Below, one piece after another: positions 1 through 64,000 of a DNA stretch of 64,000 bases. The notes beneath the pieces are model-generated. The model made no database searches and was not told the origin of the DNA. It worked only from the letters and a program-made list of their open reading frames with translations. Source of the DNA: a virus; IMG/VR virus record IMGVR_UViG_3300028840_005764, positions 32,001-96,000 of that record; one strand, 5' to 3'. The translations under genes and the position numbers were made by a program. Positions within the stretch are counted from its first letter, which is position 1. The number at the start of each line of letters is the position of its first letter.

Positions 1-2
1 GG

Positions 3-3000
3 TCTGTCCAAACACTTGGAACCGAATTCTTTGGACGTTTGATTGATCCGGAACTTATCAAAAAATTGTCTGCAGCAAATATATCAAGACTTAAAAATGA
101 ATTAGGATATGAACAATTTGCTAATGTGAGAGAAGATCTCTTAAATGAAAATCGTCGTGCTATTGGCTATAAACATGGCGGCCTAGTTTCTCTTAGTGGA
201 ATACGTGGTTATGCAGATGGTGGTACCGCTATTAAAACCACTGGAGTATCTCAGGCAGAAGCCGAGACATATGCATTATTAAAAATGACATTTGATGACA
301 TAGAGATTTCGTATAAAGGTCCTAGTGTTGCAGAACAAATTAATGACGTAGTTTTTAAGGATGTTTCAGTAGATATAGATCCTATGTTGGCGCCAATTGA
401 TGAAGTTGGTGAAAAGATTTTTTCTATTTCAAAAATAACTGCGCCAAAAGTTGAGATTGTAGATCCAAAAGAAGCTGAAAATGTAGCTAATGTAACGCAA
501 GAGACGGAAAAACTTACAGAAGCAATTGACCAAAAGAATCAAGCGACAGGCGAGTCTGGCCAATATACCGCGGATGTTAAACAATCACTTGAGCTGCTTT
601 TTAACACTACAGTAGCGACAGAAGAAGGCGCTAACGCCCAGGAAGTGTTTACTGCTGCTGTTGAACAAACAGTTGTAAAACTAAAAAATGTAGTAGGTGC
701 GATATCTGCATTTCGTGCGCAAGTGAAAGCCGCGCAAGGTCCTTTTGTAGAATTAGCTGGCAAAATGCTTGATGCATTTGGCAGCAAAATGGAAAAGGCT
801 ATTGATAATATTGCTGGTAAATTCAGTAATCTATTCTCAAAACAATTACCAGGTTTATTCGGTACGTTCGTAAAGGACTTTGTTCTTGCCGGGGCGGAAG
901 TCGTTGCCGCTAACGAAGAAAATCAAAAAGATATCATAGATTCGTTTAGAGAATCACGCGTTGCTCTTGTTGAACAATTGAAACGTAATGAGATTTCATA
1001 TTTTGATTATTTCAACAAACTAGAAGACCTGGCCGCAGACAGGGACAAGGCGCAGGCGGAAAGTGCCGAAGACGTTACTGGTGAGTTACGCGATGTGTAT
1101 GAGGATTTTACAAAGAATTTCTTTAGTGAATTTACTGGCTTGTTGACAGATATGGTTTCTGGATTCAATGAATTTTTTGACGATATTATTGATGGTATGG
1201 TTGGTTTGGCTGATAACGTTTTTAGCGTATTTGGTGATATAGGCGGAGCTGTAGGCAATATATTTGGCGAAACCGGAATGGCTGCCGGCTCAGTAGTCGG
1301 TGGTGTTCTTGGCGAAGCTATGGGTTCGATCTTCTCTGCCGTTGGTAGTATCGCTAGTGCTTTTACAAGTGTGATATCTTCTGCTGTTCAAGGGATACTT
1401 TCTATTATTCCGTATATAGTTGAATTGGGGATGATGGGTGAAGATGAAATCAAAGGAATGCTTGACTCATTCCGAGAGGCACCTGCCATTCTAGCTGATA
1501 TTGGAGAAGGTTTTGTTCGAAATCTTCCGCTAGTTGCTAAGGCTTTAGAGGATAACTTCCCCACGATAGCTACTGCATTTGTGGATATGGTTATCAAGAT
1601 CATTGGTTCTATAGCGGATATATTGAGAAGTGATTTTATACCTGTATTCGTTGGTACAATTTTAGATGCTTTTGTTGATATTGTTCAAGCCCTACCAGAT
1701 TTGTTCCAGGGGATTTTTGTATCAATAGCAGAAACATTCGGAAATATTTTCTCCGGGGATCAACTTTCCACTTTAGCAGATGCTGTCCAATCAACTATCA
1801 GCACTGTGATACAAATTATTGTGAGTGGTATTAGTGATTTAGTTATTCCCATATTGCAATCTATTGTTGATGCTTTACCAGCTATAGTTACCGCTATTGG
1901 CAGCGCAGTAGTCGCAGAAGCTCCTCAGTTAATGGATGCGGTCACCGCGTTGATGGATACTTTTGTCAATATGTTCAAGGATCCTGCGGTTTTGTCAAAA
2001 TTGCAGGAAGCAGTTGTTGGTATGTTTGCCGGTCTTGGCGACATGGGTGGTGATGGTGGTCAATTTGGTGTGTTGTTTGAAAGTATTACTGGGTTTTTGG
2101 AGAGTATGTTCGAAGTATTACCAACAATGATTGAAGGTGGTGTGGCGGTTGTAAATACTTTTATGGCCTTGGCTCCTATTATAATTGATGTACTTACAAT
2201 AGTACAACAAGCTATATATTCAATACTCCCGCCGATAGCTACGTTATTAGCGGAGTTGGTTGGAAGTTTCAGTAAAATATTTTCCGCAATCGTACCGACC
2301 ATAATTAGCCTTATTGATATTATTGCTGATGCCGTTGGTCAGTTGATGCCGATTATTACACCAATCTTAACTGCAATTGTGGATGCTTTTCTACCATTGG
2401 TAGAAGCATTTATGGGCTTATTAGATGCAGTTATTGAGCCGCTTGGCGAATTATTGATGGAGATCATTCCAATATTGGGAGAGATGTTCGCCAACTACAT
2501 GGGACCGGCGATTATTATTCTTGAAGTGCTTATAGATGTATTGGTTGACATAATTGATGTGGTCACCGCAATAATACCGGTTGTTCTAAATGCACTTATA
2601 CCTATTTTTAAAGTAGTTATGAATATGATATCTTTAATGGTTCCCCCACTTACAGAATTGGTTGAAGCATTAGCACCGTTGTTAGAAATCTTTATCAAAG
2701 CCGGTATAGCGACCGCATTTGTGGTTCTTATTGCTGGTTTTATAGAAATACTTGTTTTGGGTATACCAATTATTCAATCGCTGATGCCACTATTAATGTT
2801 TTCCGTTAGAGTGTTGATATATATTGTTCAAGTTACAGGTACGTTGGTAGCGGCCTTACAGGGTCTGACTGCTTTGTTTACTCGGCTGGCAGATGTATTT
2901 ACAGGATTAAAAGAAAAAGCTACTGAAGCAATAGATAAATTCTCTTTCTTGAGTAAAGTATTCGATGCCATTCAAAAAGTATTGTATGGCAATAGTCTCA

Positions 3001-4076
3001 TACCGGTACTTGAATTACTATACGATGTGTTTAAAGCAATAAGCGACTTCATCGCAAACACTTTTATGAAAGTGTTTGAAACTATGCAACAAGGTCTGAA
3101 GACCATTTCAGACTTTATTGAAAACACTTTCGTTACGGCATTTGATAGTCTCAGTGATGCCTTTTCAGATATTTTTGATTTGATATCAGATATCGTTGGG
3201 ATAATACCAACACCAGGGGACGCTACTGACTCTACGTCTAACGTAGTCGATACGGCCAAAAATGTAGGCGAAACCATTGCTGATGGTGTTAAAGACGGTG
3301 TTTCAAATGCTGTTGGCGCGCTCAAAGATCTGACGCCATGGCACGCTGGAGGTATTTTCCAGGCATCTGATGACCCAGGCGCACGTGAATTCCATGATTT
3401 CCTTGGTCTCCGTGGAGATGAGGGCCTTGCGCTTCTGCAAAACGGAGAGGGAATTCTGACTCGTGCTGGCGTCAAGGCAATTGGTGGCGTTGAGGTGCTA
3501 GATGAGTTGAATGCCGGTGGCGATTCTATGCGTTTGCCACTTGACGGAGGTGGAGCACAGATACCCGCCTGGATGATTGATGTACCAACCTTCCACGTGG
3601 GCGGTGTGTTTGAGGTCGCGACTGATGCCGCGACACAGGAATTCAACAGAATGTTGGGTCTACGTGCCGACGAGGGTCTGGCTCTTCTACAGAATGGTGA
3701 AGGTATCCTGACACGTACTGGAGTTGAAGCCATTGGCGGCGCTGACGCCGTAAACGCAGCCAATAAAAATGAGTTTGCTGTTGCTACGTTTGCTGACAAT
3801 CCTGGTGTGCTTGGTGCGCACACACAAACAGTTAGGCCAATAGGAGGCGGCGGCCCCGAACCAGCAGGCGGAGGCGGCGGAGGCGGCGGTGGAGGACCAG
3901 TCACTATTCAAGTGAATGTGGACATGTCTGGTTCGAATTTCCAGTCAGAGACTATTGCCGAGGACGTTGAAAATAGTGTTGCTGATATGATGTCCAACGG
4001 CGAAGGGCGTGTGTACGAAGAGGTGAACAACGTAGCTGGTAACGATGAGCCAGAGGGTATCAGGTATAGGTCGTAG
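3..4076 (+). CDS. Tail tape measure protein, C-terminal part (5' end outside window)
   Basis: Frame is open from position 3. Long amphipathic helical repeats and C-terminal HxGG...DE..ALLQxGE motifs typical of tape-measure ends; tail genes follow. Confidence 0.85.
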   Translation, partial: SVQTLGTEFFGRLIDPELIKKLSAANISRLKNELGYEQFANVREDLLNENRRAIGYKHGGLVSLSGIRGYADGGTAIKTTGVSQAEAETYALLKMTFDDIEISYKGPSVAEQINDVVFKDVSVDIDPMLAPIDEVGEKIFSISKITAPKVEIVDPKEAENVANVTQETEKLTEAIDQKNQATGESGQYTADVKQSLELLFNTTVATEEGANAQEVFTAAVEQTVVKLKNVVGAISAFRAQVKAAQGPFVELAGKMLDAFGSKMEKAIDNIAGKFSNLFSKQLPGLFGTFVKDFVLAGAEVVAANEENQKDIIDSFRESRVALVEQLKRNEISYFDYFNKLEDLAADRDKAQAESAEDVTGELRDVYEDFTKNFFSEFTGLLTDMVSGFNEFFDDIIDGMVGLADNVFSVFGDIGGAVGNIFGETGMAAGSVVGGVLGEAMGSIFSAVGSIASAFTSVISSAVQGILSIIPYIVELGMMGEDEIKGMLDSFREAPAILADIGEGFVRNLPLVAKALEDNFPTIATAFVDMVIKIIGSIADILRSDFIPVFVGTILDAFVDIVQALPDLFQGIFVSIAETFGNIFSGDQLSTLADAVQSTISTVIQIIVSGISDLVIPILQSIVDALPAIVTAIGSAVVAEAPQLMDAVTALMDTFVNMFKDPAVLSKLQEAVVGMFAGLGDMGGDGGQFGVLFESITGFLESMFEVLPTMIEGGVAVVNTFMALAPIIIDVLTIVQQAIYSILPPIATLLAELVGSFSKIFSAIVPTIISLIDIIADAVGQLMPIITPILTAIVDAFLPLVEAFMGLLDAVIEPLGELLMEIIPILGEMFANYMGPAIIILEVLIDVLVDIIDVVTAIIPVVLNALIPIFKVVMNMISLMVPPLTELVEALAPLLEIFIKAGIATAFVVLIAGFIEILVLGIPIIQSLMPLLMFSVRVLIYIVQVTGTLVAALQGLTALFTRLADVFTGLKEKATEAIDKFSFLSKVFDAIQKVLYGNSLIPVLELLYDVFKAISDFIANTFMKVFETMQQGLKTISDFIENTFVTAFDSLSDAFSDIFDLISDIVGIIPTPGDATDSTSNVVDTAKNVGETIADGVKDGVSNAVGALKDLTPWHAGGIFQASDDPGAREFHDFLGLRGDEGLALLQNGEGILTRAGVKAIGGVEVLDELNAGGDSMRLPLDGGGAQIPAWMIDVPTFHVGGVFEVATDAATQEFNRMLGLRADEGLALLQNGEGILTRTGVEAIGGADAVNAANKNEFAVATFADNPGVLGAHTQTVRPIGGGGPEPAGGGGGGGGGGPVTIQVNVDMSGSNFQSETIAEDVENSVADMMSNGEGRVYEEVNNVAGNDEPEGIRYRS

Positions 4077-4086
4077 GTGAAGTGCG

Positions 4087-6075
4087 ATGTCGTTGTTTTT
4101 GGCAGACTTAGATCCTTATGACACCGAGTCGGATGTTGCAAAGGACACGAATGTCTACCTGCGCATTGGGGCCGATGGCGGCGACATTGTGGACTTGGAC
4201 ACGGTGCTAATCACCATCGAGGGGTCGGACGCCTATGACGGTGATGGCACGCCAGCGGGATACCAGGACGGGTTCTATGGTACAGTGACTTCGGACGGTT
4301 CGAACGGTTACATTTTTGACATTGATCCTGAATCAGATTTTCCTGAAACAACTACAATAGATGTTGATGTTTATGCTGAGAATACTCTTGGTACAGTTAT
4401 ATTGAATCAATCATATTCTTTTGACATTACCACTTATCCATTTATTTCGGCTTTGGACCCAGCAAATGGTGAAACCGGTGTCGACCATGACAAAAACATC
4501 GAGATGACACTGGATGGTGGGTCTGGAAACATCACGAAATCCACAATTGAAGTGCGCGTAGATAGCGTACTTGCGTATGACGATGATGGTGCTACACCAG
4601 GTTTTCAGCCTGGTTTTCAAGGTACAGGCTCCAGTATCGTGGTGAATGGTAATGGTTATGACCTGGTTATCGACCAGGAAGAGGATTTTGGTGCAGGCCA
4701 AAGGATTGATTTACAAATTGATGCTGATAATGACTTAAGTTTTTCTATTGATGAAGATAAGTATTTCAAAACTAATATTTACACAACTCAGATCAATCCA
4801 GTTACACCTGTGGGTAATGAGAAGCTCGCGCCTATCGAACAAAGTATTTACATAGACTTTACCAAAACACCTGTTTTGATAAAGGTTAATTCAGTTGTGG
4901 CGTGGGACGGCGCTTTTCAAAATGGATGGTCTGGCCTCAACATTTCACATGTTGACGGTACCCGTATCGTCCTCGACCCGCCATCTGATTTTACCATCAA
5001 TGTGGGCGTGGTTGTTGAGGCTCAGACCACTACAGATTCACGAACTTGGCGCTTTCTACCTGGTACGACACAGGCCACCACTACGCATGACACAGGTTCT
5101 CCTGTAGTTTTGGATGCCGATGGCAGCCTGTGGTACGCATACACCAGGGACTACGAAGAGGGCCTCACACCACCATTGCAGCCTGGCAACATTTACATGC
5201 GTAAGGGCAATCCGCTTACCGCCGAAGCCATCACGGTGACTGGACAGGTAGTAGATGTTGGTTTTGATGCTAATACAGGACTTATCAATGTTGTGTTTGA
5301 ACACAATAGAAAAGTCCAGTTTATGACAGTGTTACCAACGGATAGTCCTAGTTACAAGAATCCAGAATCTATTCTTTTCACCAATGCCAATATGTCTCTT
5401 TATGGTGATCAGCGAAGACAACGTGGTACTATTTTCTATGGTAGTACATATGGTAATCAACGAAGAGGTATGACATACGACTGGGGTACACCAGGACTTG
5501 GTGAATTTCTCAGTACACCGTATCCAGTCACACTACACTGCTACAATACCGTATCCTCATACATGCAGGAATATGTGATTGGTTTTGAAGTGTACAAGAG
5601 CATTCCCGGCTCTTCGTATTGGAGACCACTCGGTACAATCAGTTATACGTATGGTGATCCATATGCGGTTTTTGTTGATAATAAATTTATTGCTGGCGCA
5701 TCATATCGATGCCGTGCAATATTTCAATATGATGATACGGCCACGTCTAAGATTTTCAAAAGCGTTACGAGCGACATTGTAACACTGTCCGAAAATACGA
5801 TGTCTGATTTAGCGGCGATGTCTATATATGGTGGCAGAAAACGCCAGGTTGTGTTGTCAGTTACTATCTCACCGCCTCTAAAAAGATTGATAGCTGATTA
5901 TGGTGATATATCTGTTTATGGCGGTAGAAAACGTCAGGTTGTACCTTCGTCTACTAGTTATGTACCTGTCAAACGCGTATATGATACTGAAACTATGGAC
6001 ATGTCTGTGTACGGCGGAACTGATAGAATAGTGAAACTCGACATCACGGGATACGATCCGATAGGAGTTGGTTGA
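4087..6075 (+). CDS. Virion tail protein with N-terminal Ig-like repeats
   Basis: Two DP..GETGV...I-type Ig-like units; C-terminal (M/I)S(I/V)YGG.(K/R)RQVV repeats; directly after tape measure. Confidence 0.6.
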   Translation: MSLFLADLDPYDTESDVAKDTNVYLRIGADGGDIVDLDTVLITIEGSDAYDGDGTPAGYQDGFYGTVTSDGSNGYIFDIDPESDFPETTTIDVDVYAENTLGTVILNQSYSFDITTYPFISALDPANGETGVDHDKNIEMTLDGGSGNITKSTIEVRVDSVLAYDDDGATPGFQPGFQGTGSSIVVNGNGYDLVIDQEEDFGAGQRIDLQIDADNDLSFSIDEDKYFKTNIYTTQINPVTPVGNEKLAPIEQSIYIDFTKTPVLIKVNSVVAWDGAFQNGWSGLNISHVDGTRIVLDPPSDFTINVGVVVEAQTTTDSRTWRFLPGTTQATTTHDTGSPVVLDADGSLWYAYTRDYEEGLTPPLQPGNIYMRKGNPLTAEAITVTGQVVDVGFDANTGLINVVFEHNRKVQFMTVLPTDSPSYKNPESILFTNANMSLYGDQRRQRGTIFYGSTYGNQRRGMTYDWGTPGLGEFLSTPYPVTLHCYNTVSSYMQEYVIGFEVYKSIPGSSYWRPLGTISYTYGDPYAVFVDNKFIAGASYRCRAIFQYDDTATSKIFKSVTSDIVTLSENTMSDLAAMSIYGGRKRQVVLSVTISPPLKRLIADYGDISVYGGRKRQVVPSSTSYVPVKRVYDTETMDMSVYGGTDRIVKLDITGYDPIGVG

Positions 6076-6608
6076 TGTCTATTCCCACACTCACACAGAT
6101 GTTGAATAAACATCGAGCTGAGGGCCGTCTATCCTGGTTGCCTCGTTTAAGTGGTGAGATCTTTGCCACGTTGAGGGATGAAGATGGGCGTATTGTTCAG
6201 CAGTTACGTCAAAAAAACTTGATGACAAGAACATACTGGGAATTCAGAACAAGGTATGATTATCAAATAAATACAGTGAGTATTTGTATTTCCAACGATG
6301 ATGATGTGATGAATTTCAGAAAGACCATATTTAGAAATACTTATACTGATACTGGGTCTTTAACTTCTAATACGATCGAAGTTAATAACACAAGCAAGAC
6401 TTGGACATTTAGAGGTACTTTTGGCGCGCCGTCTACTGATAATACTATTTATTGGGTGGGTTTGGCAACTAATTTTGCTGTTTTAACTTCTGGTGATTTT
6501 AACATAAAATATCAATGTTATTGTGGTACAAAATTATCTTCTTCGTTCGTACAAACAACATCACAAACGCTGGAACTCGTCTACAGAATTTCTCTCACAC
6601 AGGTGTGA
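6075..6608 (+). CDS. Tail-associated structural protein
   Basis: LRDEDG..VQ...KNL N-terminus and TTSQTLELVYRI C-terminus resemble tail-collar-like proteins; TGATG overlap with upstream gene. Confidence 0.5.
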   Translation: MSIPTLTQMLNKHRAEGRLSWLPRLSGEIFATLRDEDGRIVQQLRQKNLMTRTYWEFRTRYDYQINTVSICISNDDDVMNFRKTIFRNTYTDTGSLTSNTIEVNNTSKTWTFRGTFGAPSTDNTIYWVGLATNFAVLTSGDFNIKYQCYCGTKLSSSFVQTTSQTLELVYRISLTQV

Positions 6609-6611
6609 CAC

Positions 6612-9600
6612 ATGAGTAACCATCTTTGCACAGGGTATTTGAACCTTCGTATCAAGAACGCAGTCACTGGTGAAGAGAAAAACTCCAGGCACCCTAATGC
6701 ATTTGTGATGTCTGCCAATCTCCAGGAAGGCATGTTCAACGATATAGTTGGCGGTCGTGGCGGATATAGTGTTGGTGTCGGAGCTATGTGTATGTTTCTG
6801 CGTACTGATGGCGGGTATCGTTATGAAAAAGATACTCATACTGTTTTATATATAGACCATTACAACATGTCAGATTTGTGGGATCACTATTGGGCTGCTG
6901 GCTCTGCTGACTACATGAGAAGACGACAATATCCATCTGCAAATCGAACAGCCACATTAACTGAAGGTATCAATGCTGTCGCTTCATTCATTTCTGGTTG
7001 GGATAATTATAGGTATTTGACAGAAAACGTAGTTGGTTTCCCGACAAATTATTATGGTATACCGGCGATTTCGTTTATTGACTTACAGGGTACCGCAATT
7101 AGCCCATTGTTGTTTAAACATGAAAAAGGTTTCAACAATATTTTCAATCATGCAACAGCAGGTACTGACATTGCTCTCAGCCAGGGTGATGTTGAAATAG
7201 AAGGAGTGTATTCGCCTGATTATTTACAACATCGTTGGTATTGCATTTATTATGCTAATGAAGGCGGTACCGGAATCATCGATTCTGGTGTCGGGGAACG
7301 TGATGATGGTTCTGTTTCTACTGGCTCTGATACCTTTACCGCGAATAGTGGTACTGCGCCGTTTGCCGGTGATGCTTCTGATGTTGGAAGATACATTGTT
7401 ATTAAAAATGCCACCAATGCTATCAATAATGGTGTTTTCGAAATAACTGCTTTTATCAGTACTACCCAATGCACAGTTGACGCCACGACCATTAATCAAC
7501 CATTCGTGACCGAGGGTGGTGCTTCGCCTAGCGGTTTGGAATGGACATTGCGCGATGGTCCTGTTGGTGAGTATCTGATTAGAAGAAACACATATACCAG
7601 ACAAAATACACAAGGCACTACTGTACCCAGTTATGCATATGGTGGTGGGCGTTTGTATGGTATGCGTCATGAATATCATGGCACAGAAGAAGTTGGTATG
7701 TTTGGGTATGAAAGTGTGTTTGATCGAGGTGCGAGTTGGTGGTGGATTCACAGAAGAGATGATGAATCTACAACACGAGCTGGTGCCGGTATCAATCGCT
7801 GGCTGCACATGGCACCAAGGGGTTTTGATCCTGTTTATCAGGACGGTGATATACAAAATATGCCGACTGGCATTCGAGCTTGGCGTTCGATAAATATAGA
7901 TGATGAAAATAAGATATGGGCTGCATGGTCTAATTATGACTATCAACCAGATCCACCACATGCCGACAAAATACTTGCTCGGATTGATCCATATCCGAGT
8001 GGTAACGCCAGGTATCCTGCCGTCACAGATCTTCATGATCCGGGCAACTACGATTTATTTGAAGCGCAAACTGGGCCCACTGACGACGAAGGTTTGTGTT
8101 CAAATTATCCTATTGGTATTTGTTGTGATGAAATCAATGGTCGTGTGATTGTTGCACACAACCCTGGCAATCTCCATGTTGGTGAAACGTACGAGGATAT
8201 GGAAAAGGGCGGGTTCTCGTACACAGAGAATGCGGGTGCAGCTGAGTACGGGGATGCGTGGAAACGTTTGCATTTGTTGCATTCTGCTTCTGGCACTGTG
8301 ACTCCTTCAGGTACCACACTCAATGGTACCAGCACGTTCTTCCAGGATGAGTTTGCTGTTGGTGATTGGATTCGACCTGAGCCTAAGCCGGCGACAGGTC
8401 AGATCACATCTATGATTCCGGCTGACTACACGGACGGCGACTGGTTCACGTTAGATGACGGGCTGAATGACCCGGTCAAGTTCTTCTTCGATGTATCTGG
8501 CTCCTATAGTCCTGGTTCACCGCCTGCTGGTTGGCAGTACGTGACTATTACTATTACTGGTCTTGGTACTGACGTACTCATCGCCGATCAGATTCGAACT
8601 GATGTCAATGGTACAAGTAATTTGGATATAACGGCTGGGAATACAACTGCACAAGTAGATTTCACAGCCGATAATGATGGTGATCGTGCGAACAACACAA
8701 TCACGGAAATGATTCAAGCCCCCACCAAAACTCTTAATCCTAGTGGTTTGAGTGGCGGAATCATCAGGGCCTTTGAAATAACTGGCATTACAAACCAGAC
8801 AACAATGACTATCAGTCCAACATATCCAGAATCATATACAAATCTGACAATTGAGAAAGGTGCACTTACTGCCGCACAAGCGGTTGTCTATACAAGATAT
8901 CATACCCCATCAACAGATACCAGTGATTACACCATTAGGTGTTATGTTGATTATGATAAACAAGGCAATTTCTTTTGGGTTTCTGATGATGGTAATCAAA
9001 TCAATAAGTGGAGTTTTTCTAAGGGTTATGCCGAATCAAGAACTACAGCCGAATTCTCGAGGGTTGCTACTGATAAGATCAGAAATCTAGTTGTCACTAG
9101 ATTCAAGACTGACGGATTTTCCGATCACGCTTTTGAAGGTAATGTGTGGACCGGTTCATTTGGCCTTAACGCAGCTCTGAGAATTGATAACGATGGTACG
9201 AACGATTTTTTGAAGTGTCAAGTAACACAATATCACCATAGCGCGTCTGATAACTGGCCAACTGAAATCCAGATACGGGATTATGATCATGACTATGGTT
9301 TATATGTGCTTTGGAATCCAAATATAGGGGCACTGGGATTATGGGCTCCGTATTCAGCTGGTATCGAGCGTCATTATTGGGTAATCAATACAGTACATTC
9401 AGGTATTCCACTTGGGTATTGCCCACGTCTTGGTAGTCTATCTGAATTAAGTGATAGTGAATCTACTTGGAGTGTTATACACGACATGCGTTGGGACGAT
9501 GTTGGTATGAATAATCAATTGCTTGTTGGTCATGGCAAATCAACAGATTATGATGCAAATACAAGAGATGCTTTATACTCTTTTGGCAGAATGAGTTATT

Positions 9601-12600
9601 TATGGGATGGTCAAAGTTGGTATTTGACACATTTAGTTAGCCACAGATATTACGATCTTGATTTCGAGAATACAACTGGAGATGGCCCGTTTACTGAAGA
9701 AACATTGTCGGTAGGCAACGGATTGAAACGTATGCATGATGATTTTCAACTCATGCAGGACGGGTTGTACATTCGTTTTGTTGATTCTGGAGCCGCCTCT
9801 CAGACAGACGAATTCGTACAAGACGAGACAACTACATTTGCTGCCTACATTGGTGTAGGAAAAGATAACACTCAAGAAGTTGAATATTCTATAGAAAGAT
9901 ATTCTTCACCTACAGTTCATAGAGATCGTTCAGAACCCATGAAGGGTTTATCCAATATGTGGACTGTGGATGGTGGTATTGATGGTGGGTACATCCACGA
10001 TCTTACTGTACAGCGTACAGTACCATTCCATCGTGGTGTAGCTGAATATGACGGTTATGCGTCGTATGGCCAAGATGGTAGTGCAACTGGTACACAAGCA
10101 GATTATTATTATAATTTTTTCAATCAAGATGGCTACGACGAACACGACGATCCAGACGACGCACATTTTATGGCTGCACTTAGGATCAAAGATGAATCTG
10201 ATGGTGTTGATGAATTCCCCGGTGATGGTTTTGTTACCAATGGCAGTGATGTGTTCACCACTGAAACATATGCTGTTGGTTCAATTACAGCCCTCCCAAA
10301 CGATGGTACACCGTGGTCTACTGGTCTGAAGGATGGTGATACTTTTACACTTGATGATGGTGTGAATTCACCAACTACGTTTTGGTTTGATGCCTCTGGT
10401 AGTGGTTCTGGTAGTGGAGTGGAGATTGACATCAGTGCTGTATCTACTCCAGGCGATGTTGCTGATTTGATTCGTTCTGCTATCAATAGTGCTGCTAGTC
10501 TAGACATTACTGCAGACAGTAATTTAGGTGACCCGTACATCACACTCAAGAATGATGCTACTGGCAGTGCAGGCAACCAGGTTATCACTGAGAGCTTGGC
10601 GAATATAGCTTCACTTAGGCCGGTTGGCATGAGGATGCACACGTTCTCGGCAGCCGATGAGGGAAAATCAATTTTCATCGAGAATGCCACTACCGCAGGA
10701 AACAACGGTCAGGCTGTGATTTTGGAGTTTAATCCCAGCGGTTCTGATCCCAATGAAGTGAAGGTTGATCGTACATTTAATGCTGGTGATGAAAGTGGTG
10801 TTAATACGTTACGGTGGAAGTTGCGAGACATACCGGCTGTTGCGTATGTTGTATATACTGTGGAGTATACAGACCGAATGGATACTATGGTTGGTGGTAT
10901 AGATTGGAAATTATATTCAAGTAGGGACCACGGCAGTACATGGACGCAAGTCAAAAAATGGTTGAGCTACAACGGTGTATCAATAAATGATCCGCTTTCT
11001 ACTGTTCAAGATCACGGTGTGTATTGGAATGATTATGATTATGTTGGTACATATCATTACCGTACAGATGCTCTAAGGGGTTCGCCCAGCCTGTGGTTTG
11101 ATCTGAGAGACTTACCTGAAGCGTCTAGGAGAAGACAATACTGGAAAGTATACAGAAGTTATTATGGTGGTACTAATGGCCAGCATAGATTTTCTTCTGT
11201 TCGTTTGCTAGATGCTAATGGCGCTTATATTGGTGTACTTGACACACAACAATTATCAGATCGTAGTGATGAACATTATGTGTCTAATTTGACGGAACTT
11301 TATAAACTAAATGTTTTTGAAGGAGGCGGTACGATCGCCGCCACTGATGATAATGACGGTGATAATCTAACTTATATACTCACCACATCAACAACAGATT
11401 TATATGAAGATACTGGAAGTGGTAATGCAAAAATCACACGAATGGGAAATATACAAATTACATCAGATACTTTTGTGCCAACAGATGTTGGAAAACTAAT
11501 CAGAATATCTGATGCCAACGATTCTGATAACGACGGTTTTGCAAACATCACCACATACATCAACGCCAGAGAAGTAATCACCGATAAGGCGTTTACGTAC
11601 GAAGACGGTACGTTCGATTGGCAAATATTGTATATGGGTGAAGATGATCAGATTTGTTTCTATCAAGATCCATATTCGACTGACGACACGTTTTTCTTGT
11701 CTGATCGCTATATGCCACTGAGGAATTTCAACCCTCAGATATTAGATGTACCTGCAAATAACACCATTTATTTGAAAACCGATAACGTTCCACTACAAAT
11801 AGGCGGAACACCATTCAGTGGATTCAAATTCTTTGTGTATAGGGCGCTGGATACTCAATCATCTTCTAATCCAGGGCGCGCGGGTTCTACAGACATAAAT
11901 TTGGCTATGTGGGTGAGCCAGCGTGGTGGCGGAGTGTATGCATCCGATGTCCTTGAGTTCATTACACTTATTGCCACTACAGCCGGTGCGACATCGCCCG
12001 CTGATGACGATGGGGATAGCAGAACAGATATCGTTGATCTTCCGGTTGACGTGAATGCTTTTGATGTGGCAGTTGGTGATTATATTGTCATAGAAGGCAA
12101 TACAAGTAATTATGGCAGAAGAGTACATGAAATTCGTAACATTAATGTGGAAACACTCGGTGCTGCTGAGACCTGGACGCTTACGGCTTTGGTTAAGGGC
12201 AGCTACTCGAATGGCGACTACTTCGTCATGGATGACGGTATCAATCCGGTGGTGTCCTTCTACCTCGATGTAGATGGGTTGTATGATGCTCCTGCCGGTA
12301 CAGTGGAAATTGATATTTCCGGTACGTCCACAGCCATCGATGTGGCCAACGCCATCCGCACTGCCATTCTCGAGGCACCCATTAGGATCACGCCGGATGC
12401 GCCTGGTGCCGCACTCATTAACCTAACGGCCGATCAAGCGGGAACGCAAGCGGCTAACGATATTCAGGATTTCACCACAGGCGGGTTGTCACCAACTCGC
12501 GGAGCCACGGCCTCGGACGGCACTACGCAGTTACAGGTGTGGTACGACGAGATACTAGTCAGCAAGTCATTCAGTTTCTCTATTGTCAGGCGACGTCCAG

Positions 12601-12653
12601 ATTGGAAGCTATGGGTTGGGTCTATAGTTATCGTCGCGCAGGAGCAGATATAG
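6612..12653 (+). CDS. Giant (2013 aa) tail fibre/receptor-binding-like protein with repeated beta modules
   Basis: Acidic, G/T/D-rich beta composition; internal repeats; BNR-like SRDHGSTW; tail context. Confidence 0.65.
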   Translation: MSNHLCTGYLNLRIKNAVTGEEKNSRHPNAFVMSANLQEGMFNDIVGGRGGYSVGVGAMCMFLRTDGGYRYEKDTHTVLYIDHYNMSDLWDHYWAAGSADYMRRRQYPSANRTATLTEGINAVASFISGWDNYRYLTENVVGFPTNYYGIPAISFIDLQGTAISPLLFKHEKGFNNIFNHATAGTDIALSQGDVEIEGVYSPDYLQHRWYCIYYANEGGTGIIDSGVGERDDGSVSTGSDTFTANSGTAPFAGDASDVGRYIVIKNATNAINNGVFEITAFISTTQCTVDATTINQPFVTEGGASPSGLEWTLRDGPVGEYLIRRNTYTRQNTQGTTVPSYAYGGGRLYGMRHEYHGTEEVGMFGYESVFDRGASWWWIHRRDDESTTRAGAGINRWLHMAPRGFDPVYQDGDIQNMPTGIRAWRSINIDDENKIWAAWSNYDYQPDPPHADKILARIDPYPSGNARYPAVTDLHDPGNYDLFEAQTGPTDDEGLCSNYPIGICCDEINGRVIVAHNPGNLHVGETYEDMEKGGFSYTENAGAAEYGDAWKRLHLLHSASGTVTPSGTTLNGTSTFFQDEFAVGDWIRPEPKPATGQITSMIPADYTDGDWFTLDDGLNDPVKFFFDVSGSYSPGSPPAGWQYVTITITGLGTDVLIADQIRTDVNGTSNLDITAGNTTAQVDFTADNDGDRANNTITEMIQAPTKTLNPSGLSGGIIRAFEITGITNQTTMTISPTYPESYTNLTIEKGALTAAQAVVYTRYHTPSTDTSDYTIRCYVDYDKQGNFFWVSDDGNQINKWSFSKGYAESRTTAEFSRVATDKIRNLVVTRFKTDGFSDHAFEGNVWTGSFGLNAALRIDNDGTNDFLKCQVTQYHHSASDNWPTEIQIRDYDHDYGLYVLWNPNIGALGLWAPYSAGIERHYWVINTVHSGIPLGYCPRLGSLSELSDSESTWSVIHDMRWDDVGMNNQLLVGHGKSTDYDANTRDALYSFGRMSYLWDGQSWYLTHLVSHRYYDLDFENTTGDGPFTEETLSVGNGLKRMHDDFQLMQDGLYIRFVDSGAASQTDEFVQDETTTFAAYIGVGKDNTQEVEYSIERYSSPTVHRDRSEPMKGLSNMWTVDGGIDGGYIHDLTVQRTVPFHRGVAEYDGYASYGQDGSATGTQADYYYNFFNQDGYDEHDDPDDAHFMAALRIKDESDGVDEFPGDGFVTNGSDVFTTETYAVGSITALPNDGTPWSTGLKDGDTFTLDDGVNSPTTFWFDASGSGSGSGVEIDISAVSTPGDVADLIRSAINSAASLDITADSNLGDPYITLKNDATGSAGNQVITESLANIASLRPVGMRMHTFSAADEGKSIFIENATTAGNNGQAVILEFNPSGSDPNEVKVDRTFNAGDESGVNTLRWKLRDIPAVAYVVYTVEYTDRMDTMVGGIDWKLYSSRDHGSTWTQVKKWLSYNGVSINDPLSTVQDHGVYWNDYDYVGTYHYRTDALRGSPSLWFDLRDLPEASRRRQYWKVYRSYYGGTNGQHRFSSVRLLDANGAYIGVLDTQQLSDRSDEHYVSNLTELYKLNVFEGGGTIAATDDNDGDNLTYILTTSTTDLYEDTGSGNAKITRMGNIQITSDTFVPTDVGKLIRISDANDSDNDGFANITTYINAREVITDKAFTYEDGTFDWQILYMGEDDQICFYQDPYSTDDTFFLSDRYMPLRNFNPQILDVPANNTIYLKTDNVPLQIGGTPFSGFKFFVYRALDTQSSSNPGRAGSTDINLAMWVSQRGGGVYASDVLEFITLIATTAGATSPADDDGDSRTDIVDLPVDVNAFDVAVGDYIVIEGNTSNYGRRVHEIRNINVETLGAAETWTLTALVKGSYSNGDYFVMDDGINPVVSFYLDVDGLYDAPAGTVEIDISGTSTAIDVANAIRTAILEAPIRITPDAPGAALINLTADQAGTQAANDIQDFTTGGLSPTRGATASDGTTQLQVWYDEILVSKSFSFSIVRRRPDWKLWVGSIVIVAQEQI

Positions 12654-14530
12654 CACTTTCGAACCCAGCCGTCGCCGCCCTTGTCGGCGATGCAGAAAGA
12701 GTTCGCTTCATACACTTGCCCAATATGCCTGGGTCTATCAAGGCGTATGTGGTGTATGTTGCACTGTTGACTTCGCAAAAGAAACAGTTTGTTTTTAAGG
12801 AAATAGAGTCTCTCCTGACGGACCCGGCTAAAGAGCTCATCGCCCCAATGAATGATATTGCGCACAATGTAATACCAAATGATGAGGCTGTGGATATTCA
12901 GAATTTTTATATAATAGAAACCAATACAAACAATAATGTTCTCTTCTTGTGGGACGATGGTGCAGATATATGGAAGATGGTCTATGATTTCCAGAATCTT
13001 CAAACCACGGTTATTCCGCAGGTGGCGTTCGCCGGTACACACCCAGTTCTGGCTCGGGACTGGATGCTGCGTGCGTTTTATGTGGTGTCGCGTGATTTGA
13101 AGCTCAGAAATGAATTGACTGTTCCTGAGCTGGATATTGTTACGCATTCAGCATATCGTTTGCTGAGTTTTGATATAGACGATAAATCATCAGATAGTTT
13201 TGTTTATTACATAGGTAATTATGACAATAAAGCTAATATTCCATTGCCATTGTCGACGGACGCGTACACCAGAATTCTTTTAGATTGTACGCGCGAAACA
13301 CTGGGCCCAGGTGCTCACCAGACTGTTGACATTATTGGCGGTTTAGTTTTAACAAATACTACACCAAGTCTTGTTCATACAGGGCAACCCGGGCAGATTG
13401 GTGAATCATGGCTTTTTGAATATCAGTCGGGTTGGTTTTCAAATTGGAATATTCCATTAAGTGCGCCACTATCATTTACTGATTTTTCCGTAAGTGTTTG
13501 GATATATGGCGGTGCTGATCAGCCAGTCAATAGCACTATAATCTATGGTAGAGATGCTAGTTCAAATAGAGTTTTTGAAATACTTCTACCTTGGGGAAGT
13601 GGCACTGTTTATTGGCGATGTGGGAATAGCGACACAAGTTCTTATGACCAGTTAACATATACAGGTAGTGCTAGTTATTACAAAGGTAAATGGACACATT
13701 ATCTTTTCACCAAAAGCGTGTCTGGTGGAAGGATGAAAATATTTAGGGACAATGTTCAAGTTGCTAGTACAACAGGAAAGACACGTTTTCTTTCAGATGT
13801 GGACGCCCTTTGGGTGGTGCCAAGATATTCTGGTTATGTGGCTGAAGTCGTGTTCATGGACAAGGAAGTTGTGACATCTGAATTGGCAAACATATACAAT
13901 AGAGGACTGCAAGGAAACCGTATTGATAGTTCTATTGTCGGGGGTTTGGAGCATTATTGGACTTTTGATAATTATGATGCAAGAGTTATAGTTGATGATT
14001 CTGGTAACGCGTACAACGCTGTTATCAATGACGAATGGTCAATTTCTGATGAAGGTGCCATTCGTATCGGCGATTATCCAGCACAAATTAATCAATGGGA
14101 TGTTGGAGGGCCTGGCGCTCAAATCACAATAGAAGCTTGGGTTACTCCTAAGTTTATAAGCCAATTGGGTTACGTAGTGAATGGCGATATAAGATTTTAT
14201 TATGACCTGAGTGGTGAATTGCATTTTGAATTTGATGGTGCCAGTACCCATCATTTGCAACAGGTTGCATTGCACACTATGAGATGGAACGAACCAAATC
14301 ACATCGTGGTTTCACACACCTTTGGAAACTCTACAAACACTTTCATGGCTATCAACGGGAACCCGGTGCCATCACAATGGATGTCTGGCGACGGCAATGA
14401 AGATCCGTCTTTTGGCTTGATTAATACAACTATCGAAACTGGATTGTATGATATATTGAGTCAGTATAAGATATCCTTTATAGCAAAGACAGAAGCTGAG
14501 ATAAAAGATTATATAACAGGGAGAGTATAA
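12611..14530 (+). CDS. LamG/concanavalin-like domain tail protein (start uncertain)
   Basis: FSVSVWI...KWTHY..T and ITIEAWV..NHIVV LamG-like signatures. Confidence 0.65.
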   Translation: MGWVYSYRRAGADIALSNPAVAALVGDAERVRFIHLPNMPGSIKAYVVYVALLTSQKKQFVFKEIESLLTDPAKELIAPMNDIAHNVIPNDEAVDIQNFYIIETNTNNNVLFLWDDGADIWKMVYDFQNLQTTVIPQVAFAGTHPVLARDWMLRAFYVVSRDLKLRNELTVPELDIVTHSAYRLLSFDIDDKSSDSFVYYIGNYDNKANIPLPLSTDAYTRILLDCTRETLGPGAHQTVDIIGGLVLTNTTPSLVHTGQPGQIGESWLFEYQSGWFSNWNIPLSAPLSFTDFSVSVWIYGGADQPVNSTIIYGRDASSNRVFEILLPWGSGTVYWRCGNSDTSSYDQLTYTGSASYYKGKWTHYLFTKSVSGGRMKIFRDNVQVASTTGKTRFLSDVDALWVVPRYSGYVAEVVFMDKEVVTSELANIYNRGLQGNRIDSSIVGGLEHYWTFDNYDARVIVDDSGNAYNAVINDEWSISDEGAIRIGDYPAQINQWDVGGPGAQITIEAWVTPKFISQLGYVVNGDIRFYYDLSGELHFEFDGASTHHLQQVALHTMRWNEPNHIVVSHTFGNSTNTFMAINGNPVPSQWMSGDGNEDPSFGLINTTIETGLYDILSQYKISFIAKTEAEIKDYITGRV

Positions 14531-14796
14531 TGGAGTTTCCTATTCATATCGTGATTGAAAATCATACATCATCAAATATTACATTTAATCTCAGGCAAAT
14601 ATTTTATTTTGGCCATGTGAATTTAGAAAATTCAACACCTTTGATAGAAGCTGGTTCACAATACGAATTTGATGCAGGTCTTTGTGATGGGAGTGATTAT
14701 ATCGACGCTATGCGACGTTATTGTAGAAATAATGAAATCATATTCAATCCTAGTACTGGCATCTGGGTCACGGTGACGGATAACGAGCCGCTCTAA
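14530..14796 (+). CDS. Hypothetical protein
   Basis: TAATG-coupled ORF in tail operon. Confidence 0.5.
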   Translation: MEFPIHIVIENHTSSNITFNLRQIFYFGHVNLENSTPLIEAGSQYEFDAGLCDGSDYIDAMRRYCRNNEIIFNPSTGIWVTVTDNEPL

Positions 14797-14822
14797 AGCC
14801 CAGAAAACAGAGGTGAGCGGCT

Positions 14823-17800
14823 ATGCCAGACATTTTTCTTGGGGAGTTAGATCTAGATCTCACCCCGCCTTATGTCCAGAATGAGGACCCAGCACCAGGT
14901 CAGACAAACGTCTCTATAGAAACCGCTATAAGTTTCAACATATTGGAACCAAATTTTGAGGCTGGCGTTGATCCTGACACCATCACTGTCACCGTCAATG
15001 GCACCAACGCCATCCTCGATGGGTTTTTCCAGACGGGGTACAACGGATCAATCTCCCCCATCACATTGGGTTTAGCTGTTGGATACCGCGTCATCATTGT
15101 GCCAGCTATCTACCTGTCAGACGACAGTACCTTCCTCATCACCGTAGACGCAGATGACCTTGCTGGTATTCCGAACACGATGCCAACGCACAGCTGGACG
15201 TTTTACACCGGTGAGCAGTTTGATACCAACGCCCACATTTTTCTTGCCAACTCTATGACTCAGACGGTGAACTCTGCATCTTCTGCATTTCAATCAAAGT
15301 TCAATCAGGTGCAGGCCGGGAGCCATGGCAACATTTCGTTGTCCGTGGAGAAGGATAACCCAGACCCGACGAAGAACTATCAGATCCGTACTATCGTTGC
15401 CGGTCGCCTTGATACAAAACTCAACGTGGTCCAAAACACTGAACTTGAGCTCGGTGTGGGCCAGATTACGTATGAGGACGAGAAGGTCTTCAAGGGCGAT
15501 TATCAACCGCCATTGGTTGTAGTGGATGATGGTGATGAAGTCTATGGCATTAATCGTACGTTCAATCGTATGGTGTACTCATCTATTAACAACCCAATTT
15601 TCAATCTTAGATTAGTAGATAGAGATGATGATACTTTCTTTGTTTTTTATAGAGATGGCATTGGGGTTAAGGCGTCAGCTGTAAATAAAGTTAATACATC
15701 TGGTTCAACTGGAATCACAGCGCTTTTGGTAAGCGGCGCGAGCGGCATGGATGCTGCTGTTAAATTATCTTTTACTTCGTTTATGGTTGCTAGCCTCAGT
15801 AGTTCCTCTGCTGGTGGTGTTAGAACATATACAATGGAAATAGTTAAATGTGATCAATATGTTGTTAATGAAGAGGTGATCAGCCCGTTTCAATTCACAG
15901 GCCCAGACGCATCAGACGCAGGGCACTTAGATCTCATAGCTGACGGTAGTGGGAATGTTTATGGAACTTTCTATTATACAGAAACTGGCAATGATATAGA
16001 TAGAAAGATTCGTTTTATAAGGTCATACGATAACGGGAATAATTGGGATTTTGTTTATTTTCCAGGCACGAATGAAATCTCCACATTACCAAACTTTTTT
16101 GATGAGATTGGATTTGATCCATACACTACAAATGGTGATGGTCTTGAATATCCAAGATTATCATACGATCCAATAAATGAAATTTTCATCATTACCGTGA
16201 TGTCTAAACGTACCGCCCCTGATGCCGGCGCAAGATGTGGAACAGCGTATTCAAAGGATTTTGTTACGTGGAATAGATTGAATTACCCTGTATTCAGAAA
16301 TTTTGTTCAATTATGGAGTACAGCTGAAGATTTGGATACAGATGAAAAGAGTGCAAAGTTAGTGAGATTCAATAATAAATATTTTTCTATATGTTCAGAT
16401 TCTGAAGGTATTTATTCTTGTATATTCGAAAGTGAAAATGAAACGCATGGTTCACGTCGTGGTTTGGTGTGGGCTGGGGACAATAGTTCTGCGACTGGTG
16501 GTTATCGTATAGATAAGCACGACTATGCTGTTTTTAATAATGTATTGTATTATGCGACTGAATTCTTAAGTACTGGATTCGCAAAAATTGGATTTGTAAT
16601 TCATGCATTGGGTGGGCATACCAATTTGCCTGATAAAACACAATACAGCGGTGGATGGTTCGGTACAGTTGGAGAACCAGATTCTGATATTGGATTTTCT
16701 AAAACTGTTGGTGGTACAAGTAGTGCTTCATCAGATCAATATGGATTAACTATTACTGTAAATACTGGTGCAGCAGATCAACTTTATTACGGTAGAACAG
16801 ATCTAGATACTAGCGTCATGAAAGACGATGGCGCAAAAGTCAAGTTTGTTATTAAACCAGTACAAGACGGAGGACGAACTTCTGACAGCGCGCAAAGAAT
16901 ACATTTGAAACTTCCAAATACGGGCAATACTGATAATTTTCATATTACAGTAAGAGTTAGTACAGATGGTATATATGTAGTTAATGAATCACCAGGTGGT
17001 GAATCTGCACAGTTCGCTATAACTATAAATGATTTCTATGAAATATTATTGGTTGCGAAACCATCGTCTACTACATGTGTGGTGAAATGTTTCTATAGAT
17101 CTGTATACGCTAATGCGCTTTGGACACCCGCGTCTATTGAAAGTACTACAGACACGTGGATAGAATTAACCGGTATACCGACGTTTACTTCTCCTGATAC
17201 AACTTCTAAAGGCGAATTTCATTTTGGTTTGATCGGCCCACAACCTTCTCAAACGTCTGAGGCCATTTGGAAATCAGTGTATTATTGTGATGGTGTTGAA
17301 CCAACAGATATAGAATTCACAACAACGGATTCTATTGATACGTATAATCCTTCGACAGATGAAGCTAGTTTAGATTTATTGCCAATAGGACGTGAAGGTA
17401 TACGGCAACGTACAGTCGGTAGTGTAGATACATGGCAACGTACAATCAGCGGTATTATACTGCGTTGGCACGGCTTGGATGCTTTCAAAAATGACAGTTG
17501 GACTTTTAATACTACAAGTGATTTTAATGAAGTAAATGTAACTAGTAAAATACCAAAGCTTGTTTATCGCACAGAAAATACAAGTTCTGATCAATCAGTA
17601 TTATTCTTTTCTGAAGATGACGATATGGGCGCATATATTATGGATACATTCATAATGTTAAATACAAATTTCCGTTATTGTAAAATACAGGCAAATAATG
17701 ATGGTACTACTTGGTCGCCAGCGCCATTGGAGCTTGATGTAGATTTTGGTTTAGAAGATGGCACAATATATGAAACGACATTAAGAATAAATGAAGATAT

Positions 17801-18572
17801 GTTGACTATCAGATGTGTTGATAAAGAGTGGTTACATGGTGAGTTGCGAGGTAAATACATTCTCCTGGAACGAATCTTCGAACCGCATGTGGTAGCACCT
17901 CCGGGTTCTGATCAGGAATACAGAAATGTTGCTTTTAAAATCGTGGATAATGGTGCTGATTTTGTCATAATCAGCACAGCTGGTTTGATAGATGATGCCG
18001 CACATGGCGGGGCTTCATCCCACTTGTTTCAAGATCAACGTGTTGTGGCTGGAGATTCTTTTGTTATTTATGATTCAAGAATGAGTTTAGTTACACGTGA
18101 TGTTTCTGCTTATAAATATGTCAGGTTTTTCATTAGACAATCTGATTTATGGTCCGATCCGTGGGGTAATAACCAGCCAAGTTTGCCGAATGAAGACTCA
18201 TGGTCAGTTGGCGAATTAGACTTTGGGAAACGTATCGAGTTGGAAGACAACTTTAGCTATGGATCGACTCGACAATTACAACAGAACAATACAATCAAGG
18301 AGAATGACTATGGCCAGTCAGATGTAACGAATCAAGGAGAGCCAATTCACGTATTCTCTATGGTATACAACATTACTTCCGATGATGATGCTGATGCGCT
18401 TCAAGCGTTGTACGATGCCGCCAACGAAGTAGGTCAGCCGTTTTGGTACATTCCTGATGTGGTAACAAGCCCAGAGGAATTGTACCTTGTTGTATTCTCT
18501 AAGGATTATTCGTATTCAAAGACACTCCCAGATCGGCAGGATATCAAGTTCTTGTTGGAAGAGGTCGTGTGA
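14823..18572 (+). CDS. Tail-tip/distal-tail-like protein with N-terminal Ig-like domain and BNR repeat
   Basis: GAGGTGA RBS; DLTPPYVQNEDPAPGQTNV Ig-like start; RSYDNGNNW Asp-box; C-terminus paralogous to next gene. Confidence 0.6.
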   Translation: MPDIFLGELDLDLTPPYVQNEDPAPGQTNVSIETAISFNILEPNFEAGVDPDTITVTVNGTNAILDGFFQTGYNGSISPITLGLAVGYRVIIVPAIYLSDDSTFLITVDADDLAGIPNTMPTHSWTFYTGEQFDTNAHIFLANSMTQTVNSASSAFQSKFNQVQAGSHGNISLSVEKDNPDPTKNYQIRTIVAGRLDTKLNVVQNTELELGVGQITYEDEKVFKGDYQPPLVVVDDGDEVYGINRTFNRMVYSSINNPIFNLRLVDRDDDTFFVFYRDGIGVKASAVNKVNTSGSTGITALLVSGASGMDAAVKLSFTSFMVASLSSSSAGGVRTYTMEIVKCDQYVVNEEVISPFQFTGPDASDAGHLDLIADGSGNVYGTFYYTETGNDIDRKIRFIRSYDNGNNWDFVYFPGTNEISTLPNFFDEIGFDPYTTNGDGLEYPRLSYDPINEIFIITVMSKRTAPDAGARCGTAYSKDFVTWNRLNYPVFRNFVQLWSTAEDLDTDEKSAKLVRFNNKYFSICSDSEGIYSCIFESENETHGSRRGLVWAGDNSSATGGYRIDKHDYAVFNNVLYYATEFLSTGFAKIGFVIHALGGHTNLPDKTQYSGGWFGTVGEPDSDIGFSKTVGGTSSASSDQYGLTITVNTGAADQLYYGRTDLDTSVMKDDGAKVKFVIKPVQDGGRTSDSAQRIHLKLPNTGNTDNFHITVRVSTDGIYVVNESPGGESAQFAITINDFYEILLVAKPSSTTCVVKCFYRSVYANALWTPASIESTTDTWIELTGIPTFTSPDTTSKGEFHFGLIGPQPSQTSEAIWKSVYYCDGVEPTDIEFTTTDSIDTYNPSTDEASLDLLPIGREGIRQRTVGSVDTWQRTISGIILRWHGLDAFKNDSWTFNTTSDFNEVNVTSKIPKLVYRTENTSSDQSVLFFSEDDDMGAYIMDTFIMLNTNFRYCKIQANNDGTTWSPAPLELDVDFGLEDGTIYETTLRINEDMLTIRCVDKEWLHGELRGKYILLERIFEPHVVAPPGSDQEYRNVAFKIVDNGADFVIISTAGLIDDAAHGGASSHLFQDQRVVAGDSFVIYDSRMSLVTRDVSAYKYVRFFIRQSDLWSDPWGNNQPSLPNEDSWSVGELDFGKRIELEDNFSYGSTRQLQQNNTIKENDYGQSDVTNQGEPIHVFSMVYNITSDDDADALQALYDAANEVGQPFWYIPDVVTSPEELYLVVFSKDYSYSKTLPDRQDIKFLLEEVV

Positions 18573-21500
18573 TGGTGCAGACTGGTTTTTTACATAATCG
18601 CGCCTTACACAAGTTAGCTGCAATTCATTCTGAGGACACAGCAGAATATAAGTATGCAGTAGAAAGCACATCAAATATCAATCCTGCAGAAGAAAATGCA
18701 GCTGAGTTTTCTATTATTGATTTTGATCCGACACAAGATTTAGAAGTACACAGCACGTCTCCTAATACGTATTATGGTATGCGTGTAAGAAATATCAATG
18801 GAGGCCCATTAATTGATAAACATAGCAATTATCGTTATCCAGTTGATGTACCAGATTTCGCTCTGGGAACAGCTCGTTTCGCATTAGTTGATTATGTAAA
18901 TGATTGTATTGATAACAAGGCTAAAGACGAATATTGGTCATTTTACAATCATAGTGTAATTTCAAGTTTATCCTCTGACAGAGTTAAGCATTCTGGCCAC
19001 AGTGATGGCGAAGTTCTAATGTGCAGCTTCTATAAATATGCTGGCAATTTCTATGAAATATATGTTTCTGTTTATAATGAATCTACTGAAACTTGGGGTG
19101 CTTATATATTAATAGATACGATACCAAGATTTCTCATTAGTGCAATTAATATAGATTGTTCTCCAACATTTTTGACTGTTCCTAATCTTGGAACGCTTTT
19201 ATTGTATTATTCTATATCACAAGATGCGTATGGTTCGTTGGATTATTCTGCTCAAAATGTAACTATGGCAATCACTAAAAATCACGGACAAACATGGGAG
19301 AAGTTTGGTAGTTTTACTTTGGATCCCTATCATGGAAAAGTTGTGCCATCAGACGTGCTATTAGAATGGGGTTGTACCGTACTGAAAGCTATATATCACA
19401 ATAATAAAATTATATTAGGTACTATGTTACAAGGTACTGATTCACCTGGCGCTCCTGCTGATGATGAGTTAAGAAGTCAAAGAATATTAAACATAGTTTA
19501 TTCAAATGATTTAGGCAAAAGCTGGACAACAGTACCATTTGAATTTGTTAGTGCTTCAACGCTTGGTGGTATACCGGCGACTTCATATAACTATGGTGAT
19601 AGTAATAATAGTGGCCCAGCTAATTTCGGCCTTGGTGTTGAACCTCAAAGCGACAAAGTTGTTGTTGTACTTAGAAGTACTGGTGATGAAGAAATAATTG
19701 AGAATACTGAAAAGATATTTTTCTTTTATAATATTGATGACGATTTGGGGCAATGGGGTGCATCTACTGTTGGTAGCCGTAATTATCGTTTGATTGATGA
19801 TTTTTCAGAGAATAGTCTTGAGACGCGTGCTAGTGGTTCACTGATTGCTGTAACTAAATCTAATTTGAACGATGGCGACTATTTTATTTTGAATGATGGT
19901 GTAAATATAGCAACAGAATTCTATTTTGATGTGAGCGGCACATATACTCCTCCAAGTGGAGTAGAGATTGATATTAGTGCTACTGCCACTGCACAAGATG
20001 TATCAGATACTATTGTTTCTGTAGTCAACGGTGTGGGTACACTCGATATAACAGCTATAAACTACGGTGGAACTTCTACAAGAGTTTTATTTATAGCAGA
20101 TAATTATGGATCAGCGGCAAATAACAAAATTATTGAATATACCAATTCGACATTGAATGTCGATGGCATGTCTGGCGGTATTACATATCCAGTTTTGAAA
20201 TATTTGATTGAAGATATTGATATTGGTTCAACCGTAACAGACACTCCATCCAATTGGCATGTGTCTGGCGGTTATTTAGTACAAGATAGTTATATTAACG
20301 ACCCAAGCCGTGCTGGTGGTGCTGGAGGCACACAACTAATTTATAGAGAACATGACGATCCTACATTAAATAGAACAGTCGGTTTGCATGTAGATGTAAA
20401 ATACTTTTTTGATGTTTTCCACACTGTTGGAAGTGGCGTATTTGGGTTGGGTTTTTGTAGGCAAGATGAGGATTCGTATTATACGGTTGAGATAGATACG
20501 ACTAACATCGCATATGGTATATGTGATATGAATATATATTTAATTAATGGCGCCATCGGGACAAGAACAGCAATTAGTTCATCTGCCCAAATCCCATTTA
20601 ATTATATCAGCGGAGACGGCGCTATAGATGTAATCTTTGAAGGTGATGATACAATTAGAGTATTTTTCAATGGTGATTTAATCTGTACTGCTACAGATAA
20701 TATATTAAGAACAGGAAGAATTTTCTTGTTCTGTAATGGTATGGCTCCAATCAGATTCGATAACTGGGGTTTGTTAACCAATATTGAAAGAAAGAATGTT
20801 ATTGGTACCGGGGCTGATGATGGTTTTAGTAATATCTTCCCAATGGTTGGATCAAATATAGAGTTAGTTGTTGATCAATACAATCAAGCGTGGATCGCTG
20901 CAGATATCAAAAGTACTCATTGGGGGTCTACGCAATTCAATTCATTTGGTGTTGCATTTAACAAATTTGTACTTGAAAGAGATGTAGAACGTGTAGAGGG
21001 AAAATTCTTGGCAAAGGATACTTATTCTGTAAAGTTTCATAATTCAAAATATTTCAATGATGATTGTGGTTATTATTTCTCGCCACATGAATTTGGTTTG
21101 TATCCAACCCATTATGATACAACACCAACCACACGCGTGTTCATGGAAGCTTTTCTATGGCACAAAGAAGAACCTGTTTTCTATATCCGCAGCGGTACGG
21201 ACAGCAGCGGTACAGAAGAATTATTTTTAGTACAAAGAGCTATATATTCTACAAGAACAATATCACCTAATTTTGGTTCAGTTTACAGCGCTGTTCCTTG
21301 GACATCGGATCCAGAGTACTCAGGTTGGTATCTGAATGGTACGTACACAGATGTAGATGGATGGTTCATACGTACACAACAATCTACTGGTTGGATTGAA
21401 CAATCATATGTATTTGATACTGATACCTTTAGCACTGACGGCAACAGAGCGATGCCGGTTAGATATTGGGATTTTTATCATCGAGGCTTCGTGTTCTTAA

Positions 21501-23077
21501 TGTCAACAAGAAGTTATTCTGCCAATAGTGTTAATGCTACAAGAACAATTTGCGAATTTACCGTACCACGCATTATTCAAGGTGCTGCGTCACCAGAAGA
21601 ATGCAAGCTGCGTATTGTGTCTACAGACGAATCTGGTGTTGGGAATGAAGACGGTAGCTATGACCTTCAACATTATGTGGGTGGTACAACTTGGACGTCA
21701 TTGGATACTTTGAACAACATAGACCCAAAAGGTGGGGCCACAGGTGTGTTCTGGGACATCATGGTCTTTCTTGTGCCGTCCATGATGACATCGGATTCGT
21801 ATCCACACGTGTCGGCCTACGCGCGCCTCTCAGGGTCAGCGGAGTGGTCCGTCATTGCTGAGGACGAGACAGTCAGTACATATACGGTGGCTAGTATCGT
21901 GGCTGATGTCAGAGCTGGTTCGATAGGTGGTTCTGGAGCCATCAATCAACAAGAAATCAAATTTCTTGGTTATACAGATACATGTTTTGTTGATCCAGCT
22001 ATTAATCCTGTTCGTGGTGAAAGTCTTTTTAGTGGTGAGCGGGTAAAGGCCACACATGGAATCGTGTATACGGTTGGCGGAGGTTTCAGTAGCAAAGGAG
22101 ATGAGTGGCATATCACAGATTTAGAAAGAAGTGATTATCCTGCGTCTAATGTCTTCGATCGTAAATCTGTTTTATGGGAAAGTGACGGTGACAATACTGA
22201 TAAAGAAGTAATAATAGACGCAGACCATGATGTTGAATTTAATTCGATTGTATTAACAGGTGTTAACACAAGATATATAGCTGTTCAGTCAAATGATACT
22301 GATAATTTTACAACACCCAATTTCTCTGTTGAAATTGATCTAGCAAAATATACTGATGTACCCATTGATAAAATAGTTAATCAAGATGATATGGTACGGT
22401 TGTATACTGTTGGCACTGGATTCCGTAGAGATGAGCTCCGAGACCAGCTGTTCATTACAGAAAATTCCAGTCACGGTTGTTTCCGTATCCGTGCAAATAG
22501 TGGCCGTTATTTATTTTATGAGACTGATACGGCAGCTTCTATACCAGTTGGAAATTGGTATATACATATACTTTCAGACAGTGTCGCTCTTAAACTTGTG
22601 AAGAGACATAAGGATAGATATTTCAGAATCATTTGCCGAAAGAGTGGTTACACATACCCAACACCAGAGGGCTATTTCAAGATTGGTCAATTTTCAGTTG
22701 GTATGTTTGACGACTTACAAGAGAATCCAGAACGCAATCGTGACGTTACATATCAAAATCACACGAAAACAGTCAAATCTCTTGGTGGATCGACAAGAAT
22801 GTTGCGCCAAGGACCTGTATCTAGAAATAGAAGAGTTTTGTTTTCTGCCATCAGTACAAATAAACGTGCTTTTGCCGAACAATTACGTAGAATTGTTGAA
22901 CATTGTGATGGCAGGTACCCTTTATTTTTCGTTGATGATATAGAAGAATATCAATTAACGTCATATGGCACATACTCTTTAAATGTTTTCCCATGTTACA
23001 TAGATAAAGATATAAGCATGCCACAGAATCCAGGGAATATAACTAATATAACATTACAGCTTAAGGAAGATATATAA
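18569..23077 (+). CDS. Tail-tip/distal-tail-like protein with BNR repeats (paralogue of upstream gene)
   Basis: TKNHGQTW and YSNDLGKSW Asp-boxes; C-terminal region shared with 14823..18572. Confidence 0.6.
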   Translation: MMVQTGFLHNRALHKLAAIHSEDTAEYKYAVESTSNINPAEENAAEFSIIDFDPTQDLEVHSTSPNTYYGMRVRNINGGPLIDKHSNYRYPVDVPDFALGTARFALVDYVNDCIDNKAKDEYWSFYNHSVISSLSSDRVKHSGHSDGEVLMCSFYKYAGNFYEIYVSVYNESTETWGAYILIDTIPRFLISAINIDCSPTFLTVPNLGTLLLYYSISQDAYGSLDYSAQNVTMAITKNHGQTWEKFGSFTLDPYHGKVVPSDVLLEWGCTVLKAIYHNNKIILGTMLQGTDSPGAPADDELRSQRILNIVYSNDLGKSWTTVPFEFVSASTLGGIPATSYNYGDSNNSGPANFGLGVEPQSDKVVVVLRSTGDEEIIENTEKIFFFYNIDDDLGQWGASTVGSRNYRLIDDFSENSLETRASGSLIAVTKSNLNDGDYFILNDGVNIATEFYFDVSGTYTPPSGVEIDISATATAQDVSDTIVSVVNGVGTLDITAINYGGTSTRVLFIADNYGSAANNKIIEYTNSTLNVDGMSGGITYPVLKYLIEDIDIGSTVTDTPSNWHVSGGYLVQDSYINDPSRAGGAGGTQLIYREHDDPTLNRTVGLHVDVKYFFDVFHTVGSGVFGLGFCRQDEDSYYTVEIDTTNIAYGICDMNIYLINGAIGTRTAISSSAQIPFNYISGDGAIDVIFEGDDTIRVFFNGDLICTATDNILRTGRIFLFCNGMAPIRFDNWGLLTNIERKNVIGTGADDGFSNIFPMVGSNIELVVDQYNQAWIAADIKSTHWGSTQFNSFGVAFNKFVLERDVERVEGKFLAKDTYSVKFHNSKYFNDDCGYYFSPHEFGLYPTHYDTTPTTRVFMEAFLWHKEEPVFYIRSGTDSSGTEELFLVQRAIYSTRTISPNFGSVYSAVPWTSDPEYSGWYLNGTYTDVDGWFIRTQQSTGWIEQSYVFDTDTFSTDGNRAMPVRYWDFYHRGFVFLMSTRSYSANSVNATRTICEFTVPRIIQGAASPEECKLRIVSTDESGVGNEDGSYDLQHYVGGTTWTSLDTLNNIDPKGGATGVFWDIMVFLVPSMMTSDSYPHVSAYARLSGSAEWSVIAEDETVSTYTVASIVADVRAGSIGGSGAINQQEIKFLGYTDTCFVDPAINPVRGESLFSGERVKATHGIVYTVGGGFSSKGDEWHITDLERSDYPASNVFDRKSVLWESDGDNTDKEVIIDADHDVEFNSIVLTGVNTRYIAVQSNDTDNFTTPNFSVEIDLAKYTDVPIDKIVNQDDMVRLYTVGTGFRRDELRDQLFITENSSHGCFRIRANSGRYLFYETDTAASIPVGNWYIHILSDSVALKLVKRHKDRYFRIICRKSGYTYPTPEGYFKIGQFSVGMFDDLQENPERNRDVTYQNHTKTVKSLGGSTRMLRQGPVSRNRRVLFSAISTNKRAFAEQLRRIVEHCDGRYPLFFVDDIEEYQLTSYGTYSLNVFPCYIDKDISMPQNPGNITNITLQLKEDI

Positions 23078-25788
23078 TGGAAGATTATAAAAACACAAGA
23101 ATATTACTAGACATAGATCTGATAGATAGGCACTATCGGTATTCAGATGTTGATGGCCCTGCGCACAAATACTCAACTTCTTCAAATGGTAATGTTATAG
23201 TAGAAGATGATATAATTTTATATAAAGGTTTAATAATGAATTCAGGTGATATAAAAAATTCATTCAATGTGACAACAAACAAACCATCTGTTGGCAACGT
23301 ATCGGTGTCTATATTTAATGAAGATAATTTACATCTAGGCAATCACCCTGTAGCAATAGAATCAGGGAATGCTTCTATAAAAATTATTAATAATGATGAT
23401 TATGAAGATATAATAAATTCATTTAGTGGAAAAATTGATTCGGTACAATGGGACAGAGAAATAATAAAATTTCAAATCAGAAGTGAAGAGATAACAATAT
23501 ATAGAAATGTTCCAGATATTGTCTTTGATGAGAAAACATTTCAAGACACACGCGTCATTGTAGATCCAAAATTTGTAGTTTCTGAAGGAATAATTATGCG
23601 GTTTGGCGAAACAGCTACACCAATATGGGGGTATGAGGATGATGACAGAATAGAAGTTCGATATGCCAAACGTATCACGCATCCAGAGCTCAAGGCGCCA
23701 GATGACTACTGGAAAGGCGCACGCATTGACTGTGTTGATGCTAGTGGTACGATAGCCGATCCAGAGAGCAGCAATTTTGCTATAGGCGAGTTTGCAGTAG
23801 CTATTCGCTCGGCAGATGATTATATTGTATTGCCAACAGTTTTAGATCGTTATTATATGTACACTTTTATTGATAAAAATCTACGCGAACATGGAAACGA
23901 CGCGACTGGCGGAAACGCTCCATCCGCGCCATATGAAATGCATAGTGTTTTAAATAATACAATGTCCAATGCCTGGAAAGCAGATACGGTATTGATAAAA
24001 AATGGTGGTTTTGATGTTGATGCGGAATGGACTAAGGGCGTAGGTTGGTCCATAGGCAGTGGTGTGGCAACCTGTACACCAACAGTTGGTTCTACTGATT
24101 TAGCATATAATGATACAACTATGTTTGAAGAAGGAGCTATATATATAGTTGAATTTGATTTGCTTAGTTTTACACAAGGCCGTATATCAGTACATATCAA
24201 TGGTGTTCCAGTTGGTGCCGACTTTTCTACTACAATCAGATATCTGGCTCCGGGCATTAGCGGCAGATACAAGATGCGAATCAAGGCTGGAGCCCAGACC
24301 GGTGGCGCTACAGACGGCTTGCGCTTCTACACGGGGCCGTGGGGTGGTTTCGAATTCGGTGGTTCGATTGATAACGTGACGGTCAACAAAACCGACACCG
24401 CCAAGTTCTTGATCACCAGGAAACCTGTGCCTGAGAATGCCGACAGCGTTGGTAAGCCGTTCCCCATTGTCTACGGCCACGTAGAGAAGATGTACGCGGT
24501 CTGGGCCATTAGCGCTAAGAGCACGCGTCAGAACTCGTTGTCGGCTGGTGACGACCTGTATGTGATTGCTGGGCACAAAATCTACGATCGCAGTCCCACG
24601 GAGGTCAGAGTCTATTTTGGACTTGATGAGAACGCGCAGGGCATGAACTACAAGCACGGGTCGTTGGACTACGTACCAAACCCATTACCACGTAGCATCT
24701 CTGAGATTGATCCGTGGCACGAAGGCAACCTGACAGGCGATACGCAGCCAACAGTTACTAGCAAGTATGACTTGCGCTCAGGAGACCCGTCAAAAGACGT
24801 ATGTCCGTTCCACAAGCTCGTGGAGGTCACGACCAACTACGGCGATGTGGTGACAGCTATCAAGCTGCGTGGAGACGAGTACACAGGTTGGTTTGATGGC
24901 AACGAACTACCGCCAGTTGAGGTTGGAGACGGCGACCTGCCAGGAATAAATGGCCAACCTCAGTTCCCAATACGTTATGGGCTTGGTAATAGTAAGATAT
25001 ATGTCTCGTTTCGAGGCATGGAAGATACCACAGGTGTTATTACTGGTATCCCAAATTCTCTCATTGAGCACCCAGTAGACATCATCAAACATTTTCTCTT
25101 GCATTATACGAATATCAACAATGACAGATCAAAGATCAACGATCAGACTTTCGCTGATGCCAAAGCCAGACTAGAGAATTGGCGTTTCGGCGCGGCGATC
25201 ACAGATATAGCAGATGGCAAGAAAATTCTTGAGCGTTTGACAGGTCAGTGCAAAGCCAACTGGCAGTGGAAGAACGGTGTATTTAATATTAGCGTATTAG
25301 ACTTAGAAAATCGTGATCCTGTATTTTTTATTAATGAACGCGAACACTTTGTTGGGAAACAGAGTTGGTCAAGACCTAAGCTTTCTGGAATGTATAATGA
25401 CTTTATAATGAAATATGGTTTCAATTCTATAAAGAATGAGTATGACCGTGTTGTAGTACGGAATAAATCAAATGATCAGCTATGCCGCAATATGTATTCA
25501 GAGTATGGTGTAATAAGATCACTTAAAGAGATACTTTGTCCTGACATATTTGATTCCTTCACGGCAAATAAATTGATGGATCACTATGTATTACTGTATG
25601 CAATCCAAAGGCATACGTTTACGACCAATCTTCGGTATTCAGAAGATACCAGGGAAATTCAACCAGGCTCAGTAGTTAGTATTACTTTTGTTGACGTTGA
25701 TGACGTGGAAACGACTGAAACGTATTTGGCTACTTCAATTAGTATGAAGAGAGATTCCTTCAAAGCTTCGTTTTTAGAATTACCATAA
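23077..25788 (+). CDS. Baseplate hub/central tail-tip protein with carbohydrate-binding-like insertion
   Basis: GKPFPIVYG and LIEHPVDII motifs common in hub/tip proteins; NGGFD...W insertion; last gene of tail operon. Confidence 0.6.
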   Translation: MEDYKNTRILLDIDLIDRHYRYSDVDGPAHKYSTSSNGNVIVEDDIILYKGLIMNSGDIKNSFNVTTNKPSVGNVSVSIFNEDNLHLGNHPVAIESGNASIKIINNDDYEDIINSFSGKIDSVQWDREIIKFQIRSEEITIYRNVPDIVFDEKTFQDTRVIVDPKFVVSEGIIMRFGETATPIWGYEDDDRIEVRYAKRITHPELKAPDDYWKGARIDCVDASGTIADPESSNFAIGEFAVAIRSADDYIVLPTVLDRYYMYTFIDKNLREHGNDATGGNAPSAPYEMHSVLNNTMSNAWKADTVLIKNGGFDVDAEWTKGVGWSIGSGVATCTPTVGSTDLAYNDTTMFEEGAIYIVEFDLLSFTQGRISVHINGVPVGADFSTTIRYLAPGISGRYKMRIKAGAQTGGATDGLRFYTGPWGGFEFGGSIDNVTVNKTDTAKFLITRKPVPENADSVGKPFPIVYGHVEKMYAVWAISAKSTRQNSLSAGDDLYVIAGHKIYDRSPTEVRVYFGLDENAQGMNYKHGSLDYVPNPLPRSISEIDPWHEGNLTGDTQPTVTSKYDLRSGDPSKDVCPFHKLVEVTTNYGDVVTAIKLRGDEYTGWFDGNELPPVEVGDGDLPGINGQPQFPIRYGLGNSKIYVSFRGMEDTTGVITGIPNSLIEHPVDIIKHFLLHYTNINNDRSKINDQTFADAKARLENWRFGAAITDIADGKKILERLTGQCKANWQWKNGVFNISVLDLENRDPVFFINEREHFVGKQSWSRPKLSGMYNDFIMKYGFNSIKNEYDRVVVRNKSNDQLCRNMYSEYGVIRSLKEILCPDIFDSFTANKLMDHYVLLYAIQRHTFTTNLRYSEDTREIQPGSVVSITFVDVDDVETTETYLATSISMKRDSFKASFLELP

Positions 25789-26450
25789 TTGGCATTAGCT
25801 GTCATGCAGCTAGCACTTTTTCTTCTAGCAGGGAAATAAGCTATTATTATACTGTATTATTATGAGACAGAAGTGGTGGTTTCCAGCACAGATCACCTAA
25901 AATTGTATCAAAATGATACAAAAACTGTATGGCACGAACTTTTCAAATTTTTTTTTCGATTTTCTCGCAATTTTTTTTCTTGTGTAACTGGATGCAATCA
26001 TTACGAAAGTGAAAAAATTTTTGTTTACAGTTGACACAGAAATATTTTTCCCCCTTAAGAACCCCCGACACTCGCGGTTACCGCGTTCATCAGTTGCAAG
26101 AAAGCCGCAAACCGTCAACCACCCAACAGCTCAAAGCGATCACATTGGGGCATCGCCCCTTTTACTCGATGACGAGGGCGAAGCCCGAGGAATCGAGTAG
26201 GTGACGTACGTTACTCAGTCATCCACTTCTCGTACATCTCGTTCAATGAACCAGAATCCAGGGGTGATCGTCGTCAACGTTAATGGCGTACTGCGCCTAG
26301 GCCAACCCCATGACAGCCAGGCCATTCTCCCTTCTGTCGAAGGGAGAGAATGACCCACCTGTCTTTCTTAAGAAAAAAATCTTTCTTGGCCGCGGATTTT
26401 TGTGTCGAATTTTTCACCAATTTTTATACGTTTTGCGGTAGATATGCGTC
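25789..26450. other. ~660-bp non-coding interval with T-tracts and hairpins (candidate origin/regulatory region)
   Basis: No convincing ORF; A/T tracts 25940-26050; TTGACA near 26030; hairpins near 26164-26199 and 26323-26352; lies just before the replication genes. Confidence 0.45.
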
Positions 26451-27950
26451 ATGAGCAAACGTTTCACTATCTATGTGTCGCCATCAGAATGTTCGATCGA
26501 GCCACAACTTCCCATTCGTGTCGTGCGTGCCATCAATAAAGTCACGTCGTTTGAGTTGCCAGGAGCTTGGGTTTCTGGTTTTGGACCGCGAAGGAGATAC
26601 TTGTTTTCGCAGGCTAAGCAGAAATTTCCGGTCGGGCTTCTGAAACGCGTGCGTAGAACAATAAAGAAAAATGGGTATAGAACTAAGACAATTGATTATA
26701 GAGATGAAGTAGATGTTGATGAAGATCAATTATCAGATGTGATTGATAGCCTTGATAGAATACCGAGATGGTATCAAGTAGAAGGTATTGTATCAGGTAT
26801 CAAATATCCATATGGATTATTTTGGTGGCCAACTGGTTCAGGAAAAACCACGCTTTTTAGTGTGTTGTTATTATGCTATGACATCCCCTCCCTTATCCTA
26901 ACTCACAGGCGTGAGTTGCTATACCAATTGAAGTCTCAGATTTCCGCCATTACAGACCATGAAGTTGGAATCATTGGTGACGGAAAATGGAAACCCAAAA
27001 AGTGGACTGTTGGTATCGTAAATAGTTTTATAAATAAAGGCTCGATACGAGACACACGTGTTAAAGAATATTTGAACACTGTTGAGTATTTGATTATAGA
27101 TGAGTGTCATCATTTGGGCGCAAGTACATGGATCAATATAGCCAGAGGATGTAGAAATACCAAAGCTCGTCATGGTTTCTCTGGGACATGTTTCAGAACA
27201 GACAATGCAGACCTCTTACTTCTGGCACATACCGGAGATGTGATTAGTAAATTCACTACAAGTTATATGATAGACAATGGTTGGTTGTCTAGGCCGCATA
27301 TATACTCAGATGAAATAAATTACAAAGGGGAGACTGGTTCTGGTAGTAGTTGGCACACAGTACAGAAAGAACTCATTGTCGATAATCTGATAAGAAATCT
27401 GAAAGGTTGTAAGTTTATATACGATAATTATTGTAAGAATTTACAAGTATTGGTTATGGTAAATCGTATTGCACACGGTCATGTGCTTCGTTCAATGCTG
27501 CAGGGCGAATATGGTGTTGAAGGTCGCGATATTAGATTCATGACTGGCAGCGAGGCGTGGAATGTCAGAGAAAAGGCGCTTGAGGATTATCGTTCTGGGG
27601 TATATCCAATATTGATAGGGACTTCGATTTATGACGAGGGTATTGATTTACCAACCGTTGGCGCGGCGGCGAATATGGCTGGTGGTGATAGTGATATCAA
27701 AACCACACAGCGTCTTGGCCGCGCGATACGCAAGGTACCTACCCCTGGCGAGGCTGATGTAGATCCTGATACGGAACAAACAGTCAACTACTACGATCCT
27801 TTTGATAAGGGTCACGCATTTGTCAGAAAACACAGCAAACACAGACACGCAGTATATGAAAATGAAAAAGCCTTTGTTAAGTGTGGTGCATGGGGAGAAT
27901 CAATTGATAAAAAGACATCCAAGACCAAAGCTTCCAAAAAAAGATGTTGA
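26451..27950 (+). CDS. SF2 DEAD/DEAH helicase (UvsW-like)
   Basis: PTGSGKT Walker A, DECH, EGIDLP and QRLGRAIR motifs. Confidence 0.9.
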   Translation: MSKRFTIYVSPSECSIEPQLPIRVVRAINKVTSFELPGAWVSGFGPRRRYLFSQAKQKFPVGLLKRVRRTIKKNGYRTKTIDYRDEVDVDEDQLSDVIDSLDRIPRWYQVEGIVSGIKYPYGLFWWPTGSGKTTLFSVLLLCYDIPSLILTHRRELLYQLKSQISAITDHEVGIIGDGKWKPKKWTVGIVNSFINKGSIRDTRVKEYLNTVEYLIIDECHHLGASTWINIARGCRNTKARHGFSGTCFRTDNADLLLLAHTGDVISKFTTSYMIDNGWLSRPHIYSDEINYKGETGSGSSWHTVQKELIVDNLIRNLKGCKFIYDNYCKNLQVLVMVNRIAHGHVLRSMLQGEYGVEGRDIRFMTGSEAWNVREKALEDYRSGVYPILIGTSIYDEGIDLPTVGAAANMAGGDSDIKTTQRLGRAIRKVPTPGEADVDPDTEQTVNYYDPFDKGHAFVRKHSKHRHAVYENEKAFVKCGAWGESIDKKTSKTKASKKRC

Positions 27951-28443
27951 AGAAGCGACAACAGGTAGTGTTGTTGATTTTTCAAAGATCAGACAAGCAT
28001 CTAAAAATCGCAAAAAACAAAAGTTATCAGAGGCACGAAATGCTAAGGTAATAATGTCTCAATTGAAGAAAATGTTTCAAGAATTACATGAAGAAATATT
28101 TGGTACACAGTTTCCATTCAAAGGAAAAACTCATTTTGTTACTGTGCGAACTAAAGGGAAGTTGATCAGGAGACGTTATCGTTCTGATAGCTCTGTGTTA
28201 TATGAGATATATAAATATAATAAGGCTATCTACGGTATAGATTTAGATGATTTTAAAAGATTTCTATTATATGTGTTTAATACAATTGAAAATACTACTA
28301 TCAAAAATGTAAGGCAAGTTATGTCAGTGTTGTCTGATGAATCTGATAAATATTTCATAGAAAAATACAAACGCCAAATAGGCAAAAGAAAACTAAAGAA
28401 ACAAATGAGAAGAGTTGAAGAGGATGCAAAGTTTTTTGAGTGA
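27904..28443 (+). CDS. Basic hypothetical protein, possible replication initiator/DNA-binding protein
   Basis: GGAG RBS before TTG 27904; located just before helicase loader and helicase. Confidence 0.5.
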   Translation: MIKRHPRPKLPKKDVEEATTGSVVDFSKIRQASKNRKKQKLSEARNAKVIMSQLKKMFQELHEEIFGTQFPFKGKTHFVTVRTKGKLIRRRYRSDSSVLYEIYKYNKAIYGIDLDDFKRFLLYVFNTIENTTIKNVRQVMSVLSDESDKYFIEKYKRQIGKRKLKKQMRRVEEDAKFFE

Positions 28444-29266
28444 AGATAAGGATGAATGTAGGGTTTCACTGGTATCGCAACAAGCAGCGAAACTCAAAAC
28501 AGAACTCATCGGTAGTTGCCAACGATGTGATGGAAGAGGACGTATATTAACTCCATATTTTTCTGAACAAACTCTATCGTTGAGAACATTTCCTTGTAAA
28601 TGTTATAGAAGATTTATTTATTTATTCGATATGATGGTTTCAGGAGTATCTTATGAAATGGCGCGTGAAATAATAGATATAAAATGGGAAGACACAGAAG
28701 TTGTGGAATTAGATATATTCGCTGGCAAAGAATATCCACGTGGTAAAACACAATTGTATGCAGATAACTTATCTCCGTACATGAAGAACATGGAAAAGGT
28801 TATTGATAGAGGATACAGTTTTCTATTTATAGGTGTCAACAATACTGGAAAAACTTTTGCGTCAATGAAAGTATTACATCATTTCCTTAAATATAAGCAT
28901 AGCGGACATTTTATAAAGTTTCGCAAATTGATGAAGCTTATTAATGATTCATTTCAAAGCGATAAAAAAGGTAGATTTTCCAGAGATTTATTGAATGAGA
29001 TTGCTAATGTCGATTTATTAATTATAGATGAGTTTGGTAAGGAGACAGGCAAAAGAGAACATATCGCAGCAGAGGCTGAAGAGTTGCTTAAAGATCGTGA
29101 TATGGCTAGAAAGCCCACTATTGTGATAACGAATAATACTTATAAAGAATTGCAAGAACTTTATACAATGAATATTGTAGGTGCATTCATAAGAAATTAT
29201 AGAGCATTATTATTTAATCCCAAAAAGAATTTTAGAAAGCTCGCCAGAGAAGATTGGTATAAATAA
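28424..29266 (+). CDS. DnaC/IstB-like helicase loader ATPase
   Basis: CxxC...CxC N-terminus, GVNNTGKT Walker A, LLIIDEFG Walker B, PTIVITN. Confidence 0.85.
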   Translation: MQSFLSEDKDECRVSLVSQQAAKLKTELIGSCQRCDGRGRILTPYFSEQTLSLRTFPCKCYRRFIYLFDMMVSGVSYEMAREIIDIKWEDTEVVELDIFAGKEYPRGKTQLYADNLSPYMKNMEKVIDRGYSFLFIGVNNTGKTFASMKVLHHFLKYKHSGHFIKFRKLMKLINDSFQSDKKGRFSRDLLNEIANVDLLIIDEFGKETGKREHIAAEAEELLKDRDMARKPTIVITNNTYKELQELYTMNIVGAFIRNYRALLFNPKKNFRKLAREDWYK

Positions 29267-30591
29267 TGGCTGAACCCACTATTGAACGAGACATAGTTCT
29301 TGGTGCCCTGCACGATGAAAATTTTATGCCAGTTCTCCTCGATTCAAATGTGAGAGGAGATCATTTTGATAAATCTGTATTCGGTTGGATCATTGATAAA
29401 TGCGTGGATTTTTGGCTGAGCGATAAGTATGGTCGTACAAAAATCAACAAAACAGCATTAAAGAACTATGTTGAAAGGGATAGCGAATTAGATGAAGCAA
29501 AAGCGAAAAAATATTTACGTGTTATAAAAAAACTATACAAAACAGATCCTGAAAATGCGAGGTATTCGTTAGCTGAGTTACAAAAATTCTCGAGATATAA
29601 AGACTTTCTAGGGACTATGGAAAAGACTGTTGACAAAATTGAGAAAAATACAGATGTAGATGAGGCAATTGATTTCGTTCATAAGCAAATTCTAGAAATT
29701 GAAATGTCTAAACAGAAGGAGTGGGAGTCTAGAGATCTACTTATAGGTTTTGAAGAGAGACAAGAGTTTAGAAAACAACGTAAGTTACATCCGGAGAAAT
29801 TTAAAGTTTTTCGTTTTGGTATAAAAGGAGTTGATATACGAATTGCTAGGGGAATAATACCTGGATGGTTGGTTGCCATTGCAGCTAAAACCGGTATCGG
29901 CAAATCAATTTTCTGTATTCATGTTGGTTTATTTGGGTTATATCAGAAATTTAATGTTACACATATTATTACAGAGAATGAATTTGATCAGATTGAAGGT
30001 AGATATGATAGCCGCATTACGATGGTACCTTATCTTCTGTTACAGGGTTATGATTATGGTGGAAGACACGCACCATTGTTGTCTCAGGCAAGTCGCAATT
30101 TTGATATGTTGAGAGATATTGTTAATACAAATTTGAAAACTGTTAAATGTATACCTAATAAAACTAATATTTTAACAATATATAATATCCTTGAATATCT
30201 TGAAAGACGGGAAGGACACAAAACAGATTTGCTTATCATTGATTCGCCAGAACTGATGACATCAGTTGCAACTTTTAAGGAATATCGTCTGCAGAAAGCA
30301 GCTGTTTATTGGGAATTGAAATCACTGTTACTGGAGAAGAATATCATTGGTTTTGTTACATCACAACTTCGTTCCTCAACAGATGACTCTATGCCCACGG
30401 CAGAGGATATGAGTGAGGCTTATGATAAAGCGCGGTTACTAGATTATATGTTGGTATTGAGTAGAACTCAAAGGCATATCATTGAAGGAACTGCAGCTTT
30501 AACAATTGTCAAATCAAGAGATAGCGACAATGACGGCAGACCAATAGAACTCAATCCAGATTATAGTTGTATGATGATGGACGTTTCTTAA
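29266..30591 (+). CDS. DnaB-like replicative helicase
   Basis: AAKTGIGKS, ITENE, LLIID, TSQL, IVKSR motifs. Confidence 0.85.
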   Translation: MAEPTIERDIVLGALHDENFMPVLLDSNVRGDHFDKSVFGWIIDKCVDFWLSDKYGRTKINKTALKNYVERDSELDEAKAKKYLRVIKKLYKTDPENARYSLAELQKFSRYKDFLGTMEKTVDKIEKNTDVDEAIDFVHKQILEIEMSKQKEWESRDLLIGFEERQEFRKQRKLHPEKFKVFRFGIKGVDIRIARGIIPGWLVAIAAKTGIGKSIFCIHVGLFGLYQKFNVTHIITENEFDQIEGRYDSRITMVPYLLLQGYDYGGRHAPLLSQASRNFDMLRDIVNTNLKTVKCIPNKTNILTIYNILEYLERREGHKTDLLIIDSPELMTSVATFKEYRLQKAAVYWELKSLLLEKNIIGFVTSQLRSSTDDSMPTAEDMSEAYDKARLLDYMLVLSRTQRHIIEGTAALTIVKSRDSDNDGRPIELNPDYSCMMMDVS

Positions 30592-31661
30592 TGTATGTTG
30601 AGAAAAAAGATTTTATTAAATGGATTATAAATGAATTGGGTGCAAAACCCTCATATAAAAAAGATGAATATATATGCAATTGTCCTTTTTGTGATAAAAA
30701 CGAAAATCATTACGACTTTACAATAAATACAGAAAAAATGGTGATGAATTGTTGGCGAGGTTTCGATCGCCGTTGTGAGTCTGGGCATAATGTTCTGACT
30801 CTGTTGTCATTTTACTATGATGTGTCGTTCGAACGGGCGAAAGAACTTGTTAAAGAAAAGTTTGAGACAGAAAATTCTTTGCTAAGACTGAAAAAAAAGC
30901 TGAAAAATTTGGACAACAGGAGGATATTACAGATCGACACACAGAAAATATTATGGGATATGCCACGTGGAGTAGAATCGATTGAAGAACCAGTGACTGA
31001 TGGTGGAAAAAAAGCTAAGAAATGGCTGTTGAAAACTAGAAAAATACCTTTGGAACTTATAACTGCAATTAAACCATATTATTTTGGGAAGAATGTAGAT
31101 AAAAGATGGAGAAAATATAATGACAGAGTTTTCTTTCCGGTTGTATCGAAAAGTAATAAAGCGTGGATTGCCTATAGTATGGATAAAAAATCAACTAAAA
31201 AAAGACCGAAGACAATGAATCCTCCTGGATCAATATTGAGTAATATGCTTTTTATGTACGACTTCTGTTTTGACTCTAAAATCATTGTTGTCTGTGAGGG
31301 AATTTTTGATGCGTTACGTATGTTCATGTTTGGCTATGCGGCAGTGGCCATTTTCGGTGTGAATATATCAGGTTCACAACTAGATCTTCTTAATGATCTG
31401 GATGCTGATGAGCTTGTTGTATGCCTTGATCCAGATGCCAATAAAGTGGTGGTGGATAGTAAAGGAAGAAAAAGTTCAAAATCCTTCAAATTAGCTAGAG
31501 AAGTAGAACAGTTTTTTCTTGGTGACGTCAGCATCATGAAGCTGAAAAGGGAGGATCCTGATCGCTCAAGTTTCAAGGAGATTAGGATTTGCTACGGAAA
31601 CCGCGAGAGACTAGGGCGCAGTACCAGGCGTTTGAAAGCTCTACGCACCATGAGAACATGA
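30591..31661 (+). CDS. DNA primase (zinc finger + TOPRIM)
   Basis: CPFC...C zinc-binding domain; VCEGIFDA and CLDPDA TOPRIM motifs. Confidence 0.85.
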   Translation: MYVEKKDFIKWIINELGAKPSYKKDEYICNCPFCDKNENHYDFTINTEKMVMNCWRGFDRRCESGHNVLTLLSFYYDVSFERAKELVKEKFETENSLLRLKKKLKNLDNRRILQIDTQKILWDMPRGVESIEEPVTDGGKKAKKWLLKTRKIPLELITAIKPYYFGKNVDKRWRKYNDRVFFPVVSKSNKAWIAYSMDKKSTKKRPKTMNPPGSILSNMLFMYDFCFDSKIIVVCEGIFDALRMFMFGYAAVAIFGVNISGSQLDLLNDLDADELVVCLDPDANKVVVDSKGRKSSKSFKLAREVEQFFLGDVSIMKLKREDPDRSSFKEIRICYGNRERLGRSTRRLKALRTMRT

Positions 31662-31671
31662 GGAGTGACAG

Positions 31672-32502
<831 letters not shown>

Positions 32503-32541
32503 CTTATTCGCATTTTTTGTCTCTTACTTTGGCGGTAAGCA

Positions 32542-32979
32542 ATGGATGAAACAAATAGAACGAGGCACCGTGCCGTTGACCGTATTGATGGCTGCATAAT
32601 ACCTACTGGGTTTGAGTACTTCGTCGAGCTAATGGAGGAAATTAGTGCGGTGAAACACAAGGGTACTGTAAGCGTTTTTTTGGATGAAACTGAGCGCCCT
32701 TTTCTATCTATCATGAAACAGGGCAGCAATAATCAGCGCATCACTATCGTGCTCAATAAGAGTAGAGAGTGGGAGCCAACAAGACGTTACAAAAGTATTA
32801 CTCTTGAACCATGGCATACAGGAGATATCAGAGTTACGGTGCCTGCGAACGAGAAAGCACTGAAACAGGCATTCAAGCTTGCACGCGAGTGGAAAGAGGC
32901 AAAGGATTTCCATAAGCCCACTACCACTGTGCTTGGTACAAAAAAAGGTATACGACGTCGGCCTCGTCCAAAACTGTAG
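32542..32979 (+). CDS. Hypothetical protein with C-terminal IRRRPRPKL tag
   Basis: ORF in operon. Confidence 0.6.
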   Translation: MDETNRTRHRAVDRIDGCIIPTGFEYFVELMEEISAVKHKGTVSVFLDETERPFLSIMKQGSNNQRITIVLNKSREWEPTRRYKSITLEPWHTGDIRVTVPANEKALKQAFKLAREWKEAKDFHKPTTTVLGTKKGIRRRPRPKL

Positions 32980-33015
32980 ACCCATCTTCTGTACAATTCT
33001 ATCCTGAGACGAAGC

Positions 33016-36000
33016 ATGAAACACTTCGCACATCTGCACGTCCATTCTGAATATTCAATTCTTAAAGGGATTGGTGAGATCAAGTCCTGGTATGAAGCAG
33101 CTGCAAAGCGTGGGATATCGGCATTAGCTTTTACTGAATATGGGAATATGAATTCTGCTATGGCTTCTTATCTACAGTCATTAGATACGGATGGAGTGAA
33201 GGCAATATTTGGTATGCAAACTCTTGTTGTACAGGATGTGCATGCGACCATGCAAGAGGAACCAATAATATTACTGGCTAAAAATGAGACAGGTTATAAG
33301 AATTTATTGCAACTGAATAATTGGGCGTGGATAAATGGGTTTGATAGTAAACGTCAAACCGCACGCGTTGGCTATGAACAATTATATGATTACAGGAAGG
33401 GTTTATTTGCATTGACAGGCTCGCTTTCTGGGCCTGTGGCAATGGCTTCTGAAGTTGATTTTCATATTGCTGAAAGAGCTATTTATCAATTGAAAGAAAT
33501 ATTTGGTAAGCGCTTATATCTTGAACTTCAATTGAATGATGTACATGAACAAAAAATATATAATAATAAATTGATTAGATTATCACATAATACAAATGTA
33601 GAAATAGTTATTACAAACGATTGTCATTATCCCAATAAAGGAGAACACAAATTAGCTGATGTTGTGGAGAAAATAGATCGAATGAGTATTAAATCCTCTA
33701 AAAGAGGAAGATCATTTGATAGCACACAAAAGTGGTTAAAGAGTTATAAACAATTAAATATTATTAGAAATAAACTTCATGCTTATATTACATTAACAGA
33801 TTTTAATAAATATGTCTCGAATACTAATAAAATAGCGGAACAATGTAATGTTAGTATATCTATTGGTAAACATAGTTTGCCACAATATGATATAAAATCA
33901 CATCCTATGTATGAAGATGATATGAAAGATGATAAAGATTTATTTAATAAAATAGCTAAGACTGGATTTCGTAGTAAAATAATAAAAAGTAAAAAGAGAA
34001 AGAATAATAAAAAGAAATATTTGAAACAGTTTAAATATGAAGTTGATATTATAGGCAAAGCAAATTTCATAAATTATTTTTTAATTGTTGAAGATATTAT
34101 TAGATACGCGAGAGTATCAAATATTGAAGTGGGCGCAGCGCGCGGTTCTGTTGCTGGTTCATTGGTTGCATTCTGTATGGGTATTACTGATGTAGATCCG
34201 TTTGAATTTGATTTGATGTTTGAGCGTTTTTTGAATCCAACACGTATTAGTGGTGAGCGCGCGCAAAGTGCTGACGCGCTGCCTGATATTGACTTGGATT
34301 TTGAGAGGGTAAGGCGCCCTGAAATTAAGAAATATTTAGTTGAAAAGTATGGAGAAGATAGAGTTTGTACAATTGGTTCGTATCAGACTATGAAATTGAA
34401 GAGTTTATTACGTGACTTACATAGAGCATTCGAACATCGTATACCAGATGAGACAGGTTATTATGATTATAGTAATGATGAATTATTTGCTTTAATTAGG
34501 AAATTAGACAAAGACAAAATTGATGACTTAGATAAAGCTTTGAATAAAAGTGAAGCGTTTAAGGAGTTTTATAAAAGATTTCCTTATTTTGTTGACTTTT
34601 ATTTGAAGAAACTTGATGGGCAAATTCGTTCACGCTCTAAACATGCGGCTGGTGTCATTGTGACACCAACATCCATATCAGATTGGATTCCGATTAGGAC
34701 ACAGAAGGTTGAAGATGAAGAGGAACGAGTCGCTGTTTCACAGTGGGAAGATACCTTTTGTGAGCGTCGTGGTTTGCTTAAGTTAGATGTGCTTGGCATC
34801 AAGACCCTCAACGTTTTCAAACGTGCCAGGGAGCTTATCCTCAAGCGACGCGGTAAAAAGATCGATCTATCTAAAGTTAGGTTGGACGACCAGGATGTGT
34901 TTGATGAATTTGATGCTGGTAAAACCGAGGGTGTTTTTCAGTTTAATTCTCATTTACAGAGTCAATATCTGAAGCGTTTAGATGTGACAGAGTTTGAAGA
35001 TCTTATTACTACTAATGCTTTGTTGCGGCCTGGCCCAATGGATGCGAAGGCTCATGAATTATATATTGAATTGAAGTCTGGTGAACGCAAACCAAAATAT
35101 GATCATCCTATGATTGAACCGTATCTGCGTAGGACATATGGACTTTATGTGTATCAGGAAGACGTTATGCGCACTGCGCATGTTCTTGGTAAATTGACTT
35201 TGGCAGAAGCAGATATTATGCGCACTGCTATGAAAAAACACGACAAAGATCAGATGGAGGCTTTTCGTGAGAAATTTGTTAAAGGATGTGTGGAAAATGG
35301 TTTGAAGAAAAAACATGGGAATAAGGTTTGGGATAAATTACTGGCATTTTTTGCTTATGGTTTCAATAGATGTATACACGCCTTTTCAGAAATAACTCTA
35401 TCAAATGGTAAAAAAAGAAGAATATCTAGATTGTATAATGATTATCTAAAAGGGAAGGAAATAGTATTAAAAAGTTATGATATAGAAACTGGAAAAATTG
35501 TTGATAATGTAGTTGAAGAGATTGTATATACTGGTAAAAAGAATTTAGCTAAGTTTTTTCTACAAGATGGTAAGAATATACGGTTGACAAGTAGACACGG
35601 TATTGGCACTGATCGTGGTTTTCGATTGATGAAAGATATTATTAATACCGATCTGATTTGGATATTAAATGGAAGTGAGGCGCAACAAGTTGGCGTTGAT
35701 GCTTATAATACTTTTTATGATGATAGATACAAAGAAGATACATATGATATTGTAATGGTAAATAAACCGCATAATTATTTCGCCAATGACATACTTGTTC
35801 ATAACAGCCACAGCGCAAGCTATGCATTGATTGGATATCTTTGTCAATGGTTGAAAGTATATTATCCGCTTGAATATTGGTCTGCGACATTAGAGTACGC
35901 TGCAGACGACGAAAAGAAGTCTGAAAATATATGGACTTTTCGTAGTACTATTATTAAGTATGGATATCAATTTGAACGCCCACGTGCAAATCGCAGTGAT

Positions 36001-36702
36001 TATCATTTCTCGATATCTAAGCGAGGCAGAATCATATGGCCAATCAGGGCTATCAAAGGCGTGGGTGTTAAAAGTGCGATTGCAATAGCTCAAGCTTGTA
36101 AGGAACATAAGCCAAAGACTCTTGTTGATTTTTATAATGTTGTACCGAAGAGGTCTGCTAATAAAAGAGTATTCAATAAACTTATCACATCTGGCGCATT
36201 CGATAATTTTGGTACACCATATGAGATTGCAAAAGAATATTATGAAGATATTCGCCGCGAGGAAATACCTAAAGAACTTAATGTGCCAAGTAAACGTAAA
36301 GCGTATTGGATGAAAATGCGCGAAAGTGTATTAGGTTATATGGAAAAATCTTTCCAACAACAGTTCTCTCACTGGTTCAGCAAGAGCATCACTCCAGTTT
36401 CTGAATTGGCCAATATACCAAGTGGTAAATATGTTATATCAGGTGGAAAAGTAAAGAGAAGTTTTCCTTATAATGCCAGAACAGGTTGGATGTTTTTTGT
36501 CACAGTATATGATTTGGACGGGGAGTTCTTGTTAATGATTACCCCTGAGTATTATAAGAGACACAAGAAAAAAGTGAAAGAAGGCGACATCATCGAAGTG
36601 CTTGGTAGATGTGGGAGATCAAAGCGAGGAGAAATACAGATTACTCTTGGCAAGGATAAGGCGTCACAGCTAGAAGTATATGACTTGTCTCATGAAATTT
36701 GA
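33016..36702 (+). CDS. dnaE: DNA polymerase III alpha subunit, intein-containing
   Basis: PHP HLHVHSEYS, RGSVAGS, PDIDLD, KLDVLG, YQEDVM, FNR/SH motifs. Confidence 0.95.
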   Translation: MKHFAHLHVHSEYSILKGIGEIKSWYEAAAKRGISALAFTEYGNMNSAMASYLQSLDTDGVKAIFGMQTLVVQDVHATMQEEPIILLAKNETGYKNLLQLNNWAWINGFDSKRQTARVGYEQLYDYRKGLFALTGSLSGPVAMASEVDFHIAERAIYQLKEIFGKRLYLELQLNDVHEQKIYNNKLIRLSHNTNVEIVITNDCHYPNKGEHKLADVVEKIDRMSIKSSKRGRSFDSTQKWLKSYKQLNIIRNKLHAYITLTDFNKYVSNTNKIAEQCNVSISIGKHSLPQYDIKSHPMYEDDMKDDKDLFNKIAKTGFRSKIIKSKKRKNNKKKYLKQFKYEVDIIGKANFINYFLIVEDIIRYARVSNIEVGAARGSVAGSLVAFCMGITDVDPFEFDLMFERFLNPTRISGERAQSADALPDIDLDFERVRRPEIKKYLVEKYGEDRVCTIGSYQTMKLKSLLRDLHRAFEHRIPDETGYYDYSNDELFALIRKLDKDKIDDLDKALNKSEAFKEFYKRFPYFVDFYLKKLDGQIRSRSKHAAGVIVTPTSISDWIPIRTQKVEDEEERVAVSQWEDTFCERRGLLKLDVLGIKTLNVFKRARELILKRRGKKIDLSKVRLDDQDVFDEFDAGKTEGVFQFNSHLQSQYLKRLDVTEFEDLITTNALLRPGPMDAKAHELYIELKSGERKPKYDHPMIEPYLRRTYGLYVYQEDVMRTAHVLGKLTLAEADIMRTAMKKHDKDQMEAFREKFVKGCVENGLKKKHGNKVWDKLLAFFAYGFNRCIHAFSEITLSNGKKRRISRLYNDYLKGKEIVLKSYDIETGKIVDNVVEEIVYTGKKNLAKFFLQDGKNIRLTSRHGIGTDRGFRLMKDIINTDLIWILNGSEAQQVGVDAYNTFYDDRYKEDTYDIVMVNKPHNYFANDILVHNSHSASYALIGYLCQWLKVYYPLEYWSATLEYAADDEKKSENIWTFRSTIIKYGYQFERPRANRSDYHFSISKRGRIIWPIRAIKGVGVKSAIAIAQACKEHKPKTLVDFYNVVPKRSANKRVFNKLITSGAFDNFGTPYEIAKEYYEDIRREEIPKELNVPSKRKAYWMKMRESVLGYMEKSFQQQFSHWFSKSITPVSELANIPSGKYVISGGKVKRSFPYNARTGWMFFVTVYDLDGEFLLMITPEYYKRHKKKVKEGDIIEVLGRCGRSKRGEIQITLGKDKASQLEVYDLSHEI
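35371..35805 (+). mobile_element. Mini-intein (145 aa) in DnaE
   Basis: Begins CIHAFSEI, block B LTSRHGI, ends YFANDILVHN followed by Ser; splits the conserved FNR|SH motif; no endonuclease domain. Confidence 0.92.
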
Positions 36703-36743
36703 ACTCCAACTTCATTAAAAATTTCTTAATATTTTTCTCTATG

Positions 36744-36752
36744 GTGGTATAT
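36744..36752 (+). promoter_or_regulatory. GTGGTATAT extended -10-like promoter element
   Basis: Same 9-mer upstream of other transcription units (55640, 56259, 62841 on -). Confidence 0.55.
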
Positions 36753-36806
36753 ATTATCGTACGCCGTCGGCAAACGGTTTGCCGCACTATAACAAGGAGT
36801 AAAAAG

Positions 36807-37247
36807 ATGGCGAAGGACAAGAAAGAGAAGAAAAGCAAGAAGGAAAAGAAAGAGAAGAAGTCCAACAACAACGAGGCGACTGAAACTCAGGCTGCTGATG
36901 ACGGCGAGGAGAAGAAGGCGAAGAAGTCCAAGAAGGACAAAAAGGACAAGAAATCAAAAAAGAAATCCAAAAGTTCGAATGGCGAACCACAGACATTCAC
37001 GGTTGCGGATCTTGCCGACAAGGCGGATGTGGATATCCGTGATGCGAAATCTCTGTTCAACATTCTTGGCCGTACTCTCGAGAAGATGCCATTGGGTTCG
37101 AAAGTACGACTCAACAACATCTGCAACTTCGTGAAGATCGAGACCAAGCCACGGAAAAGTCGCAATCCACGTACCGGGGAACCAGTGGATGTTCCATCGA
37201 AGAGGAAGGTCAAGGCGAAGATTTCGAACAATCTGAAGAACCTCTGA
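36807..37247 (+). CDS. HU/IHF-family DNA-binding protein with Lys-rich N-terminal extension
   Basis: AAGGAG RBS before ATG 36807; RKSRNPRTGEPVDVPSKRKVK signature. Confidence 0.85.
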   Translation: MAKDKKEKKSKKEKKEKKSNNNEATETQAADDGEEKKAKKSKKDKKDKKSKKKSKSSNGEPQTFTVADLADKADVDIRDAKSLFNILGRTLEKMPLGSKVRLNNICNFVKIETKPRKSRNPRTGEPVDVPSKRKVKAKISNNLKNL

Positions 37248-37263
37248 GCACGTCTGACCTGCA

Positions 37264-37776
37264 GTGGCAAAAAAACGAAATCGGCTGAGGGAGCTTCTTC
37301 TCATCAAGGATCATCTCCTTGGTGAGAAGATTGTTCTCGATGTTTGGGATGATCTCAAGCTGAACGAAGACGAACCTGAAGTAATGATGCAGGATTGTCT
37401 TTTCGGGCACCAGTTGTCTGGGCATCTTGAGGCTGTGGCAGAGGCGCGATATGAACTTGGCAAGGTCGAGTTAGATCACGTCTATGCCGAGATGGACAAT
37501 TTCGCGCGTGAGATGGAGGTCATGGCAAGACCAACAGATGCTAAGGTAAAAGCATGGATTCTACGTGAAGGAAAATATATAACCAAACGCAAAGAATTAA
37601 TTGAATTAAAAATGAAGTATCAATTCTTGAAAGTATTAAGTAAATCATTCGTAATGAAGGCTGATTTCATTCGTACGAAAGTGGCAAGCAGACGCGCTGA
37701 GCTCGCGATGCCAGCGACTTCTGTTGAGACAGTGAAGAGAAAGAAAAAAAAGAAGAAGAAAAAATCGGAGGAATAA
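37264..37776 (+). CDS. UvsY-like recombination mediator (putative)
   Basis: Helical, RPTDAKVKAWI pattern; adjacent to SSB and RecA; poly-Lys tail. Confidence 0.5.
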   Translation: MAKKRNRLRELLLIKDHLLGEKIVLDVWDDLKLNEDEPEVMMQDCLFGHQLSGHLEAVAEARYELGKVELDHVYAEMDNFAREMEVMARPTDAKVKAWILREGKYITKRKELIELKMKYQFLKVLSKSFVMKADFIRTKVASRRAELAMPATSVETVKRKKKKKKKKSEE

Positions 37777-38769
37777 ATGGCCGTCAAGACTGACCTGGCC
37801 AAGCTAGGTAAACGGGCCGCCGATCATAAAGCTGGTAGGGACAGATATGACGGCCCAGGCAATTTCATAGTTGAAGCAGATTCAAGCAGGTTCATCATTC
37901 TCTGCCCACCGCACGAAAACATGGGTGGTTATCCATTCGTCGAAAACATGTATCATCACCGTGATATACCACGGGATGCTAATGGTAGTTTCAACATCCG
38001 CTGTATGCGGAATAACTACAAAGATGATACTAATAAATGCGCACCTTGTACAAAGATGGTCAAATTCAGAAAGAAGCGCAAGGACAAGGGCGACAAATGG
38101 GATGAGAAAGCGCGCGAACACGCACCAAAGTTGAAGCCAATTGGGCAGGTGATCGACATTACCTGTATCATGCGTGCCAATGGCGAGATTAAGAAAAAAG
38201 TCAAGCCGTGTTTTGGCGCTTATGGCGACGAAGACGGTTGTGACAAGTGCTATATGCGCGACGCGTGTGAGGACCTCCCCAAGAAGTACTATTGCCCAGT
38301 GGGCGTGTGGGAGGAGCTGCTCGACCATTTCGAGGACGAGGGCGACATCACAGACTTGAGTAAGGCTATCCCAATTCGTATTAAGCGTAAGGGTTCTGGT
38401 CGCTACGATACGAAGTACAAGACCAAGGCCTTCCCAAAGTCGGCTATCGAGTTCCCATCCAAAGCCAGGAAGCGTATCGAGAAAGCGCTCTATGATCTAA
38501 GTACTCTGGATCCAAAACCAGAGGGTACGGCGGATGAGATAAAAGAAAAGTACAGAAAGTTCTTCTCACTGGAGGATATAGATACTGACACCAGTGGCGA
38601 TGATGATGACGACGAGCCCAAGCGTCGTCCGCGGTCTGGTGGTAAGAAAAAATCTGCAAAGAAAAATAACAAAAAGAAGTCCAGTGAGAATACGGACAAA
38701 AAGAAACGCGGCGAGAAGCTCAGGAACAAGTTGAAGAAGAAAGCGAAGAAGGGCAAACTCGACCGTTAG
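37777..38769 (+). CDS. gp32-like single-stranded DNA-binding protein (putative)
   Basis: HH..C..CAPC zinc site; GDITD...IRIKRKGSGRYDTKY motif typical of phage gp32-like SSBs. Confidence 0.65.
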   Translation: MAVKTDLAKLGKRAADHKAGRDRYDGPGNFIVEADSSRFIILCPPHENMGGYPFVENMYHHRDIPRDANGSFNIRCMRNNYKDDTNKCAPCTKMVKFRKKRKDKGDKWDEKAREHAPKLKPIGQVIDITCIMRANGEIKKKVKPCFGAYGDEDGCDKCYMRDACEDLPKKYYCPVGVWEELLDHFEDEGDITDLSKAIPIRIKRKGSGRYDTKYKTKAFPKSAIEFPSKARKRIEKALYDLSTLDPKPEGTADEIKEKYRKFFSLEDIDTDTSGDDDDDEPKRRPRSGGKKKSAKKNNKKKSSENTDKKKRGEKLRNKLKKKAKKGKLDR

Positions 38770-38781
38770 TGGAATCAGTAA

Positions 38782-39867
38782 ATGATTTGTCGAATCCCCC
38801 GTAGGAAGACAGAGCACACACAGAAAAAAAAGGTATCCAGAAATCAGTTGATTCGTTCGCTGAAGAAAATCGGATACAAAGATCTATCGGATCAATCGAG
38901 TTCTCTGCTTGTTCGGCGATGTCTTCCTACGGGGATTCCATGTCTCGACGTGCTCTCAGCCTGTGACGTGGATGGTGTCTACGGCTTACCATTTGGCCGT
39001 CAGATTGAATTCTCCGGGAAAGAAGATTCTGGTAAGACCAGCATCATGCTGGCCATAGCGGCCTCTGCACAGCGCCAGGGGTACATCGTGCTTTGGATAG
39101 AGACAGAGCAGACTTTGTCAAAGGAAAGAGCTCAGGTGCTGGGCGCTGACATCGATTACTTCCTGTTGGATGAGCCTGACTACCTGGAACAGGCCATATC
39201 TCGTGTCAAAAAAGCGGTGGAAAAATTACCACAATATGATGAGAAAGGATATTCGAAGAATAAAGGTCTTGTGATTTTTTGGGACAGCATTGCCGCTACT
39301 CCAACAAAGGCAGAGTATGCGCCCAAGAAAAAGAAAGACGTCGATGAGGAAAAAGACAGTGCGATGGCTGATTTCGCAAGGAAGATGTCTCGCTTTCAAC
39401 GGCAAATGAAGAAGAAGATTGCGAAGCGCAATGTGATGATGATCTACGCTAATCAAATCAAAGAGAAGATTGGTGTTATGTTTGGCTCGAAGACCGCCAC
39501 TTACGGTGGGAAGGCGCTGAAGTATCATTGTACATTGAGATTCGTGATCACATACACGGGAAAAATAAAAGGGAAAAATAACAAACCAGTCGGTATGACT
39601 ATAAAAGTAGATAACATAAAGAATAAATGTCGTATGCCATTCAGAGGTTTTGAGGGCTTGGAATTCACCTTCGGCGGTGGATTCAATTATCCACAAGCTC
39701 TTTTGTATGCTTTGGAAACACTTGGGTATGCAAAGAAAGAAGGACCAAAATATTTTGTGTATCCATTGGGTCAAGAAGCATCTTATAAAAAATCTGAATT
39801 CGAGAAGTTAATAAAAAATAAACCTGTGATAGCAAGAAAACTCATGGAAGTTGTCAATGGTTCCTAA
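38782..39867 (+). CDS. recA: RecA/UvsX recombinase
   Basis: LPFGRQIEFSGKEDSGKT, WDSIAA, NQIKEKIGVMFG, GGKALKY, KNK. Confidence 0.9.
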   Translation: MICRIPRRKTEHTQKKKVSRNQLIRSLKKIGYKDLSDQSSSLLVRRCLPTGIPCLDVLSACDVDGVYGLPFGRQIEFSGKEDSGKTSIMLAIAASAQRQGYIVLWIETEQTLSKERAQVLGADIDYFLLDEPDYLEQAISRVKKAVEKLPQYDEKGYSKNKGLVIFWDSIAATPTKAEYAPKKKKDVDEEKDSAMADFARKMSRFQRQMKKKIAKRNVMMIYANQIKEKIGVMFGSKTATYGGKALKYHCTLRFVITYTGKIKGKNNKPVGMTIKVDNIKNKCRMPFRGFEGLEFTFGGGFNYPQALLYALETLGYAKKEGPKYFVYPLGQEASYKKSEFEKLIKNKPVIARKLMEVVNGS

Positions 39868-40171
39868 AGAGCGCATACTTCTCGCCTTGAATGAACATGT
39901 TACTGAAAGGTTGAGAGGGCAGGTGGATCACAATGTCTTACAGATGATTGAAGATTTGGTGAATAAAAGTACTGAAATAGTTTTATATAATATTATTAAA
40001 ACGCACCCAGAGAATGAAATTGATATCGCATTAAGTAGGGTTTCTGGCAATGTGGAGAACTTTATTAGCCTTGTGGTATTGCAATTGATTGATTTTGGTA
40101 GTGGTAGGAACGAGGGCCCATTTATCAATATGTTCGATAGTCTCTTGCAGCAACAATGCGAACTGTCTTGA
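39851..40171 (+). CDS. Hypothetical protein
   Basis: Operon-embedded ORF. Confidence 0.5.
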   Translation: MSMVPKERILLALNEHVTERLRGQVDHNVLQMIEDLVNKSTEIVLYNIIKTHPENEIDIALSRVSGNVENFISLVVLQLIDFGSGRNEGPFINMFDSLLQQQCELS

Positions 40172-40180
40172 AGACCTGCA

Positions 40181-41290
40181 ATGACCCATATTATTACCAG
40201 TGCCGACTGGCATTTACGTAATTCTGATTCCTATGGCGTCTTTGATCACGATGGTGTCAATGACTTTCTGACTTATCGCGTTTCCGCGGCGAGGCAAACA
40301 ATTCAATCAGCGATAGACTGCGGTGGCCATTTGGTCATTGCTGGTGACATGTTAGATGATAAAGTGGTTGATTCTGTAACTATGTATCATGCTTCTGAAC
40401 TTGTGCGTATGATGCAGGGCACCAGGTTGGCTGTGTTGTTGGAGGGCAACCATGGTTATGACAGTAAGAGTAATGCACATTCTTCAATTGCTCATTGGAA
40501 GCATTTGGCTAATAAAAATATAAAGATTATTACATATCCAAAAGTGATACATAAAGATAATATTAGTTATCATTGTATTCCAGCTGTAAATGCTCTTGAA
40601 ATAAATTTTGCTAAGATTGTTGATAGTCTTTGGTGCCATAAGAAAAAAGGCAATGTCAATATACTTGTAATACATGGGCCTGTTATTGGAGCTAGATTTG
40701 ATAGCGGTATTAAATCTAAAACCGGTATCAAAATGAAAGATATCCATAGGGCAAGTAAGAAATATAATTATATTGTATGTGGTGATTTTCATAGATATCA
40801 AATGTTATTTGATAATGTTTGGTATACAGGTTCTTTAATACAAACTTCATTGCGTGATAAAAATCAGGATAAAGGATATCAAATAATAGATTTAGATAAT
40901 GATGAAGTTAAATTTGTGAAATTAAATGGTCCAGAGTTTATTGAATTAGACTGGGAGATTACAAAAAAGATTAGTCCTATTATTAGAAGGCCACATTTAT
41001 ATAAAGGAACATTAAAGAATAGTATTTGTGTCATACGTATATCAGGAACTTCATCAGAATTTAATACTGTATCAAATGAATTAGATTCAGTTAGAGAATC
41101 ACTCATAGAAAATGGATCAATTCGAGTTTTTATAGATAAGCAGACTACGGAATCAAAGAGAAAAAAAGCTACCATTAGTATGAATATGGGATTTCAAGAA
41201 ATGATTGAGTCATATGTGTCTTATAAGAAGCGTTCACTGCCAGCCAAAAAGAAGCAAGTCATAGAAAAAGGTTTGTTTTATATAAGGTGA
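40181..41290 (+). CDS. Mre11/SbcD-like metallophosphoesterase nuclease
   Basis: ADWH, AGD, GNH, GDFH, YTGS motifs. Confidence 0.88.
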   Translation: MTHIITSADWHLRNSDSYGVFDHDGVNDFLTYRVSAARQTIQSAIDCGGHLVIAGDMLDDKVVDSVTMYHASELVRMMQGTRLAVLLEGNHGYDSKSNAHSSIAHWKHLANKNIKIITYPKVIHKDNISYHCIPAVNALEINFAKIVDSLWCHKKKGNVNILVIHGPVIGARFDSGIKSKTGIKMKDIHRASKKYNYIVCGDFHRYQMLFDNVWYTGSLIQTSLRDKNQDKGYQIIDLDNDEVKFVKLNGPEFIELDWEITKKISPIIRRPHLYKGTLKNSICVIRISGTSSEFNTVSNELDSVRESLIENGSIRVFIDKQTTESKRKKATISMNMGFQEMIESYVSYKKRSLPAKKKQVIEKGLFYIR

Positions 41291-41294
41291 AAAA

Positions 41295-43925
41295 GTGGAA
41301 AACAAAATCACGCTTAAGTTCGAGCCATATTTCATATCATCCGAAGAAGATCTTGATGAACATCTCAATTGGATACAAAGAGATGCTGTTATAAAAGGTG
41401 CTGATGGCAGTATAATTTTTCAACAAAAAGATGTTGAATTCCCTGATTTCTGGTCCGATACAGCTGTCAATATAGTATCTGATAAGTACTTCAGAGGTAT
41501 TCTCGGTTCTGATGAACGAGAATATAGTTTGAAACAGTTGGTGAACCGTGTTGTCGATACAATTACTCAGTATGGTATTGAGTTAGGATATTTTGATGAT
41601 GAGAACGCTAAAATATTTCAGTGTGATTTGAAGTTTCTTATTTATATGCAATATTACTCTTTCAATTCTCCAGTTTATTTCAATGTTGGTATTGATCCGA
41701 ATCCACAAGTCGCCGCGTGTTTCATACTTGGCGTAGATGACCACATGCCATCCATTATGGAATTGGCACGCACAGAAGCTATGATTTTCAAGGGAGGTTC
41801 AGGCGCCGGTACTAATTTTTCCAAGCTCCGCAGCAAATACGAGCATCTATCAGGAGGAGGTAAAGCTAGTGGGCCTGTGTCTTTCATGCGTGGTTTGGAT
41901 AGCTTCTCTGGCGTGATTAAGAGTGGTGGTAAAACTAGACGTGCTGCGAAGATGGCTATCCTTGACATAGACCATTTAGATATATTGGAATTTGTTGAAT
42001 GCAAGCTGATAGAGGAAGGTAAGGCTTCTGCTCTTATTCAAGCAGGATACAGCCCACATTTCGAAGCAGATAACAATGCGTATTCTTCTGTTGCGTTTCA
42101 AAATGAGAATCACACCATTAGAGTATTTGATAAATTCATGCAAGCTGTAGAACAAGATGATGAATGGGATTTACGTTACGTAACAAATCAACAACGCAAA
42201 TACGTTAAAGCGCGTGAAATATTCATGCGTATCTGTGAATGCGCACACCAATGCGGCGATCCTGGGTTGTTATTTTCTGATACAGCGAATCGATATCATA
42301 CAACTCCAGCTTCTGGTAAAATTGTGGCTACTAATCCTTGTGGCGAATATATTGATATTGATGATTCCGCATGCAATTTAGGTTCATTCAATCTTATGCG
42401 TTTTGTACAACATCACGATAGTCATTTTTCATTTGATGTTGATGCATTTAAGGCGGCCGTTAGGATCGCAACGATAGCGCAGGAAATCATTATTGATAAA
42501 GCTAGTTATCCAACCGATAAGATCAAGCGTAATGCGGTTAATCATAGGCAATTAGGGCTTGGATATTCAAATCTAGGTACGTTGATTATGTATTGTGGTT
42601 ATCCATACGACTCACGCGACGGACGTGCACTGGCTGCTTCTATTTCTGCCTTGTTGACCTCTTCTGTATATAACACTAGTTGTGATGTTGCTCTTGTGAA
42701 GGGTACGTTTAAAGAGTTTGATAAGAATAAGGATAAGATGCAGCAAGTTTTGTGGCGTCATGCTTCTAATGTGAAAGATATTGAGACAGATGTAGATGGT
42801 ATTAAAGAGATCATAGATGCTGTTGAAGATACGTGGCAGTCTGTTACGGAGAAATATCAACATCATGGTATTCGCAATTCAAAAGCTACAGTGATAGCCC
42901 CAACAGGCACTATCGGGTTTATGATGGATTGCGATACGACTGGAGCTGAGCCAGAACTTTTTCTTGTAAAACACAAGACACTGGTAGGTGGTGGTAGTAT
43001 TAAAATCGTTAATAGGTCTATAGGTCATGTGCTGGCTAATTTAGGATATGACCAAAAAACAATATCTAAGATTGCAAATTACATAACTGAGAATGAGACA
43101 TTGGAACGATGTAAGTTAATCAAAAAAGAACATATTCCGATTTTTGATTGTGCTTTTGGCAGTAGTGAGAAAAGTAGAGTCATTGCCCCAGAAGGTCATG
43201 TCAGAATGTTGGCTGCTATTCAACCACATATATCTGGAGGTATTTCAAAGACAGTGAATCTTCCTGAAAAGGCTTCTGTGCAGGATGTATATAATATTTT
43301 TATGTTAGCGCACAAGCTTAAGCTAAAAGCTATTACAATTTATCGTAACAATTCGAAGGGCTCGCAACCGTTAAATGTGAAGAAAAATGATGATGATAAA
43401 AAGCCTAAGCAGGTAAAGAGAAAGATGGCTGCAGAGCGCAAGGCCTTAGCCCATGATTTTAATATTCAAGGCCATAAGATCTATCTTCATTGTGGACTTT
43501 TCCCAGATGGCACATTGGGTGAAATTTTCATTCGTGCGTCTAAAGAAGGTTCCACTATGACGGGGTTATTGGATTCAATTGCCGTTTTAACATCTACCTC
43601 ATTACAATATGGTGTACCTCTCGAGGTGCTTTCAAAGAAGCTGGCATATACTACTTTTGAGCCACAGGGATTTACACCTAAGATGGGTTATGCTCGCAGT
43701 ATAACAGATTATATTTTTCGTTATTTGCTCCAGAAATTCAGCGGTCACGTTTTGGATGGTGACACAGTGATTGAAGATGATGAAGAAGCTCCTGTGCCGC
43801 CACGTGCTTTGCTGGACACCCCTACATACGACGCTCCGCCGTGTCCCAACTGCGGTTCGATCATGGTCAGGAATGGTTCGTGTTTTAAGTGTGAGACATG
43901 TGGAGAGACTAGTGGGTGTTCATGA
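41295..43925 (+). CDS. nrdJ: Class II (B12-dependent) ribonucleotide reductase
   Basis: NSPVYFN, ACFIL, GGKTRRAAKM, TNPCGE, APTGTI, ISKTVN; C-terminal extension with Zn ribbon. Confidence 0.93.
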   Translation: MENKITLKFEPYFISSEEDLDEHLNWIQRDAVIKGADGSIIFQQKDVEFPDFWSDTAVNIVSDKYFRGILGSDEREYSLKQLVNRVVDTITQYGIELGYFDDENAKIFQCDLKFLIYMQYYSFNSPVYFNVGIDPNPQVAACFILGVDDHMPSIMELARTEAMIFKGGSGAGTNFSKLRSKYEHLSGGGKASGPVSFMRGLDSFSGVIKSGGKTRRAAKMAILDIDHLDILEFVECKLIEEGKASALIQAGYSPHFEADNNAYSSVAFQNENHTIRVFDKFMQAVEQDDEWDLRYVTNQQRKYVKAREIFMRICECAHQCGDPGLLFSDTANRYHTTPASGKIVATNPCGEYIDIDDSACNLGSFNLMRFVQHHDSHFSFDVDAFKAAVRIATIAQEIIIDKASYPTDKIKRNAVNHRQLGLGYSNLGTLIMYCGYPYDSRDGRALAASISALLTSSVYNTSCDVALVKGTFKEFDKNKDKMQQVLWRHASNVKDIETDVDGIKEIIDAVEDTWQSVTEKYQHHGIRNSKATVIAPTGTIGFMMDCDTTGAEPELFLVKHKTLVGGGSIKIVNRSIGHVLANLGYDQKTISKIANYITENETLERCKLIKKEHIPIFDCAFGSSEKSRVIAPEGHVRMLAAIQPHISGGISKTVNLPEKASVQDVYNIFMLAHKLKLKAITIYRNNSKGSQPLNVKKNDDDKKPKQVKRKMAAERKALAHDFNIQGHKIYLHCGLFPDGTLGEIFIRASKEGSTMTGLLDSIAVLTSTSLQYGVPLEVLSKKLAYTTFEPQGFTPKMGYARSITDYIFRYLLQKFSGHVLDGDTVIEDDEEAPVPPRALLDTPTYDAPPCPNCGSIMVRNGSCFKCETCGETSGCS

Positions 43926-44554
43926 TGTCTATACACACCGATAATCGCGCAGCTATGTTCAAAAGAGATACCAAAACTAAGTGGCAAACGCCACTTTGGT
44001 TTTTTCGTTTCTTTGATAATCAGTATCATTTTGAATGGGATATGGCTGCGTCTAAAAAGAATCGATTATGTAAGAAATACGTCAATCAGAAGATGGACGC
44101 CACGTCGTTTGATTGGCCATCTAACAGCAGTCTTTGGTGTAATCCACCATATGATAGTCGTCGTCTGCATTTGTGGTTTGAACGCGGGTGGGATGCGGCT
44201 AGACATGGTTCTACGGTCGTGTTCCTTGTGCATGCGCGTACAGATACTGTGTGGTATCACGAGTGGGCTATACGTGGTCATGTTGGTTTCGTACGAGGCA
44301 GGATGAAATTTCTGTACAAAGACAGAGAGACAGATGCTGCGCCATTTCCATCTTTAGTGGTGATATATGATCCAAAAGCTGTCGAAAATTATGAGAAGAG
44401 TGGTATAGATCTATTACATCATTTTGATGGCTTCTGTATCGATGGTCGTTTGGGGACAACTTGGAGGAAATTACCACGTTATCCTAGGGCAATTGTTAGA
44501 TACCCAAGAAAAATAATAAGAACACCAAAACCAAAACATTGGAGTGGAAAGTGA
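43922..44554 (+). CDS. Phage DNA N6-adenine methyltransferase (Dam family)
   Basis: WQTP, D.AAS..N, WCNPPY, ARTDT, APFPS motifs. Confidence 0.88.
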   Translation: MMSIHTDNRAAMFKRDTKTKWQTPLWFFRFFDNQYHFEWDMAASKKNRLCKKYVNQKMDATSFDWPSNSSLWCNPPYDSRRLHLWFERGWDAARHGSTVVFLVHARTDTVWYHEWAIRGHVGFVRGRMKFLYKDRETDAAPFPSLVVIYDPKAVENYEKSGIDLLHHFDGFCIDGRLGTTWRKLPRYPRAIVRYPRKIIRTPKPKHWSGK

Positions 44555-45246
44555 ATGATATATATAAAAAAGATTGGAGAAAACTAAAGATAGCATGCTT
44601 TGACACTGAAACAACCGGTACGAATATCAATGACGATAGAATAACAGAAATGGGTATAATTATATTTAAGAAGGGTGAACCAATAAAAAAATATTGTCGT
44701 TTGATCAATCCTAAGAAAAAAATTCATCCAAAAGCTGCGAAAGTAAGTGGTATCACAGATAGCGATGTGAAGGAGCAGCGTACTTTCAAACAACGTTTCA
44801 AAAAAATATATAAGCTTTTATATGGCGCAGATCTTTGGTGTGCATTCAACGATCAGTTCGATCGCGGTATCATGGCGGCTGAATTCAGACGTTGTGGTGA
44901 AGAATACGAGGATAAACCATGTATTGATCCAAGAATATGGGCAGACCACATGTGGCCAGGTCAGACAAACAATTTGGATTCTGTTTCTGCCAGATTGAGA
45001 GTGAATGTACCAAGAACAGTTACGGATGAATTGAAGATCAATGTTGCTCGCCATAGAGCTGATTACGATTCATTAGTGACAGGATATTGTCTTTTTGCAA
45101 TGATGTCTGCTATGCCAAAAACTTTGAGACAGACGTTGTATGTACAAGATTACATTTATAGGAGATGGTTGACAAACGTATACAATAATAATCCAAGATT
45201 CGCTCGTAGTGTTGAACCAACTATGCCACCGGAACATGTCAGATAG
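44539..45246 (+). CDS. DEDDh 3'-5' exonuclease (DnaQ/epsilon-like)
   Basis: DTETTG, AFN..FD, HRADYD. Confidence 0.88.
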   Translation: MEWKVNDIYKKDWRKLKIACFDTETTGTNINDDRITEMGIIIFKKGEPIKKYCRLINPKKKIHPKAAKVSGITDSDVKEQRTFKQRFKKIYKLLYGADLWCAFNDQFDRGIMAAEFRRCGEEYEDKPCIDPRIWADHMWPGQTNNLDSVSARLRVNVPRTVTDELKINVARHRADYDSLVTGYCLFAMMSAMPKTLRQTLYVQDYIYRRWLTNVYNNNPRFARSVEPTMPPEHVR

Positions 45247-45276
45247 AAACCGTGTTGTCTATGAGAAAAAAGAACG

Positions 45277-45669
45277 ATGATTTGCAAAGCAATAAAATAC
45301 CATCCACGTCCTCTCATTCAACGGTTTCCTAGACCGAAGCGTATACCGTATCCAAAAAAACCAATCCACCGAGGCGAATGCCGTGATGGCATACGTCCAT
45401 GTCCTTTTGTTTCATGTAGGTATCATCTTTACGCAGATATAGTATCTGGTGTTTGGAAAGAATATTTTGAGGCTCCATGGCTTATGGAGGAGACGTGTGC
45501 TCTTGATTTGGCTGAAAGAGAACGTGGTATGAATCTTGATGACATTAGTTATTATTTTGATCTAACACGCGAGAGAATAAGGCAAATAATAGATAATTCT
45601 TTAAGAACCATCAGAACAAGAAAATTAGCTAGAGATAGGTCTATTCATGATAAAATTTCTATCGGTTGA
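45277..45669 (+). CDS. Cys-rich sigma-70 region-4-like HTH protein
   Basis: RPCPFVSCRYHL..ETCALD followed by MNLDDIS..LTRERIRQI. Confidence 0.75.
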   Translation: MICKAIKYHPRPLIQRFPRPKRIPYPKKPIHRGECRDGIRPCPFVSCRYHLYADIVSGVWKEYFEAPWLMEETCALDLAERERGMNLDDISYYFDLTRERIRQIIDNSLRTIRTRKLARDRSIHDKISIG

Positions 45670-47518
45670 GCTCTTTAACTTCGTTACACATAAACATACT
45701 TACATAGATATGGAAAGCGGTGGTAGCCTGTATATTTCAGGTTGGAACAAAGATGCTCATGCCATTGGAAGTAATGGCGCTGGTAAATCACTTATCTATG
45801 ATGCTATTTATTGGTGTTTATACGATGTCACTGTACGTGGATTTGGTAAAGATGATGTTATAGGCAAGAATGAAGATTATACTTGGGTACAAACATGTTG
45901 GTTGGATGATGATGGTCGTAGTGTTGTTATTAGAAGATTTCGTAATCACCCAGAATACAAACATGATGTTCAATTGTTAATTGATGGTGAAGATGCAAGT
46001 AAGACTCGTAATATAAGTAAGCACGGTACTAACGCTCATATCGTGCGTATTTTCAAAATGGATAGGGTGGCGTTTCTGTATTCTGTAATTTTCAGTAAAA
46101 GTCGAGGGAGTATCTGTGAAGCCAAGGATGTGAAGAGGCGCGAATTACTATCACACATTATTGGCCTGGATATTACAGATGAAGGTTTGAAAGCGGCGCG
46201 TAAAGATCGCAAGGAACTTGATAAATATTTGAATACATTGAAAATAAAGCTGTCATCAGTTGAAACGGAATCTCATCAATTTGAGAAACGACTTCATGAT
46301 GCGCAGGAACAATTGATTGAGGAGGAGCGTAGGATTGAGGAAAGAAAAGCCAAAATTGCTAGTGAAAATAAAGATATCAAGGAAAAAGAAAAAGAACTAA
46401 AAGAAAAACGTAAGAAAATAAAAGACAAGATTAAGTCCATTGAAGGTAAACTTGTTGAACAGATAAATATTGATAAAGAAATTACATCTATTGAAAATAA
46501 TATTGATATGGTTAATGAAAAAGTATCCAAATATAAAGTTGATTTGGATTATAAAGTTCAAGTTGAAGATAAAGCACAGCGTGCAATGACGGCGTGTAGA
46601 GAGAAGTCAGGTTCTGTCTGCCCGACATGCGAGCAAGTAATACCCGGCAACCATGTACGACGTCAGCTGTTCAATCTCAAAAAACTTAGAGATAAAGCGC
46701 GTGCTGAGAAAAAGTATTGTGCCAAGAAATATCAGAAATGGGAAAAGAGACGCACACAACTTGTCAAGGAAAAAAATGCACTCAAGTTGTCTGTTGATAA
46801 GAAATTGGAACGTCAATATTTCAAACTCGAATCGCAGTTGAAGTATATCAAACGTGATTTGAAACATATTGTATTTGTTGATGAAAATAGTATTGAAGAC
46901 AACAGTGACGCTTTGCGTCAAAAGGTGCGTTCTCTAAACGATGAACATCAGGACTCATTGAATAGGAAAAATCTTTTGGAGTCACAGATCAAAACTGTTG
47001 AACAGAAGCTTGCAATAGCTGAATTTTGGGTTGTAGGTTTTGGGTCAAAAGGTTTAAAAAACTTTGTGATCAACGGTATATTAGGATTACTGGAACAGAG
47101 GACAAACGAGTACCTCAGTGAACTGACTGACGGTTATATGCGTGTGTCTTGGGAGAGTGAAAAACAATCAAAAAAGACAAAGAAATCTATGGATAAACTT
47201 ATGTTAAATGTGAAGACAGGTAATAGAGGATATAGAGAATATCATTGGTGTAGTGAAGGGGAAAGATCCAGAGTTTGGTTGTCAACAGAGTTGGCATTAA
47301 ATGAAATCAAAAGAACAACTGTTGATATAGGTCTGATAGATGAATGTCTTGATGGTTTGGATTCACAAGGCATTGTAAAGGCTGTCGAGTTAATAAGTGG
47401 CGAGAGTACGAAGAGAAAAATGATATGTATTTCACACAGAGAAGGTGTTGAAAAACATTTCAGAAATAAAAAAGTAGTTATCATGCACAAGGGAACGTCA
47501 ACGCTGCGCGCAGCATAG
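45647..47518 (+). CDS. Rad50/SbcC-like ATPase
   Basis: GSNGAGKS, coiled coil with CPTC hook, SEGE signature, IDECLDGLD, ISH. Confidence 0.9.
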   Translation: MIKFLSVELFNFVTHKHTYIDMESGGSLYISGWNKDAHAIGSNGAGKSLIYDAIYWCLYDVTVRGFGKDDVIGKNEDYTWVQTCWLDDDGRSVVIRRFRNHPEYKHDVQLLIDGEDASKTRNISKHGTNAHIVRIFKMDRVAFLYSVIFSKSRGSICEAKDVKRRELLSHIIGLDITDEGLKAARKDRKELDKYLNTLKIKLSSVETESHQFEKRLHDAQEQLIEEERRIEERKAKIASENKDIKEKEKELKEKRKKIKDKIKSIEGKLVEQINIDKEITSIENNIDMVNEKVSKYKVDLDYKVQVEDKAQRAMTACREKSGSVCPTCEQVIPGNHVRRQLFNLKKLRDKARAEKKYCAKKYQKWEKRRTQLVKEKNALKLSVDKKLERQYFKLESQLKYIKRDLKHIVFVDENSIEDNSDALRQKVRSLNDEHQDSLNRKNLLESQIKTVEQKLAIAEFWVVGFGSKGLKNFVINGILGLLEQRTNEYLSELTDGYMRVSWESEKQSKKTKKSMDKLMLNVKTGNRGYREYHWCSEGERSRVWLSTELALNEIKRTTVDIGLIDECLDGLDSQGIVKAVELISGESTKRKMICISHREGVEKHFRNKKVVIMHKGTSTLRAA

Positions 47519-47527
47519 GGAGTAGAG

Positions 47528-48094
47528 ATGAAAGACCCAGCAGAATTGATGAAGTTGGTGAATTTCCAGAACATGAAGATCCGCGAGCTCGGCCTCAAGA
47601 TCAACGAACTTGAGGGACAGGCGATTCACTTGTACCAGAACTTCGATGCTTTGGCCCAGTTCTTGATCTACATGATTCAAAAGTTCGGAGAAGATCAAAG
47701 CGGTACTTGTTCGGTTGGCATTCCACTGGAAAGCCTGCGCTCGGTACCACCTGGAAGTTGGGTTAAGACAGAGAACATCGAGGACATGAAGATCTTGACC
47801 GTGATGGAACATGATACGATGGAGGAGATTATGGGTCAGGGCGGCGGTGGTCCAGTGCCATTGGCCGGTGCCACACCACCGGGACGGACAACACCTCCAG
47901 GACGTCCACAGCCTATGGCTGCCCCACCACCGCCGCCCCGCCCACCACGTCATTGCGCGCCACCACCGCCTTCAGCGAAGATGGATATGGATGACGCCCC
48001 CACGTCAAAGCCATCAGTGCATGAGGTGACTTTGTCATCCCAGTCCGTGGTTCCGCAGGATAGCAACCCGGCGCCCAGCACTGATGGTGAATGA
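47528..48094 (+). CDS. Hypothetical protein with Pro-rich C-terminus
   Basis: GGAG RBS; ORF. Confidence 0.6.
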   Translation: MKDPAELMKLVNFQNMKIRELGLKINELEGQAIHLYQNFDALAQFLIYMIQKFGEDQSGTCSVGIPLESLRSVPPGSWVKTENIEDMKILTVMEHDTMEEIMGQGGGGPVPLAGATPPGRTTPPGRPQPMAAPPPPPRPPRHCAPPPPSAKMDMDDAPTSKPSVHEVTLSSQSVVPQDSNPAPSTDGE

Positions 48095-48095
48095 C

Positions 48096-48323
48096 ATGCC
48101 GATCTACGACTATTATTGTGAGAAATGCCATCAGAGGTTCGAGGACTGGCATACACGGATGGATGACGATCCGGAGCCATGCCCAACGTGCGGAGCTCTC
48201 TCGCCGCGTGTGAGGCATACAAGCCAGAATCTGAAGAAGGTTGAATACGTACCTCCTCCGCGTGCGAAACGCAGATTTGGTGAACATCGGGCCTGGCACC
48301 ATAAGCGTCCTAGGTGGGTCTGA
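48096..48323 (+). CDS. FmdB-family zinc ribbon protein
   Basis: MPIYDYYCEKC...CPTCG. Confidence 0.8.
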   Translation: MPIYDYYCEKCHQRFEDWHTRMDDDPEPCPTCGALSPRVRHTSQNLKKVEYVPPPRAKRRFGEHRAWHHKRPRWV

Positions 48324-49084
48324 TGGCGAAGAAACCGATTCCAGTCCAAGAACAGCGTCGTTTATTGGTCGAGAACATGAGATATTTACATCATGTTTTC
48401 ACCAGTTACGATAAACAATGGGTGATGGGAATCGATCCATCGTTGAATCATACAGCTGTAGCAGTGCAAAAAATACGGAAAAAGCGTGTCAAAGTATCCA
48501 GTTCACCAGCTACAATACGAGATTCAAAGCAGAAAAAAACCGCTACACATCGAATCGCGCTTACCCGTCATTTCCTGATAAACCAGGTTCAAAAATACCC
48601 ACCATTATTGATTGCGGTTGAAGGCTATGCCTACGGCCGCGCCATGAATCGTGAGCTGCTTGGAGAAGTCGGAGGTATGATTCGTCTGAATGTGTTTTGG
48701 GATCATCCAGATGAAGTTGGGCCGGTATTGATTGTTGGTGCCACGCAATTGAAAAAATTCATTTTGGGTTCAGGAACAGTAGGAGGTGGTAAAAAGACAA
48801 AACAATTAATAATTATGAATGTGTTTAAGAAATGGGGTATTGAAGTAGCTGATGATAATGAAGCTGATGCTATAGTGTTGGTTAGGATGGCAAAAGAATT
48901 CGTGAAATTTGTTTTAAAATTACATGATAAAATTCCGTCTGATGAAAAAGGATTACGTAATTTTGTAAATAATGGATGGGAAGAATATGGATATAAAAAA
49001 TATATATGGGAAATATTTTGTTCGTTTGTGATCAATAAAGGTAATAACCAGCTCTTTGATTTTTGTAGTGAAGGCAAACTATGA
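48323..49084 (+). CDS. RuvC-like Holliday junction resolvase
   Basis: MGIDPSL..TA, AVEGY, LKKF..G, DNEADA. Confidence 0.85.
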   Translation: MAKKPIPVQEQRRLLVENMRYLHHVFTSYDKQWVMGIDPSLNHTAVAVQKIRKKRVKVSSSPATIRDSKQKKTATHRIALTRHFLINQVQKYPPLLIAVEGYAYGRAMNRELLGEVGGMIRLNVFWDHPDEVGPVLIVGATQLKKFILGSGTVGGGKKTKQLIIMNVFKKWGIEVADDNEADAIVLVRMAKEFVKFVLKLHDKIPSDEKGLRNFVNNGWEEYGYKKYIWEIFCSFVINKGNNQLFDFCSEGKL

Positions 49085-49635
49085 AAATTAAGAGAAGGCC
49101 TAGAAAAATTTATAGAATTCCAAAAGAATCTTTGAAAAAAGGATGTGTTCTTGAGAGTAAATACTTTCCATATAAGTTGTTAATGTATATTATCAAATGG
49201 GGTATACCATATAATTTATATTCCAATAACAAAATGTATTATTTGAATATATTGGGTAAGGCGAAATACAAAAGAGAGAAACATTTTAATAGAAAGCCAA
49301 GAAGTTATTCTTCATGCGAGCCAATTTATAATAACGGCGTTAAACCTAAAGACAAAGACCCAGTTTTATATAAACAATATAAACAATTGAGAGAATGTTT
49401 TATTAATAAGGGTAGGCCATTACATGTTTACTGTGAATATGACATGCATCAGGTATCTTTGGAAACTTGTTTTTGCAGGTGTGATAAAGAATGTTCTTCG
49501 CTGCGGCCTCGCTGGTTGGTTGGGGAAGATGATGGTTTGTACAGTTATATGAATGATTTTATGAAATTGCAGAGGTTGGTCAATTTGTTGTACGGCACCG
49601 TTAGAAAACGTGACATAGAACCAACCAATCAATGA
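49081..49635 (+). CDS. Hypothetical basic protein with N-terminal IKRRPRK tag
   Basis: ATGA-coupled ORF. Confidence 0.55.
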   Translation: MKIKRRPRKIYRIPKESLKKGCVLESKYFPYKLLMYIIKWGIPYNLYSNNKMYYLNILGKAKYKREKHFNRKPRSYSSCEPIYNNGVKPKDKDPVLYKQYKQLRECFINKGRPLHVYCEYDMHQVSLETCFCRCDKECSSLRPRWLVGEDDGLYSYMNDFMKLQRLVNLLYGTVRKRDIEPTNQ

Positions 49636-49934
49636 AGAGTGAGCGTGAAAATTTTACCGAAGGTGAAAGGGATATGTGTCGTTATTTATTGGCGGTTGCA
49701 ATCAAAGATGCTGTCACCAATAGTAACAAACAATATGATATGAAGTGTAAACGTGATGCAGTAAGATGGTTAAAATCTGATAATGAAATGGGGTTCTCAT
49801 TTATAAATGTTGTGTCTTTCTTATTTGGGGATCAATTAGATTATTCTTGTTTGAGGAAAAGGATATTAGAACTAATTGAAGAAAAATCAGTCACAGCAGA
49901 TGACGCCAACATTGAAAGATTAATAGATGCATGA
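49632..49934 (+). CDS. Hypothetical protein
   Basis: ATGA-coupled ORF. Confidence 0.55.
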   Translation: MKSERENFTEGERDMCRYLLAVAIKDAVTNSNKQYDMKCKRDAVRWLKSDNEMGFSFINVVSFLFGDQLDYSCLRKRILELIEEKSVTADDANIERLIDA

Positions 49935-50490
49935 AATACCAAGACAATCCATTTGTAACATGTGCCGCCTGTGGAAAACCAGGAGGCAAGTGGTCGTGTC
50001 TGACGGCGGGATCCGTGAATGCCGAGTGGTGGTTGTTGGTGAGGCACCTGGTGCTGAAGAAGACAAGAAAGGCAAACCTTTCGTCGGTAAGAGCGGTAGC
50101 TTACTTCGAAGTGCTATTCAGGAATCTGTCGGGATCGTATTAGGTACAGATGCGGTCGTTCTCAATACTGTCAGCTGTAGACCACCCAATAATAGAGACC
50201 CCAAGGATGATGAGAAAGACGCATGTTTGAATTGGTTGCGTCTCAATATACGCAGGATCAAACCGAGGATAGTATTATCTGTTGGCAAACATGCGGCGGC
50301 TGTATTCACCCCTGAGAGAGATAGAGGTTTATTTTTCAGTAAGCGATACTTATATGAGATGTGGCGCGAATATGGATTCATTATGATGCATGTGTGGCAC
50401 CCTGGTTATGTTCTAAGAAATCGAACAAGTATGAATGAATGGTGTAGGCATTTGAAACTTTTCGGCGAAAGATTGTTGGAGTTGTCATGA
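49927..50490 (+). CDS. Uracil-DNA glycosylase, family 4
   Basis: CxxCxL, GEAPG..ED..G.PFVG.SG, CRPPNNR.P, HPGY. Confidence 0.92.
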   Translation: MHEIPRQSICNMCRLWKTRRQVVVSDGGIRECRVVVVGEAPGAEEDKKGKPFVGKSGSLLRSAIQESVGIVLGTDAVVLNTVSCRPPNNRDPKDDEKDACLNWLRLNIRRIKPRIVLSVGKHAAAVFTPERDRGLFFSKRYLYEMWREYGFIMMHVWHPGYVLRNRTSMNEWCRHLKLFGERLLELS

Positions 50491-50687
50491 TAATAAAATA
50501 TGAATCTATATCTTGCCCAAAGTGTGGTTCTTATATATGTCAAAGTGTTGTAGTTAATACATTGTTTTATGACTCAGGACCGGAATGTGTTCATGTTGGT
50601 TATTGTATATTTTGCAGACATTATTATGAAATAGATCCTATTGGCGAACGTCTAGTTGATATGGGTTCAGTCAGTATAGCAAGGTGA
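50487..50687 (+). CDS. Small zinc-finger protein
   Basis: CPKC...CIFC. Confidence 0.5.
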   Translation: MIIKYESISCPKCGSYICQSVVVNTLFYDSGPECVHVGYCIFCRHYYEIDPIGERLVDMGSVSIAR

Positions 50688-50691
50688 ACTA

Positions 50692-50970
50692 ATGCCAAAG
50701 ACAAATATGAAACGTATGCGGCGTCGTATTAAACGCCATCGTAAAGAAAAAGAAGAATATGGAGGTCCTTTGATCGTTGTTGATGACGGCAATGATGTGA
50801 GATTCAATATTGGCAGTGGCAGGCTTGCTCCATGGAAAGGAGCATTGACTTCTGAGATGGCAACAGATCATGATGGTCGTGGTATTTTGAGGTGGATTAT
50901 TGAAAAGAGTGATTTTGATGAGACTGCTAAAGAGATAATTACAGAGCAATTGGATTCGGTTTGGTTCTAA
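50692..50970 (+). CDS. Hypothetical protein
   Basis: AAGGTGA RBS; ORF. Confidence 0.55.
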   Translation: MPKTNMKRMRRRIKRHRKEKEEYGGPLIVVDDGNDVRFNIGSGRLAPWKGALTSEMATDHDGRGILRWIIEKSDFDETAKEIITEQLDSVWF

Positions 50971-50971
50971 T

Positions 50972-51220
50972 ATGAACAACGCAACCAGATATATATTAAG
51001 TTGTATTTTGCCAAGAACCCCTTCTTACATAGGTGGTAACTTTGCTATGACTACAAATGGTGCGTCAGAACCAGGGCCAATGGTTCGTTGCATAGATTGC
51101 GTTGAACGTAAGAAATGTAAACGTATATCTAGAAATGTTAATAAATATAAGAAAAGAGAATGTAGATATTTTGTAATAGATTTAGTGAAACAATCTAATT
51201 ATTATGCAAATAAAAAATGA
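50972..51220 (+). CDS. Small Cys-containing hypothetical protein
   Basis: ORF with CxxC..C..C. Confidence 0.4.
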   Translation: MNNATRYILSCILPRTPSYIGGNFAMTTNGASEPGPMVRCIDCVERKKCKRISRNVNKYKKRECRYFVIDLVKQSNYYANKK

Positions 51221-51293
51221 TATACGATACACAATTACTTGAATATACAATTTATTCACATATAATAATCTTTATTAGTAAGAGGAGGTTGCT

Positions 51294-51464
51294 ATGACCA
51301 GAATTCTTGGTTTGTTGTTGGTTTTTGTCGGTCTTTTGTTAGGTTGTCCGAAGAAAAGTGCCGTGAAACCGGCGGATGAAGAGCCGCAGCTCAAGGTGGA
51401 TGGCGGGAAAGTTGAATCTCCACAGAAAGCGGAGATCGCGAAGGAAGATGCGGGGAAGAAATAG
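51294..51464 (+). CDS. Small lipoprotein (56 aa; below ORF-track cut-off)
   Basis: GAGGAGG RBS and TATAAT upstream; MTRILGLLLVFVGLLLG|CPKK lipobox. Confidence 0.7.
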   Translation: MTRILGLLLVFVGLLLGCPKKSAVKPADEEPQLKVDGGKVESPQKAEIAKEDAGKK

Positions 51465-51537
51465 CAGGGGTGGGAGGGTTCGAACCCCCGGCCCCCAGGA
51501 CCAAAACCTGGTGTTCTACCAACTGAACTACACCCCT
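51465..51537 (-). tRNA. tRNA-Gln(TTG)
   Basis: Cloverleaf; anticodon arm CCAGG-TTTTGGT-CCTGG. Confidence 0.85.
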
Positions 51538-51868
51538 ATCTGTTATCACCACTTCCATTTAGTGCATCTCGTTGTTTTCTAGATGCTAATTTTTGTAGAT
51601 TTTCAAATGCAACTCCTTCCATGTCTAAACCGAGCTCAGTACACATAGCAGCTATGTACCAAAGAACGTCACCAAGTTCTTTGCTTATTTCTCTTATTTT
51701 ATCAGGAGTCATTATTCCATTGTTGTCACGTAATACTTTCTTTACTTTCTCGGCTACTTCTCCGGCTTCTCCCGTAAGACCAAGAACAGGATAAATATAG
51801 TTATTATAACGATTTGGATATTTGGCTGTTTCGAATGCACCTTCTTGATAATCGCGAAAACTTAGCAT
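51536..51868 (-). CDS. MazG-like nucleotide pyrophosphohydrolase
   Basis: LGLTGEAGEVAEKVKK, ELGDVLWY. Confidence 0.9.
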   Translation of the reverse strand: MLSFRDYQEGAFETAKYPNRYNNYIYPVLGLTGEAGEVAEKVKKVLRDNNGIMTPDKIREISKELGDVLWYIAAMCTELGLDMEGVAFENLQKLASRKQRDALNGSGDNR

Positions 51869-51888
51869 GTTTTATCTCCTTATGTGAA

Positions 51889-51976
51889 TGGCGGAAGGGG
51901 AGGGATTCGAACCCCCGGAGCTTTTACACCCTCTTGTTTTCAAGACAAGTACCATAAGCCGCTCGGTCACCCTTCC
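51889..51976 (-). tRNA. tRNA-Ser(TGA)
   Basis: Cloverleaf, long variable arm, encoded CCA. Confidence 0.92.
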
Positions 51977-51988
51977 ACAAGAACAAGA

Positions 51989-52073
51989 CGGAAGGTAGAG
52001 GATTCGAACCTCTGGAGCTGTTACACCCTCACGCTCTCCAAGCGCGCGCCTTAAACCGCTCGGCCAACCTTCC
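51989..52073 (-). tRNA. tRNA-Ser(GGA)
   Basis: Cloverleaf, long variable arm. Confidence 0.9.
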
Positions 52074-52081
52074 AAGATGAT

Positions 52082-52166
52082 CGGAAGAGAGAGGATTCGA
52101 ACCTCTGAGGCTGTTACACCCACTTGTTTTCGAGACAAGCGCCTTCAACCACTCGGCCACTCTTCC
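52082..52166 (-). tRNA. tRNA-Ser(CGA)
   Basis: Cloverleaf, long variable arm. Confidence 0.9.
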
Positions 52167-52167
52167 A

Positions 52168-52255
52168 TGGCGGAAGGTAGAGGATTCGAACCTCTGGAGC
52201 TGTTACACCCGCTGGTTTAGCAAACCAGTGCCTTCAACCTCTCGGCCAACCTTCC
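52168..52255 (-). tRNA. tRNA-Ser(GCT)
   Basis: Cloverleaf, long variable arm, encoded CCA. Confidence 0.92.
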
Positions 52256-52395
52256 CTTGTATTATATTTGTGAGATTTTCTAATTCTTTGATTGTGAAAT
52301 CAATTATATCTACCATTTCTTGTTGTGTTTTGCCAAGGCACAGCTGCCTAGTGAAACATTCGATCATAATTTTTGCTTGTTTGGTCCCCATAGTT

Positions 52396-52470
52396 TGCCC
52401 CTGGAAGGATTCGAACCTTCACTGCGCGGTGCTTGAAACCGCTGTCTCTACCAAGTTGGACTACAGGGGC
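52396..52470 (-). tRNA. tRNA-Leu(CAA), short variable loop
   Basis: GCGGT-TTCAAGC-ACCGC; A73. Confidence 0.85.
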
Positions 52471-52584
52471 ATGATAACAAAAACAGCTTGACAATATCAG
52501 TGACTCAGTTATTATGGCGGCTTCGAAACACCGTAACCATCTTCTGCAGGCGCCCTGGAGAAACGTGGTTACGGTGTTTTGCTT

Positions 52585-52659
52585 TGCCCACCCTGAGATT
52601 CGAACTCAGACTTTCACGGACCTGAACCGTGTCCCTCTACCAAGTTGGGGTAGGTGGGC
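52585..52659 (-). tRNA. tRNA-Leu(CAG), short variable loop
   Basis: CACGG-TTCAGGT-CCGTG; A73. Confidence 0.85.
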
Positions 52660-52666
52660 TGGGGAA

Positions 52667-52785
52667 GGTACTGGTCGGATTCTCACCGGCGGTCCACCGA
52701 TAGGGCCATGGTGGTCACTCACCCAGTGCGTTACCGGGAGTTGCTTATTCTGGCCCATAGCGCGACCCGTCGCGCACGCAGTACC
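52667..52785 (-). ncRNA. tRNA-like ncRNA (GGUACUG family, copy 1) with expanded anticodon-position arm
   Basis: GGTACTG/CAGTACC closing stem; GCGCGA-CGGG-TCGCGC arm; GGTGAGAATCC T-loop-like arm. Confidence 0.55.
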
Positions 52786-52794
52786 ACAGGAAAT

Positions 52795-52894
52795 GCAGCA
52801 GCGGGACACCCCGGCGTCAGGATCTTGAGGCATCGGAACCGGGTCTAACATCCTCAAGTCTGTGTCCAGGCCACCTCGACCTCTCGACTGCTGC
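52795..52894 (-). ncRNA. Structured GC-rich ncRNA candidate
   Basis: GCAGCAG/CTGCTGC, GGACAC/GTGTCC and CTTGAGG/CCTCAAG nested stems between tRNA genes. Confidence 0.45.
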
Positions 52895-52896
52895 GA

Positions 52897-52981
52897 TGTG
52901 CGGGGGAGGATTCGAACCTCCATGTTTAGCCTGAGGCGGCAGGTTTACAGCCTGCTGGTTTCACCGTTCACCCACCCGCAC
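52897..52981 (-). tRNA. tRNA-Tyr(GTA)
   Basis: GCAGG-CTGTAAA-CCTGC, long variable region. Confidence 0.88.
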
Positions 52982-52990
52982 ATAAATCAA

Positions 52991-53063
52991 TACTCGTGCA
53001 GGGATTCGAACCCCGAACATCCTGGTCCTAAGCCAGGCGCCTCTGCCGTTGGGCTACACGAGC
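52991..53063 (-). tRNA. tRNA-Leu(TAG), short variable loop
   Basis: CCTGG-CTTAGGA-CCAGG. Confidence 0.85.
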
Positions 53064-53101
53064 AAATGAGGTAATGAAATGTCGAAAGGAGGTAAAAAAT
53101 C

Positions 53102-53188
53102 AGGTACTGGCAGGATTTTGGCTACCTGCGGTATGGTCTCTTGACCCTGCTTTGTGGCAGTCGACACCCGTGCCGATCCGCAGTACCT
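53102..53188 (-). ncRNA. tRNA-like ncRNA (GGUACUG family, copy 2)
   Basis: AGGTACTG/CAGTACCT; TCGGCA-CGGG-TGTCGA arm; CTGC/GCAG, GGTC/GACC and GCAGG/CCTGC arms. Confidence 0.55.
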
Positions 53189-53190
53189 TT

Positions 53191-53469
53191 CTAGAACTTC
53201 TTCCCTCTACGCGCTTGGTGCTTTTGCCAACGTTTCCTCTGGCGCTCGAGGAAATCGTTTTTCAATGGCGCGAGCTCCTCCAGCACGATGTGGGAAGAGG
53301 TTTGGCTATCTTCAGAAAAAACCAACACCGTATCTTGATTTATATACGTTGTTGATTCTTTACACCACATACATTCTTGTACCCTTATTCTCTGGTATTC
53401 GTCAATATAAACATTAAGCTGTGCGCCACAAACATTGCAATAATATTGTTTTGGTTCAATAGCTATCAT
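53191..53469 (-). CDS. Hypothetical zinc-ribbon protein
   Basis: CNVC...CMWC. Confidence 0.5.
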   Translation of the reverse strand: MIAIEPKQYYCNVCGAQLNVYIDEYQRIRVQECMWCKESTTYINQDTVLVFSEDSQTSSHIVLEELAPLKNDFLERQRKRWQKHQARRGKKF

Positions 53470-53702
53470 TTCTTTTTCTCAATCTTTTTCATGACTTTCG
53501 CCATTCTTTTCTCTTGACCGTGAAAACATTTCATGATCTTTTTTAGTGCCTTTTTTGGGTTGTGGTGCATTATCTTACAATGTGTGCTTTGTTCTTCAGC
53601 TACCCATTTTTGATCTTTTTCGTGCCAGAAGACAGAGAATTGGTAGTTTTTTAAGAGAGGATATTTCACTACACAGGCTCCACATCCCAAGCGACCATAC
53701 AA
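53466..53702 (-). CDS. Hypothetical protein
   Basis: ATGA-coupled to next ORF; start uncertain. Confidence 0.4.
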   Translation of the reverse strand: MYGRLGCGACVVKYPLLKNYQFSVFWHEKDQKWVAEEQSTHCKIMHHNPKKALKKIMKCFHGQEKRMAKVMKKIEKKK

Positions 53703-54472
53703 GAGCCAGTGAGAGGAATCGAACCCCCAACATCTTCATTACAAGTGAAGCGCTCTACCGATTGAGCTACACTGGCATACTCAAAATCACCACGTTCGAT
53801 CGCCTCGAGATGTTTGATTGAAGGACGGCATTGGTTCAATGATTTGTTGTTGTTCAATACACTCGTTGCAATCTTCGAGATAATATCCGGATCCGTCCAA
53901 TATGACTGGCCTTTTTTCAATCTCAATTTCCGCACATGGTAACGGACAGCAGATTCTGACAGCTCTGTGACTCTGCAGATTTCTTTGACGGTAATTGTAC
54001 CTGATTTCCAGATTATACCCATTGCTCTGCATTTTATTTCGATTGCTTTTCTGCTTCTTCCAAGGCGTTTGGATGCATATTTCAATGGCATTCTTCCGGC
54101 GAGAAAAAGTAGTAAATCTTCTTCTTTTTTTGTCCATGGTTTTACCTTAATGCCATGTCTTGATGGCATTATTTGTGCTTTCAAACCAAGTTTTTGAAGT
54201 TTGGTCCCAACAGCATTAATAGATCTATTCAGTTTTTCTGATATTTGTTTTTTTGTATGTGTTGGTAGAAGTTTTTTTAGTTGTTGAATTTCTTCATCAG
54301 ACCACGGTGGATTATGTTTTAATTTTGCTATACCAAGTTGATTGACTTTGTTTTGTATTACTTTATGGCTTCTATCTAAAGCTTCTGCAATTTCTTTTAT
54401 TGATCTACGACCATGCCAATATCGTATGTAGTCGTATTCTTCTTCAGTGAATCTTCTTGAATTATCACCCAT
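53669..54472 (-). CDS. Multi-HTH (Myb/SANT-like repeat) DNA-binding protein
   Basis: Three (F/W)(T/S)xxE...IA..L.RS repeats plus a C-terminal HTH; the frame runs through tRNA-Thr. Confidence 0.7.
   Translation of the reverse strand: MGDNSRRFTEEEYDYIRYWHGRRSIKEIAEALDRSHKVIQNKVNQLGIAKLKHNPPWSDEEIQQLKKLLPTHTKKQISEKLNRSINAVGTKLQKLGLKAQIMPSRHGIKVKPWTKKEEDLLLFLAGRMPLKYASKRLGRSRKAIEIKCRAMGIIWKSGTITVKEICRVTELSESAVRYHVRKLRLKKGQSYWTDPDIISKIATSVLNNNKSLNQCRPSIKHLEAIERGDFEYASVAQSVERFTCNEDVGGSIPLTGSCMVAWDVEPV
53704..53776 (-). tRNA. tRNA-Thr(TGT)
   Basis: CTTCA-CTTGTAA-TGAAG cloverleaf. Confidence 0.9.
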
Positions 54473-54603
54473 GATTATTCTTCACATTCATCGCAGATTT
54501 TTATATCTTTTTTAGCTTCTTTTTTTGTTAATTTATCACCGCAATATAAACAACATTTTGGATGTGGTCTATTGTAATCTTTTTTCTTTGTTTTCTTTTC
54601 CAT
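54469..54603 (-). CDS. Small zinc-finger protein (44 aa, not in ORF track)
   Basis: MEKKTKKKDYNRPHPKCCLYCGD...ICDECEE*; abuts next gene; end approximate. Confidence 0.4.
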
Positions 54604-54720
54604 TATTTTACTCGCAGTCCCAACCCGCCCCCTACTACAACTTCAGGGGCGGGTTGGAATGTGCCCACGGAGGGGAAGGCACACATGCAGTATAACCGAG
54701 TCTCGTCTCATACAAAATGA

Positions 54721-54794
54721 TCCGGGTAGAAGGACTCGAACCTCCGACTTCCTGGTCCCAGGCCAGGAGCGCTACCAATCTGCGCCATACCCGG
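54721..54794 (-). tRNA. tRNA-Pro(TGG) with atypical C33
   Basis: C1:G72, A73; loop CCTGGGA. Confidence 0.8.
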
Positions 54795-54798
54795 TCGA

Positions 54799-54873
54799 TG
54801 TCCGTCCTGGGATTCGAACCCAGACTGGCAGCGCCCTCAACGCTGTTCCTCTACCTTGTTGGGATAGACGGAC
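54799..54873 (-). tRNA. tRNA-Leu(GAG), short variable loop
   Basis: CAGCG-TTGAGGG-CGCTG. Confidence 0.85.
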
Positions 54874-55124
54874 TAGAATGCCAGAGTTGGTGGTGTTCCA
54901 TTGGTGAAGTACTCATACCATTCTTCTAACCAATCTCTTCTCACATCATCTGGCTCAATTAATCTCCATGGTTTATTGCCTGTTTCTGGTTCTGGTGGCA
55001 TTAACTTACAACAGAACACAGGGCAATATCTGCATATTGCTGATTGTCCATATTCATTAATCTCATGTATATATAAACAATCTTCCGGACAATTATCAGG
55101 AAATTCTAATCCTTGAATATGCAT
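54873..55124 (-). CDS. Cys-rich hypothetical protein
   Basis: AAGGA RBS; ORF. Confidence 0.55.
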   Translation of the reverse strand: MHIQGLEFPDNCPEDCLYIHEINEYGQSAICRYCPVFCCKLMPPEPETGNKPWRLIEPDDVRRDWLEEWYEYFTNGTPPTLAF

Positions 55125-55126
55125 TG

Positions 55127-55633
55127 TTATTCCTTTGGTCTTGGATATCTTTGTATTGATACACTTGCTTTTCTTCTTGTCTCATGTTCATAACATTTGA
55201 TGCAGATGCTGTGAGGCCAGTCGCCAACTCGTCTGAGTAGTGATACGAGACATGCGATTTCGGCTTTGGCGTTGTACGGTAGTAATATGTTTGGAGGCTT
55301 CTTGATGGTTATGGCTTTGCCAGTACTGCCGATGATTAGCAGCCCCCAGTTATCTGGGACTTCATGTTTTTCAATGATCCCCGCTGGTGCACAGTAGTAG
55401 CGGATTCTACCCATCCCCATCTCAGTCTTCTTCCTAAAGCTCTTTTTTTTGTCCTTTAGGAAATCAGATCTTGAGATCTTGCATTCAATAACTACGCTCA
55501 CATTGCTACCAAATGCAAGTACGTCTGGTGACTCACGTGTCGTGCTAACAATTTCTGTTATCACAACTGGATATTTTTTCTTGGCCCAGCGTGCAGCTTT
55601 TGCGATGACTTGTTCATGTGTGTAAGTGTACAT
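55127..55633 (-). CDS. PD-(D/E)XK nuclease-like protein (MmcB-like)
   Basis: PDVLAF..IECKISRSDFLKD..K..RYYCAP..WGL. Confidence 0.75.
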   Translation of the reverse strand: MYTYTHEQVIAKAARWAKKKYPVVITEIVSTTRESPDVLAFGSNVSVVIECKISRSDFLKDKKKSFRKKTEMGMGRIRYYCAPAGIIEKHEVPDNWGLLIIGSTGKAITIKKPPNILLPYNAKAEIACLVSLLRRVGDWPHSICIKCYEHETRRKASVSIQRYPRPKE

Positions 55634-55661
55634 GTATGTATATACCACAACGCTGAATTTT

Positions 55662-56225
55662 TTATTGAGTTTTTGGTCTTGGATATCTTTTTATTGGCCT
55701 GGGGTATCTTTTTATTTTTGCATTAAGTTCTTTTTTCTTACCGCCATTCCATAATTTGTTTTGACAAATATATCCTATAGTAGACAAATGCACTCCATAT
55801 ATTGATGCAATGTATTTTAATGTATTACCATGTGTACGTAGTGTCTTAATCTCTTCAACGTCTTGTTCAGATAATTTAGCACTTGGATTTTTAGAACCCA
55901 CTAATGAACGTTGATCAAGTATCATGTCATTCATATTATCTTGATGTGTGCCGATGATTAAATGTTTTGGGTTACAGCACAATGTATTATTGCATGTGTG
56001 TCGCACACACATACCACTTGGGATTGGTCCATTGACATCTTCATACACAAGTCTGTGGGCCCTATACCATTTGCGATGTTTTTTTGAATAGTATACTTTG
56101 AACTCACCATAGTAGTTGTTAGTGCGACCCGATCTGGACTTCGCACCAGTCCATAACCAACATTCGTTAGGACCGCGCTGTTCTATCTTCTCCCATATGC
56201 GTTTGTGTATCTCTTTGTCGATCAT
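55662..56225 (-). CDS. HNH endonuclease with C-terminal HTH
   Basis: CWLWTG, AHRL, HTCNN..CCNPKHL..GT..DN. Confidence 0.9.
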   Translation of the reverse strand: MIDKEIHKRIWEKIEQRGPNECWLWTGAKSRSGRTNNYYGEFKVYYSKKHRKWYRAHRLVYEDVNGPIPSGMCVRHTCNNTLCCNPKHLIIGTHQDNMNDMILDQRSLVGSKNPSAKLSEQDVEEIKTLRTHGNTLKYIASIYGVHLSTIGYICQNKLWNGGKKKELNAKIKRYPRPIKRYPRPKTQ

Positions 56226-56322
56226 TGTTGACTCTTTCTACTTGTTGGTATCAATCTAATATACCACTAAAGTAAAAAGAATTCTTATACTTATGGGAGT
56301 TGAACTTCCGAGTCGAACCCGT

Positions 56323-56396
56323 TGCCACGGGAGGGATTCGAACCCTCACTTATGCGATTTTAAGTCGCATGCCTCTACCAGTTGGGCTACTGTGGC
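56323..56396 (-). tRNA. tRNA-Leu(TAA), short variable loop
   Basis: TGCGA-CTTAAAA-TCGCA. Confidence 0.87.
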
Positions 56397-56401
56397 GTGA
56401 A

Positions 56402-56534
56402 TCGGGAGAGGTGGAATCGAACCACCGACCTGGGAGCTCCATATGCTGAAGTGGCGTCTTAGTTCCATGTGTGAGGCACGAGCGTTAGTTTAGACGTCAC
56501 TTACATCCCCGCTCTACCACTGAGCTATCTCCCG
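56402..56534 (-). ncRNA. tRNA-like RNA (Pro-like body) with GAACU-N10-UUCAG module inserted in the anticodon arm
   Basis: Canonical acceptor, D and T arms; ~70 nt at the anticodon loop containing stem AAGTGACGTCT/AGACGCCACTT. Confidence 0.8.
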
Positions 56535-56539
56535 AAAGG

Positions 56540-56680
56540 TGGACGGGCTAGGATTCGAACCTAGAAAAACTATGCTGAAACAACTTCTGAGTTCTCAATC
56601 GTATTGAGTGATGAAAGAAATTGTTGTTGCTTGCGTTGCTAGCTCTATAGGCTAGTGCCTTACCATTTGGCTACCCGTCC
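56540..56680 (-). ncRNA. tRNA-like RNA (ATA anticodon) with GAACU-N10-UUCAG module in the variable arm
   Basis: GGACGGG/CCCGTCC, D arm, CTAGC-CTATAGA-GCTAG, ~75-nt variable insertion, T arm. Confidence 0.8.
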
Positions 56681-56681
56681 A

Positions 56682-56758
56682 TGGTGGGGGCAATAGGACT
56701 CGAACCTATAGCCATCTGCTTGTAAGGCAGACACTCTGCGCAATTGAGTTATGCCCCC
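56682..56758 (-). tRNA. tRNA-Val(TAC)
   Basis: Cloverleaf, encoded CCA. Confidence 0.9.
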
Positions 56759-56766
56759 ATGGGTTG

Positions 56767-56839
56767 TGGACCAGGGCGGAATTGAACCGCCGACTCGAGG
56801 CTCTTCAGGCCCCAGCTCTACCTACTGAGCTACCGGTCC
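56767..56839 (-). tRNA. tRNA-Phe(GAA)
   Basis: GGGGC-CTGAAGA-GCCTC. Confidence 0.88.
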
Positions 56840-56896
56840 ACAAGATTCGTATTCAGTTTTCAAAGACTAAACATCAACGGATTGCCGAAGATGTTT

Positions 56897-56973
56897 TGGC
56901 GGGCCCAACGGGATTCGAACCCGTGTTACCGGCGTGACAGGCCAGCGTGCTAACCTGGCTACACTATGAGCCC
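56897..56973 (-). tRNA. tRNA-Asp(GTC)
   Basis: Cloverleaf, encoded CCA. Confidence 0.92.
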
Positions 56974-56977
56974 ATAC

Positions 56978-57163
56978 CTACAGAATTCTGAGTTCCTTCC
57001 TACGAACCCATTGTTCTGTTCCATCCTTCCATCGAACCTTTACTGACTGCATCTTAGTAGTGCCTTTTCCATCTAGTACTCGACCGGTCTTACCGTTCTT
57101 ACGGTGCTCTACAATAGTCGAGCCGTGAGTCAGCCAGTGATATCTTCTTTTCCCATCACTCAT
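56978..57163 (-). CDS. Small SH3-like/beta hypothetical protein
   Basis: V.H...G.TGRV..VKVRWKDG..W pattern. Confidence 0.5.
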   Translation of the reverse strand: MSDGKRRYHWLTHGSTIVEHRKNGKTGRVLDGKGTTKMQSVKVRWKDGTEQWVRRKELRIL

Positions 57164-57416
57164 GGCGTATGTCTTCTGACATCTTCTCTTCGTCTTTTTT
57201 TCTCTTCGCTCGTACCATGTGTTCGGGGATCGCTATCATCGACACACTGATCTGTGGCCCTTTCTCTCCGAACTTCCAAATCTCGTTCTGGATGATGGTA
57301 TGTAGCCGTCCGATCTCTTTCGGCGTAAACCATTCACAGTCCTGAGTTTCGGCACAGAAATGCACACGATGGTATAACGGCTCGTCTCTTTTTATGTTTT
57401 TCCCAATACCCACCAC
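57156..57416 (-). CDS. Hypothetical protein
   Basis: AAGGAG RBS. Confidence 0.5.
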   Translation of the reverse strand: MVGIGKNIKRDEPLYHRVHFCAETQDCEWFTPKEIGRLHTIIQNEIWKFGEKGPQISVSMIAIPEHMVRAKRKKDEEKMSEDIRHE

Positions 57417-57455
57417 ATCTCCTTTCAGAAGTACGGCGGGGTACTTCTGAAATTT

Positions 57456-58322
57456 TCAATCCACCCAGGCCACACCTTCCATGCGGCCCTCGTTGGACTC
57501 GGTATTGCGAATCACCTTGCGCCAGCTCTTGAACGACACCGTCTTGTGCTCCGGGTGCCGCACCTTCCCGCGCACGAAGATCTCCCGCCCCCTGATCGAG
57601 TAGCCATGCTCGAGGCGCACTCCATCAGCGACGATCAGCTCTTCTGCCACGTGCTGGTTCCCACCACCTCCACGTCTTCCTCGCCTGGCTGCGGCGATGT
57701 CGACTTTCCTTTGCACCAGGCCTTTGCCTACCGCTTCGTCGATATTGGCCTGCTCGTTGGCGTCCACGTTGAGGAAGAACCATTCTCCCTGGCGGATGGT
57801 ACGCCCCATCTGCTTGCCTTCGTACAGCCACACGGTCGGAGCCTTGAGTCTGTCGTGGGCCCGCTGGACCGTTGGTGCCGCTTCTGGCAGCTGGGCGATG
57901 AACAATTGTCTTTCGTCCACACCCAACAGAAAGTGGCGTTTGTTGCTCGATGTGCGCCGACGGACAACCACACGCCCCTTCTTCAGACGGCGCACGATGT
58001 CTCGCTGTGGCACTTCACGCGCGACGTACTGGCCCACCTCCTCGGTGAATTCCCGGGCCTTTTCGTGGACCATCAACACCAGTTGACTGAGTTTTTTGTC
58101 GGTGTTGATCACCTGGATGTTCACCTCTTCGCCAGGCCAGATCCTGAAGTATTCGCTGCGCCAGTTGCCCTTGATCTTGCGCTGGATGTCCATGCCGAAC
58201 ACAGCGCGGTTGACACCTCGGCCACCGACAGGATTGTCTGTGATTTCCAACTTGAGACCGGCCTTCGCGAATTGCGAGACCAGCGACTCGCACATGATTC
58301 TGAACTGACCCTTCATCAACAT
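57456..58322 (-). CDS. Conserved-looking hypothetical protein (RQGEWFF ... HPEH motifs)
   Basis: High-GC ORF; FLLGVDER.LFIAQLP, RQGEWFF, RG.VRHPEH. Confidence 0.7.
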   Translation of the reverse strand: MLMKGQFRIMCESLVSQFAKAGLKLEITDNPVGGRGVNRAVFGMDIQRKIKGNWRSEYFRIWPGEEVNIQVINTDKKLSQLVLMVHEKAREFTEEVGQYVAREVPQRDIVRRLKKGRVVVRRRTSSNKRHFLLGVDERQLFIAQLPEAAPTVQRAHDRLKAPTVWLYEGKQMGRTIRQGEWFFLNVDANEQANIDEAVGKGLVQRKVDIAAARRGRRGGGGNQHVAEELIVADGVRLEHGYSIRGREIFVRGKVRHPEHKTVSFKSWRKVIRNTESNEGRMEGVAWVD

Positions 58323-58337
58323 CTTGTGTCCTTTTGA

Positions 58338-58409
58338 CGAGCGGCTAAGGAATCGAACCCTACAGACGGTCGGGTTTGGAGCCCAACCCGCTTACCCAGA
58401 GCGCCGCCC
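58338..58409 (-). tRNA. tRNA-Trp(CCA) with atypical D-arm register
   Basis: TTGGG-CTCCAAA-CCCGA; T arm normal; G73. Confidence 0.72.
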
Positions 58410-58411
58410 AA

Positions 58412-58487
58412 TGGCTCCAGGGGTGGGGCTCGAACCCACGGCCAGCGACTTAACAGGCCGCCGCTCTACCAGCTGAGCTACCCTGGA
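58412..58487 (-). tRNA. tRNA-Asn(GTT)
   Basis: Cloverleaf, encoded CCA. Confidence 0.92.
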
Positions 58488-58680
58488 ACAGGCGCAGCTC
58501 TTACCAATTGAACGGGCTACTAAGTCGATCTGACCCGGACAATAAGTCCGAATATGGCAGAGAAAAGGAGGTTGTGGTTTGGACCATGAACGTGACGCTG
58601 GTTGTAGTTTTCATGGCATCCTCCTGTGGGATCATTCGATCCTATCACCCACCATCGGCAAAGCACAACTCAAAATATAA

Positions 58681-58869
58681 TTATTTTCTAATTATTTTTG
58701 GCGATGGGGTTGGGGATAATGATTGTTGATTGGACTCTTCTTCAAGTTCTTGAGTACATTGCTCACAAACAACTATATGCATACCATCATAAGGCATGAA
58801 TTTATATGGAGGATTTCCGCATAATTCGCACGGCACTGCGCATTCAACATTTATTTTGTCTGTTGCCAT
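58681..58869 (-). CDS. Small zinc-finger protein
   Basis: CELC...CEQC. Confidence 0.45.
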   Translation of the reverse strand: MATDKINVECAVPCELCGNPPYKFMPYDGMHIVVCEQCTQELEEESNQQSLSPTPSPKIIRK

Positions 58870-59357
58870 GGTTTCCCCTCATCAAGAACATGTTGTTGTA
58901 TTTCCTTGAACGTGACTTGTGGTTTTTCACCGGATTTAAACATAGTAGATGTCGGAGTTGGTTTTGTTATAGTAACTAGTTTTTTATCATGTGATGATTC
59001 TTCAGCTACGCATTGGCTATCCTGGCATTCGTGCATTACGGGACAGTCGCTATCCGATTGACATTCTCCCATGAATGCTCTGATTGCATCAGGTTCATCA
59101 GCTGCTGACACCGGCATCATAGGTGCCGCTGTATTCATTTGAAGTTTTATTTCATACATTAGATCTTTTAGTTCATCATGTTTTTCATTTAGTTTAGATA
59201 TTTCTTGTGTTGAATAATTAAATAAACTATGAAGCATTAATTCATTTTTACTGTCACTTTTGATTGCAGCTATTAATGCAGCTATTGCTGTAATCAATGC
59301 TGGTATAGATACTAGAATATTTTTTGAGCCGCTGACTTTTTTCTCCTTATCAGACAT
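58851..59357 (-). CDS. Membrane-anchored protein with Cys-rich CxxDxDCPxxxxCxxxxC unit
   Basis: GGAGG RBS; N-terminal TM helix, coiled coil, CQSDSDCPVMHECQDSQC. Confidence 0.65.
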   Translation of the reverse strand: MSDKEKKVSGSKNILVSIPALITAIAALIAAIKSDSKNELMLHSLFNYSTQEISKLNEKHDELKDLMYEIKLQMNTAAPMMPVSAADEPDAIRAFMGECQSDSDCPVMHECQDSQCVAEESSHDKKLVTITKPTPTSTMFKSGEKPQVTFKEIQQHVLDEGKPWQQTK

Positions 59358-59422
59358 ATCATCCCTCCTTGTGCTGATTTAATCGTTATAGTATCACAAT
59401 AAGTAATCAGTACCAGGAGTAA

Positions 59423-59495
59423 CGCGTCCGGCAGGATTCGAACCCGCGTAGTTCTGATTAGAAGTCAGATGCCTGATCCCCTAGGCTACGGACGC
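59423..59495 (-). tRNA. tRNA-Arg(TCT)
   Basis: TCTGA-CTTCTAA-TCAGA. Confidence 0.9.
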
Positions 59496-59575
59496 GAAAG
59501 AAGTGGTGATAGCCGCCCACATCACTATCACCCGCACAAGCCCCAACCGAACCAAATGCTTGCACATCCCTGTAA

Positions 59576-59649
59576 CACGCCCGGCAGGATTCGAACCTGC
59601 GACCTCCTGGCCCGCAACCAGGCACGCTATCCAACTGCGCTACGAGCGC
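59576..59649 (-). tRNA. tRNA-Arg(GCG)
   Basis: CCTGG-TTGCGGG-CCAGG. Confidence 0.88.
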
Positions 59650-59840
59650 TCGTCTTCGTCGATGAAGACTGTATTTTTTGGAAGTTTTTTTAGACTGAAT
59701 GGTAACTCTTGATGATAATCCTCTGGTGGGAAAATACCCACAGGTATAAGAGTTTGTGTTGTAGCTGTCATCACTTCGTGGTCACCATACCCATCTTCGA
59801 TGAGTTCAGTGATTCTTTGGTGTAGTTCCGATAGTGTCAT
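59640..59840 (-). CDS. Small hypothetical protein
   Basis: MTLSELHQRI...GYGDHEV; follows ARPP-like gene. Confidence 0.5.
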   Translation of the reverse strand: MTLSELHQRITELIEDGYGDHEVMTATTQTLIPVGIFPPEDYHQELPFSLKKLPKNTVFIDEDERS

Positions 59841-59841
59841 T

Positions 59842-60825
59842 TTACGCACCTGCTGAGCACAGAGACACATAAGGGTAGCCTTGCCGTTCCTTATACAGAA
59901 TTTGCCCAGCCAGTTGTTGGTTGGCTACAGTCGCCACACTCATCTTGGGCAGTCTGCTGTCGGCTGCACCTTCTGACAGCAGCGGCTGTTGTGTCACGTG
60001 TTCGATCGTTTTTTCGCTCAGCAGTTTGACCTGCGCATTGGCGTTTTTCAGTGCGCGGTGAATACCAGCCAGCGATTTGACCTCCACGCTCATGGGCACA
60101 AAGAATTTTGACGCTTGCCTGTGCCGCTTTTGATACTGAATTGCGAGTGAGCCGTAGCAGACTCTTATCAGTGGTTCCCACACACGTTCCCAGAACGCCA
60201 TGTTTGGAGCGCGTTCGACACCAACCACGTTTTCTCCCAGCAAGATGATGGCACCAATTTGTTTTGGCACCAACTCAAACTCAGCTACGAACTCATCCAG
60301 CTGCTTTTCAAAGTGCTTCAAGAAGTAAGTGAGGTGGCCACCAGTATGTGGCACTCCACTTTCTTTGTTCAGACTTCTGATGTGCGGCCAGATCTTGTCA
60401 TAACCTTGTCTGTGTCTCATACTGAGAGCATGAGATCGTATTGATGCTGGCAATACCAACATGGTGATCGCTTTCTGGTCTCTGATGTAACCACCTTGGC
60501 TGTCCTCGATGCACATGGCTGTCTCGATGGACTTGCGGCCGTTTGCTTTGACCAAAAACGCGCTTGGCACAGCGTGGTCTTGTGCACGTTCTCTTGTCAC
60601 CCAACCAGCACCTGTCGGTACGATGCTTGGTCGTGTGCTGTCTGTATTGCGCACTTGAACCGTACCATAGTTCGATGTTTCCACATGGAAGTCTGGTGGT
60701 GCGAAGTCGTCATCTTGCGCGTCGCCCTCGTCGATGAGCGGGATGACAGACATGTGGCCCACGGTTTGGGTTCTGCCACGTCCCATTCCTCTGAGGATTT
60801 CTTCGACTGTGAGGTTGCGTGTCAT
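59842..60825 (-). CDS. ARPP-1/DUF6569-like protein
   Basis: MSVIPL..V.N..RP...AQDH...CIE..QGG and QIGAII....VGVE pattern recalled from that family; ATGA-coupled to vWA gene. Confidence 0.55.
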   Translation of the reverse strand: MTRNLTVEEILRGMGRGRTQTVGHMSVIPLIDEGDAQDDDFAPPDFHVETSNYGTVQVRNTDSTRPSIVPTGAGWVTRERAQDHAVPSAFLVKANGRKSIETAMCIEDSQGGYIRDQKAITMLVLPASIRSHALSMRHRQGYDKIWPHIRSLNKESGVPHTGGHLTYFLKHFEKQLDEFVAEFELVPKQIGAIILLGENVVGVERAPNMAFWERVWEPLIRVCYGSLAIQYQKRHRQASKFFVPMSVEVKSLAGIHRALKNANAQVKLLSEKTIEHVTQQPLLSEGAADSRLPKMSVATVANQQLAGQILYKERQGYPYVSLCSAGA

Positions 60826-62435
60826 GACAGTGCCTTTCTCGTCTCAACTGACCCCAGGGCCAGACGTAGTAGGGCGTTGATTCCATTCACTGGCTCTGCC
60901 TCGATCATCCCTCGGATGAAGGTGGCTGTGAGCTGCCCAGGTTGCTGCACTGGCATTGTTGGTACACCGTCGTTGGGCGCCAGCTCACGTGCACCTTTCG
61001 ACTCGGCAGCGAACACCGGGTTTAAATGATACACAGGCGTATCAATACCGATCTCCCGCACGTGGTGCATGACCTCAGCGAAGCGCCCGGCTGGTGCATT
61101 CTCGTATCCGTCGCTGATCACGAACACAGCCTCGGGTTCGTCGTTCAGCGCCTCCACCAAGCTGTCAGCAATGGCTGTGTCACCCATCGGACGGACGAGA
61201 CCATCGCCAGCTTCGATGTCTGTACCACTGACATGGTACTCCTGACTCTCATCACCGGTGTGCAACAGGGTGTCGCGCATGGCCAAGGCCACCGCCAGGG
61301 GTCGCAGTGGTTGGCTGCGGTGACCAGCCATCGATTGTGACGCGTCCACGATGACGGCCACCGATTTGTAGCGCGTTGGGAACATCGCTGCGGTCTCCTT
61401 CGCCTTCTCGTCCAAGGCGTTCGCAATCTCTTGCGTCAGCCCACACTCGAACGCGTAGAGGTATAGGCGCACAGCGTCGTACTTCGTCGGGTCCATGTCG
61501 ACTTCGACGTTTGCGCGCTTTGCTCTTTTCTGTACTGCCATCTTCTGGTGGCCGGTGAGCTTGCCGCCCTTGGCCACAAGTTTCAGCACATCCTCCTTCT
61601 TCGTGTCGGGGTGGTATGTGCTTCTCAGGCCCTCCAGGACCTCCAGAGGAAGTTTAGAGCCAGCCTTGATATCTTCCTTCGCTTTTTCAAACGAAACGAA
61701 GAGAGGCAGGCTCAGGCGTTCACGCACGTCCAGGATGAAGCCCACGCACTCGAGCACTTCCTTGTATCTGTTCAGCTGGCAGTGCTTCCGGATGTTCTGC
61801 TCGAGAATCGTTAGCTCCTTCTTCTTTCGGTAACGCCCACCCTTCTTCAGGATCGATCCGATGATTGATGTTAGCCGTAGGCCCCAGGCGTGGGTCAGTG
61901 CCGCCCGCATTTTTGTCCTGTACTTCACCGACCAGAGTTGCAGTCTCGGGCTCGAGAGCAGCGTGCGCAGGATCAGTTTTCTTGTCCTGGCGTTGTTCGC
62001 CTTCTTCAGACCCAGGGATGCATCACCCACCCGCAGTCCATCGATCAGCTTCAACATGCGCTGTGGTGGCAGAGCTTGGAACAGGTGGTACAGCACCATG
62101 CGTTCTTGTCCCGGCTCGAGGAACGCTTGTTCCACGCCGTTCCGGGGGAATGACAGCAGCTTCTTCATACCGATCTGCACGCTGCGGTCGGTCAACCCTG
62201 GCAGCGTCAACAGCACGGCGTATACGTCCCTCTCCAGGCCAAAGAGTTCGTCGTGCACACGCAGTTCGGCAGCCTGTTGTTCGGCGCGCGTGTTGTAGTG
62301 CGTCGCGCGCCCCATGGAGCTGACAGCTGTGTCCAGGAATGAGCAGACGGATTTGCTCATCTTCTTCACAGCAGTCTTGTTCCGTGGCATCCACAGCAGC
62401 TGTTCATTCGAGTGCGTTTGCACCAACGTATTCAT
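60822..62435 (-). CDS. Helical N-terminal + C-terminal vWA protein (Ro60/TROVE-like architecture)
   Basis: GAGGTGA RBS; basic all-helical N-terminal ~350 aa; MIDAS VIVDASQSM...T...VFVISDGYEN. Confidence 0.7.
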   Translation of the reverse strand: MNTLVQTHSNEQLLWMPRNKTAVKKMSKSVCSFLDTAVSSMGRATHYNTRAEQQAAELRVHDELFGLERDVYAVLLTLPGLTDRSVQIGMKKLLSFPRNGVEQAFLEPGQERMVLYHLFQALPPQRMLKLIDGLRVGDASLGLKKANNARTRKLILRTLLSSPRLQLWSVKYRTKMRAALTHAWGLRLTSIIGSILKKGGRYRKKKELTILEQNIRKHCQLNRYKEVLECVGFILDVRERLSLPLFVSFEKAKEDIKAGSKLPLEVLEGLRSTYHPDTKKEDVLKLVAKGGKLTGHQKMAVQKRAKRANVEVDMDPTKYDAVRLYLYAFECGLTQEIANALDEKAKETAAMFPTRYKSVAVIVDASQSMAGHRSQPLRPLAVALAMRDTLLHTGDESQEYHVSGTDIEAGDGLVRPMGDTAIADSLVEALNDEPEAVFVISDGYENAPAGRFAEVMHHVREIGIDTPVYHLNPVFAAESKGARELAPNDGVPTMPVQQPGQLTATFIRGMIEAEPVNGINALLRLALGSVETRKALS

Positions 62436-62493
62436 AGCATCACCTCTCCCGTGGAGTTCTCCATCAAATTGTTTGTGGAGGAAAGGAAAGATC

Positions 62494-62563
62494 TAGCGGT
62501 AATTACGGAAGCTGGGTCTTTGACATAAACTATTTGTCTGAACCAGCATCACAGTTCCCGCTA
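62494..62563 (-). ncRNA. Minimal GAACU-N10-UUCAG motif RNA (no tRNA domain)
   Basis: TAGCGG/CCGCTA ends, GCTGG/CCAGC stem, GACA/TGTC apical hairpin. Confidence 0.65.
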
Positions 62564-62570
62564 AAAGAAA

Positions 62571-62694
62571 TGGTTGAGTCAATTAGAGCATCACGTTTTC
62601 TAAGTGACTGGACTTGAACCAGCTACCTACGGTTTTCAGGACCGTTGCTCTTTCCAACTGAGCTACACTAAAGTGACCCTCAAGTTCTCAACCA
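62571..62694 (-). ncRNA. Y-RNA-like: tRNA cloverleaf whose acceptor stem is extended by the GAACU-N10-UUUAG module
   Basis: TGGTTGAG/CTCAACCA ends; D arm, ACGGT-CCTGAAA-ACCGT, GCTGG-TTCAAGT-CCAGT. Confidence 0.8.
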
Positions 62695-62709
62695 AAACAA
62701 GGCGTTTAA

Positions 62710-62833
62710 AGCGAGGGAAGTAGGACATCACGATTGAGTGAAAGAGAAGGATTTGAACCTTCAACCTTCGGCTCTGCATGCCGATGCTCGACCACTCGAG
62801 CTGTCTTCCTAAAGTGACCTCCAAGTTCTCGCT
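62710..62833 (-). ncRNA. Y-RNA-like: tRNA cloverleaf (GCA loop) whose acceptor stem is extended by the GAACU-N10-UUUAG module
   Basis: AGCGAG/CTCGCT ends; D arm, TCGGC-ATGCAGA-GCCGA, GAAGG-TTCAAAT-CCTTC. Confidence 0.8.
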
Positions 62834-62837
62834 AAAA

Positions 62838-62871
62838 AATATATACCACAGGTGCTCGAACTTTTCGCAAG
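62838..62871 (-). promoter_or_regulatory. Promoter of the ncRNA-vWA-ARPP unit
   Basis: TTGCGA ... TGTGGTATAT immediately before the first ncRNA; A-rich UP-like tract upstream. Confidence 0.6.
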
Positions 62872-62919
62872 TTTTTTTCTTATTTTTTCACTTTTTCTTC
62901 CATAATATATTGGGTGGAA

Positions 62920-62993
62920 TGCCCCCGGTGGGATTTGAACCCAACGTTGCCGGATTGAAAGCCCGGTGTCCTACCCGTTTGAACGACGGGGGC
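62920..62993 (-). tRNA. tRNA-Glu(TTC)
   Basis: CCGGG-CTTTCAA-TCCGG. Confidence 0.88.
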
Positions 62994-62999
62994 GAAGGA

Positions 63000-63722
63000 T
63001 TATTCTGCAATTGCGTCGTTGATCGCTGCATATATTTCATCTTTTGCTCTTGCTATTTTATAGTATGGAACATGGAAAAATTCAGCTAGATGATTATTAC
63101 GTATCACAAATTCAAATGGCAAATTGGATATGAGGCCTACGTGGCGTTCACGCATTTTTTGAATACGATCGTTTTTAATTTTATTCACCAGCTCTTCTGG
63201 TGGTGTGAGTAGTGAATGTAGGACACGCCGTGCAAAAGGTTTTAATCTTTTTTCTGTGTGTTCTAATATTTCTTTGTATCTATAATCCCATTTTGCTTGG
63301 CATGAATATGGATATGATTTGATTTTATCGACTGAGATATCTTGGTTTTTCATTACCTCAATTTTTACATGTTGTTTTGGATCTTTAGGTGTGTATTTAG
63401 AATCTTTTCTAAATGCTGTCACAGCAGTATTTAAGAAGTTTTTGCGTGCTATATACATACACCAAGTTTTGATTGATGCGCGTGTCTCATCATATTTGTC
63501 TAGATTCTTAAACATTTTTAAATATGCTTCTTGAACAAGATCTTCTTTATCTATAAATGACGGTATAGATACTTTCCCAGCTTCACGCATAAGGAATGGC
63601 CGCAACTCTTGAATAGTTTTGAGGAATAGCTGTTTTCTTTCGTCAGTGACTGTGAATTTTTTCTGGCGTGGATAGAGTTTCGGGCGTGGGCGGAGCTTCG
63701 GGCGTGGTTTTCTGACAATCAC
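63000..63722 (-). CDS. Phage sigma-70-family RNA polymerase sigma factor
   Basis: GGAGG RBS; DKEDLVQEAYL...YD..RASIKTW...ARK region-2 motif; C-terminal HTH. Confidence 0.8.
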   Translation of the reverse strand: MIVRKPRPKLRPRPKLYPRQKKFTVTDERKQLFLKTIQELRPFLMREAGKVSIPSFIDKEDLVQEAYLKMFKNLDKYDETRASIKTWCMYIARKNFLNTAVTAFRKDSKYTPKDPKQHVKIEVMKNQDISVDKIKSYPYSCQAKWDYRYKEILEHTEKRLKPFARRVLHSLLTPPEELVNKIKNDRIQKMRERHVGLISNLPFEFVIRNNHLAEFFHVPYYKIARAKDEIYAAINDAIAE

Positions 63723-64000
63723 TGTACCCTCCGATTTTTTATCAGCGTATAGGACTATCGGTGGTGTGACTGATACGCAATAGAAAAATACAGATGATTG
63801 TCTTGAAACGTTAGGAATTACTTTAAGATTGGAACGTACTATTGGAGAACTTTTGTTTAAATTATCAAGTCAATAAGGTTATCAATATCATGACATTCTG
63901 GTTGGCTTTGGACTGCCTGTTGAGCTTTTTTGGTGGCTGCTTTCTTACCCATTCCACTTTCGCACAGGACCTCAACGATCTGCTCGACACGATAGTCCTC

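Follow-up and report, generated by a model that had tools for sequence, protein, structure and literature searches.

A short Arg/Pro peptide at the termini of unrelated non-structural proteins of a large uncultured phage, a possible DNA tether

The AT-hook of HMGA-type proteins (PF02178, P-R-G-R-P), SPKK repeats, and the arms of Hin (G-R-P-R) and of homeodomains (K-R-P-R) are short Arg/Pro/Lys peptides that lie outside folded domains and bind DNA grooves. Arms of the AT-hook type are often multi-copy, are found on many unrelated DNA-acting proteins, and are evolutionarily variable. Other short peptides, at either terminus, recruit unrelated proteins of many kinds that act in DNA transactions, a sigma factor among them, to a protein hub on DNA: T4 gp45 binds gp43, gp33 and gp55 through C-terminal peptides, the beta clamp has its QL[SD]LF ligands, and the acidic tails of E. 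coli SSB, T7 gp2.5 and T4 gp32 have their partners. Shared N-terminal peptides target proteins such as the T4 internal proteins to the capsid, and the proline-rich antimicrobial peptides oncocin, pyrrhocoricin, drosocin and Bac7 bind the substrate cleft of DnaK. To our knowledge, one further class, the molecular sled, is undescribed in phages. Sleds (adenovirus pVIc and basic NLS-type peptides) slide on DNA with their cargo, which gains non-specific DNA affinity and one-dimensional diffusion (PMC4740752, PMC4797294).

Here we analyze an eight-residue peptide, I/V-x-R-x-P-R-P-K, which opens or closes at least 12 otherwise unrelated proteins of an uncultured, roughly 143-kb phage and appears to be undescribed so far. 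The window is a stretch of 64,000 nucleotides of this phage; the proteome scan covered the 104-kb record to which it belongs (110 called proteins, 30,096 aa), with 300 within-protein shuffles as the null model for tag counts. The string PRPK was observed nine times (shuffle mean 0.21, maximum 2), and all nine exact copies lie within 30 aa of a terminus. Matches to R.P[RK][PRK][KI] were terminal in 11 of 11 cases (shuffle mean 0.24), and the pattern that a sequence-only reading of the window had proposed for a terminal-enrichment check, [IVL].R.P[RK], gave 16 matches, 14 of them terminal, against a shuffle mean of 1.63. A position matrix derived from the terminal copies scored 14 bits or higher at about 20 sites in 12 proteins, where 0.25 were expected, and gave no strong internal hit in the proteome of the 104-kb record. 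These counts confirm that the terminal tag is genuine. The nine copies listed by the sequence-only reading were all found where it had placed them, in the frames of real open reading frames. The features of the window that concern us are:

27904..27939, plus strand: N-terminal tag (L/M)IKRHPRPKLPK of a 179-aa protein (26.6 bits)
31672..32502, plus strand: 276-aa poly-Asp protein, a candidate partner, between primase and the tagged ORF 32542
32950..32976, plus strand: C-terminal tag IRRRPRPKL, followed by the stop codon, of a 145-aa protein just upstream of DnaE (24.0 bits)
38617..38640, plus strand: weak degenerate copy PKRRPRSG in a gp32-like SSB (gene 37777-38769; 9.7 bits)
38782..38808, plus strand: N-terminal tag MICRIPRRK of RecA
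44471..44551, plus strand: three tandem C-terminal tags of the Dam methyltransferase, LPRYPRA / IVRYPRK / IIRTPKPK, with a short tail
45277..45360, plus strand: three to four tags in tandem (20.2, 25.2 and 14.4 bits) at the N-terminus of a 130-aa protein whose HTH resembles sigma-70 region 4
49081..49635, plus strand: gene of the Cys4 family, 184 aa
49081..49125, plus strand: two N-terminal tags of the Cys4 protein, KIKRRPRK and IYRIPKE
55130..55156, minus strand: C-terminal tag IQRYPRPKE (28.0 bits) of a nuclease of the PD-(D/E)XK type that matches Hjc weakly (phrog_631)
55665..55715, minus strand: two tandem C-terminal tags of an HNH endonuclease with an HTH, IKRYPRP / IKRYPRPK, then TQ (26.4 and 27.6 bits)
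63657..63722, minus strand: three N-terminal tags of a sigma-70-type factor with a GTG start, VIVRKPRPK, LRPRPK and LYPRQKK

The tag unit has seven residues, with the consensus I/V-x-R-(Y/R/F)-P-R-P-K, in which the last position is either Lys or the Ile of the next unit. Carriers bear one to four copies each at the extreme N- or C-terminus (four are tagged C-terminally), tandem copies keep a strict period of 7 residues, and some copies occupy the last 1-5 residues of the protein. Ile/Val at position 1, an aromatic residue at position 4 and Pro at positions 5 and 7 are conserved non-basic positions. For the 179-aa protein, which is encoded between an SF2 helicase and the helicase loader and shares its first stretch, in a different frame, with the end of the helicase gene, the N-terminal position of the tag depends on use of the TTG at 27904 as start, as the frame is open from a TTG at 27802; alignment with the orthologue in a complete 148-kb relative (G001) favors a start near 27904. 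The tags form tails of 8-28 residues on enzymes of 124-361 residues that lack signal peptides. They fall outside every Pfam envelope of their carriers, in line with the earlier claim that they spare the catalytic domains (RecA, tag 2-9 and domain 64-300; Dam, domain 16-153 and tags 186-207; Dcm, tag 1-8 and domain 37-336; HNH endonuclease, HNH 54-98, HTH 117-152 and tags 171-185; sigma-70-type factor, tags 2-21 and r2 domain 37-106).

The sequence-only reading had also placed the conservation at the protein level, and the codons bear this out. Copies of the same peptide use AGA, CGA, CGT, CGG, CGC or AGG for Arg, CCA, CCT, CCC or CCG for Pro, AAA or AAG for Lys, and ATA or ATT for Ile, so the conserved element is the peptide rather than the DNA. 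In homologues of the sigma factor with 55, 46 and 34% identity, R4, P6, R7 and P8 of the tag are invariant, and the RecA tag is kept in two relatives (MIVRIPRKK in L009, MVFRIPKE in L011). Together with the conservation in the family of gene 49081, this shows selection on the tag at the protein level. At eight residues the unit has the size of a short linear motif (3-10 residues, in flexible segments beyond folded domains); as expected of such motifs, the 12 carriers have unrelated domains, and orthologues gain or lose the tag while its sequence stays conserved. Our data thus support a portable terminal module common to unrelated non-structural proteins. This much of the earlier proposal of a phage-wide signal stands, as a terminal module selected at the protein level; the functions named for it are hypothetical, and several are weakened.

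Wherever a function can be assigned, the tag is limited to DNA-acting proteins. The carriers with assigned functions in the record are RecA, Dam, the C5 methyltransferase Dcm, the PD-(D/E)XK nuclease, the HNH-HTH endonuclease, the sigma-70 r2 factor and the sigma-r4 HTH protein; Dcm lies outside the window, as do two other carriers, a small, membrane-anchored DUF4031 protein and a 129-aa ORF without assigned function. In this record, 7 of 20 recognizable DNA proteins are tagged versus 5 of 90 others (Fisher p = 0.001). That every function-assigned carrier acts on DNA went unremarked in the sequence-only reading, and it points to DNA tethering, not sorting. No large virion protein is tagged, and the absence from tail proteins noted earlier holds for all nine large tail-like proteins encoded at 1-25.8 kb. 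Nor is there a tag on DnaE, DnaB or the primase, the replicative proteins.

Comparison of orthologues showed that the peptide is kept down to 34% identity but that the set of carriers differs between related phages. In G001 the carriers with assignable functions are UDG, Dam, an MmcB-like nuclease and the large terminase; in the Dam orthologue, IIRIPRPA follows the methylase domain. Position 6 of the tag is Arg in 16 of 18 copies in our phage versus Lys in 6 of 9 in G001 (p = 0.006), a shift that runs against the GC bias of the GC-richer G001. The orthologues of ORF 32542, RecA and the 27904 protein in G001 have K/R-rich ends, and the C-terminus of the 37264 family is poly-Lys in our phage and in L009 and PIRRPKPRR in G001. 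The more distant relative G002 has no tags; it encodes two canonical AT-hooks, GRPKGSKNK and GRPLGS, in the same gene module, one of them N-terminal on a gene syntenic with 49081.

Gene 49081 belongs to a family in which the tag is ancestral. Its product has a C-x11-C-x3-C-x3-C domain from residue 118, has no match in Pfam, PHROG or Atlas, and contains a family-wide internal copy of the tag, NRKPRS, at about residues 69-76. The tag is a constant feature of the family, with up to about nine tandem copies at the 7-residue period, and its consensus was recovered independently from these proteins. Some members retain the frame but are only slightly charged (V-R-V-P-A-P-K, Y-Y-P-R repeats or L-x-L-R-P-R repeats). 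Both multi-tag phages have the family, which was undetected in G002, G003 and G005.

Of the explanations considered, we favor, tentatively, one in which the tag acts as a flexible Arg/Pro arm that tethers its carriers directly to DNA. The arm would contact the minor groove or the backbone and would concentrate recombinase, methyltransferases, nucleases, glycosylase, sigma factors and terminase on the phage DNA, along which the tagged proteins might perhaps slide; a higher copy number would give greater avidity. We infer that DNA is the binding target and that the benefit is a higher local concentration or a faster search. Several observations favor this reading. The terminase, sigma factors, methylases, glycosylase and recombinase have no obvious single protein partner, and DNA is what they have in common. 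Searches with DnaN (TIGR00663, PF02768) and gp45 (PF09116) profiles gave no match in our record or in the complete G001, no other recognizable clamp gene is present in either, and neither genome has a classical (OB-fold) SSB gene; the SSB of our phage has a gp32 fold. Orthologues often exchange the tag for another basic tail at the same terminus, G002 has canonical AT-hooks and no tags, and the composition of the tag resembles that of known groove-binding arms. The proposed role also resembles that of the molecular sled, likewise a short, basic, terminal and virus-encoded peptide, which joins enzymes and substrates on the genome; however, the sled core K-R-R-R has little sequence constraint, whereas the tag has a specific signature, and sliding of the tag is hypothetical.

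Other features count against a direct tether. The conserved non-basic positions are among them, and the low-charge repeats of the 49081 family look more like recognition by a protein pocket than groove binding. Although the tag and AT-hooks are alike in many respects, every copy lacks the Gly-Arg-Pro core, the tag has its Ile/Val and aromatic positions and strict period, it is confined to the extreme termini where AT-hooks are often internal, and its DNA binding is a prediction. By sequence, the tag is not an AT-hook: GRP and RGR are absent from all copies, RGR occurs in the proteome only elsewhere, and hmmscan returned no AT_hook match. Nor is it an SPKK repeat, as Thr precedes Pro in one copy only (RTPKPK of Dam; in the rest that residue is Y, H, R, K, I or F) and the period is 7, not 4. 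The coordinated Arg-to-Lys shift would be expected of co-evolution with one reader, and the membrane-anchored DUF4031 carrier fits a tether poorly. The AT-hook argument is weakened because nothing but synteny and the spacing of Cys residues links the G002 protein to the 49081 family (BLASTP E about 6, hhalign E 0.05-0.12).

A close rival to the DNA tether, which we consider possible if less probable, is that the tag is a docking peptide for one DNA-bound protein hub, a "toolbelt" code in which a reader grips the tag and recruits enzymes, with multi-copy carriers as scaffolds and single-copy carriers as clients. Possible readers encoded by the phage are the 49081 Cys4 domain, the acidic patch on the gp32-like SSB, the poly-Asp protein and an unrecognized clamp; a host protein such as the beta clamp is another. 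A reader would account for the specific signature of hydrophobic, Pro and basic positions, which is invariant in sigma homologues at 34% identity, for the position-6 shift counter to GC bias, and for the independent recovery of the consensus from the always-tagged 49081 family, which accompanies the two multi-tag phages. The strictly terminal placement, in either orientation relative to the domain, recalls clamp-binding and SSB-tail-type peptides, and the clients of known hubs overlap the tag carriers: a list of glycosylase, methylases, nucleases, sigma factors and terminase resembles the client lists of PCNA and T4 gp45. Acidic candidates are found within the same replication module in our phage and in G001. 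The 276-aa protein has a K/A-rich N-terminus, a small Cys motif, about 150 consecutive Asp residues and a net charge of -120, and G001 has an acidic counterpart at the same place; this protein could be a partner of the tag, as a candidate only. In the SSB, the weak copy directly follows an invariant acidic patch in the disordered tail (pLDDT below 50), and relatives carry IRKPRPG and VRKPKPKK at the corresponding place.

However, no hub was identified, and the absence of beta, gp45-like and OB-fold SSB genes from the complete relative, with the lack of tags on the replicative polymerase, helicase and primase, weakens the clamp binding suggested by the sequence-only reading. Known hub-binding motifs are hydrophobic or acidic, whereas the tag is Arg/Pro-rich and unlike any known clamp-binding motif: I-x-R-Y-P-R-P-K shares no position with QL[SD]LF-like motifs or with an acidic-hydrophobic C-terminus. 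A gp32 hub would leave sigma factors, methylases and terminase unexplained, and the co-occurrence evidence comes from three genomes. A version in which the tag is an address code for a single unrecognized partner (the 49081 Cys4 domain, the poly-Asp protein or a DNA-bound ring) within a toolbelt or replication-factory scaffold, which would be a phage recruitment system whose motif has no known counterpart, seems to us slightly less probable still. The tag pattern I-x-R-x-x-[RK]-P also resembles the atypical SH3 ligand [VI]-[DN]-R-x-x-K-P (the "RxxK" motif); the proteins scanned yielded no SH3-like domain.

It is improbable that the tag is a chaperone or protease handle, that is, a host DnaK site or a Clp/Lon-type degron that sets how early proteins fold or how long they last. 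The similarity to proline-rich antimicrobial peptides noted earlier is real at the sequence level: their PRP, Y-x-PRP and HPRPI units are like the tag (peptide table, PMC10800876), and oncocin, pyrrhocoricin, drosocin and Bac7 (Y-L-PRP, HPRPI, RPRP) share its tandem arrangement. A universal host reader would suit phages with GC contents from 33 to 56%, and degrons are typically terminal. Nevertheless, the likeness is a resemblance only, because those peptides are free, secreted animal products of 18-60 residues that hit the DnaK cleft and the ribosome tunnel, whereas the tags are tails of intracellular phage enzymes. A handle would not explain the restriction to DNA-acting carriers, up to nine tandem copies in one family, or the presence at either terminus, as known Clp degrons are end-specific; the hydrophobic core that DnaK prefers is weak in the tag, and no J-domain or adaptor gene was seen.

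Loading into the capsid for co-injection, or import into a phage-made compartment, both raised by the sequence-only reading, are unlikely, and we rank such sorting marginally below the handle. Capsid-targeting peptides are known from T4, injected sigma factors, methylases or nucleases would benefit the phage, and the tail proteins are free of the tag. Against this, the tagged large terminase of G001 is no virion component, copies lie at extreme C-termini (in the last 1-5 residues) and on a membrane-anchored protein, RecA, UDG and SSB act during replication, no shell or importer gene was recognized, and carrier identity changes freely between relatives. The T4 targeting sequence is N-terminal only, while four of our carriers are tagged C-terminally. 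Finally, although the tag residues are common in this basic, AT-rich proteome and several copies overlap gene starts, a chance product or a DNA or translation-start element read as peptide is barely credible and is contradicted by an excess over shuffles of 40-fold or more with all copies terminal, by the varying codons, by the C-terminal copies, which exclude a start element, and by conservation of the peptide in homologues from other metagenomes.

Should the tag prove to be a general handle on DNA, or on a hub bound to DNA, eight added residues would give new enzymes access to the genome in a large phage, and the tag would be a cheap, transferable targeting device. It also serves as a signature that flags DNA-acting proteins among unannotated genes (27904, 32542, 49081 and the 129-aa ORF outside the window), and it makes the 49081 Cys4 family a priority for study. 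A short peptide that brings cargo to DNA would be a practical tool, and if a dedicated reader exists, the tag and its reader would form a new orthogonal recruitment module.

A six-frame scan recovered every copy of the terminal peptide I/V-x-R-x-P-R-P-K that the sequence-only reading had listed. Identical peptides were encoded with differing Arg, Pro, Lys and Ile codons and, since synonymous codons vary between copies, the repeat is conserved at the protein level, as had been claimed. This codon variation and the existence of C-terminal copies together rule out a DNA-level repeat or a start-site element. We counted motifs in the 110 genes called on the whole record, where calls are rough in the GC-rich part, and compared them with within-protein shuffles. 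The proposed terminal enrichment was borne out, as all nine occurrences of PRPK were no more than 30 residues away from a terminus (shuffles: mean 0.21, maximum 2). The looser motif R.P[RK][PRK][KI] was terminal in 11 of 11 occurrences (shuffle: 0.24), and a position matrix built on the terminal copies gave ~20 matches of at least 14 bits in 12 proteins, where 0.25 were expected, with no strong internal match among the 110 called proteins. A chance origin of the tag is excluded.

The tag consensus is I (12 of 18), any residue, R (12), Y or R, P (18), R (16), P (12) and K (12) or I. Tandem arrays are built from a seven-residue unit in which the Ile of the next unit takes the place of the Lys. 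N-terminal copies begin at residues 1-6, C-terminal copies stop 1-5 residues short of the stop codon, and the N-to-C orientation of the peptide is the same at either end of a protein.

The IMG/VR virus record is 104,103 bp long and, by the CheckV estimate, 73% complete; the window takes up its bases 8124-72123. Contigs of 142.9-143.5 kb encode the same proteins. The main features of the window are as follows.

Window 1-25.8 kb: large tail-like genes
Window 26.4-51.3 kb, + strand: replication and recombination module
Window 36699-37247, + strand: HU-type domain protein, with a hydrophobic DUF4834-like N-terminus, a long K/E/S-rich linker and then the HU domain
Window 47528-48094, + strand: 188-aa acidic protein between SbcC and the RuvC-like gene
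Window 51464-62993, - strand: tRNA block, 23 tRNA genes interleaved with small ORFs (small early genes)

The module encodes an SF2 helicase, an IstB-like loader, DnaB, primase, DnaE, HU, RecA, SbcCD, a class II ribonucleotide reductase, Dam, a DnaQ-like exonuclease, a RuvC-like protein and a glycosylase (UDG). The HU-type protein could be a membrane-tethered nucleoid protein, and its DUF4834 match hints at a Bacteroidota host. No family match was found for the 188-aa acidic protein, whose tail is rich in proline, with PPGR repeats and a stretch of five Pro. Several of the ORFs listed in the tRNA block are translated tRNA genes. Past the window, a block of the phage's own record (G000:C1:78000-90000) has 59-64% GC in a genome of ~42% GC. 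Because its flanks show synteny to the GC-richest part (61-67%) of G001, a complete tagged relative, the block seems to be a lineage feature and not a misassembly.

The carriers to which a function can be assigned are RecA, Dam, a C5 methyltransferase (Dcm), a PD-(D/E)XK nuclease, an HNH-HTH endonuclease, a sigma-70-type factor and a sigma-region-4-like HTH protein. Tags were found on 7 of 20 recognizable DNA proteins and on 5 of the 90 others (p = 0.001). The tags always lie beyond the domain envelopes; the sequence-only reading had placed them outside the catalytic domain. No large virion protein carries one, and neither do DnaE, DnaB and primase. Three carriers lie past the window end.

Past the window end: C5 cytosine methyltransferase, tag MQLKPRPK
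L029:1705-2079 (- strand; G000:C1:101705-102079 in the phage's own record): DUF4031 protein, tag MPLYPRPKK, with a prepilin-like hydrophobic C-terminus
Past the window end: 129-aa protein without known function, tag KQKYPRAK

The C-terminal segment of the DUF4031 protein fits the prepilin N-terminal methylation motif (GFTIIE followed by a hydrophobic helix), an odd placement for such a motif.

Close kin are absent from cultured phages (RecA, DnaE, sigma and 49081-family queries) and from most of IMG/VR, which gave no match to a single protein or to the sigma alignment as query. A word search for the HNH tail by itself matched the query and nothing else. Sigma homologues at 55, 46 and 34% identity retain M-[IV]-x-R-x-P-R-P-[KR], with R4, P6, R7 and P8 among their invariant columns, and the RecA tag is kept in two metagenome relatives (MIVRIPRKK and MVFRIPKE). 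G001 (147.7 kb, terminal repeats, 56% GC) shares 37 proteins with this phage, with orthologues at 30-55% identity, and has a different carrier set. The position matrix gave 10 matches on this genome versus 0.9 expected: its carriers are UDG, the Dam orthologue, an MmcB-like nuclease, a 37264-family protein, the orthologue of 49081 and the large terminase, whose tag (MKRYPKPL) begins with a Met inside the longest frame. In G001 no tag is present on the orthologues of RecA, sigma, 27904 and 32542, which have mostly plain basic ends, and the 37264 family has a poly-Lys end in this phage and a tag end in G001. At position 6, 16 of the 18 copies in this phage have Arg, and 6 of the 9 copies in the GC-richer G001 have Lys (p = 0.006). 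Tags are absent from G002, a more distant record (27% identity), where the same module carries a pair of canonical AT-hooks. One hook stands at the N-terminal end of the gene next after the RuvC-like gene, the position held here by 49081. The similarity of these two syntenic genes is not significant, and we rejected the G002 gene as a 49081 homologue. The G001 ribonucleotide reductase (L010/L013 13453-17220, + strand) has 1255 aa versus 876 aa here, with an insert of ~370 residues that has intein-like ends, and the G001 DnaE contains an intein-like segment missing from the DnaE of this phage.

One carrier belongs to a family in which the tag recurs in independent sequences.

Window 49081-49635, + strand: 49081 gene, Cys4 family member

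When 1.84 billion representatives were searched with a profile of the two orthologues, 19 clusters of this uncharacterized family were found, all singletons from short metagenome contigs and from metagenomes only; Pfam, PHROGs and the ESM Atlas gave no match. The family was detected in G000, the phage's own record, and in G001, and not in G002 or two small unrelated phages. Its members have four invariant Cys (C-x11-C-x3-C-x3-C), a C-terminal helix and one tag copy ~45 residues upstream of the Cys domain; conservation of the Pro in this copy is at least 90%, and a tag-like segment can be seen at this site in 17 of 18 aligned members. Many members carry tandem N-terminal copies, up to about nine, and the spacing from one P[RK] to the next peaks at 7 residues. 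The consensus from these independent sequences equals that of this phage, and some members of low charge hold the same frame (V-R-V-P-A-P-K, Y-Y-P-R repeats, L-x-L-R-P-R repeats).

Judged from sequence, it is quite possible that the tag binds nucleic acid directly, as an Arg/Pro arm that would tie its carriers to DNA. This is more economical than docking, because DNA is the only thing common to terminase, sigma, methylases, glycosylase, nucleases and recombinase. It is supported by what stands at the orthologous termini: basic tails of other kinds and, in G002, true AT-hooks. In its chemistry the tag is similar to known groove arms and to the adenovirus 'molecular sled' (PMC4740752, PMC4797294).

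Somewhat less probable is the proposal that the tag would dock on one DNA-bound reader. Four points speak for docking: the hydrophobic and Pro positions are conserved, the 49081 family has forms of low charge, the tag is placed strictly at the termini, and the shift from Arg to Lys in G001 is coordinated. The carrier list also resembles, by analogy, the clients of PCNA and T4 gp45. Against it, no hub gene is recognizable, even in the complete G001 genome. A Pfam scan of further early genes found no peptide-binding domains. The circumstantial candidates for a reader are the 49081-family Cys4 domain, the acidic patch of a gp32-like single-strand-binding protein (SSB) and a poly-Asp protein.

Window 37777-38769, + strand: gp32-like SSB, 330 aa, Cys-rich, unannotated, adjoining RecA
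Window 31672-32502, + strand: poly-Asp protein, 276 aa

The AlphaFold model of the former (mean pLDDT 74) matches the T4/RB69 gp32 core (Foldseek E 1e-6, probability 1.00), and by this predicted fold the product is a gp32-type SSB; it has no Pfam or PHROG match. In its tail, an invariant DDDD patch and then a basic helix replace the usual acidic end. Right after the patch, the disordered tail holds a weak tag copy, and relatives have IRKPRPG and VRKPKPKK at this site. The poly-Asp protein (net charge -120, pI 4.05) has an N-terminus that is H1-like and rich in K and A. This is followed by a small Cys motif (CFG..C..C....C), an uninterrupted run of ~150 Asp with GAT and GAC codons in irregular mixture, and a K-rich tail. 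G001 has an acidic counterpart of 369 aa in the same place, after primase. Possible roles for the poly-Asp protein are those of a DNA mimic or an acidic scaffold.

A chaperone or degron role for the tag is improbable, and sorting to a capsid or compartment marginally more so, as both account poorly for the carrier set.

Back-translated M-I-x-R-x-P-R-P-K patterns matched IMG/VR at 39 places, nearly all in short or random frames. The sole real family among them was that of winged-helix RepA-like replication initiators (phrog_37920/4707), a GC-rich subgroup of which has MIxRxPRPK as its invariant first nine residues; cultured homologues begin MIVRGPRP, EIVRGPRK and MAIIRTKRTK. A conserved N-terminal I-x-R-x-(P/K)-R arm is present in RepA-like initiators of unrelated phages of Arthrobacter, Gordonia, Microbacterium, Lactobacillus and Bacteroides, and residues 2-4 lie in a beta-strand of the domain in the AlphaFold model. 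The RepA-like phages have neither a second tagged protein nor a gp32-like SSB or a 49081-family member. We set these initiators aside; their arm is possibly a convergent DNA-binding arm outside the tag system.

The tag differs from each known class that we compared. It lacks the defining GRP core of AT-hooks and, unlike SPKK, has no Ser/Thr in its consensus and a period of 7. It has no position in common with clamp-binding motifs, and no clamp gene was found. Its C-terminal copies and the terminase as carrier distinguish it from T4 capsid-targeting sequences, and proline-rich antimicrobial peptides, unlike the tag, are free peptides. Full-text searches found no published description of the peptide, which is best classed as a tether or docking peptide that is terminal and portable. 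It is safe to conclude that DNA-transaction proteins of one phage lineage are marked by this tag, a terminal peptide that is portable and under selection.

What the first reader, a model, noticed from the sequence alone, without database searches (positions are those of the whole stretch)
56540..56680. tRNA with an AUA anticodon and a ~75-nt variable arm carrying the shared motif
The anticodon arm is perfect but reads ATA, and an A34 Tyr anticodon is essentially unused in bacteria. The variable region holds AACAATTTCT/AGAAGTTGTT and CTCAAT/ATTGAG stems with GAACU in the internal loop, followed by UUCAGCAUA, identical to the neighbouring RNA. Both acceptor and anticodon are free, so it could be a chargeable or cleavable bait tethered to a protein (inference).
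Basis: partly seen in the sequence, partly recalled or inferred. Interest (0 to 1): 0.72.

Follow-up and report, generated by a model that had tools for sequence, protein, structure and literature searches.

The report
tRNA carrying a Ro60-binding arm
A large uncultured phage encodes a complete tRNA whose variable loop is replaced by a 74-base arm, and this arm is the same structured "handle" found on the small RNAs next to the phage's Ro60-like ring protein, so it is most likely a tRNA-shaped partner RNA (Y-RNA-like) of that protein rather than a decoding tRNA.

Summary
Minus strand 56680..56540 is a 141-nt tRNA (Rfam 55.2 bits; ARAGORN misses it). It has intact acceptor, D, anticodon (loop CUAUAGA, anticodon AUA) and T arms, and a 74-nt insert at the variable loop.

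The insert folds as a 10-bp helix, an internal loop (UUCAUCA/AACUC) and a 6-bp helix capped by ACG. The word UUCAGCAUA follows, as in the neighbouring RNA.

The nearby 537-aa "vWA protein" is a divergent Ro60 (VIA-align Z 12.7-17.1 to ten Ro60 structures, no Pfam TROVE hit). In all 22 related phage loci an ARPP-1-like gene follows it. In most, 1-3 RNAs closed by this same handle precede it.

A covariance model built only from handles of other phages finds the tRNA's insert as the window's top hit (45.3 bits, E about 1e-8). The handle's pairs covary.

Eight other phage RNAs carry the handle inside a tRNA shape, at other positions. The variable-loop position is unique in my sample, and no ortholog was found.

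Best reading: a Y-RNA-like RNA, an unpermuted relative of YrlA, with free acceptor and anticodon ends. Binding, charging and any bait role are untested.

Other agents of this scan noted similar designs on other DNA.

The parts
56540..56680 (-). t1: 141-nt five-armed tRNA (acceptor 56674-56680/56541-56547, discriminator A 56540, D arm 56657-56671, anticodon arm 56639-56655, T arm 56548-56564)
   Evidence: Rfam tRNA 55.2 bits, model 1-71; sequence read; identical in the independent assembly L155
56646..56648 (-). Anticodon AUA in the loop CUAUAGA (U33 present, G37)
   Evidence: cmscan alignment; direct reading
56565..56638 (-). 74-nt insert occupying the variable-loop position
   Evidence: cmscan places the whole insertion between model positions 44 and 45
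56575..56624 (-). Handle in hairpin form. Upper helix 56615-56624 with 56580-56589. Internal loop 56609-56614 (UCAUCA) opposite AACU 56590-56593. Lower helix 56603-56608 with 56594-56599. Triloop ACG 56600-56602. Then UUCAG 56575-56579, followed by CAUA 56571-56574.
   Evidence: Model R3, built from 7 handles of other phages, scores it 45.3 bits, E 1.1e-8, full length, top hit in the window and in the whole record; descriptor statistics
56402..56534 (-). t2: neighbouring tRNA-shaped RNA, 6 nt downstream. Acceptor, D and T arms are intact. The anticodon loop is replaced by the same handle (56446-56500), which is again followed by UUCAGCAUA.
   Evidence: Sequence; descriptor hit; R3 16.5 bits, E 0.26, third hit in the window; not called by Rfam or ARAGORN
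62710..62833 (-). RNA A: handle in open form (its 5' and 3' ends make the two helices) closing a tRNA-like cargo (anticodon loop AUGCAGA)
62572..62693 (-). RNA B: open-form handle closing a second tRNA-like cargo (loop CCUGAAA)
62495..62562 (-). RNA C: open-form handle closing only a small hairpin
   Evidence: ends approximate
60822..62435 (-). 537-aa Ro60-like protein: helical ring plus vWA domain with invariant D364-x-S366-x-S368, T420 and D442 (MIDAS-type residues)
   Evidence: AF2 model pLDDT 82; Foldseek top 10 all Ro60; VIA-align Z 12.7-17.1 over about 400-415 residues; invariant columns; no Pfam TROVE match
59842..60825 (-). 327-aa ARPP-1-like protein, overlapping the Ro60-like gene's stop codon by 4 nt
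   Evidence: Pfam PF20208, E 6.6e-27; a homolog directly downstream of the Ro60-like gene in 22 of 22 IMG/VR loci

Best explanation
t1 is a tRNA-shaped Y-RNA-like RNA. It is transcribed inside the phage's tRNA array (Asp, Phe, Val, t1, t2, Leu, with spacers of 1-6 nt between Val, t1, t2 and Leu), so its ends are presumably made by the normal tRNA-processing enzymes. It can fold into a normal L shape with a free acceptor end and a free anticodon loop. In place of a variable loop it carries a bulged two-helix arm. That arm is the hairpin (circularly permuted) version of the handle that closes the small RNAs encoded beside the phage's Ro60-like gene. The arm is most likely the docking site of that Ro60-like ring, which acts together with its conserved ARPP-1-like partner. 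The tRNA body then plays the role that the effector-binding module plays in known Y RNAs: it presents a tRNA surface to some tRNA-recognising protein, or takes the protein complex to where tRNAs go. Shown here: the tRNA fold, the handle's structure and its homology to other handles, the Ro60 fold of the protein, and the conserved RNA-protein gene linkage. Inferred: that the protein binds the handle, how the RNA is processed, and what the tethered tRNA does.
For: (1) Full tRNA match with one insertion, and all nucleotides for tertiary contacts are present. (2) The 537-aa neighbour has the Ro60 fold: Foldseek top 10 are all Ro60, E 2.4e-6 to 1.1e-4. VIA-align gives Z 17.1 to the Thermus phage phiLo Ro60 and 15.4 to Xenopus Ro60 with RNA, about 405-415 aligned residues. 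(3) RNAs with the layout lower stem, G(A/G)ACU, 10-nt strand, U(U/A/C)(C/U)AG, cargo, then the complementary strands lie just upstream of the Ro60-like gene in most related loci. RNAalifold on 13 of them recovers the upper helix, and 6 of its 7 pairs show compensatory changes. (4) Model R3, built from 7 hairpin handles of other phages only, scores t1's insert 45.3 bits, E about 1e-8. On 14 aligned handles 87.5% of cells pair, against 64.4% in shuffles (0 of 500 reach it) and 38-53% with slid partners. 14 of 15 pairs change on both sides. (5) The same handle is grafted into tRNA shapes elsewhere. It sits in the D loop or D-arm region in L018, L159, L015, L022 and L180, between the acceptor and D arms in L183 and L186, and between the D and anticodon arms in L026, which Rfam scores as tRNA at 39.9 bits. 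(6) The family also has YrlA-type members: an open handle around a permuted tRNA with a closed acceptor stem (L005, L006, L008, L009). The L008 member matches Rfam YrlA over the full model at 32.7 bits, E 1e-5. (7) Precedent in print: Ro60 binds a bulged helix of Y RNAs, and phage Ro60 binds the Y-like RNAs encoded upstream of its gene (PMC4201824, PMC12135203).
Against: No binding, expression or processing data exist. t1 lies 4.1 kb from the Ro60-like gene, not beside it. The handle does not carry the published Ro60-contact word GNCGAA/CGAA; it has YGAGAACU and UUCAGCA instead. t1 itself does not match Rfam YrlA. No ortholog of t1 was found, and the variable-loop graft is unique among about ten grafts examined, so selection on this particular RNA is not shown. 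The handle alignments were fitted to the model, which favours pairing counts. R3's training sequences were chosen and aligned by a model that had seen t1.
Confidence: 0.65

Rival explanations
1. The handle is real, but its binding partner is not the Ro60-like ring. It docks the ARPP-1-like protein, a host factor, or another RNA, and the gene linkage with Ro60 reflects a shared pathway only.
For: The ARPP-like gene is as tightly linked as the Ro60-like gene (22 of 22 loci). The handle lacks the GNCGAA/CGAA word that PMC4201824 and PMC12135203 associate with Ro60 contact.
Against: Every studied Ro60 binds RNAs encoded next to its gene through a bulged terminal helix (PMC4201824, PMC12135203). 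ARPP has no known RNA-binding role (PMC9503650).
Confidence: 0.12
2. t1 is a working decoding tRNA that reads UAU (Tyr) and happens to have an outsized class-II-type variable arm.
For: The cloverleaf is complete, with A73, G1-C72, U35 and a 3-bp D stem with a 13:22 mismatch, as in class II tRNAs. It sits in the tRNA array with normal spacing.
Against: The phage already has a normal tRNA-Tyr(GUA) of 88 nt with A37. t1 has A34 and G37, both atypical for a Tyr decoder by general knowledge of tRNA. It is no closer to that tRNA-Tyr than to other tRNAs. The 74-nt arm is about three times the longest natural variable arms and is homologous to the termini of non-tRNA RNAs such as RNA C. Sibling grafts destroy the D loop or the anticodon loop.
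Confidence: 0.08
3. The insert is an intron-like or processing element that is cut out, leaving an ordinary tRNA. This would resemble archaeal bulge-helix-bulge introns, which occur at many tRNA positions and in permuted tRNAs.
For: The handle occurs at many positions of tRNA bodies and around permuted tRNAs, which is reminiscent of archaeal intron and permuted-tRNA biology (discussed for YrlA in 10.1101/312249).
Against: The internal loop (7 nt opposite 5 nt) is not a 3-4-3 bulge-helix-bulge. 74 nt is far too short for a group I intron. No RtcB or RNA ligase is found in the 104-kb record, which is 73% complete. RNA C has a handle but nothing to splice. In t2, removing the handle leaves no recognisable anticodon loop.
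Confidence: 0.07
4. t1 is a tRNA gene disabled by insertion of a selfish repeat: a decaying pseudogene with no function.
For: No ortholog was found in IMG/VR. A homing HNH endonuclease gene lies nearby.
Against: Every stem of the tRNA and of the insert is intact. The handle has only five copies in the record, all on RNA genes. Its helices covary across phages, which is not the pattern of a recently spread repeat.
Confidence: 0.05

Closest known systems
YrlA (Rfam RF02553), the tRNA-like Y RNA bound by bacterial and phage Ro60/Rsr (Chen et al. 2014, PMC4201824; Wang et al. 2018, 10.1101/312249)
   Same: Both join a tRNA-like L-shaped body with conserved D and T elements to a bulged helix, and both are encoded with a Ro60-fold protein. 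Members of the same phage handle family have the exact YrlA layout, and one matches RF02553 over the full model at 32.7 bits.
   Different: YrlA is circularly permuted: its acceptor stem is a closed loop, it has no free CCA end, and the Ro60 module extends from the anticodon stem. t1 has normal tRNA strand order, a free acceptor end and an intact anticodon arm. Its handle is a capped hairpin at the variable loop. The handle words (YGAGAACU, UUCAGCA) differ from GNCGAA. t1 does not reach any RF02553 score of note (best partial hit E 0.11).
Phage Ro60 with upstream Y-like RNAs Yrl1/Yrl2 (Thermus phage phiLo; PMC12135203, PDB 9KOP and 9L5Y)
   Same: A phage-encoded Ro60-fold ring with its partner RNAs encoded directly upstream. 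It is the closest structural match of the 537-aa protein (Z 17.1 and 16.6).
   Different: About 13-15% sequence identity and no TROVE Pfam match here. The phiLo RNAs are stem-bulge-stem RNAs with a CGAA word, not tRNAs. No ARPP-like partner is reported for phiLo.
Class II tRNAs (bacterial Leu, Ser, Tyr) with long variable arms
   Same: An extra helix emerges from the variable region. The 3-bp D stem and A73 resemble the bacterial tRNA-Tyr design.
   Different: Natural variable arms are roughly 10-24 nt simple hairpins. This one is 74 nt, has a conserved internal loop, and is homologous to the termini of non-tRNA RNAs.
Archaeal and algal tRNA genes with non-canonical introns or permuted order (reviewed in PMC4033280)
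   Same: A structured element interrupts tRNA bodies at many different positions, and permuted tRNA forms occur alongside.
   Different: There is no bulge-helix-bulge geometry, no splicing endonuclease or ligase is found, and the element also occurs without any tRNA cargo.

Membership tests
tRNA (Rfam RF00005) | Cloverleaf scoring above the family's gathering score | tested here: met
   55.2 bits against 29, model positions 1-71
tRNA (Rfam RF00005) | Nucleotides for tertiary contacts (U8, A14, G18G19, 15:48 pair, T54-psi55-C56, A58) | tested here: met
   All present in the sequence, with A15:U48
tRNA (Rfam RF00005) | Variable region of 4-5 nt (class I) or about 10-24 nt (class II) | tested here: not met
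   74 nt; ARAGORN rejects it
tRNA (Rfam RF00005) | Aminoacylation and use in decoding | not testable with these tools
   A34 and G37 are atypical for Tyr; a normal tRNA-Tyr(GUA) is present in the array
YrlA / Y RNA-like (RF02553) | Match to the family's covariance model | tested here: not met
   Only a partial hit across the t1/t2 junction, 20.6 bits against 69, E 0.11. A permuted relative in L008 gets 32.7 bits, E 1e-5.
YrlA / Y RNA-like (RF02553) | Permuted order with a closed acceptor stem and the Ro60 module on the anticodon stem | tested here: not met
   t1 has normal order, open acceptor ends, and the handle at the variable loop
YrlA / Y RNA-like (RF02553) | Ro60-contact word GNCGAA(N)G on the 5' strand | tested here: not met
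   The handle has AUUGAGAACU and UUCAGCA instead
Y RNAs in the broad sense (Ro60-bound RNA: bulged helix plus effector module) | Conserved bulged helix, supported by covariation | tested here: met
Y RNAs in the broad sense (Ro60-bound RNA: bulged helix plus effector module) | Encoded with a Ro60-family protein | tested here: met
   Ro60 fold. Handle RNAs lie directly upstream of the gene here and in most related loci. t1 itself is 4.1 kb away in the same genome.
Y RNAs in the broad sense (Ro60-bound RNA: bulged helix plus effector module) | Physical binding by Ro60 | not testable with these tools
   The complex predictor takes no RNA and was closed
Ro60 / TROVE proteins (for the 537-aa neighbour) | Helical-repeat ring followed by a vWA domain with a MIDAS site | tested here: met
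   Z 12.7-17.1 to ten Ro60 entries over nearly the full length; invariant DxSxS, T and D residues
Ro60 / TROVE proteins (for the 537-aa neighbour) | Sequence match to Pfam TROVE (PF05731) | tested here: not met
   No hit at E up to 10 or in the six-frame search of the record; no PDB sequence hit
tRNA introns (group I, or archaeal bulge-helix-bulge) | Group I core (over 200 nt), or two 3-nt bulges separated by a 4-bp helix | tested here: not met
   74 nt; internal loop of 7 nt opposite 5 nt between 10-bp and 6-bp helices; no Rfam intron hit

The most novel reading that the evidence does not exclude
The phage makes a panel of handle-tagged tRNAs that each expose a different tRNA face: RNAs A and B expose the anticodon and elbow, t2 the acceptor and elbow, and t1 all three. 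t1 would be matured, given CCA and perhaps charged. It would then act as a tethered bait that captures a host tRNA-targeting defence enzyme or another tRNA-binding factor on the Ro60-like/ARPP complex. Alternatively it would carry that complex to the translation machinery. Either way this would be a new anti-defence or translation-control strategy built on a Y-RNA chassis.
Probability: 0.15. Interest if true: 0.85.

Novelty: new variant of a known kind. Interest (0 to 1): 0.68.

Why it matters
Y RNAs are thought to tether Ro60 to other proteins, and the partner of the tRNA-like YrlA domain is still unknown. Here the same logic appears in a form that is easier to test: a complete, normally ordered tRNA with free acceptor and anticodon ends and a detachable 50-nt arm.

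It also shows that the Ro60 handle is a portable module. It can be grafted onto the termini, the D loop, the 8/9 and 26 junctions, the anticodon loop or the variable loop of tRNA scaffolds. This bears on how YrlA arose from tRNA.

The partner is a large Ro60 branch that sequence profiles do not recognise. It has more than 480 homologs in metagenomes, nearly all without a source-given name beyond 'hypothetical protein', and it is always paired with an ARPP-1-like protein. None of the papers I searched describes this pairing.

If the tRNA body is a bait or adaptor, this is a new way for large phages to interfere with tRNA-directed host processes.

Tried and rejected
1. Close relatives. blastn of the array against INPHARED phages gave only generic tRNA hits. 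An exact search for the AUA anticodon arm in IMG/VR gave none. The pattern handle + UUCAG(CA) + T arm gave 118 and then 25 IMG/VR stretches. After stem filtering nearly all were chance matches; only the known G006 RNA was real.

2. Origin from tRNA-Tyr. t1 is not a recent copy of the phage's tRNA-Tyr or of any other array tRNA; alignment scores are unremarkable.

3. A34-to-inosine editing. No cytidine/TadA-type deaminase is found in the 104-kb record. The idea of an IUA anticodon reading UAA was dropped for lack of support.

4. RNA repair context. No RtcB or Rnl-type ligase is found in the record.

5. Promoter and terminator scan of 56150-57250: nothing above chance.

6. My first ungapped stem-scoring scripts could not separate cognate from shuffled strands, or mis-set the hairpin search range. 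They were replaced by a stricter descriptor and by covariance models.

7. MAFFT could not align hairpin handles structurally, so models were bootstrapped from two sequences instead.

8. Some model hits are the 3' strand of one open-form RNA next to the 5' strand of the following one (for example 62668-62731, L015:6522, L184/L185). These are not single-molecule hairpins.

The complex predictor was closed, so the Ro60-like/ARPP contact was not examined.

10. A tblastn search of INPHARED with the Ro60-like protein found only one record, an uncultured 462-kb phage (LR756500.1, 42% identity). No cultured model phage is at hand.

Full report
**What is there**

Window 56540-56680, minus strand, is matched end to end by the Rfam tRNA model at 55.2 bits (gathering score 29). 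There is one long insertion between the anticodon arm and the T arm. ARAGORN finds 23 tRNAs in the window but not this one.

Reading the RNA gives the following:
- Acceptor GGACGGG/CCCGUCC with discriminator A and no encoded CCA.
- D stem GCC/GGC plus an A.A, and a D loop with GG.
- Anticodon stem CUAGC/GCUAG with loop CUAUAGA, so the anticodon is AUA (56646-56648), with U33 and G37.
- T stem CUAGG/CCUAG with loop UUCGAAU.

The nucleotides that build the tRNA elbow are all present, including an A15:U48 pair. The insert is 74 nt. It contains a 10-pair helix, an internal loop (UUCAUCA opposite AACUC) and a 6-pair helix capped by ACG.

The RNA 6 nt downstream (t2, 56402-56534) has tRNA acceptor, D and T arms. 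Its anticodon loop is replaced by the same kind of hairpin, again followed by UUCAGCAUA. Both sit in a tRNA array. The spacers between Val, t1, t2 and Leu are 1-6 nt, and no ORF of 70 aa or more overlaps. A separately assembled 143.5-kb contig is identical over the whole stretch.

**More than chance**

GAACU-N10-UUYAG occurs five times in the window against 0.30 expected. It occurs nowhere else in the 104-kb virus record.

A descriptor asking for the relaxed motif, a perfect capped lower stem and at least 8 of 10 upper pairs finds t1 and t2. It finds a mean of 0.01 sites in 300 simulated windows.

**The protein**

The other three motif copies lie on three small RNAs directly upstream of a 537-aa ORF (60822-62435). 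That ORF has no Pfam family, only a faint vWA hit.

It has more than 480 metagenomic homologs. An AlphaFold model from 29 of them has pLDDT 82. Foldseek's ten best PDB matches are all Ro60.

VIA-align gives Z 12.7-17.1 over about 400-415 residues to Ro60 of Thermus phage phiLo, Xenopus, human and Deinococcus. These scores stand above all the plain vWA domains. The MIDAS-type residues are invariant.

So the "vWA protein" is a divergent Ro60 that sequence profiles miss. A 327-aa ARPP-1-like gene overlaps its stop codon. A homolog follows the Ro60-like gene in all 22 related IMG/VR loci. The paper that defined ARPP does not link it to Ro60 (PMC9503650).

**The handle family**

In most related loci the Ro60-like gene is preceded by one to three RNAs with a common layout:
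- a lower stem;
- G(A/G)ACU;
- a 10-nt strand;
- U(U/A/C)(C/U)AG, often followed by CA;
- a cargo;
- the complementary strand, a 5-7-nt pyrimidine-rich bulge, and the lower-stem complement.

The cargo may be a tRNA-like cloverleaf joined at its acceptor end (ARAGORN assigns arbitrary anticodons). It may be a bare hairpin. Or it may be a circularly permuted tRNA with a closed acceptor stem (L005, L006, L008, L009).

That last layout is the YrlA layout. The L008 RNA matches Rfam YrlA over the whole model at 32.7 bits, E 1e-5, which is below the gathering score. RNAalifold on 13 tRNA-cargo members recovers the D, anticodon and T arms and seven pairs of the upper handle helix. Six of those seven pairs show compensatory changes.

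**t1's insert is that handle, turned inside out**

In t1 the strand order is upper 3' strand, bulge, lower 3' strand, loop, lower 5' strand, AACU, upper 5' strand, UUCAG. This is the open handle closed at its outer end and opened at its inner end.

I bootstrapped covariance models from hairpin copies. The third model, R3, contains only seven handles from other phages. With filters off it scores t1's insert 45.3 bits, E about 1e-8, over its full length. That is the best hit in the window and in the whole record. t2 is third at E 0.26.

There is a caveat. R3's training rows were picked and aligned by a model that had seen t1, and E-values from the shortened calibration are rough.

On 14 aligned handles 87.5% of cells pair, against 64.4% in shuffles (0 of 500 reach it) and 38-53% when partners are slid. 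14 of 15 pairs change on both sides. This alignment is fitted to the model.

**The design recurs, this exact RNA does not**

Hairpin handles inside tRNA shapes were found in these places:

| Locus | Position of the handle | Notes |
|---|---|---|
| L018, L159, L015, L180 | D loop | |
| L022 | D-arm region | |
| L183, L186 | between the acceptor and D arms | |
| L026 | between the D and anticodon arms | Ser-type body with a long variable arm and encoded CCA; Rfam tRNA 39.9 bits |

I found no second variable-loop graft and no ortholog of t1. The closest Ro60-like relatives are only 62-66% identical. Anticodons of the grafted tRNAs vary (AUA, GUA twice, UGA twice, UAG, UGG, AAU).

**Mechanism**

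Ro60 proteins bind a bulged helix of Y RNAs, and the rest of the Y RNA recruits another protein. Bacterial YrlA carries a tRNA mimic whose partner is unknown (PMC4201824; 10.1101/312249). A phage Ro60 binds the two Y-like RNAs encoded upstream of its gene (PMC12135203).

By that precedent and the evidence above, t1 is best read as a Y-RNA-like RNA whose fifth arm docks the Ro60-like ring. Its tRNA body, with acceptor, elbow and anticodon all exposed, would be the effector-recruiting part.

G37, A34, the presence of a normal tRNA-Tyr(GUA) and the size of the arm argue against ordinary decoding. Whether t1 is charged, cleaved, or used as a decoy is not addressed by any result here.

**Rivals**

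- A different binding partner for the handle: 0.12.
- A decoding tRNA: 0.08.
- An excised intron-like element: 0.07. There is no bulge-helix-bulge geometry, no ligase was found, and RNA C has no cargo to splice.
- A dead gene: 0.05. All stems are intact and the helices covary.

**Novelty and prior notes**

Ro60 with tRNA-like Y RNAs, including in phages, is known. The following were not described in any paper I could search:
- a normally ordered, five-armed tRNA with the handle at the variable loop;
- this handle sequence;
- this Ro60 branch and its fixed ARPP-like partner.

Other agents of this scan have noted similar handle-tagged tRNAs on other DNA. First readers noted the system in this genome. 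I treated those notes as leads only.

Noticed in passing
window 52395-52471, 52585-52659, 52990-53064, 54799-54873, 56323-56396 (all minus strand): All five tRNA-Leu genes of the array are 74-77 nt with a 5-nt variable loop (class I shape). Bacterial tRNA-Leu normally has a long variable arm. The Ser and Tyr tRNAs of the same array keep theirs. Related phages mostly have 83-91-nt Leu tRNAs; L012 also has short ones.
   Followed up: no
L008:4324-4470, L009:4195-4340, L006:1657-1835: YrlA-like RNAs (open handle around a permuted tRNA with a closed acceptor stem) lie immediately upstream of phage tmRNA genes, about 3.5-6 kb from the Ro60-like gene.
   Followed up: partly
L183 (G013:327211-327256 and flanks), L159:14390-14520, window 56540-56680: Three of the handle-grafted tRNAs have Tyr-type anticodon loops: GUA with a long variable arm in L183, GUA with C33 in L159, and AUA in t1. 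This could be chance among about ten examples, or a hint that tRNA-Tyr mimicry matters.
   Followed up: no
L157:17757-18239, and the P0004 contig: A roughly 157-160-aa cytidine/TadA-type deaminase gene lies within 2-6 kb of the Ro60-like/ARPP pair in two relatives. Several related phage arrays hold A34 anticodons (Ile AAU, Leu AAG, Gly ACC, Ser ACU, Asp AUC). No such deaminase is in this phage's 104-kb record.
   Followed up: partly
window 55662-56225 (-): An HNH homing-endonuclease ORF with an HTH domain sits directly after the tRNA cluster that holds t1 and t2.
   Followed up: no
window 62668-62731 (-), and tandem handle RNAs in L002, L004, L015, L022: RNAs A and B have nearly identical upper-helix strands. 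The 3' strand of A and the 5' strand of B could therefore pair with each other in a common precursor. The covariance models pick up such junctions.
   Followed up: partly
INPHARED record LR756500.1, 103910-105364: The only deposited phage genome with this Ro60-like protein is an uncultured 462-kb phage (42% identity). One homolog lies on a 5.9-Mb Minicystis MAG contig (P0110), so the family may also occur in bacteria or prophages.
   Followed up: no

What the first reader, a model, noticed from the sequence alone, without database searches (positions are those of the whole stretch)
62494..62871. Tandem of three Y-like RNAs heading the vWA operon, with cloverleaves that have no free acceptor end
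Two RNAs have intact D, anticodon and T arms (loops CCUGAAA and AUGCAGA). Their acceptor helix continues into the motif stem instead of ending in NCCA, so they could not be aminoacylated unless processed. The third keeps only the handle plus a short hairpin. All three follow one TTGCGA...TGTGGTATAT promoter. tRNA scanners would probably call them pseudo-tRNAs and miss the outer stem.
Basis: partly seen in the sequence, partly recalled or inferred. Interest (0 to 1): 0.8.

Follow-up and report, generated by a model that had tools for sequence, protein, structure and literature searches.

The report
Phage Y-like RNAs displaying sealed tRNA mimics
Three small RNAs at the head of a phage operon share one conserved "handle" stem. 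Two of them carry a complete tRNA look-alike whose acceptor end is sealed by that handle, and they appear to be the RNA partners of a very diverged Ro60-type ring protein: a widespread branch of the Ro60/Y-RNA particles for which I found no published description, not real tRNAs.

Summary
On the minus strand lie three tandem RNAs: R1 62833-62710, R2 62694-62571 and R3 62563-62494. Each is closed by the same handle: an outer stem, an internal loop with GAACU, a 9-10 bp inner stem, then UUYAG. R1 and R2 carry full, non-permuted tRNA cloverleaves (anticodon loops AUGCAGA and CCUGAAA). R3 carries a short hairpin.

A covariance model finds the handle-plus-tRNA RNA upstream of the gene in 20 of 21 viral and about 20 of 31 bacterial loci. 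All helices covary (94.7% paired against at most 44.5% in slid controls, on sequences outside the seed).

Anticodons drift freely among family members, U33 is often lost, and Ser/Leu anticodons sit on short-variable-loop bodies. These RNAs are therefore mimics, not decoders.

Compared with YrlA, the handle motif differs, the wiring is not permuted and the anticodon arm is displayed. No paper I found describes this. The scan has reached the same reading on at least eight other genomes. There are no expression or binding data.

The parts
62840..62870 (-). Promoter-like site: -35 TTGCGA (62870-62865), 19-nt spacer, extended -10 TGnTATATA (62848-62840)
   Evidence: Read directly from the sequence. 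The consensus scan does not report it because of the 19-nt spacer. Several related loci have near-consensus TTGACA-N16/17-TAnnnT promoters at the same place before their first RNA (sequences). Function is inferred.
62710..62833 (-). R1: 124-nt Y-like RNA, made of the handle plus a non-permuted tRNA-like body (62738-62810, anticodon loop AUGCAGA)
   Evidence: Fold. ARAGORN and Rfam tRNA 43.8 bits. Model R1 112.1 bits, full length. Model R2 (the handle-only model) 20.5 bits.
62571..62694 (-). R2: 124-nt Y-like RNA, made of the handle plus a non-permuted tRNA-like body (62599-62672, anticodon loop CCUGAAA with C33)
   Evidence: Fold. ARAGORN and Rfam tRNA 54.1 bits. Model R1 103.1 bits, full length.
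62494..62563 (-). R3: 70-nt short form, made of the handle around a small hairpin (analogous to YrlB)
   Evidence: Fold with z -3.1. Best hit in the window (30.8 bits, E 5e-5) of a handle-only model built from other phages. Short forms occupy the same last position before the gene in L001-L004, L007 and L014.
60822..62435 (-). Ro60-like protein (537 aa): N-terminal helical repeat domain plus a C-terminal vWA domain with all five MIDAS positions (D364, S366, S368, T420, D442) invariant in the 35-sequence alignment
59842..60825 (-). ARPP-1 family protein (327 aa). Its start overlaps the stop of the Ro60-like gene by 4 nt
   Evidence: PF20208, E 6.6e-27. A homologue lies directly downstream in 21/21 viral and 30/31 genomic loci. 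Invariant Cys105, Gln82/Gln110 and His84.
56400..56682 (-). Two further RNAs with the same handle motif, grafted at other sites of tRNA bodies: the anticodon-loop position (56400-56535) and the variable-arm position with a capped outer stem (56536-56682)
   Evidence: Motif hits. Sequence. Folds. Only partly analysed here.

Best explanation
R1, R2 and R3 are the non-coding RNA subunits of a Ro60-type ribonucleoprotein encoded by the operon they head.

Shown here:
- Each RNA is closed by a conserved, covarying bipartite handle. In order it has an outer stem ending in an invariant G-C pair; an asymmetric internal loop (5' RACK, 3' about 6-7 nt); an inner helix of fixed 9-10 bp length; and a UWYAG junction.
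- The same handle recurs on many RNAs next to the same gene pair in phages and bacteria.
- The first protein of the pair has the Ro60 fold.

Inferred by analogy with Ro60/Y RNA:
- The handle is the docking site of the Ro60-like ring.
- The variable module it displays is an effector or bait module. In R1 and R2 that module is a complete L-shaped tRNA mimic with an exposed anticodon arm and a sealed acceptor end. In R3 it is a minimal hairpin.
- The tRNA mimic probably engages a tRNA-recognising factor, or the ARPP enzyme. That would direct the particle to tRNAs. This fits the cassette's location inside tRNA gene arrays and suggests a role in surveillance, protection or clearance of damaged tRNAs during phage-host conflict.
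- The three RNAs are probably made as one precursor with the mRNA and cut in the U-rich spacers.
For: Anatomy of the three RNAs.

Covariation:
- On a sequence-only MAFFT alignment of 19 members, 89.4% of cells pair against at most 45.8% in slid controls. The covariation score is 0.612 against at most 0.176, and 27 of 34 pairs show compensatory changes.
- On 24 sequences not used in the seed, 94.7% pair against at most 44.5%. The score is 0.677 against at most 0.125. Compensatory changes occur at 6/6 outer-stem and 7/8 inner-stem pairs.
- Short forms give 85% against at most 48%.

Synteny:
- Full-length model hits of at least 60 bits lie on the same strand upstream of the Ro60-like gene. This holds in 20/21 viral loci and about 20/31 genome loci.
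- Ordinary tRNAs match only the body of the model (positions 29-102).

Protein: Ro60 fold over the full length. The five MIDAS positions are invariant.

Partner gene: ARPP follows in 51 of 52 loci.

The bodies are mimics, not decoders:
- Among 29 family members the anticodon differs almost everywhere.
- U33 is missing in about 30%.
- A34 anticodons and Ser/Leu anticodons occur on bodies with 5-nt variable loops.
- The D and T arms stay canonical throughout.

Independent membership of R3.

Precedent: YrlA/YrlB and phiLo Yrl1/Yrl2 lie upstream of Ro60 genes and bind Ro60 (PMC4201824, PMC12135203).
Against: - There is no transcript evidence; no RNA run holds the stretch.
- There is no binding evidence of any kind.
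- The Ro60 relationship rests on a predicted structure at 13-14% sequence identity. No TROVE sequence signal appears in any of 35 members.
- The canonical Ro60-binding sequence (GGUCCGA / GNCGAAN0-1G / CGAA) is absent from the handle. The handle could instead bind ARPP or a host protein.
- Some handle-bearing RNAs lie kilobases from the operon: 56.4 kb in the window and 1.8-2.4 kb upstream in L013, L019 and L021.
- The held part of the phage (73% complete) has no RtcB, Rnl or CCA-adding enzyme. The RNA-repair reading therefore has no local enzymatic support beyond ARPP.
Confidence: 0.72

Rival explanations
1. R1 and R2 are genuine tRNA precursors. Their structured leader and trailer are removed by RNase P and 3' trimming, CCA is added by the host, and the products decode UGC and UCA codons. 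R3 would be a processing remnant.
For: - High Rfam tRNA scores (54.1 and 43.8 bits) and canonical D and T arms.
- The phage's undoubted tRNAs also lack an encoded CCA (for example tRNA-Glu).
- M. smegmatis YrlA is cleaved by RNase P and receives CCA in vivo (PMC4201824).
- The cassette lies in a tRNA array.
Against: - R2 has C33, and a Ser anticodon on a body with a 5-nt variable loop. Bacterial tRNA-Ser needs the long arm (established knowledge).
- R1 has G37 and C73 where tRNA-Cys identity needs U73, plus an A1-A72 mismatch.
- The acceptor helices have 5-6 Watson-Crick or G-U pairs, are A/U-rich and contain a mismatch.
- Anticodons are not conserved among orthologues, and many are forms not used in bacteria (A34).
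- The flanks are under strong selection to pair. A leader and trailer do not need this.
- The same handle occurs on non-tRNA hairpins.
- The phage already has standard Ser(tga) at 51889-51976.
Confidence: 0.07
2. The array is a cis-acting leader of the operon, that is an attenuator or autoregulatory operator. The handles would be binding sites through which the operon's proteins or tRNA-binding factors control downstream translation or termination. They would not be stable trans-acting RNAs.
For: - The RNAs sit between a promoter-like site and the first gene, with no strong terminator before the start codon.
- Each outer stem is followed by a U-rich tract that could act as a partial terminator.
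Against: - Handle-bearing RNAs also occur 1.8-6 kb from the operon, and downstream of it: window 56.4 kb, L013, L019, L021 and L017:5523.
- The number and type of units vary freely between relatives.
- Full tRNA tertiary-structure nucleotides are conserved. That is hard to explain for an attenuator.
Confidence: 0.08
3. The RNAs act independently of the Ro60-like protein, as tRNA decoys or sponges for host tRNA-targeting enzymes such as anticodon nucleases or modification enzymes. The handle would serve only as a nuclease-resistant clamp, and the gene linkage would reflect co-regulation.
For: - The anticodon arms are exposed and vary between phages.
- The cassette lies within tRNA arrays.
- The sealed ends would protect against exonucleases.
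Against: - A mere clamp does not need two sequence-conserved loops (RACK, UWYAG) separated by a helix of fixed length.
- R3-type units have no tRNA body at all, yet they are conserved next to the gene.
- The linkage to the gene pair is near-absolute across phyla.
Confidence: 0.1

Closest known systems
Bacterial and mycobacteriophage Rsr (Ro60) with YrlA/YrlB Y RNAs (Chen et al. 2014, PMC4201824; YrlA structure, bioRxiv 10.1101/312249)
   Same: - Tandem small RNAs lie just upstream of a Ro60-type gene on the same strand.
- The 5' and 3' ends pair into a stem with an internal loop.
- The larger RNAs display a tRNA-like module with canonical D and T arms and no free CCA end.
- A shorter second RNA lacks most of the tRNA body.
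   Different: - Here the handle joins the tRNA body at the acceptor end. The body is not permuted and the anticodon stem-loop is intact and exposed. In YrlA the acceptor is a closed hairpin between the T and D arms, the anticodon stem runs into the Ro60 module, and there is no anticodon loop.
- The handle carries GRACK...UWYAG instead of GNCGAAN0-1G.
- The protein has no detectable TROVE sequence signal.
- The constant partner gene is ARPP-1, not rtcBA.
Thermus phage phiLo Ro60 with Yrl1/Yrl2 (PMC12135203; PDB 9KOP, 9L5Y)
   Same: - A phage-encoded Ro60 with two Y-like RNAs upstream.
- Stem / internal loop / stem architecture, with a short purine-rich motif on the 5' side of the loop.
   Different: - The phiLo RNAs were picked by their CGAA motif, and the paper's text does not mention a tRNA-like module (term search).
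- phiLo Ro60 was found as a Ro60 homologue by a UniProt search.
- No ARPP partner is described.
Deinococcus radiodurans Rsr-Yrn1-PNPase (RYPER)
   Same: This is the model for how such a particle works. One RNA module binds the ring. The other tethers an effector, so that RNAs are threaded through the ring.
   Different: The effector module of Yrn1 binds PNPase. Here the displayed module is a near-complete tRNA mimic, the effector is unknown, and ARPP is the only conserved co-encoded enzyme candidate.
ARPP (ARG and rhodanese-phosphatase-associated protein; Iyer et al. 2022, PMC9503650)
   Same: The second gene is a clear PF20208 member with an invariant Cys and Gln. The paper reports such residues as absolutely conserved in ARPP, but I did not map positions onto its alignment.
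   Different: Outside the ARG-centred systems, the paper lists three two-gene neighbourhoods for ARPP: with HIRAN, WYL and aminosugar-deacetylase genes. None involves a TROVE/Ro60-like gene or tRNA-mimic RNAs.
Other tRNA mimics (tmRNA, viral 3' tRNA-like structures, circularly permuted tRNA genes)
   Same: An L-shaped tRNA body is reused outside decoding.
   Different: tmRNA and viral tRNA-like structures have a free, chargeable 3' end. Permuted tRNA genes are processed into real tRNAs. Here the acceptor end is sealed by a conserved protein-type handle and the anticodon is not conserved.

Membership tests
Y RNA (Ro60-associated ncRNA, general) | Encoded next to a Ro60 orthologue, on the same strand | tested here: met
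   R1-R3 end 59 nt upstream of a protein with the Ro60 fold. The same arrangement holds in 20/21 viral and about 20/31 genomic loci. The Ro60 relationship is structural only.
Y RNA (Ro60-associated ncRNA, general) | The 5' and 3' ends pair into a long stem, interrupted by an internal loop or bulge that carries the protein-binding site | tested here: met
   Folds. The outer and inner stems covary. The loops are conserved.
Y RNA (Ro60-associated ncRNA, general) | Canonical Ro60-binding sequence (GGUCCGA in animals; GNCGAAN0-1G / CGAA in bacteria and phages) | tested here: not met
   No CGAA in the 5' strands of R1-R3. The family consensus is G-R-A-C-K, with 54 of 54 instances.
Y RNA (Ro60-associated ncRNA, general) | Physically bound and stabilised by Ro60 | not testable with these tools
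   Needs RIP, EMSA or a solved structure.
YrlA subfamily | tRNA-like module with conserved D and T arms | tested here: met
   Rfam tRNA 54.1 and 43.8 bits. D and T arms are near-invariant across the family.
YrlA subfamily | Permuted wiring: closed acceptor hairpin between the T and D arms, anticodon stem continuing into the Ro60 module, no anticodon loop | tested here: not met
   R1 and R2 run in the order D arm, anticodon arm, T arm. The anticodon loop is a complete 7 nt, and the handle is attached at the acceptor end. Permuted relatives do exist in other loci, but they keep an anticodon arm.
YrlA subfamily | Match to a curated RNA family model | tested here: inconclusive
   Only RF00005 (tRNA) matched at E up to 10. 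I did not verify whether Rfam 15 holds a YrlA model.
Functional elongator tRNA | Cloverleaf with tertiary-interaction nucleotides | tested here: met
Functional elongator tRNA | Seven-pair acceptor stem with a free 5' end and a single-stranded 3' end able to carry CCA | tested here: not met
   As transcribed, both flanks are locked in covarying helices. R1 has six pairs (one G-U) and R2 has five Watson-Crick pairs plus one G-U. R1 carries an A-A mismatch and R2 a U-U mismatch. Later processing cannot be excluded.
Functional elongator tRNA | Anticodon loop and identity elements consistent with the anticodon, and conserved among orthologues | tested here: not met
   R2 has C33 and a Ser anticodon with a 5-nt variable loop. 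R1 has G37 and C73. Anticodons differ almost everywhere among 29 family members, and U33 is lost in about 30%.
Ro60 / TROVE protein (the partner) | TROVE domain detectable by sequence (PF05731) | tested here: not met
   No hit for the protein, for any of 35 family members at E up to 1, or in the six-frame genome search. A profile search against PDB sequences finds no Ro60.
Ro60 / TROVE protein (the partner) | Helical-repeat ring followed by a vWA domain with a MIDAS motif | tested here: met

The most novel reading that the evidence does not exclude
The Ro60-like ring, ARPP and these RNAs form a tRNA-centred conflict machine. The sealed tRNA mimics, with freely diversifying anticodon arms, would act as exchangeable baits that bring tRNA-targeting host enzymes, or damaged or modified tRNAs from the co-encoded tRNA array, to the ring and to ARPP. 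ARPP is a predicted ribose- or ADP-ribose-acting enzyme. The particle would then protect or repair the tRNA pool during infection. The same handle grafted at the acceptor end, the variable arm or the anticodon loop would present different faces of the tRNA.
Probability: 0.2. Interest if true: 0.9.

Novelty: new variant of a known kind. Interest (0 to 1): 0.75.

Why it matters
What the tRNA-like domain of bacterial Y RNAs does has been open since 2014. This branch offers a natural experiment with four features:
- One conserved handle carries tRNA bodies wired in several ways. Here the wiring is non-permuted with an exposed anticodon arm.
- There is always the same two-protein partner set, a Ro60-like ring and ARPP.
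- The cassette usually sits inside tRNA gene arrays.
- It occurs in large phages and in cultured Planctomycetota and Myxococcota, where it can be tested.

The branch also extends the Ro60 family beyond what sequence models detect.

There is a practical consequence. tRNA scanners call these RNAs real tRNAs, including apparent suppressor or Sec tRNAs in relatives (L007 "Stop(tta)", L016 "SeC(tca)"). This can inflate phage tRNA counts and mislead inferences of stop-codon recoding.

Tried and rejected
- **RNA evidence:** the run search listed no RNA holder. Only two DNA metagenome runs hold the stretch, and they may be its source.
- **Rfam:** nothing but tRNA at E up to 10.
- **Sequence identification of the 537-aa protein** gave nothing or only weak vWA hits. 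This covers Pfam, PHROGs, NCBIfam, PDB phmmer, and a profile search against PDB.
- **blastn of the region against 50,697 phage records:** only about 60-nt tRNA-body matches to T4-like phage tRNAs.
- **Promoter scan:** no site under its rules. The one terminator-like site is on the wrong strand, inside R2's anticodon arm.
- **Own genome:** no TROVE, RtcB, CCA-adding enzyme or Rnl-type ligase in the 104-kb record, which is 73% complete.
- **A crude cross-pairing test.** I paired each N10 with its own downstream sequence and with foreign downstream sequence. It gave only a small difference (-9.1 against -7.6 kcal/mol, Wilcoxon p 1e-7). I do not lean on it.
- **Plain MAFFT alignments of divergent members and of short forms** misaligned the 3' handle strand (A6, A8, A10) and were not used for pair counts.
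- **Kink-turn reading of the internal loop:** considered and dropped, because there are no tandem G-A pairs on both strands.
- **Group I intron reading of the insert in the anticodon loop at 56.4 kb:** considered and dropped, because the insert is too short and carries the shared handle.

Full report
**What is there.** The finding lies on the minus strand. Downstream of a weak promoter-like site lie three tandem RNAs separated by short U-rich spacers: R1 (62833-62710), R2 (62694-62571) and R3 (62563-62494). The promoter-like site is TTGCGA at 62870-62865, a 19-nt spacer, then TGnTATATA.

Each RNA folds with its 5' and 3' ends paired (z -2.7, -2.6 and -3.1 against dinucleotide shuffles). The shared architecture, in order, is:
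- an outer stem of 6-8 bp ending in a G-C pair;
- an asymmetric internal loop, with AACU on the 5' side and 6-7 nt on the 3' side;
- an inner helix of 9-10 positions;
- the junction UUYAG;
- a payload.

In R1 and R2 the payload is a complete cloverleaf. ARAGORN calls them tRNA-Cys(gca) at 62738-62810 and tRNA-Ser(tga) at 62599-62672. Rfam's tRNA model scores them 43.8 and 54.1 bits. In R3 the payload is a 21-nt hairpin region. The spaced motif GAACT-N10-TTYAG occurs five times in the window against 0.3 expected.

**The proteins.** R3 ends 59 nt before a 537-aa ORF (60822-62435). That ORF overlaps by 4 nt the start of a 327-aa ORF (59842-60825).
- The second ORF is a clear ARPP-1 family member (PF20208, E 6.6e-27).
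- The first has no hit in Pfam, PHROGs, NCBIfam or PDB sequences.
- A 35-sequence profile finds no Ro60 in the PDB.
- None of 35 family members hits TROVE at E up to 1; only weak vWA models appear.

**Is the RNA structure real and conserved?** The protein has more than 480 homologues. I fetched 21 viral loci and 31 loci from bacterial and archaeal genome assemblies. The latter include complete chromosomes of Minicystis rosea, Stieleria and Novipirellula.
- An ARPP homologue follows the Ro60-like gene in 21/21 and 30/31 loci.
- A relaxed motif (G-R-A-C-N, N9-10, U-H-Y-A-G) with a complementary 3' strand occurs repeatedly upstream of the gene, with 54 clean instances.
- On a sequence-only MAFFT alignment of 19 handle-plus-tRNA members, the six-helix structure pairs in 89.4% of cells, against 39-46% when partners are slid. 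The covariation score is 0.612 against at most 0.176, and 27 of 34 pairs show double changes.
- The covariance model built from that alignment finds full-length matches of at least 60 bits in 20 of 21 viral loci. It does so in about 20 of 31 genome loci; several of the remaining genome loci are cut off upstream of the gene.
- The matches are always on the gene's strand. Most lie within about 600 nt of the gene; some lie up to 2.4 kb away.
- Ordinary tRNAs match only the body of the model, at 61 bits or less.
- On 24 matches that were not in the seed, 94.7% of cells pair against at most 44.5% in slid controls. The score is 0.677 against at most 0.125. Compensatory changes occur at all six outer-stem pairs and at seven of eight inner-stem pairs. 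This alignment is fitted to the model, so the MAFFT result is the cleaner control.
- For R3, a handle-only model built from nine short forms of other phages (85% paired against at most 48%) ranks R3 first in the whole window (30.8 bits, E 5e-5) and R1 second. Short forms occupy the same last position before the gene in L001-L004, L007 and L014.

**tRNA or tRNA mimic?** Across 29 family members:
- The D arm, the 5-nt variable loop and the T arm stay canonical, so the elbow of the L-shape is preserved.
- The anticodon differs almost everywhere.
- U33 is missing in about 30%. In the window, R2 has C33.
- A34 anticodons are frequent.
- Ser and Leu anticodons sit on bodies without the long variable arm that bacterial SerRS and LeuRS substrates have (established knowledge).
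- One loop has 6 nt.

R1 has G37 and C73, whereas tRNA-Cys identity needs U73 (established knowledge). R1 has six acceptor pairs, one of them G-U. R2 has five Watson-Crick pairs plus one G-U. Both helices are A/U-rich, with an A-A mismatch in R1 and a U-U mismatch in R2. Their flanks are locked in the covarying handle. The lack of an encoded CCA is not diagnostic by itself, because the phage's normal tRNAs lack it too. Together this argues that R1 and R2 are structural tRNA mimics with a sealed acceptor end and an exposed anticodon arm. It argues against decoders. Processing by RNase P, as seen for M. smegmatis YrlA (PMC4201824), cannot be excluded.

**Comparison with known systems.** Bacterial YrlA/YrlB and phage phiLo Yrl1/Yrl2 also lie upstream of Ro60 genes. 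YrlA displays a tRNA-like domain without a free CCA end (PMC4201824, bioRxiv 10.1101/312249, PMC12135203). The present RNAs share that logic but fail three family-defining features:
1. The Ro60-binding motif GNCGAAN0-1G/CGAA is absent. GRACK and UWYAG are the conserved elements instead.
2. The wiring is not permuted. YrlA has a closed acceptor hairpin between the T and D arms, and its anticodon stem runs into the Ro60 module.
3. The anticodon stem-loop is present and exposed.

The constant partner here is ARPP. The published description of ARPP lists HIRAN, WYL and deacetylase neighbourhoods, not TROVE (PMC9503650). The 104-kb phage record (73% complete) has no canonical TROVE, RtcB, Rnl-type ligase or CCA-adding enzyme. 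Five literature searches found no description of this branch. The scan's own earlier follow-ups reached the same reading on at least eight other genomes. I treat those as leads and re-derived every point here.

**Mechanism.** Shown here:
- a conserved, covarying handle with two sequence-conserved loops a fixed helix length apart;
- near-absolute linkage to a Ro60-fold protein and ARPP;
- tRNA-shaped but non-decoding payloads.

Inferred:
- The handle docks on the Ro60-like ring.
- The payload recruits a tRNA-recognising factor or positions ARPP.
- The particle acts on tRNAs.

The last inference draws on context. The cassette sits in tRNA arrays in the window, with 20 tRNAs at 51.4-59.6 kb. It does so even more strikingly in bacterial chromosomes, with up to 35 tRNA calls in 7.5 kb around the Minicystis copy and at least 13 in eleven further genome loci. 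I put 0.72 on the RNAs being the partner RNAs of the Ro60-like protein. I put much less on any specific downstream function.

**Limits.** The promoter is weak and unconfirmed. The Ro60 assignment rests on a predicted structure.

Noticed in passing
window 56536-56682 (-): A tRNA body with free acceptor ends (GGACGGG...CCCGUCC-A-CC), anticodon loop CUAUAGA (AUA) and an extra arm of about 75 nt. The arm is the same handle with its outer stem capped by a loop. In effect the handle is grafted at the variable-arm position of a type-II (Tyr-like) tRNA. Unlike R1 and R2, this RNA could in principle be charged.
   Followed up: partly
window 56400-56535 (-): A tRNA-like body with canonical acceptor, D and T arms. 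The anticodon-loop position carries an insert of about 60 nt containing GAACU-N10-UUCAG and a complementary strand. RNAfold alone does not recover a clean handle here.
   Followed up: partly
L009:1940-2090, L010:1362-1514, L011:2298-2454, L012:2275-2430, L013:12-166: A second class on the same handle: circularly permuted tRNA mimics. The order is T arm, acceptor hairpin capped by a loop, D arm, anticodon arm, extra hairpin, then back into the handle. L011's copy shares its T arm exactly, and its D arm and AUA anticodon closely, with the window's 56536-56682 element. The two look like natural circular permutations of one RNA.
   Followed up: partly
L030 (Minicystis rosea CP016211.1), L031, L033, L035, L036, L038, L041, L043, L044, L049, L054: In bacterial chromosomes the Ro60-like/ARPP cassette sits inside very dense tRNA gene arrays: 11-35 ARAGORN calls within 7.5 kb.
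   Followed up: partly
L007:2763-2838, L016:2287-2358: ARAGORN calls handle-borne mimics in relatives "tRNA-Stop(tta)" and "tRNA-SeC(tca)". Such calls could be mistaken for suppressor tRNAs and read as evidence of stop-codon recoding in large phages.
   Followed up: no
window 62695-62709, 62564-62570, and after the outer stems in L005, L007, L008, L011, L014: Each outer stem is followed by a U-rich run (for example CUCAACC-AUUUCUUUU). These could be partial intrinsic terminators or processing sites between units.
   Followed up: no
window 62453-62462 (-): A partial copy of the handle's 5' element (GGAGAACUCC) lies in the 5' UTR of the Ro60-like gene, just before its ribosome-binding site. It could be an autoregulatory site or chance.
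   Followed up: no
window 63000-63722 (-), 53669-54472 (-), 55662-56225 (-): The tRNA/RNA region is flanked and interrupted by three genes: a sigma-70 family factor (Sigma70_r2, E 2e-11); an HTH protein with a sigma region-4-like motif; and an HNH homing-type endonuclease.
   Followed up: partly
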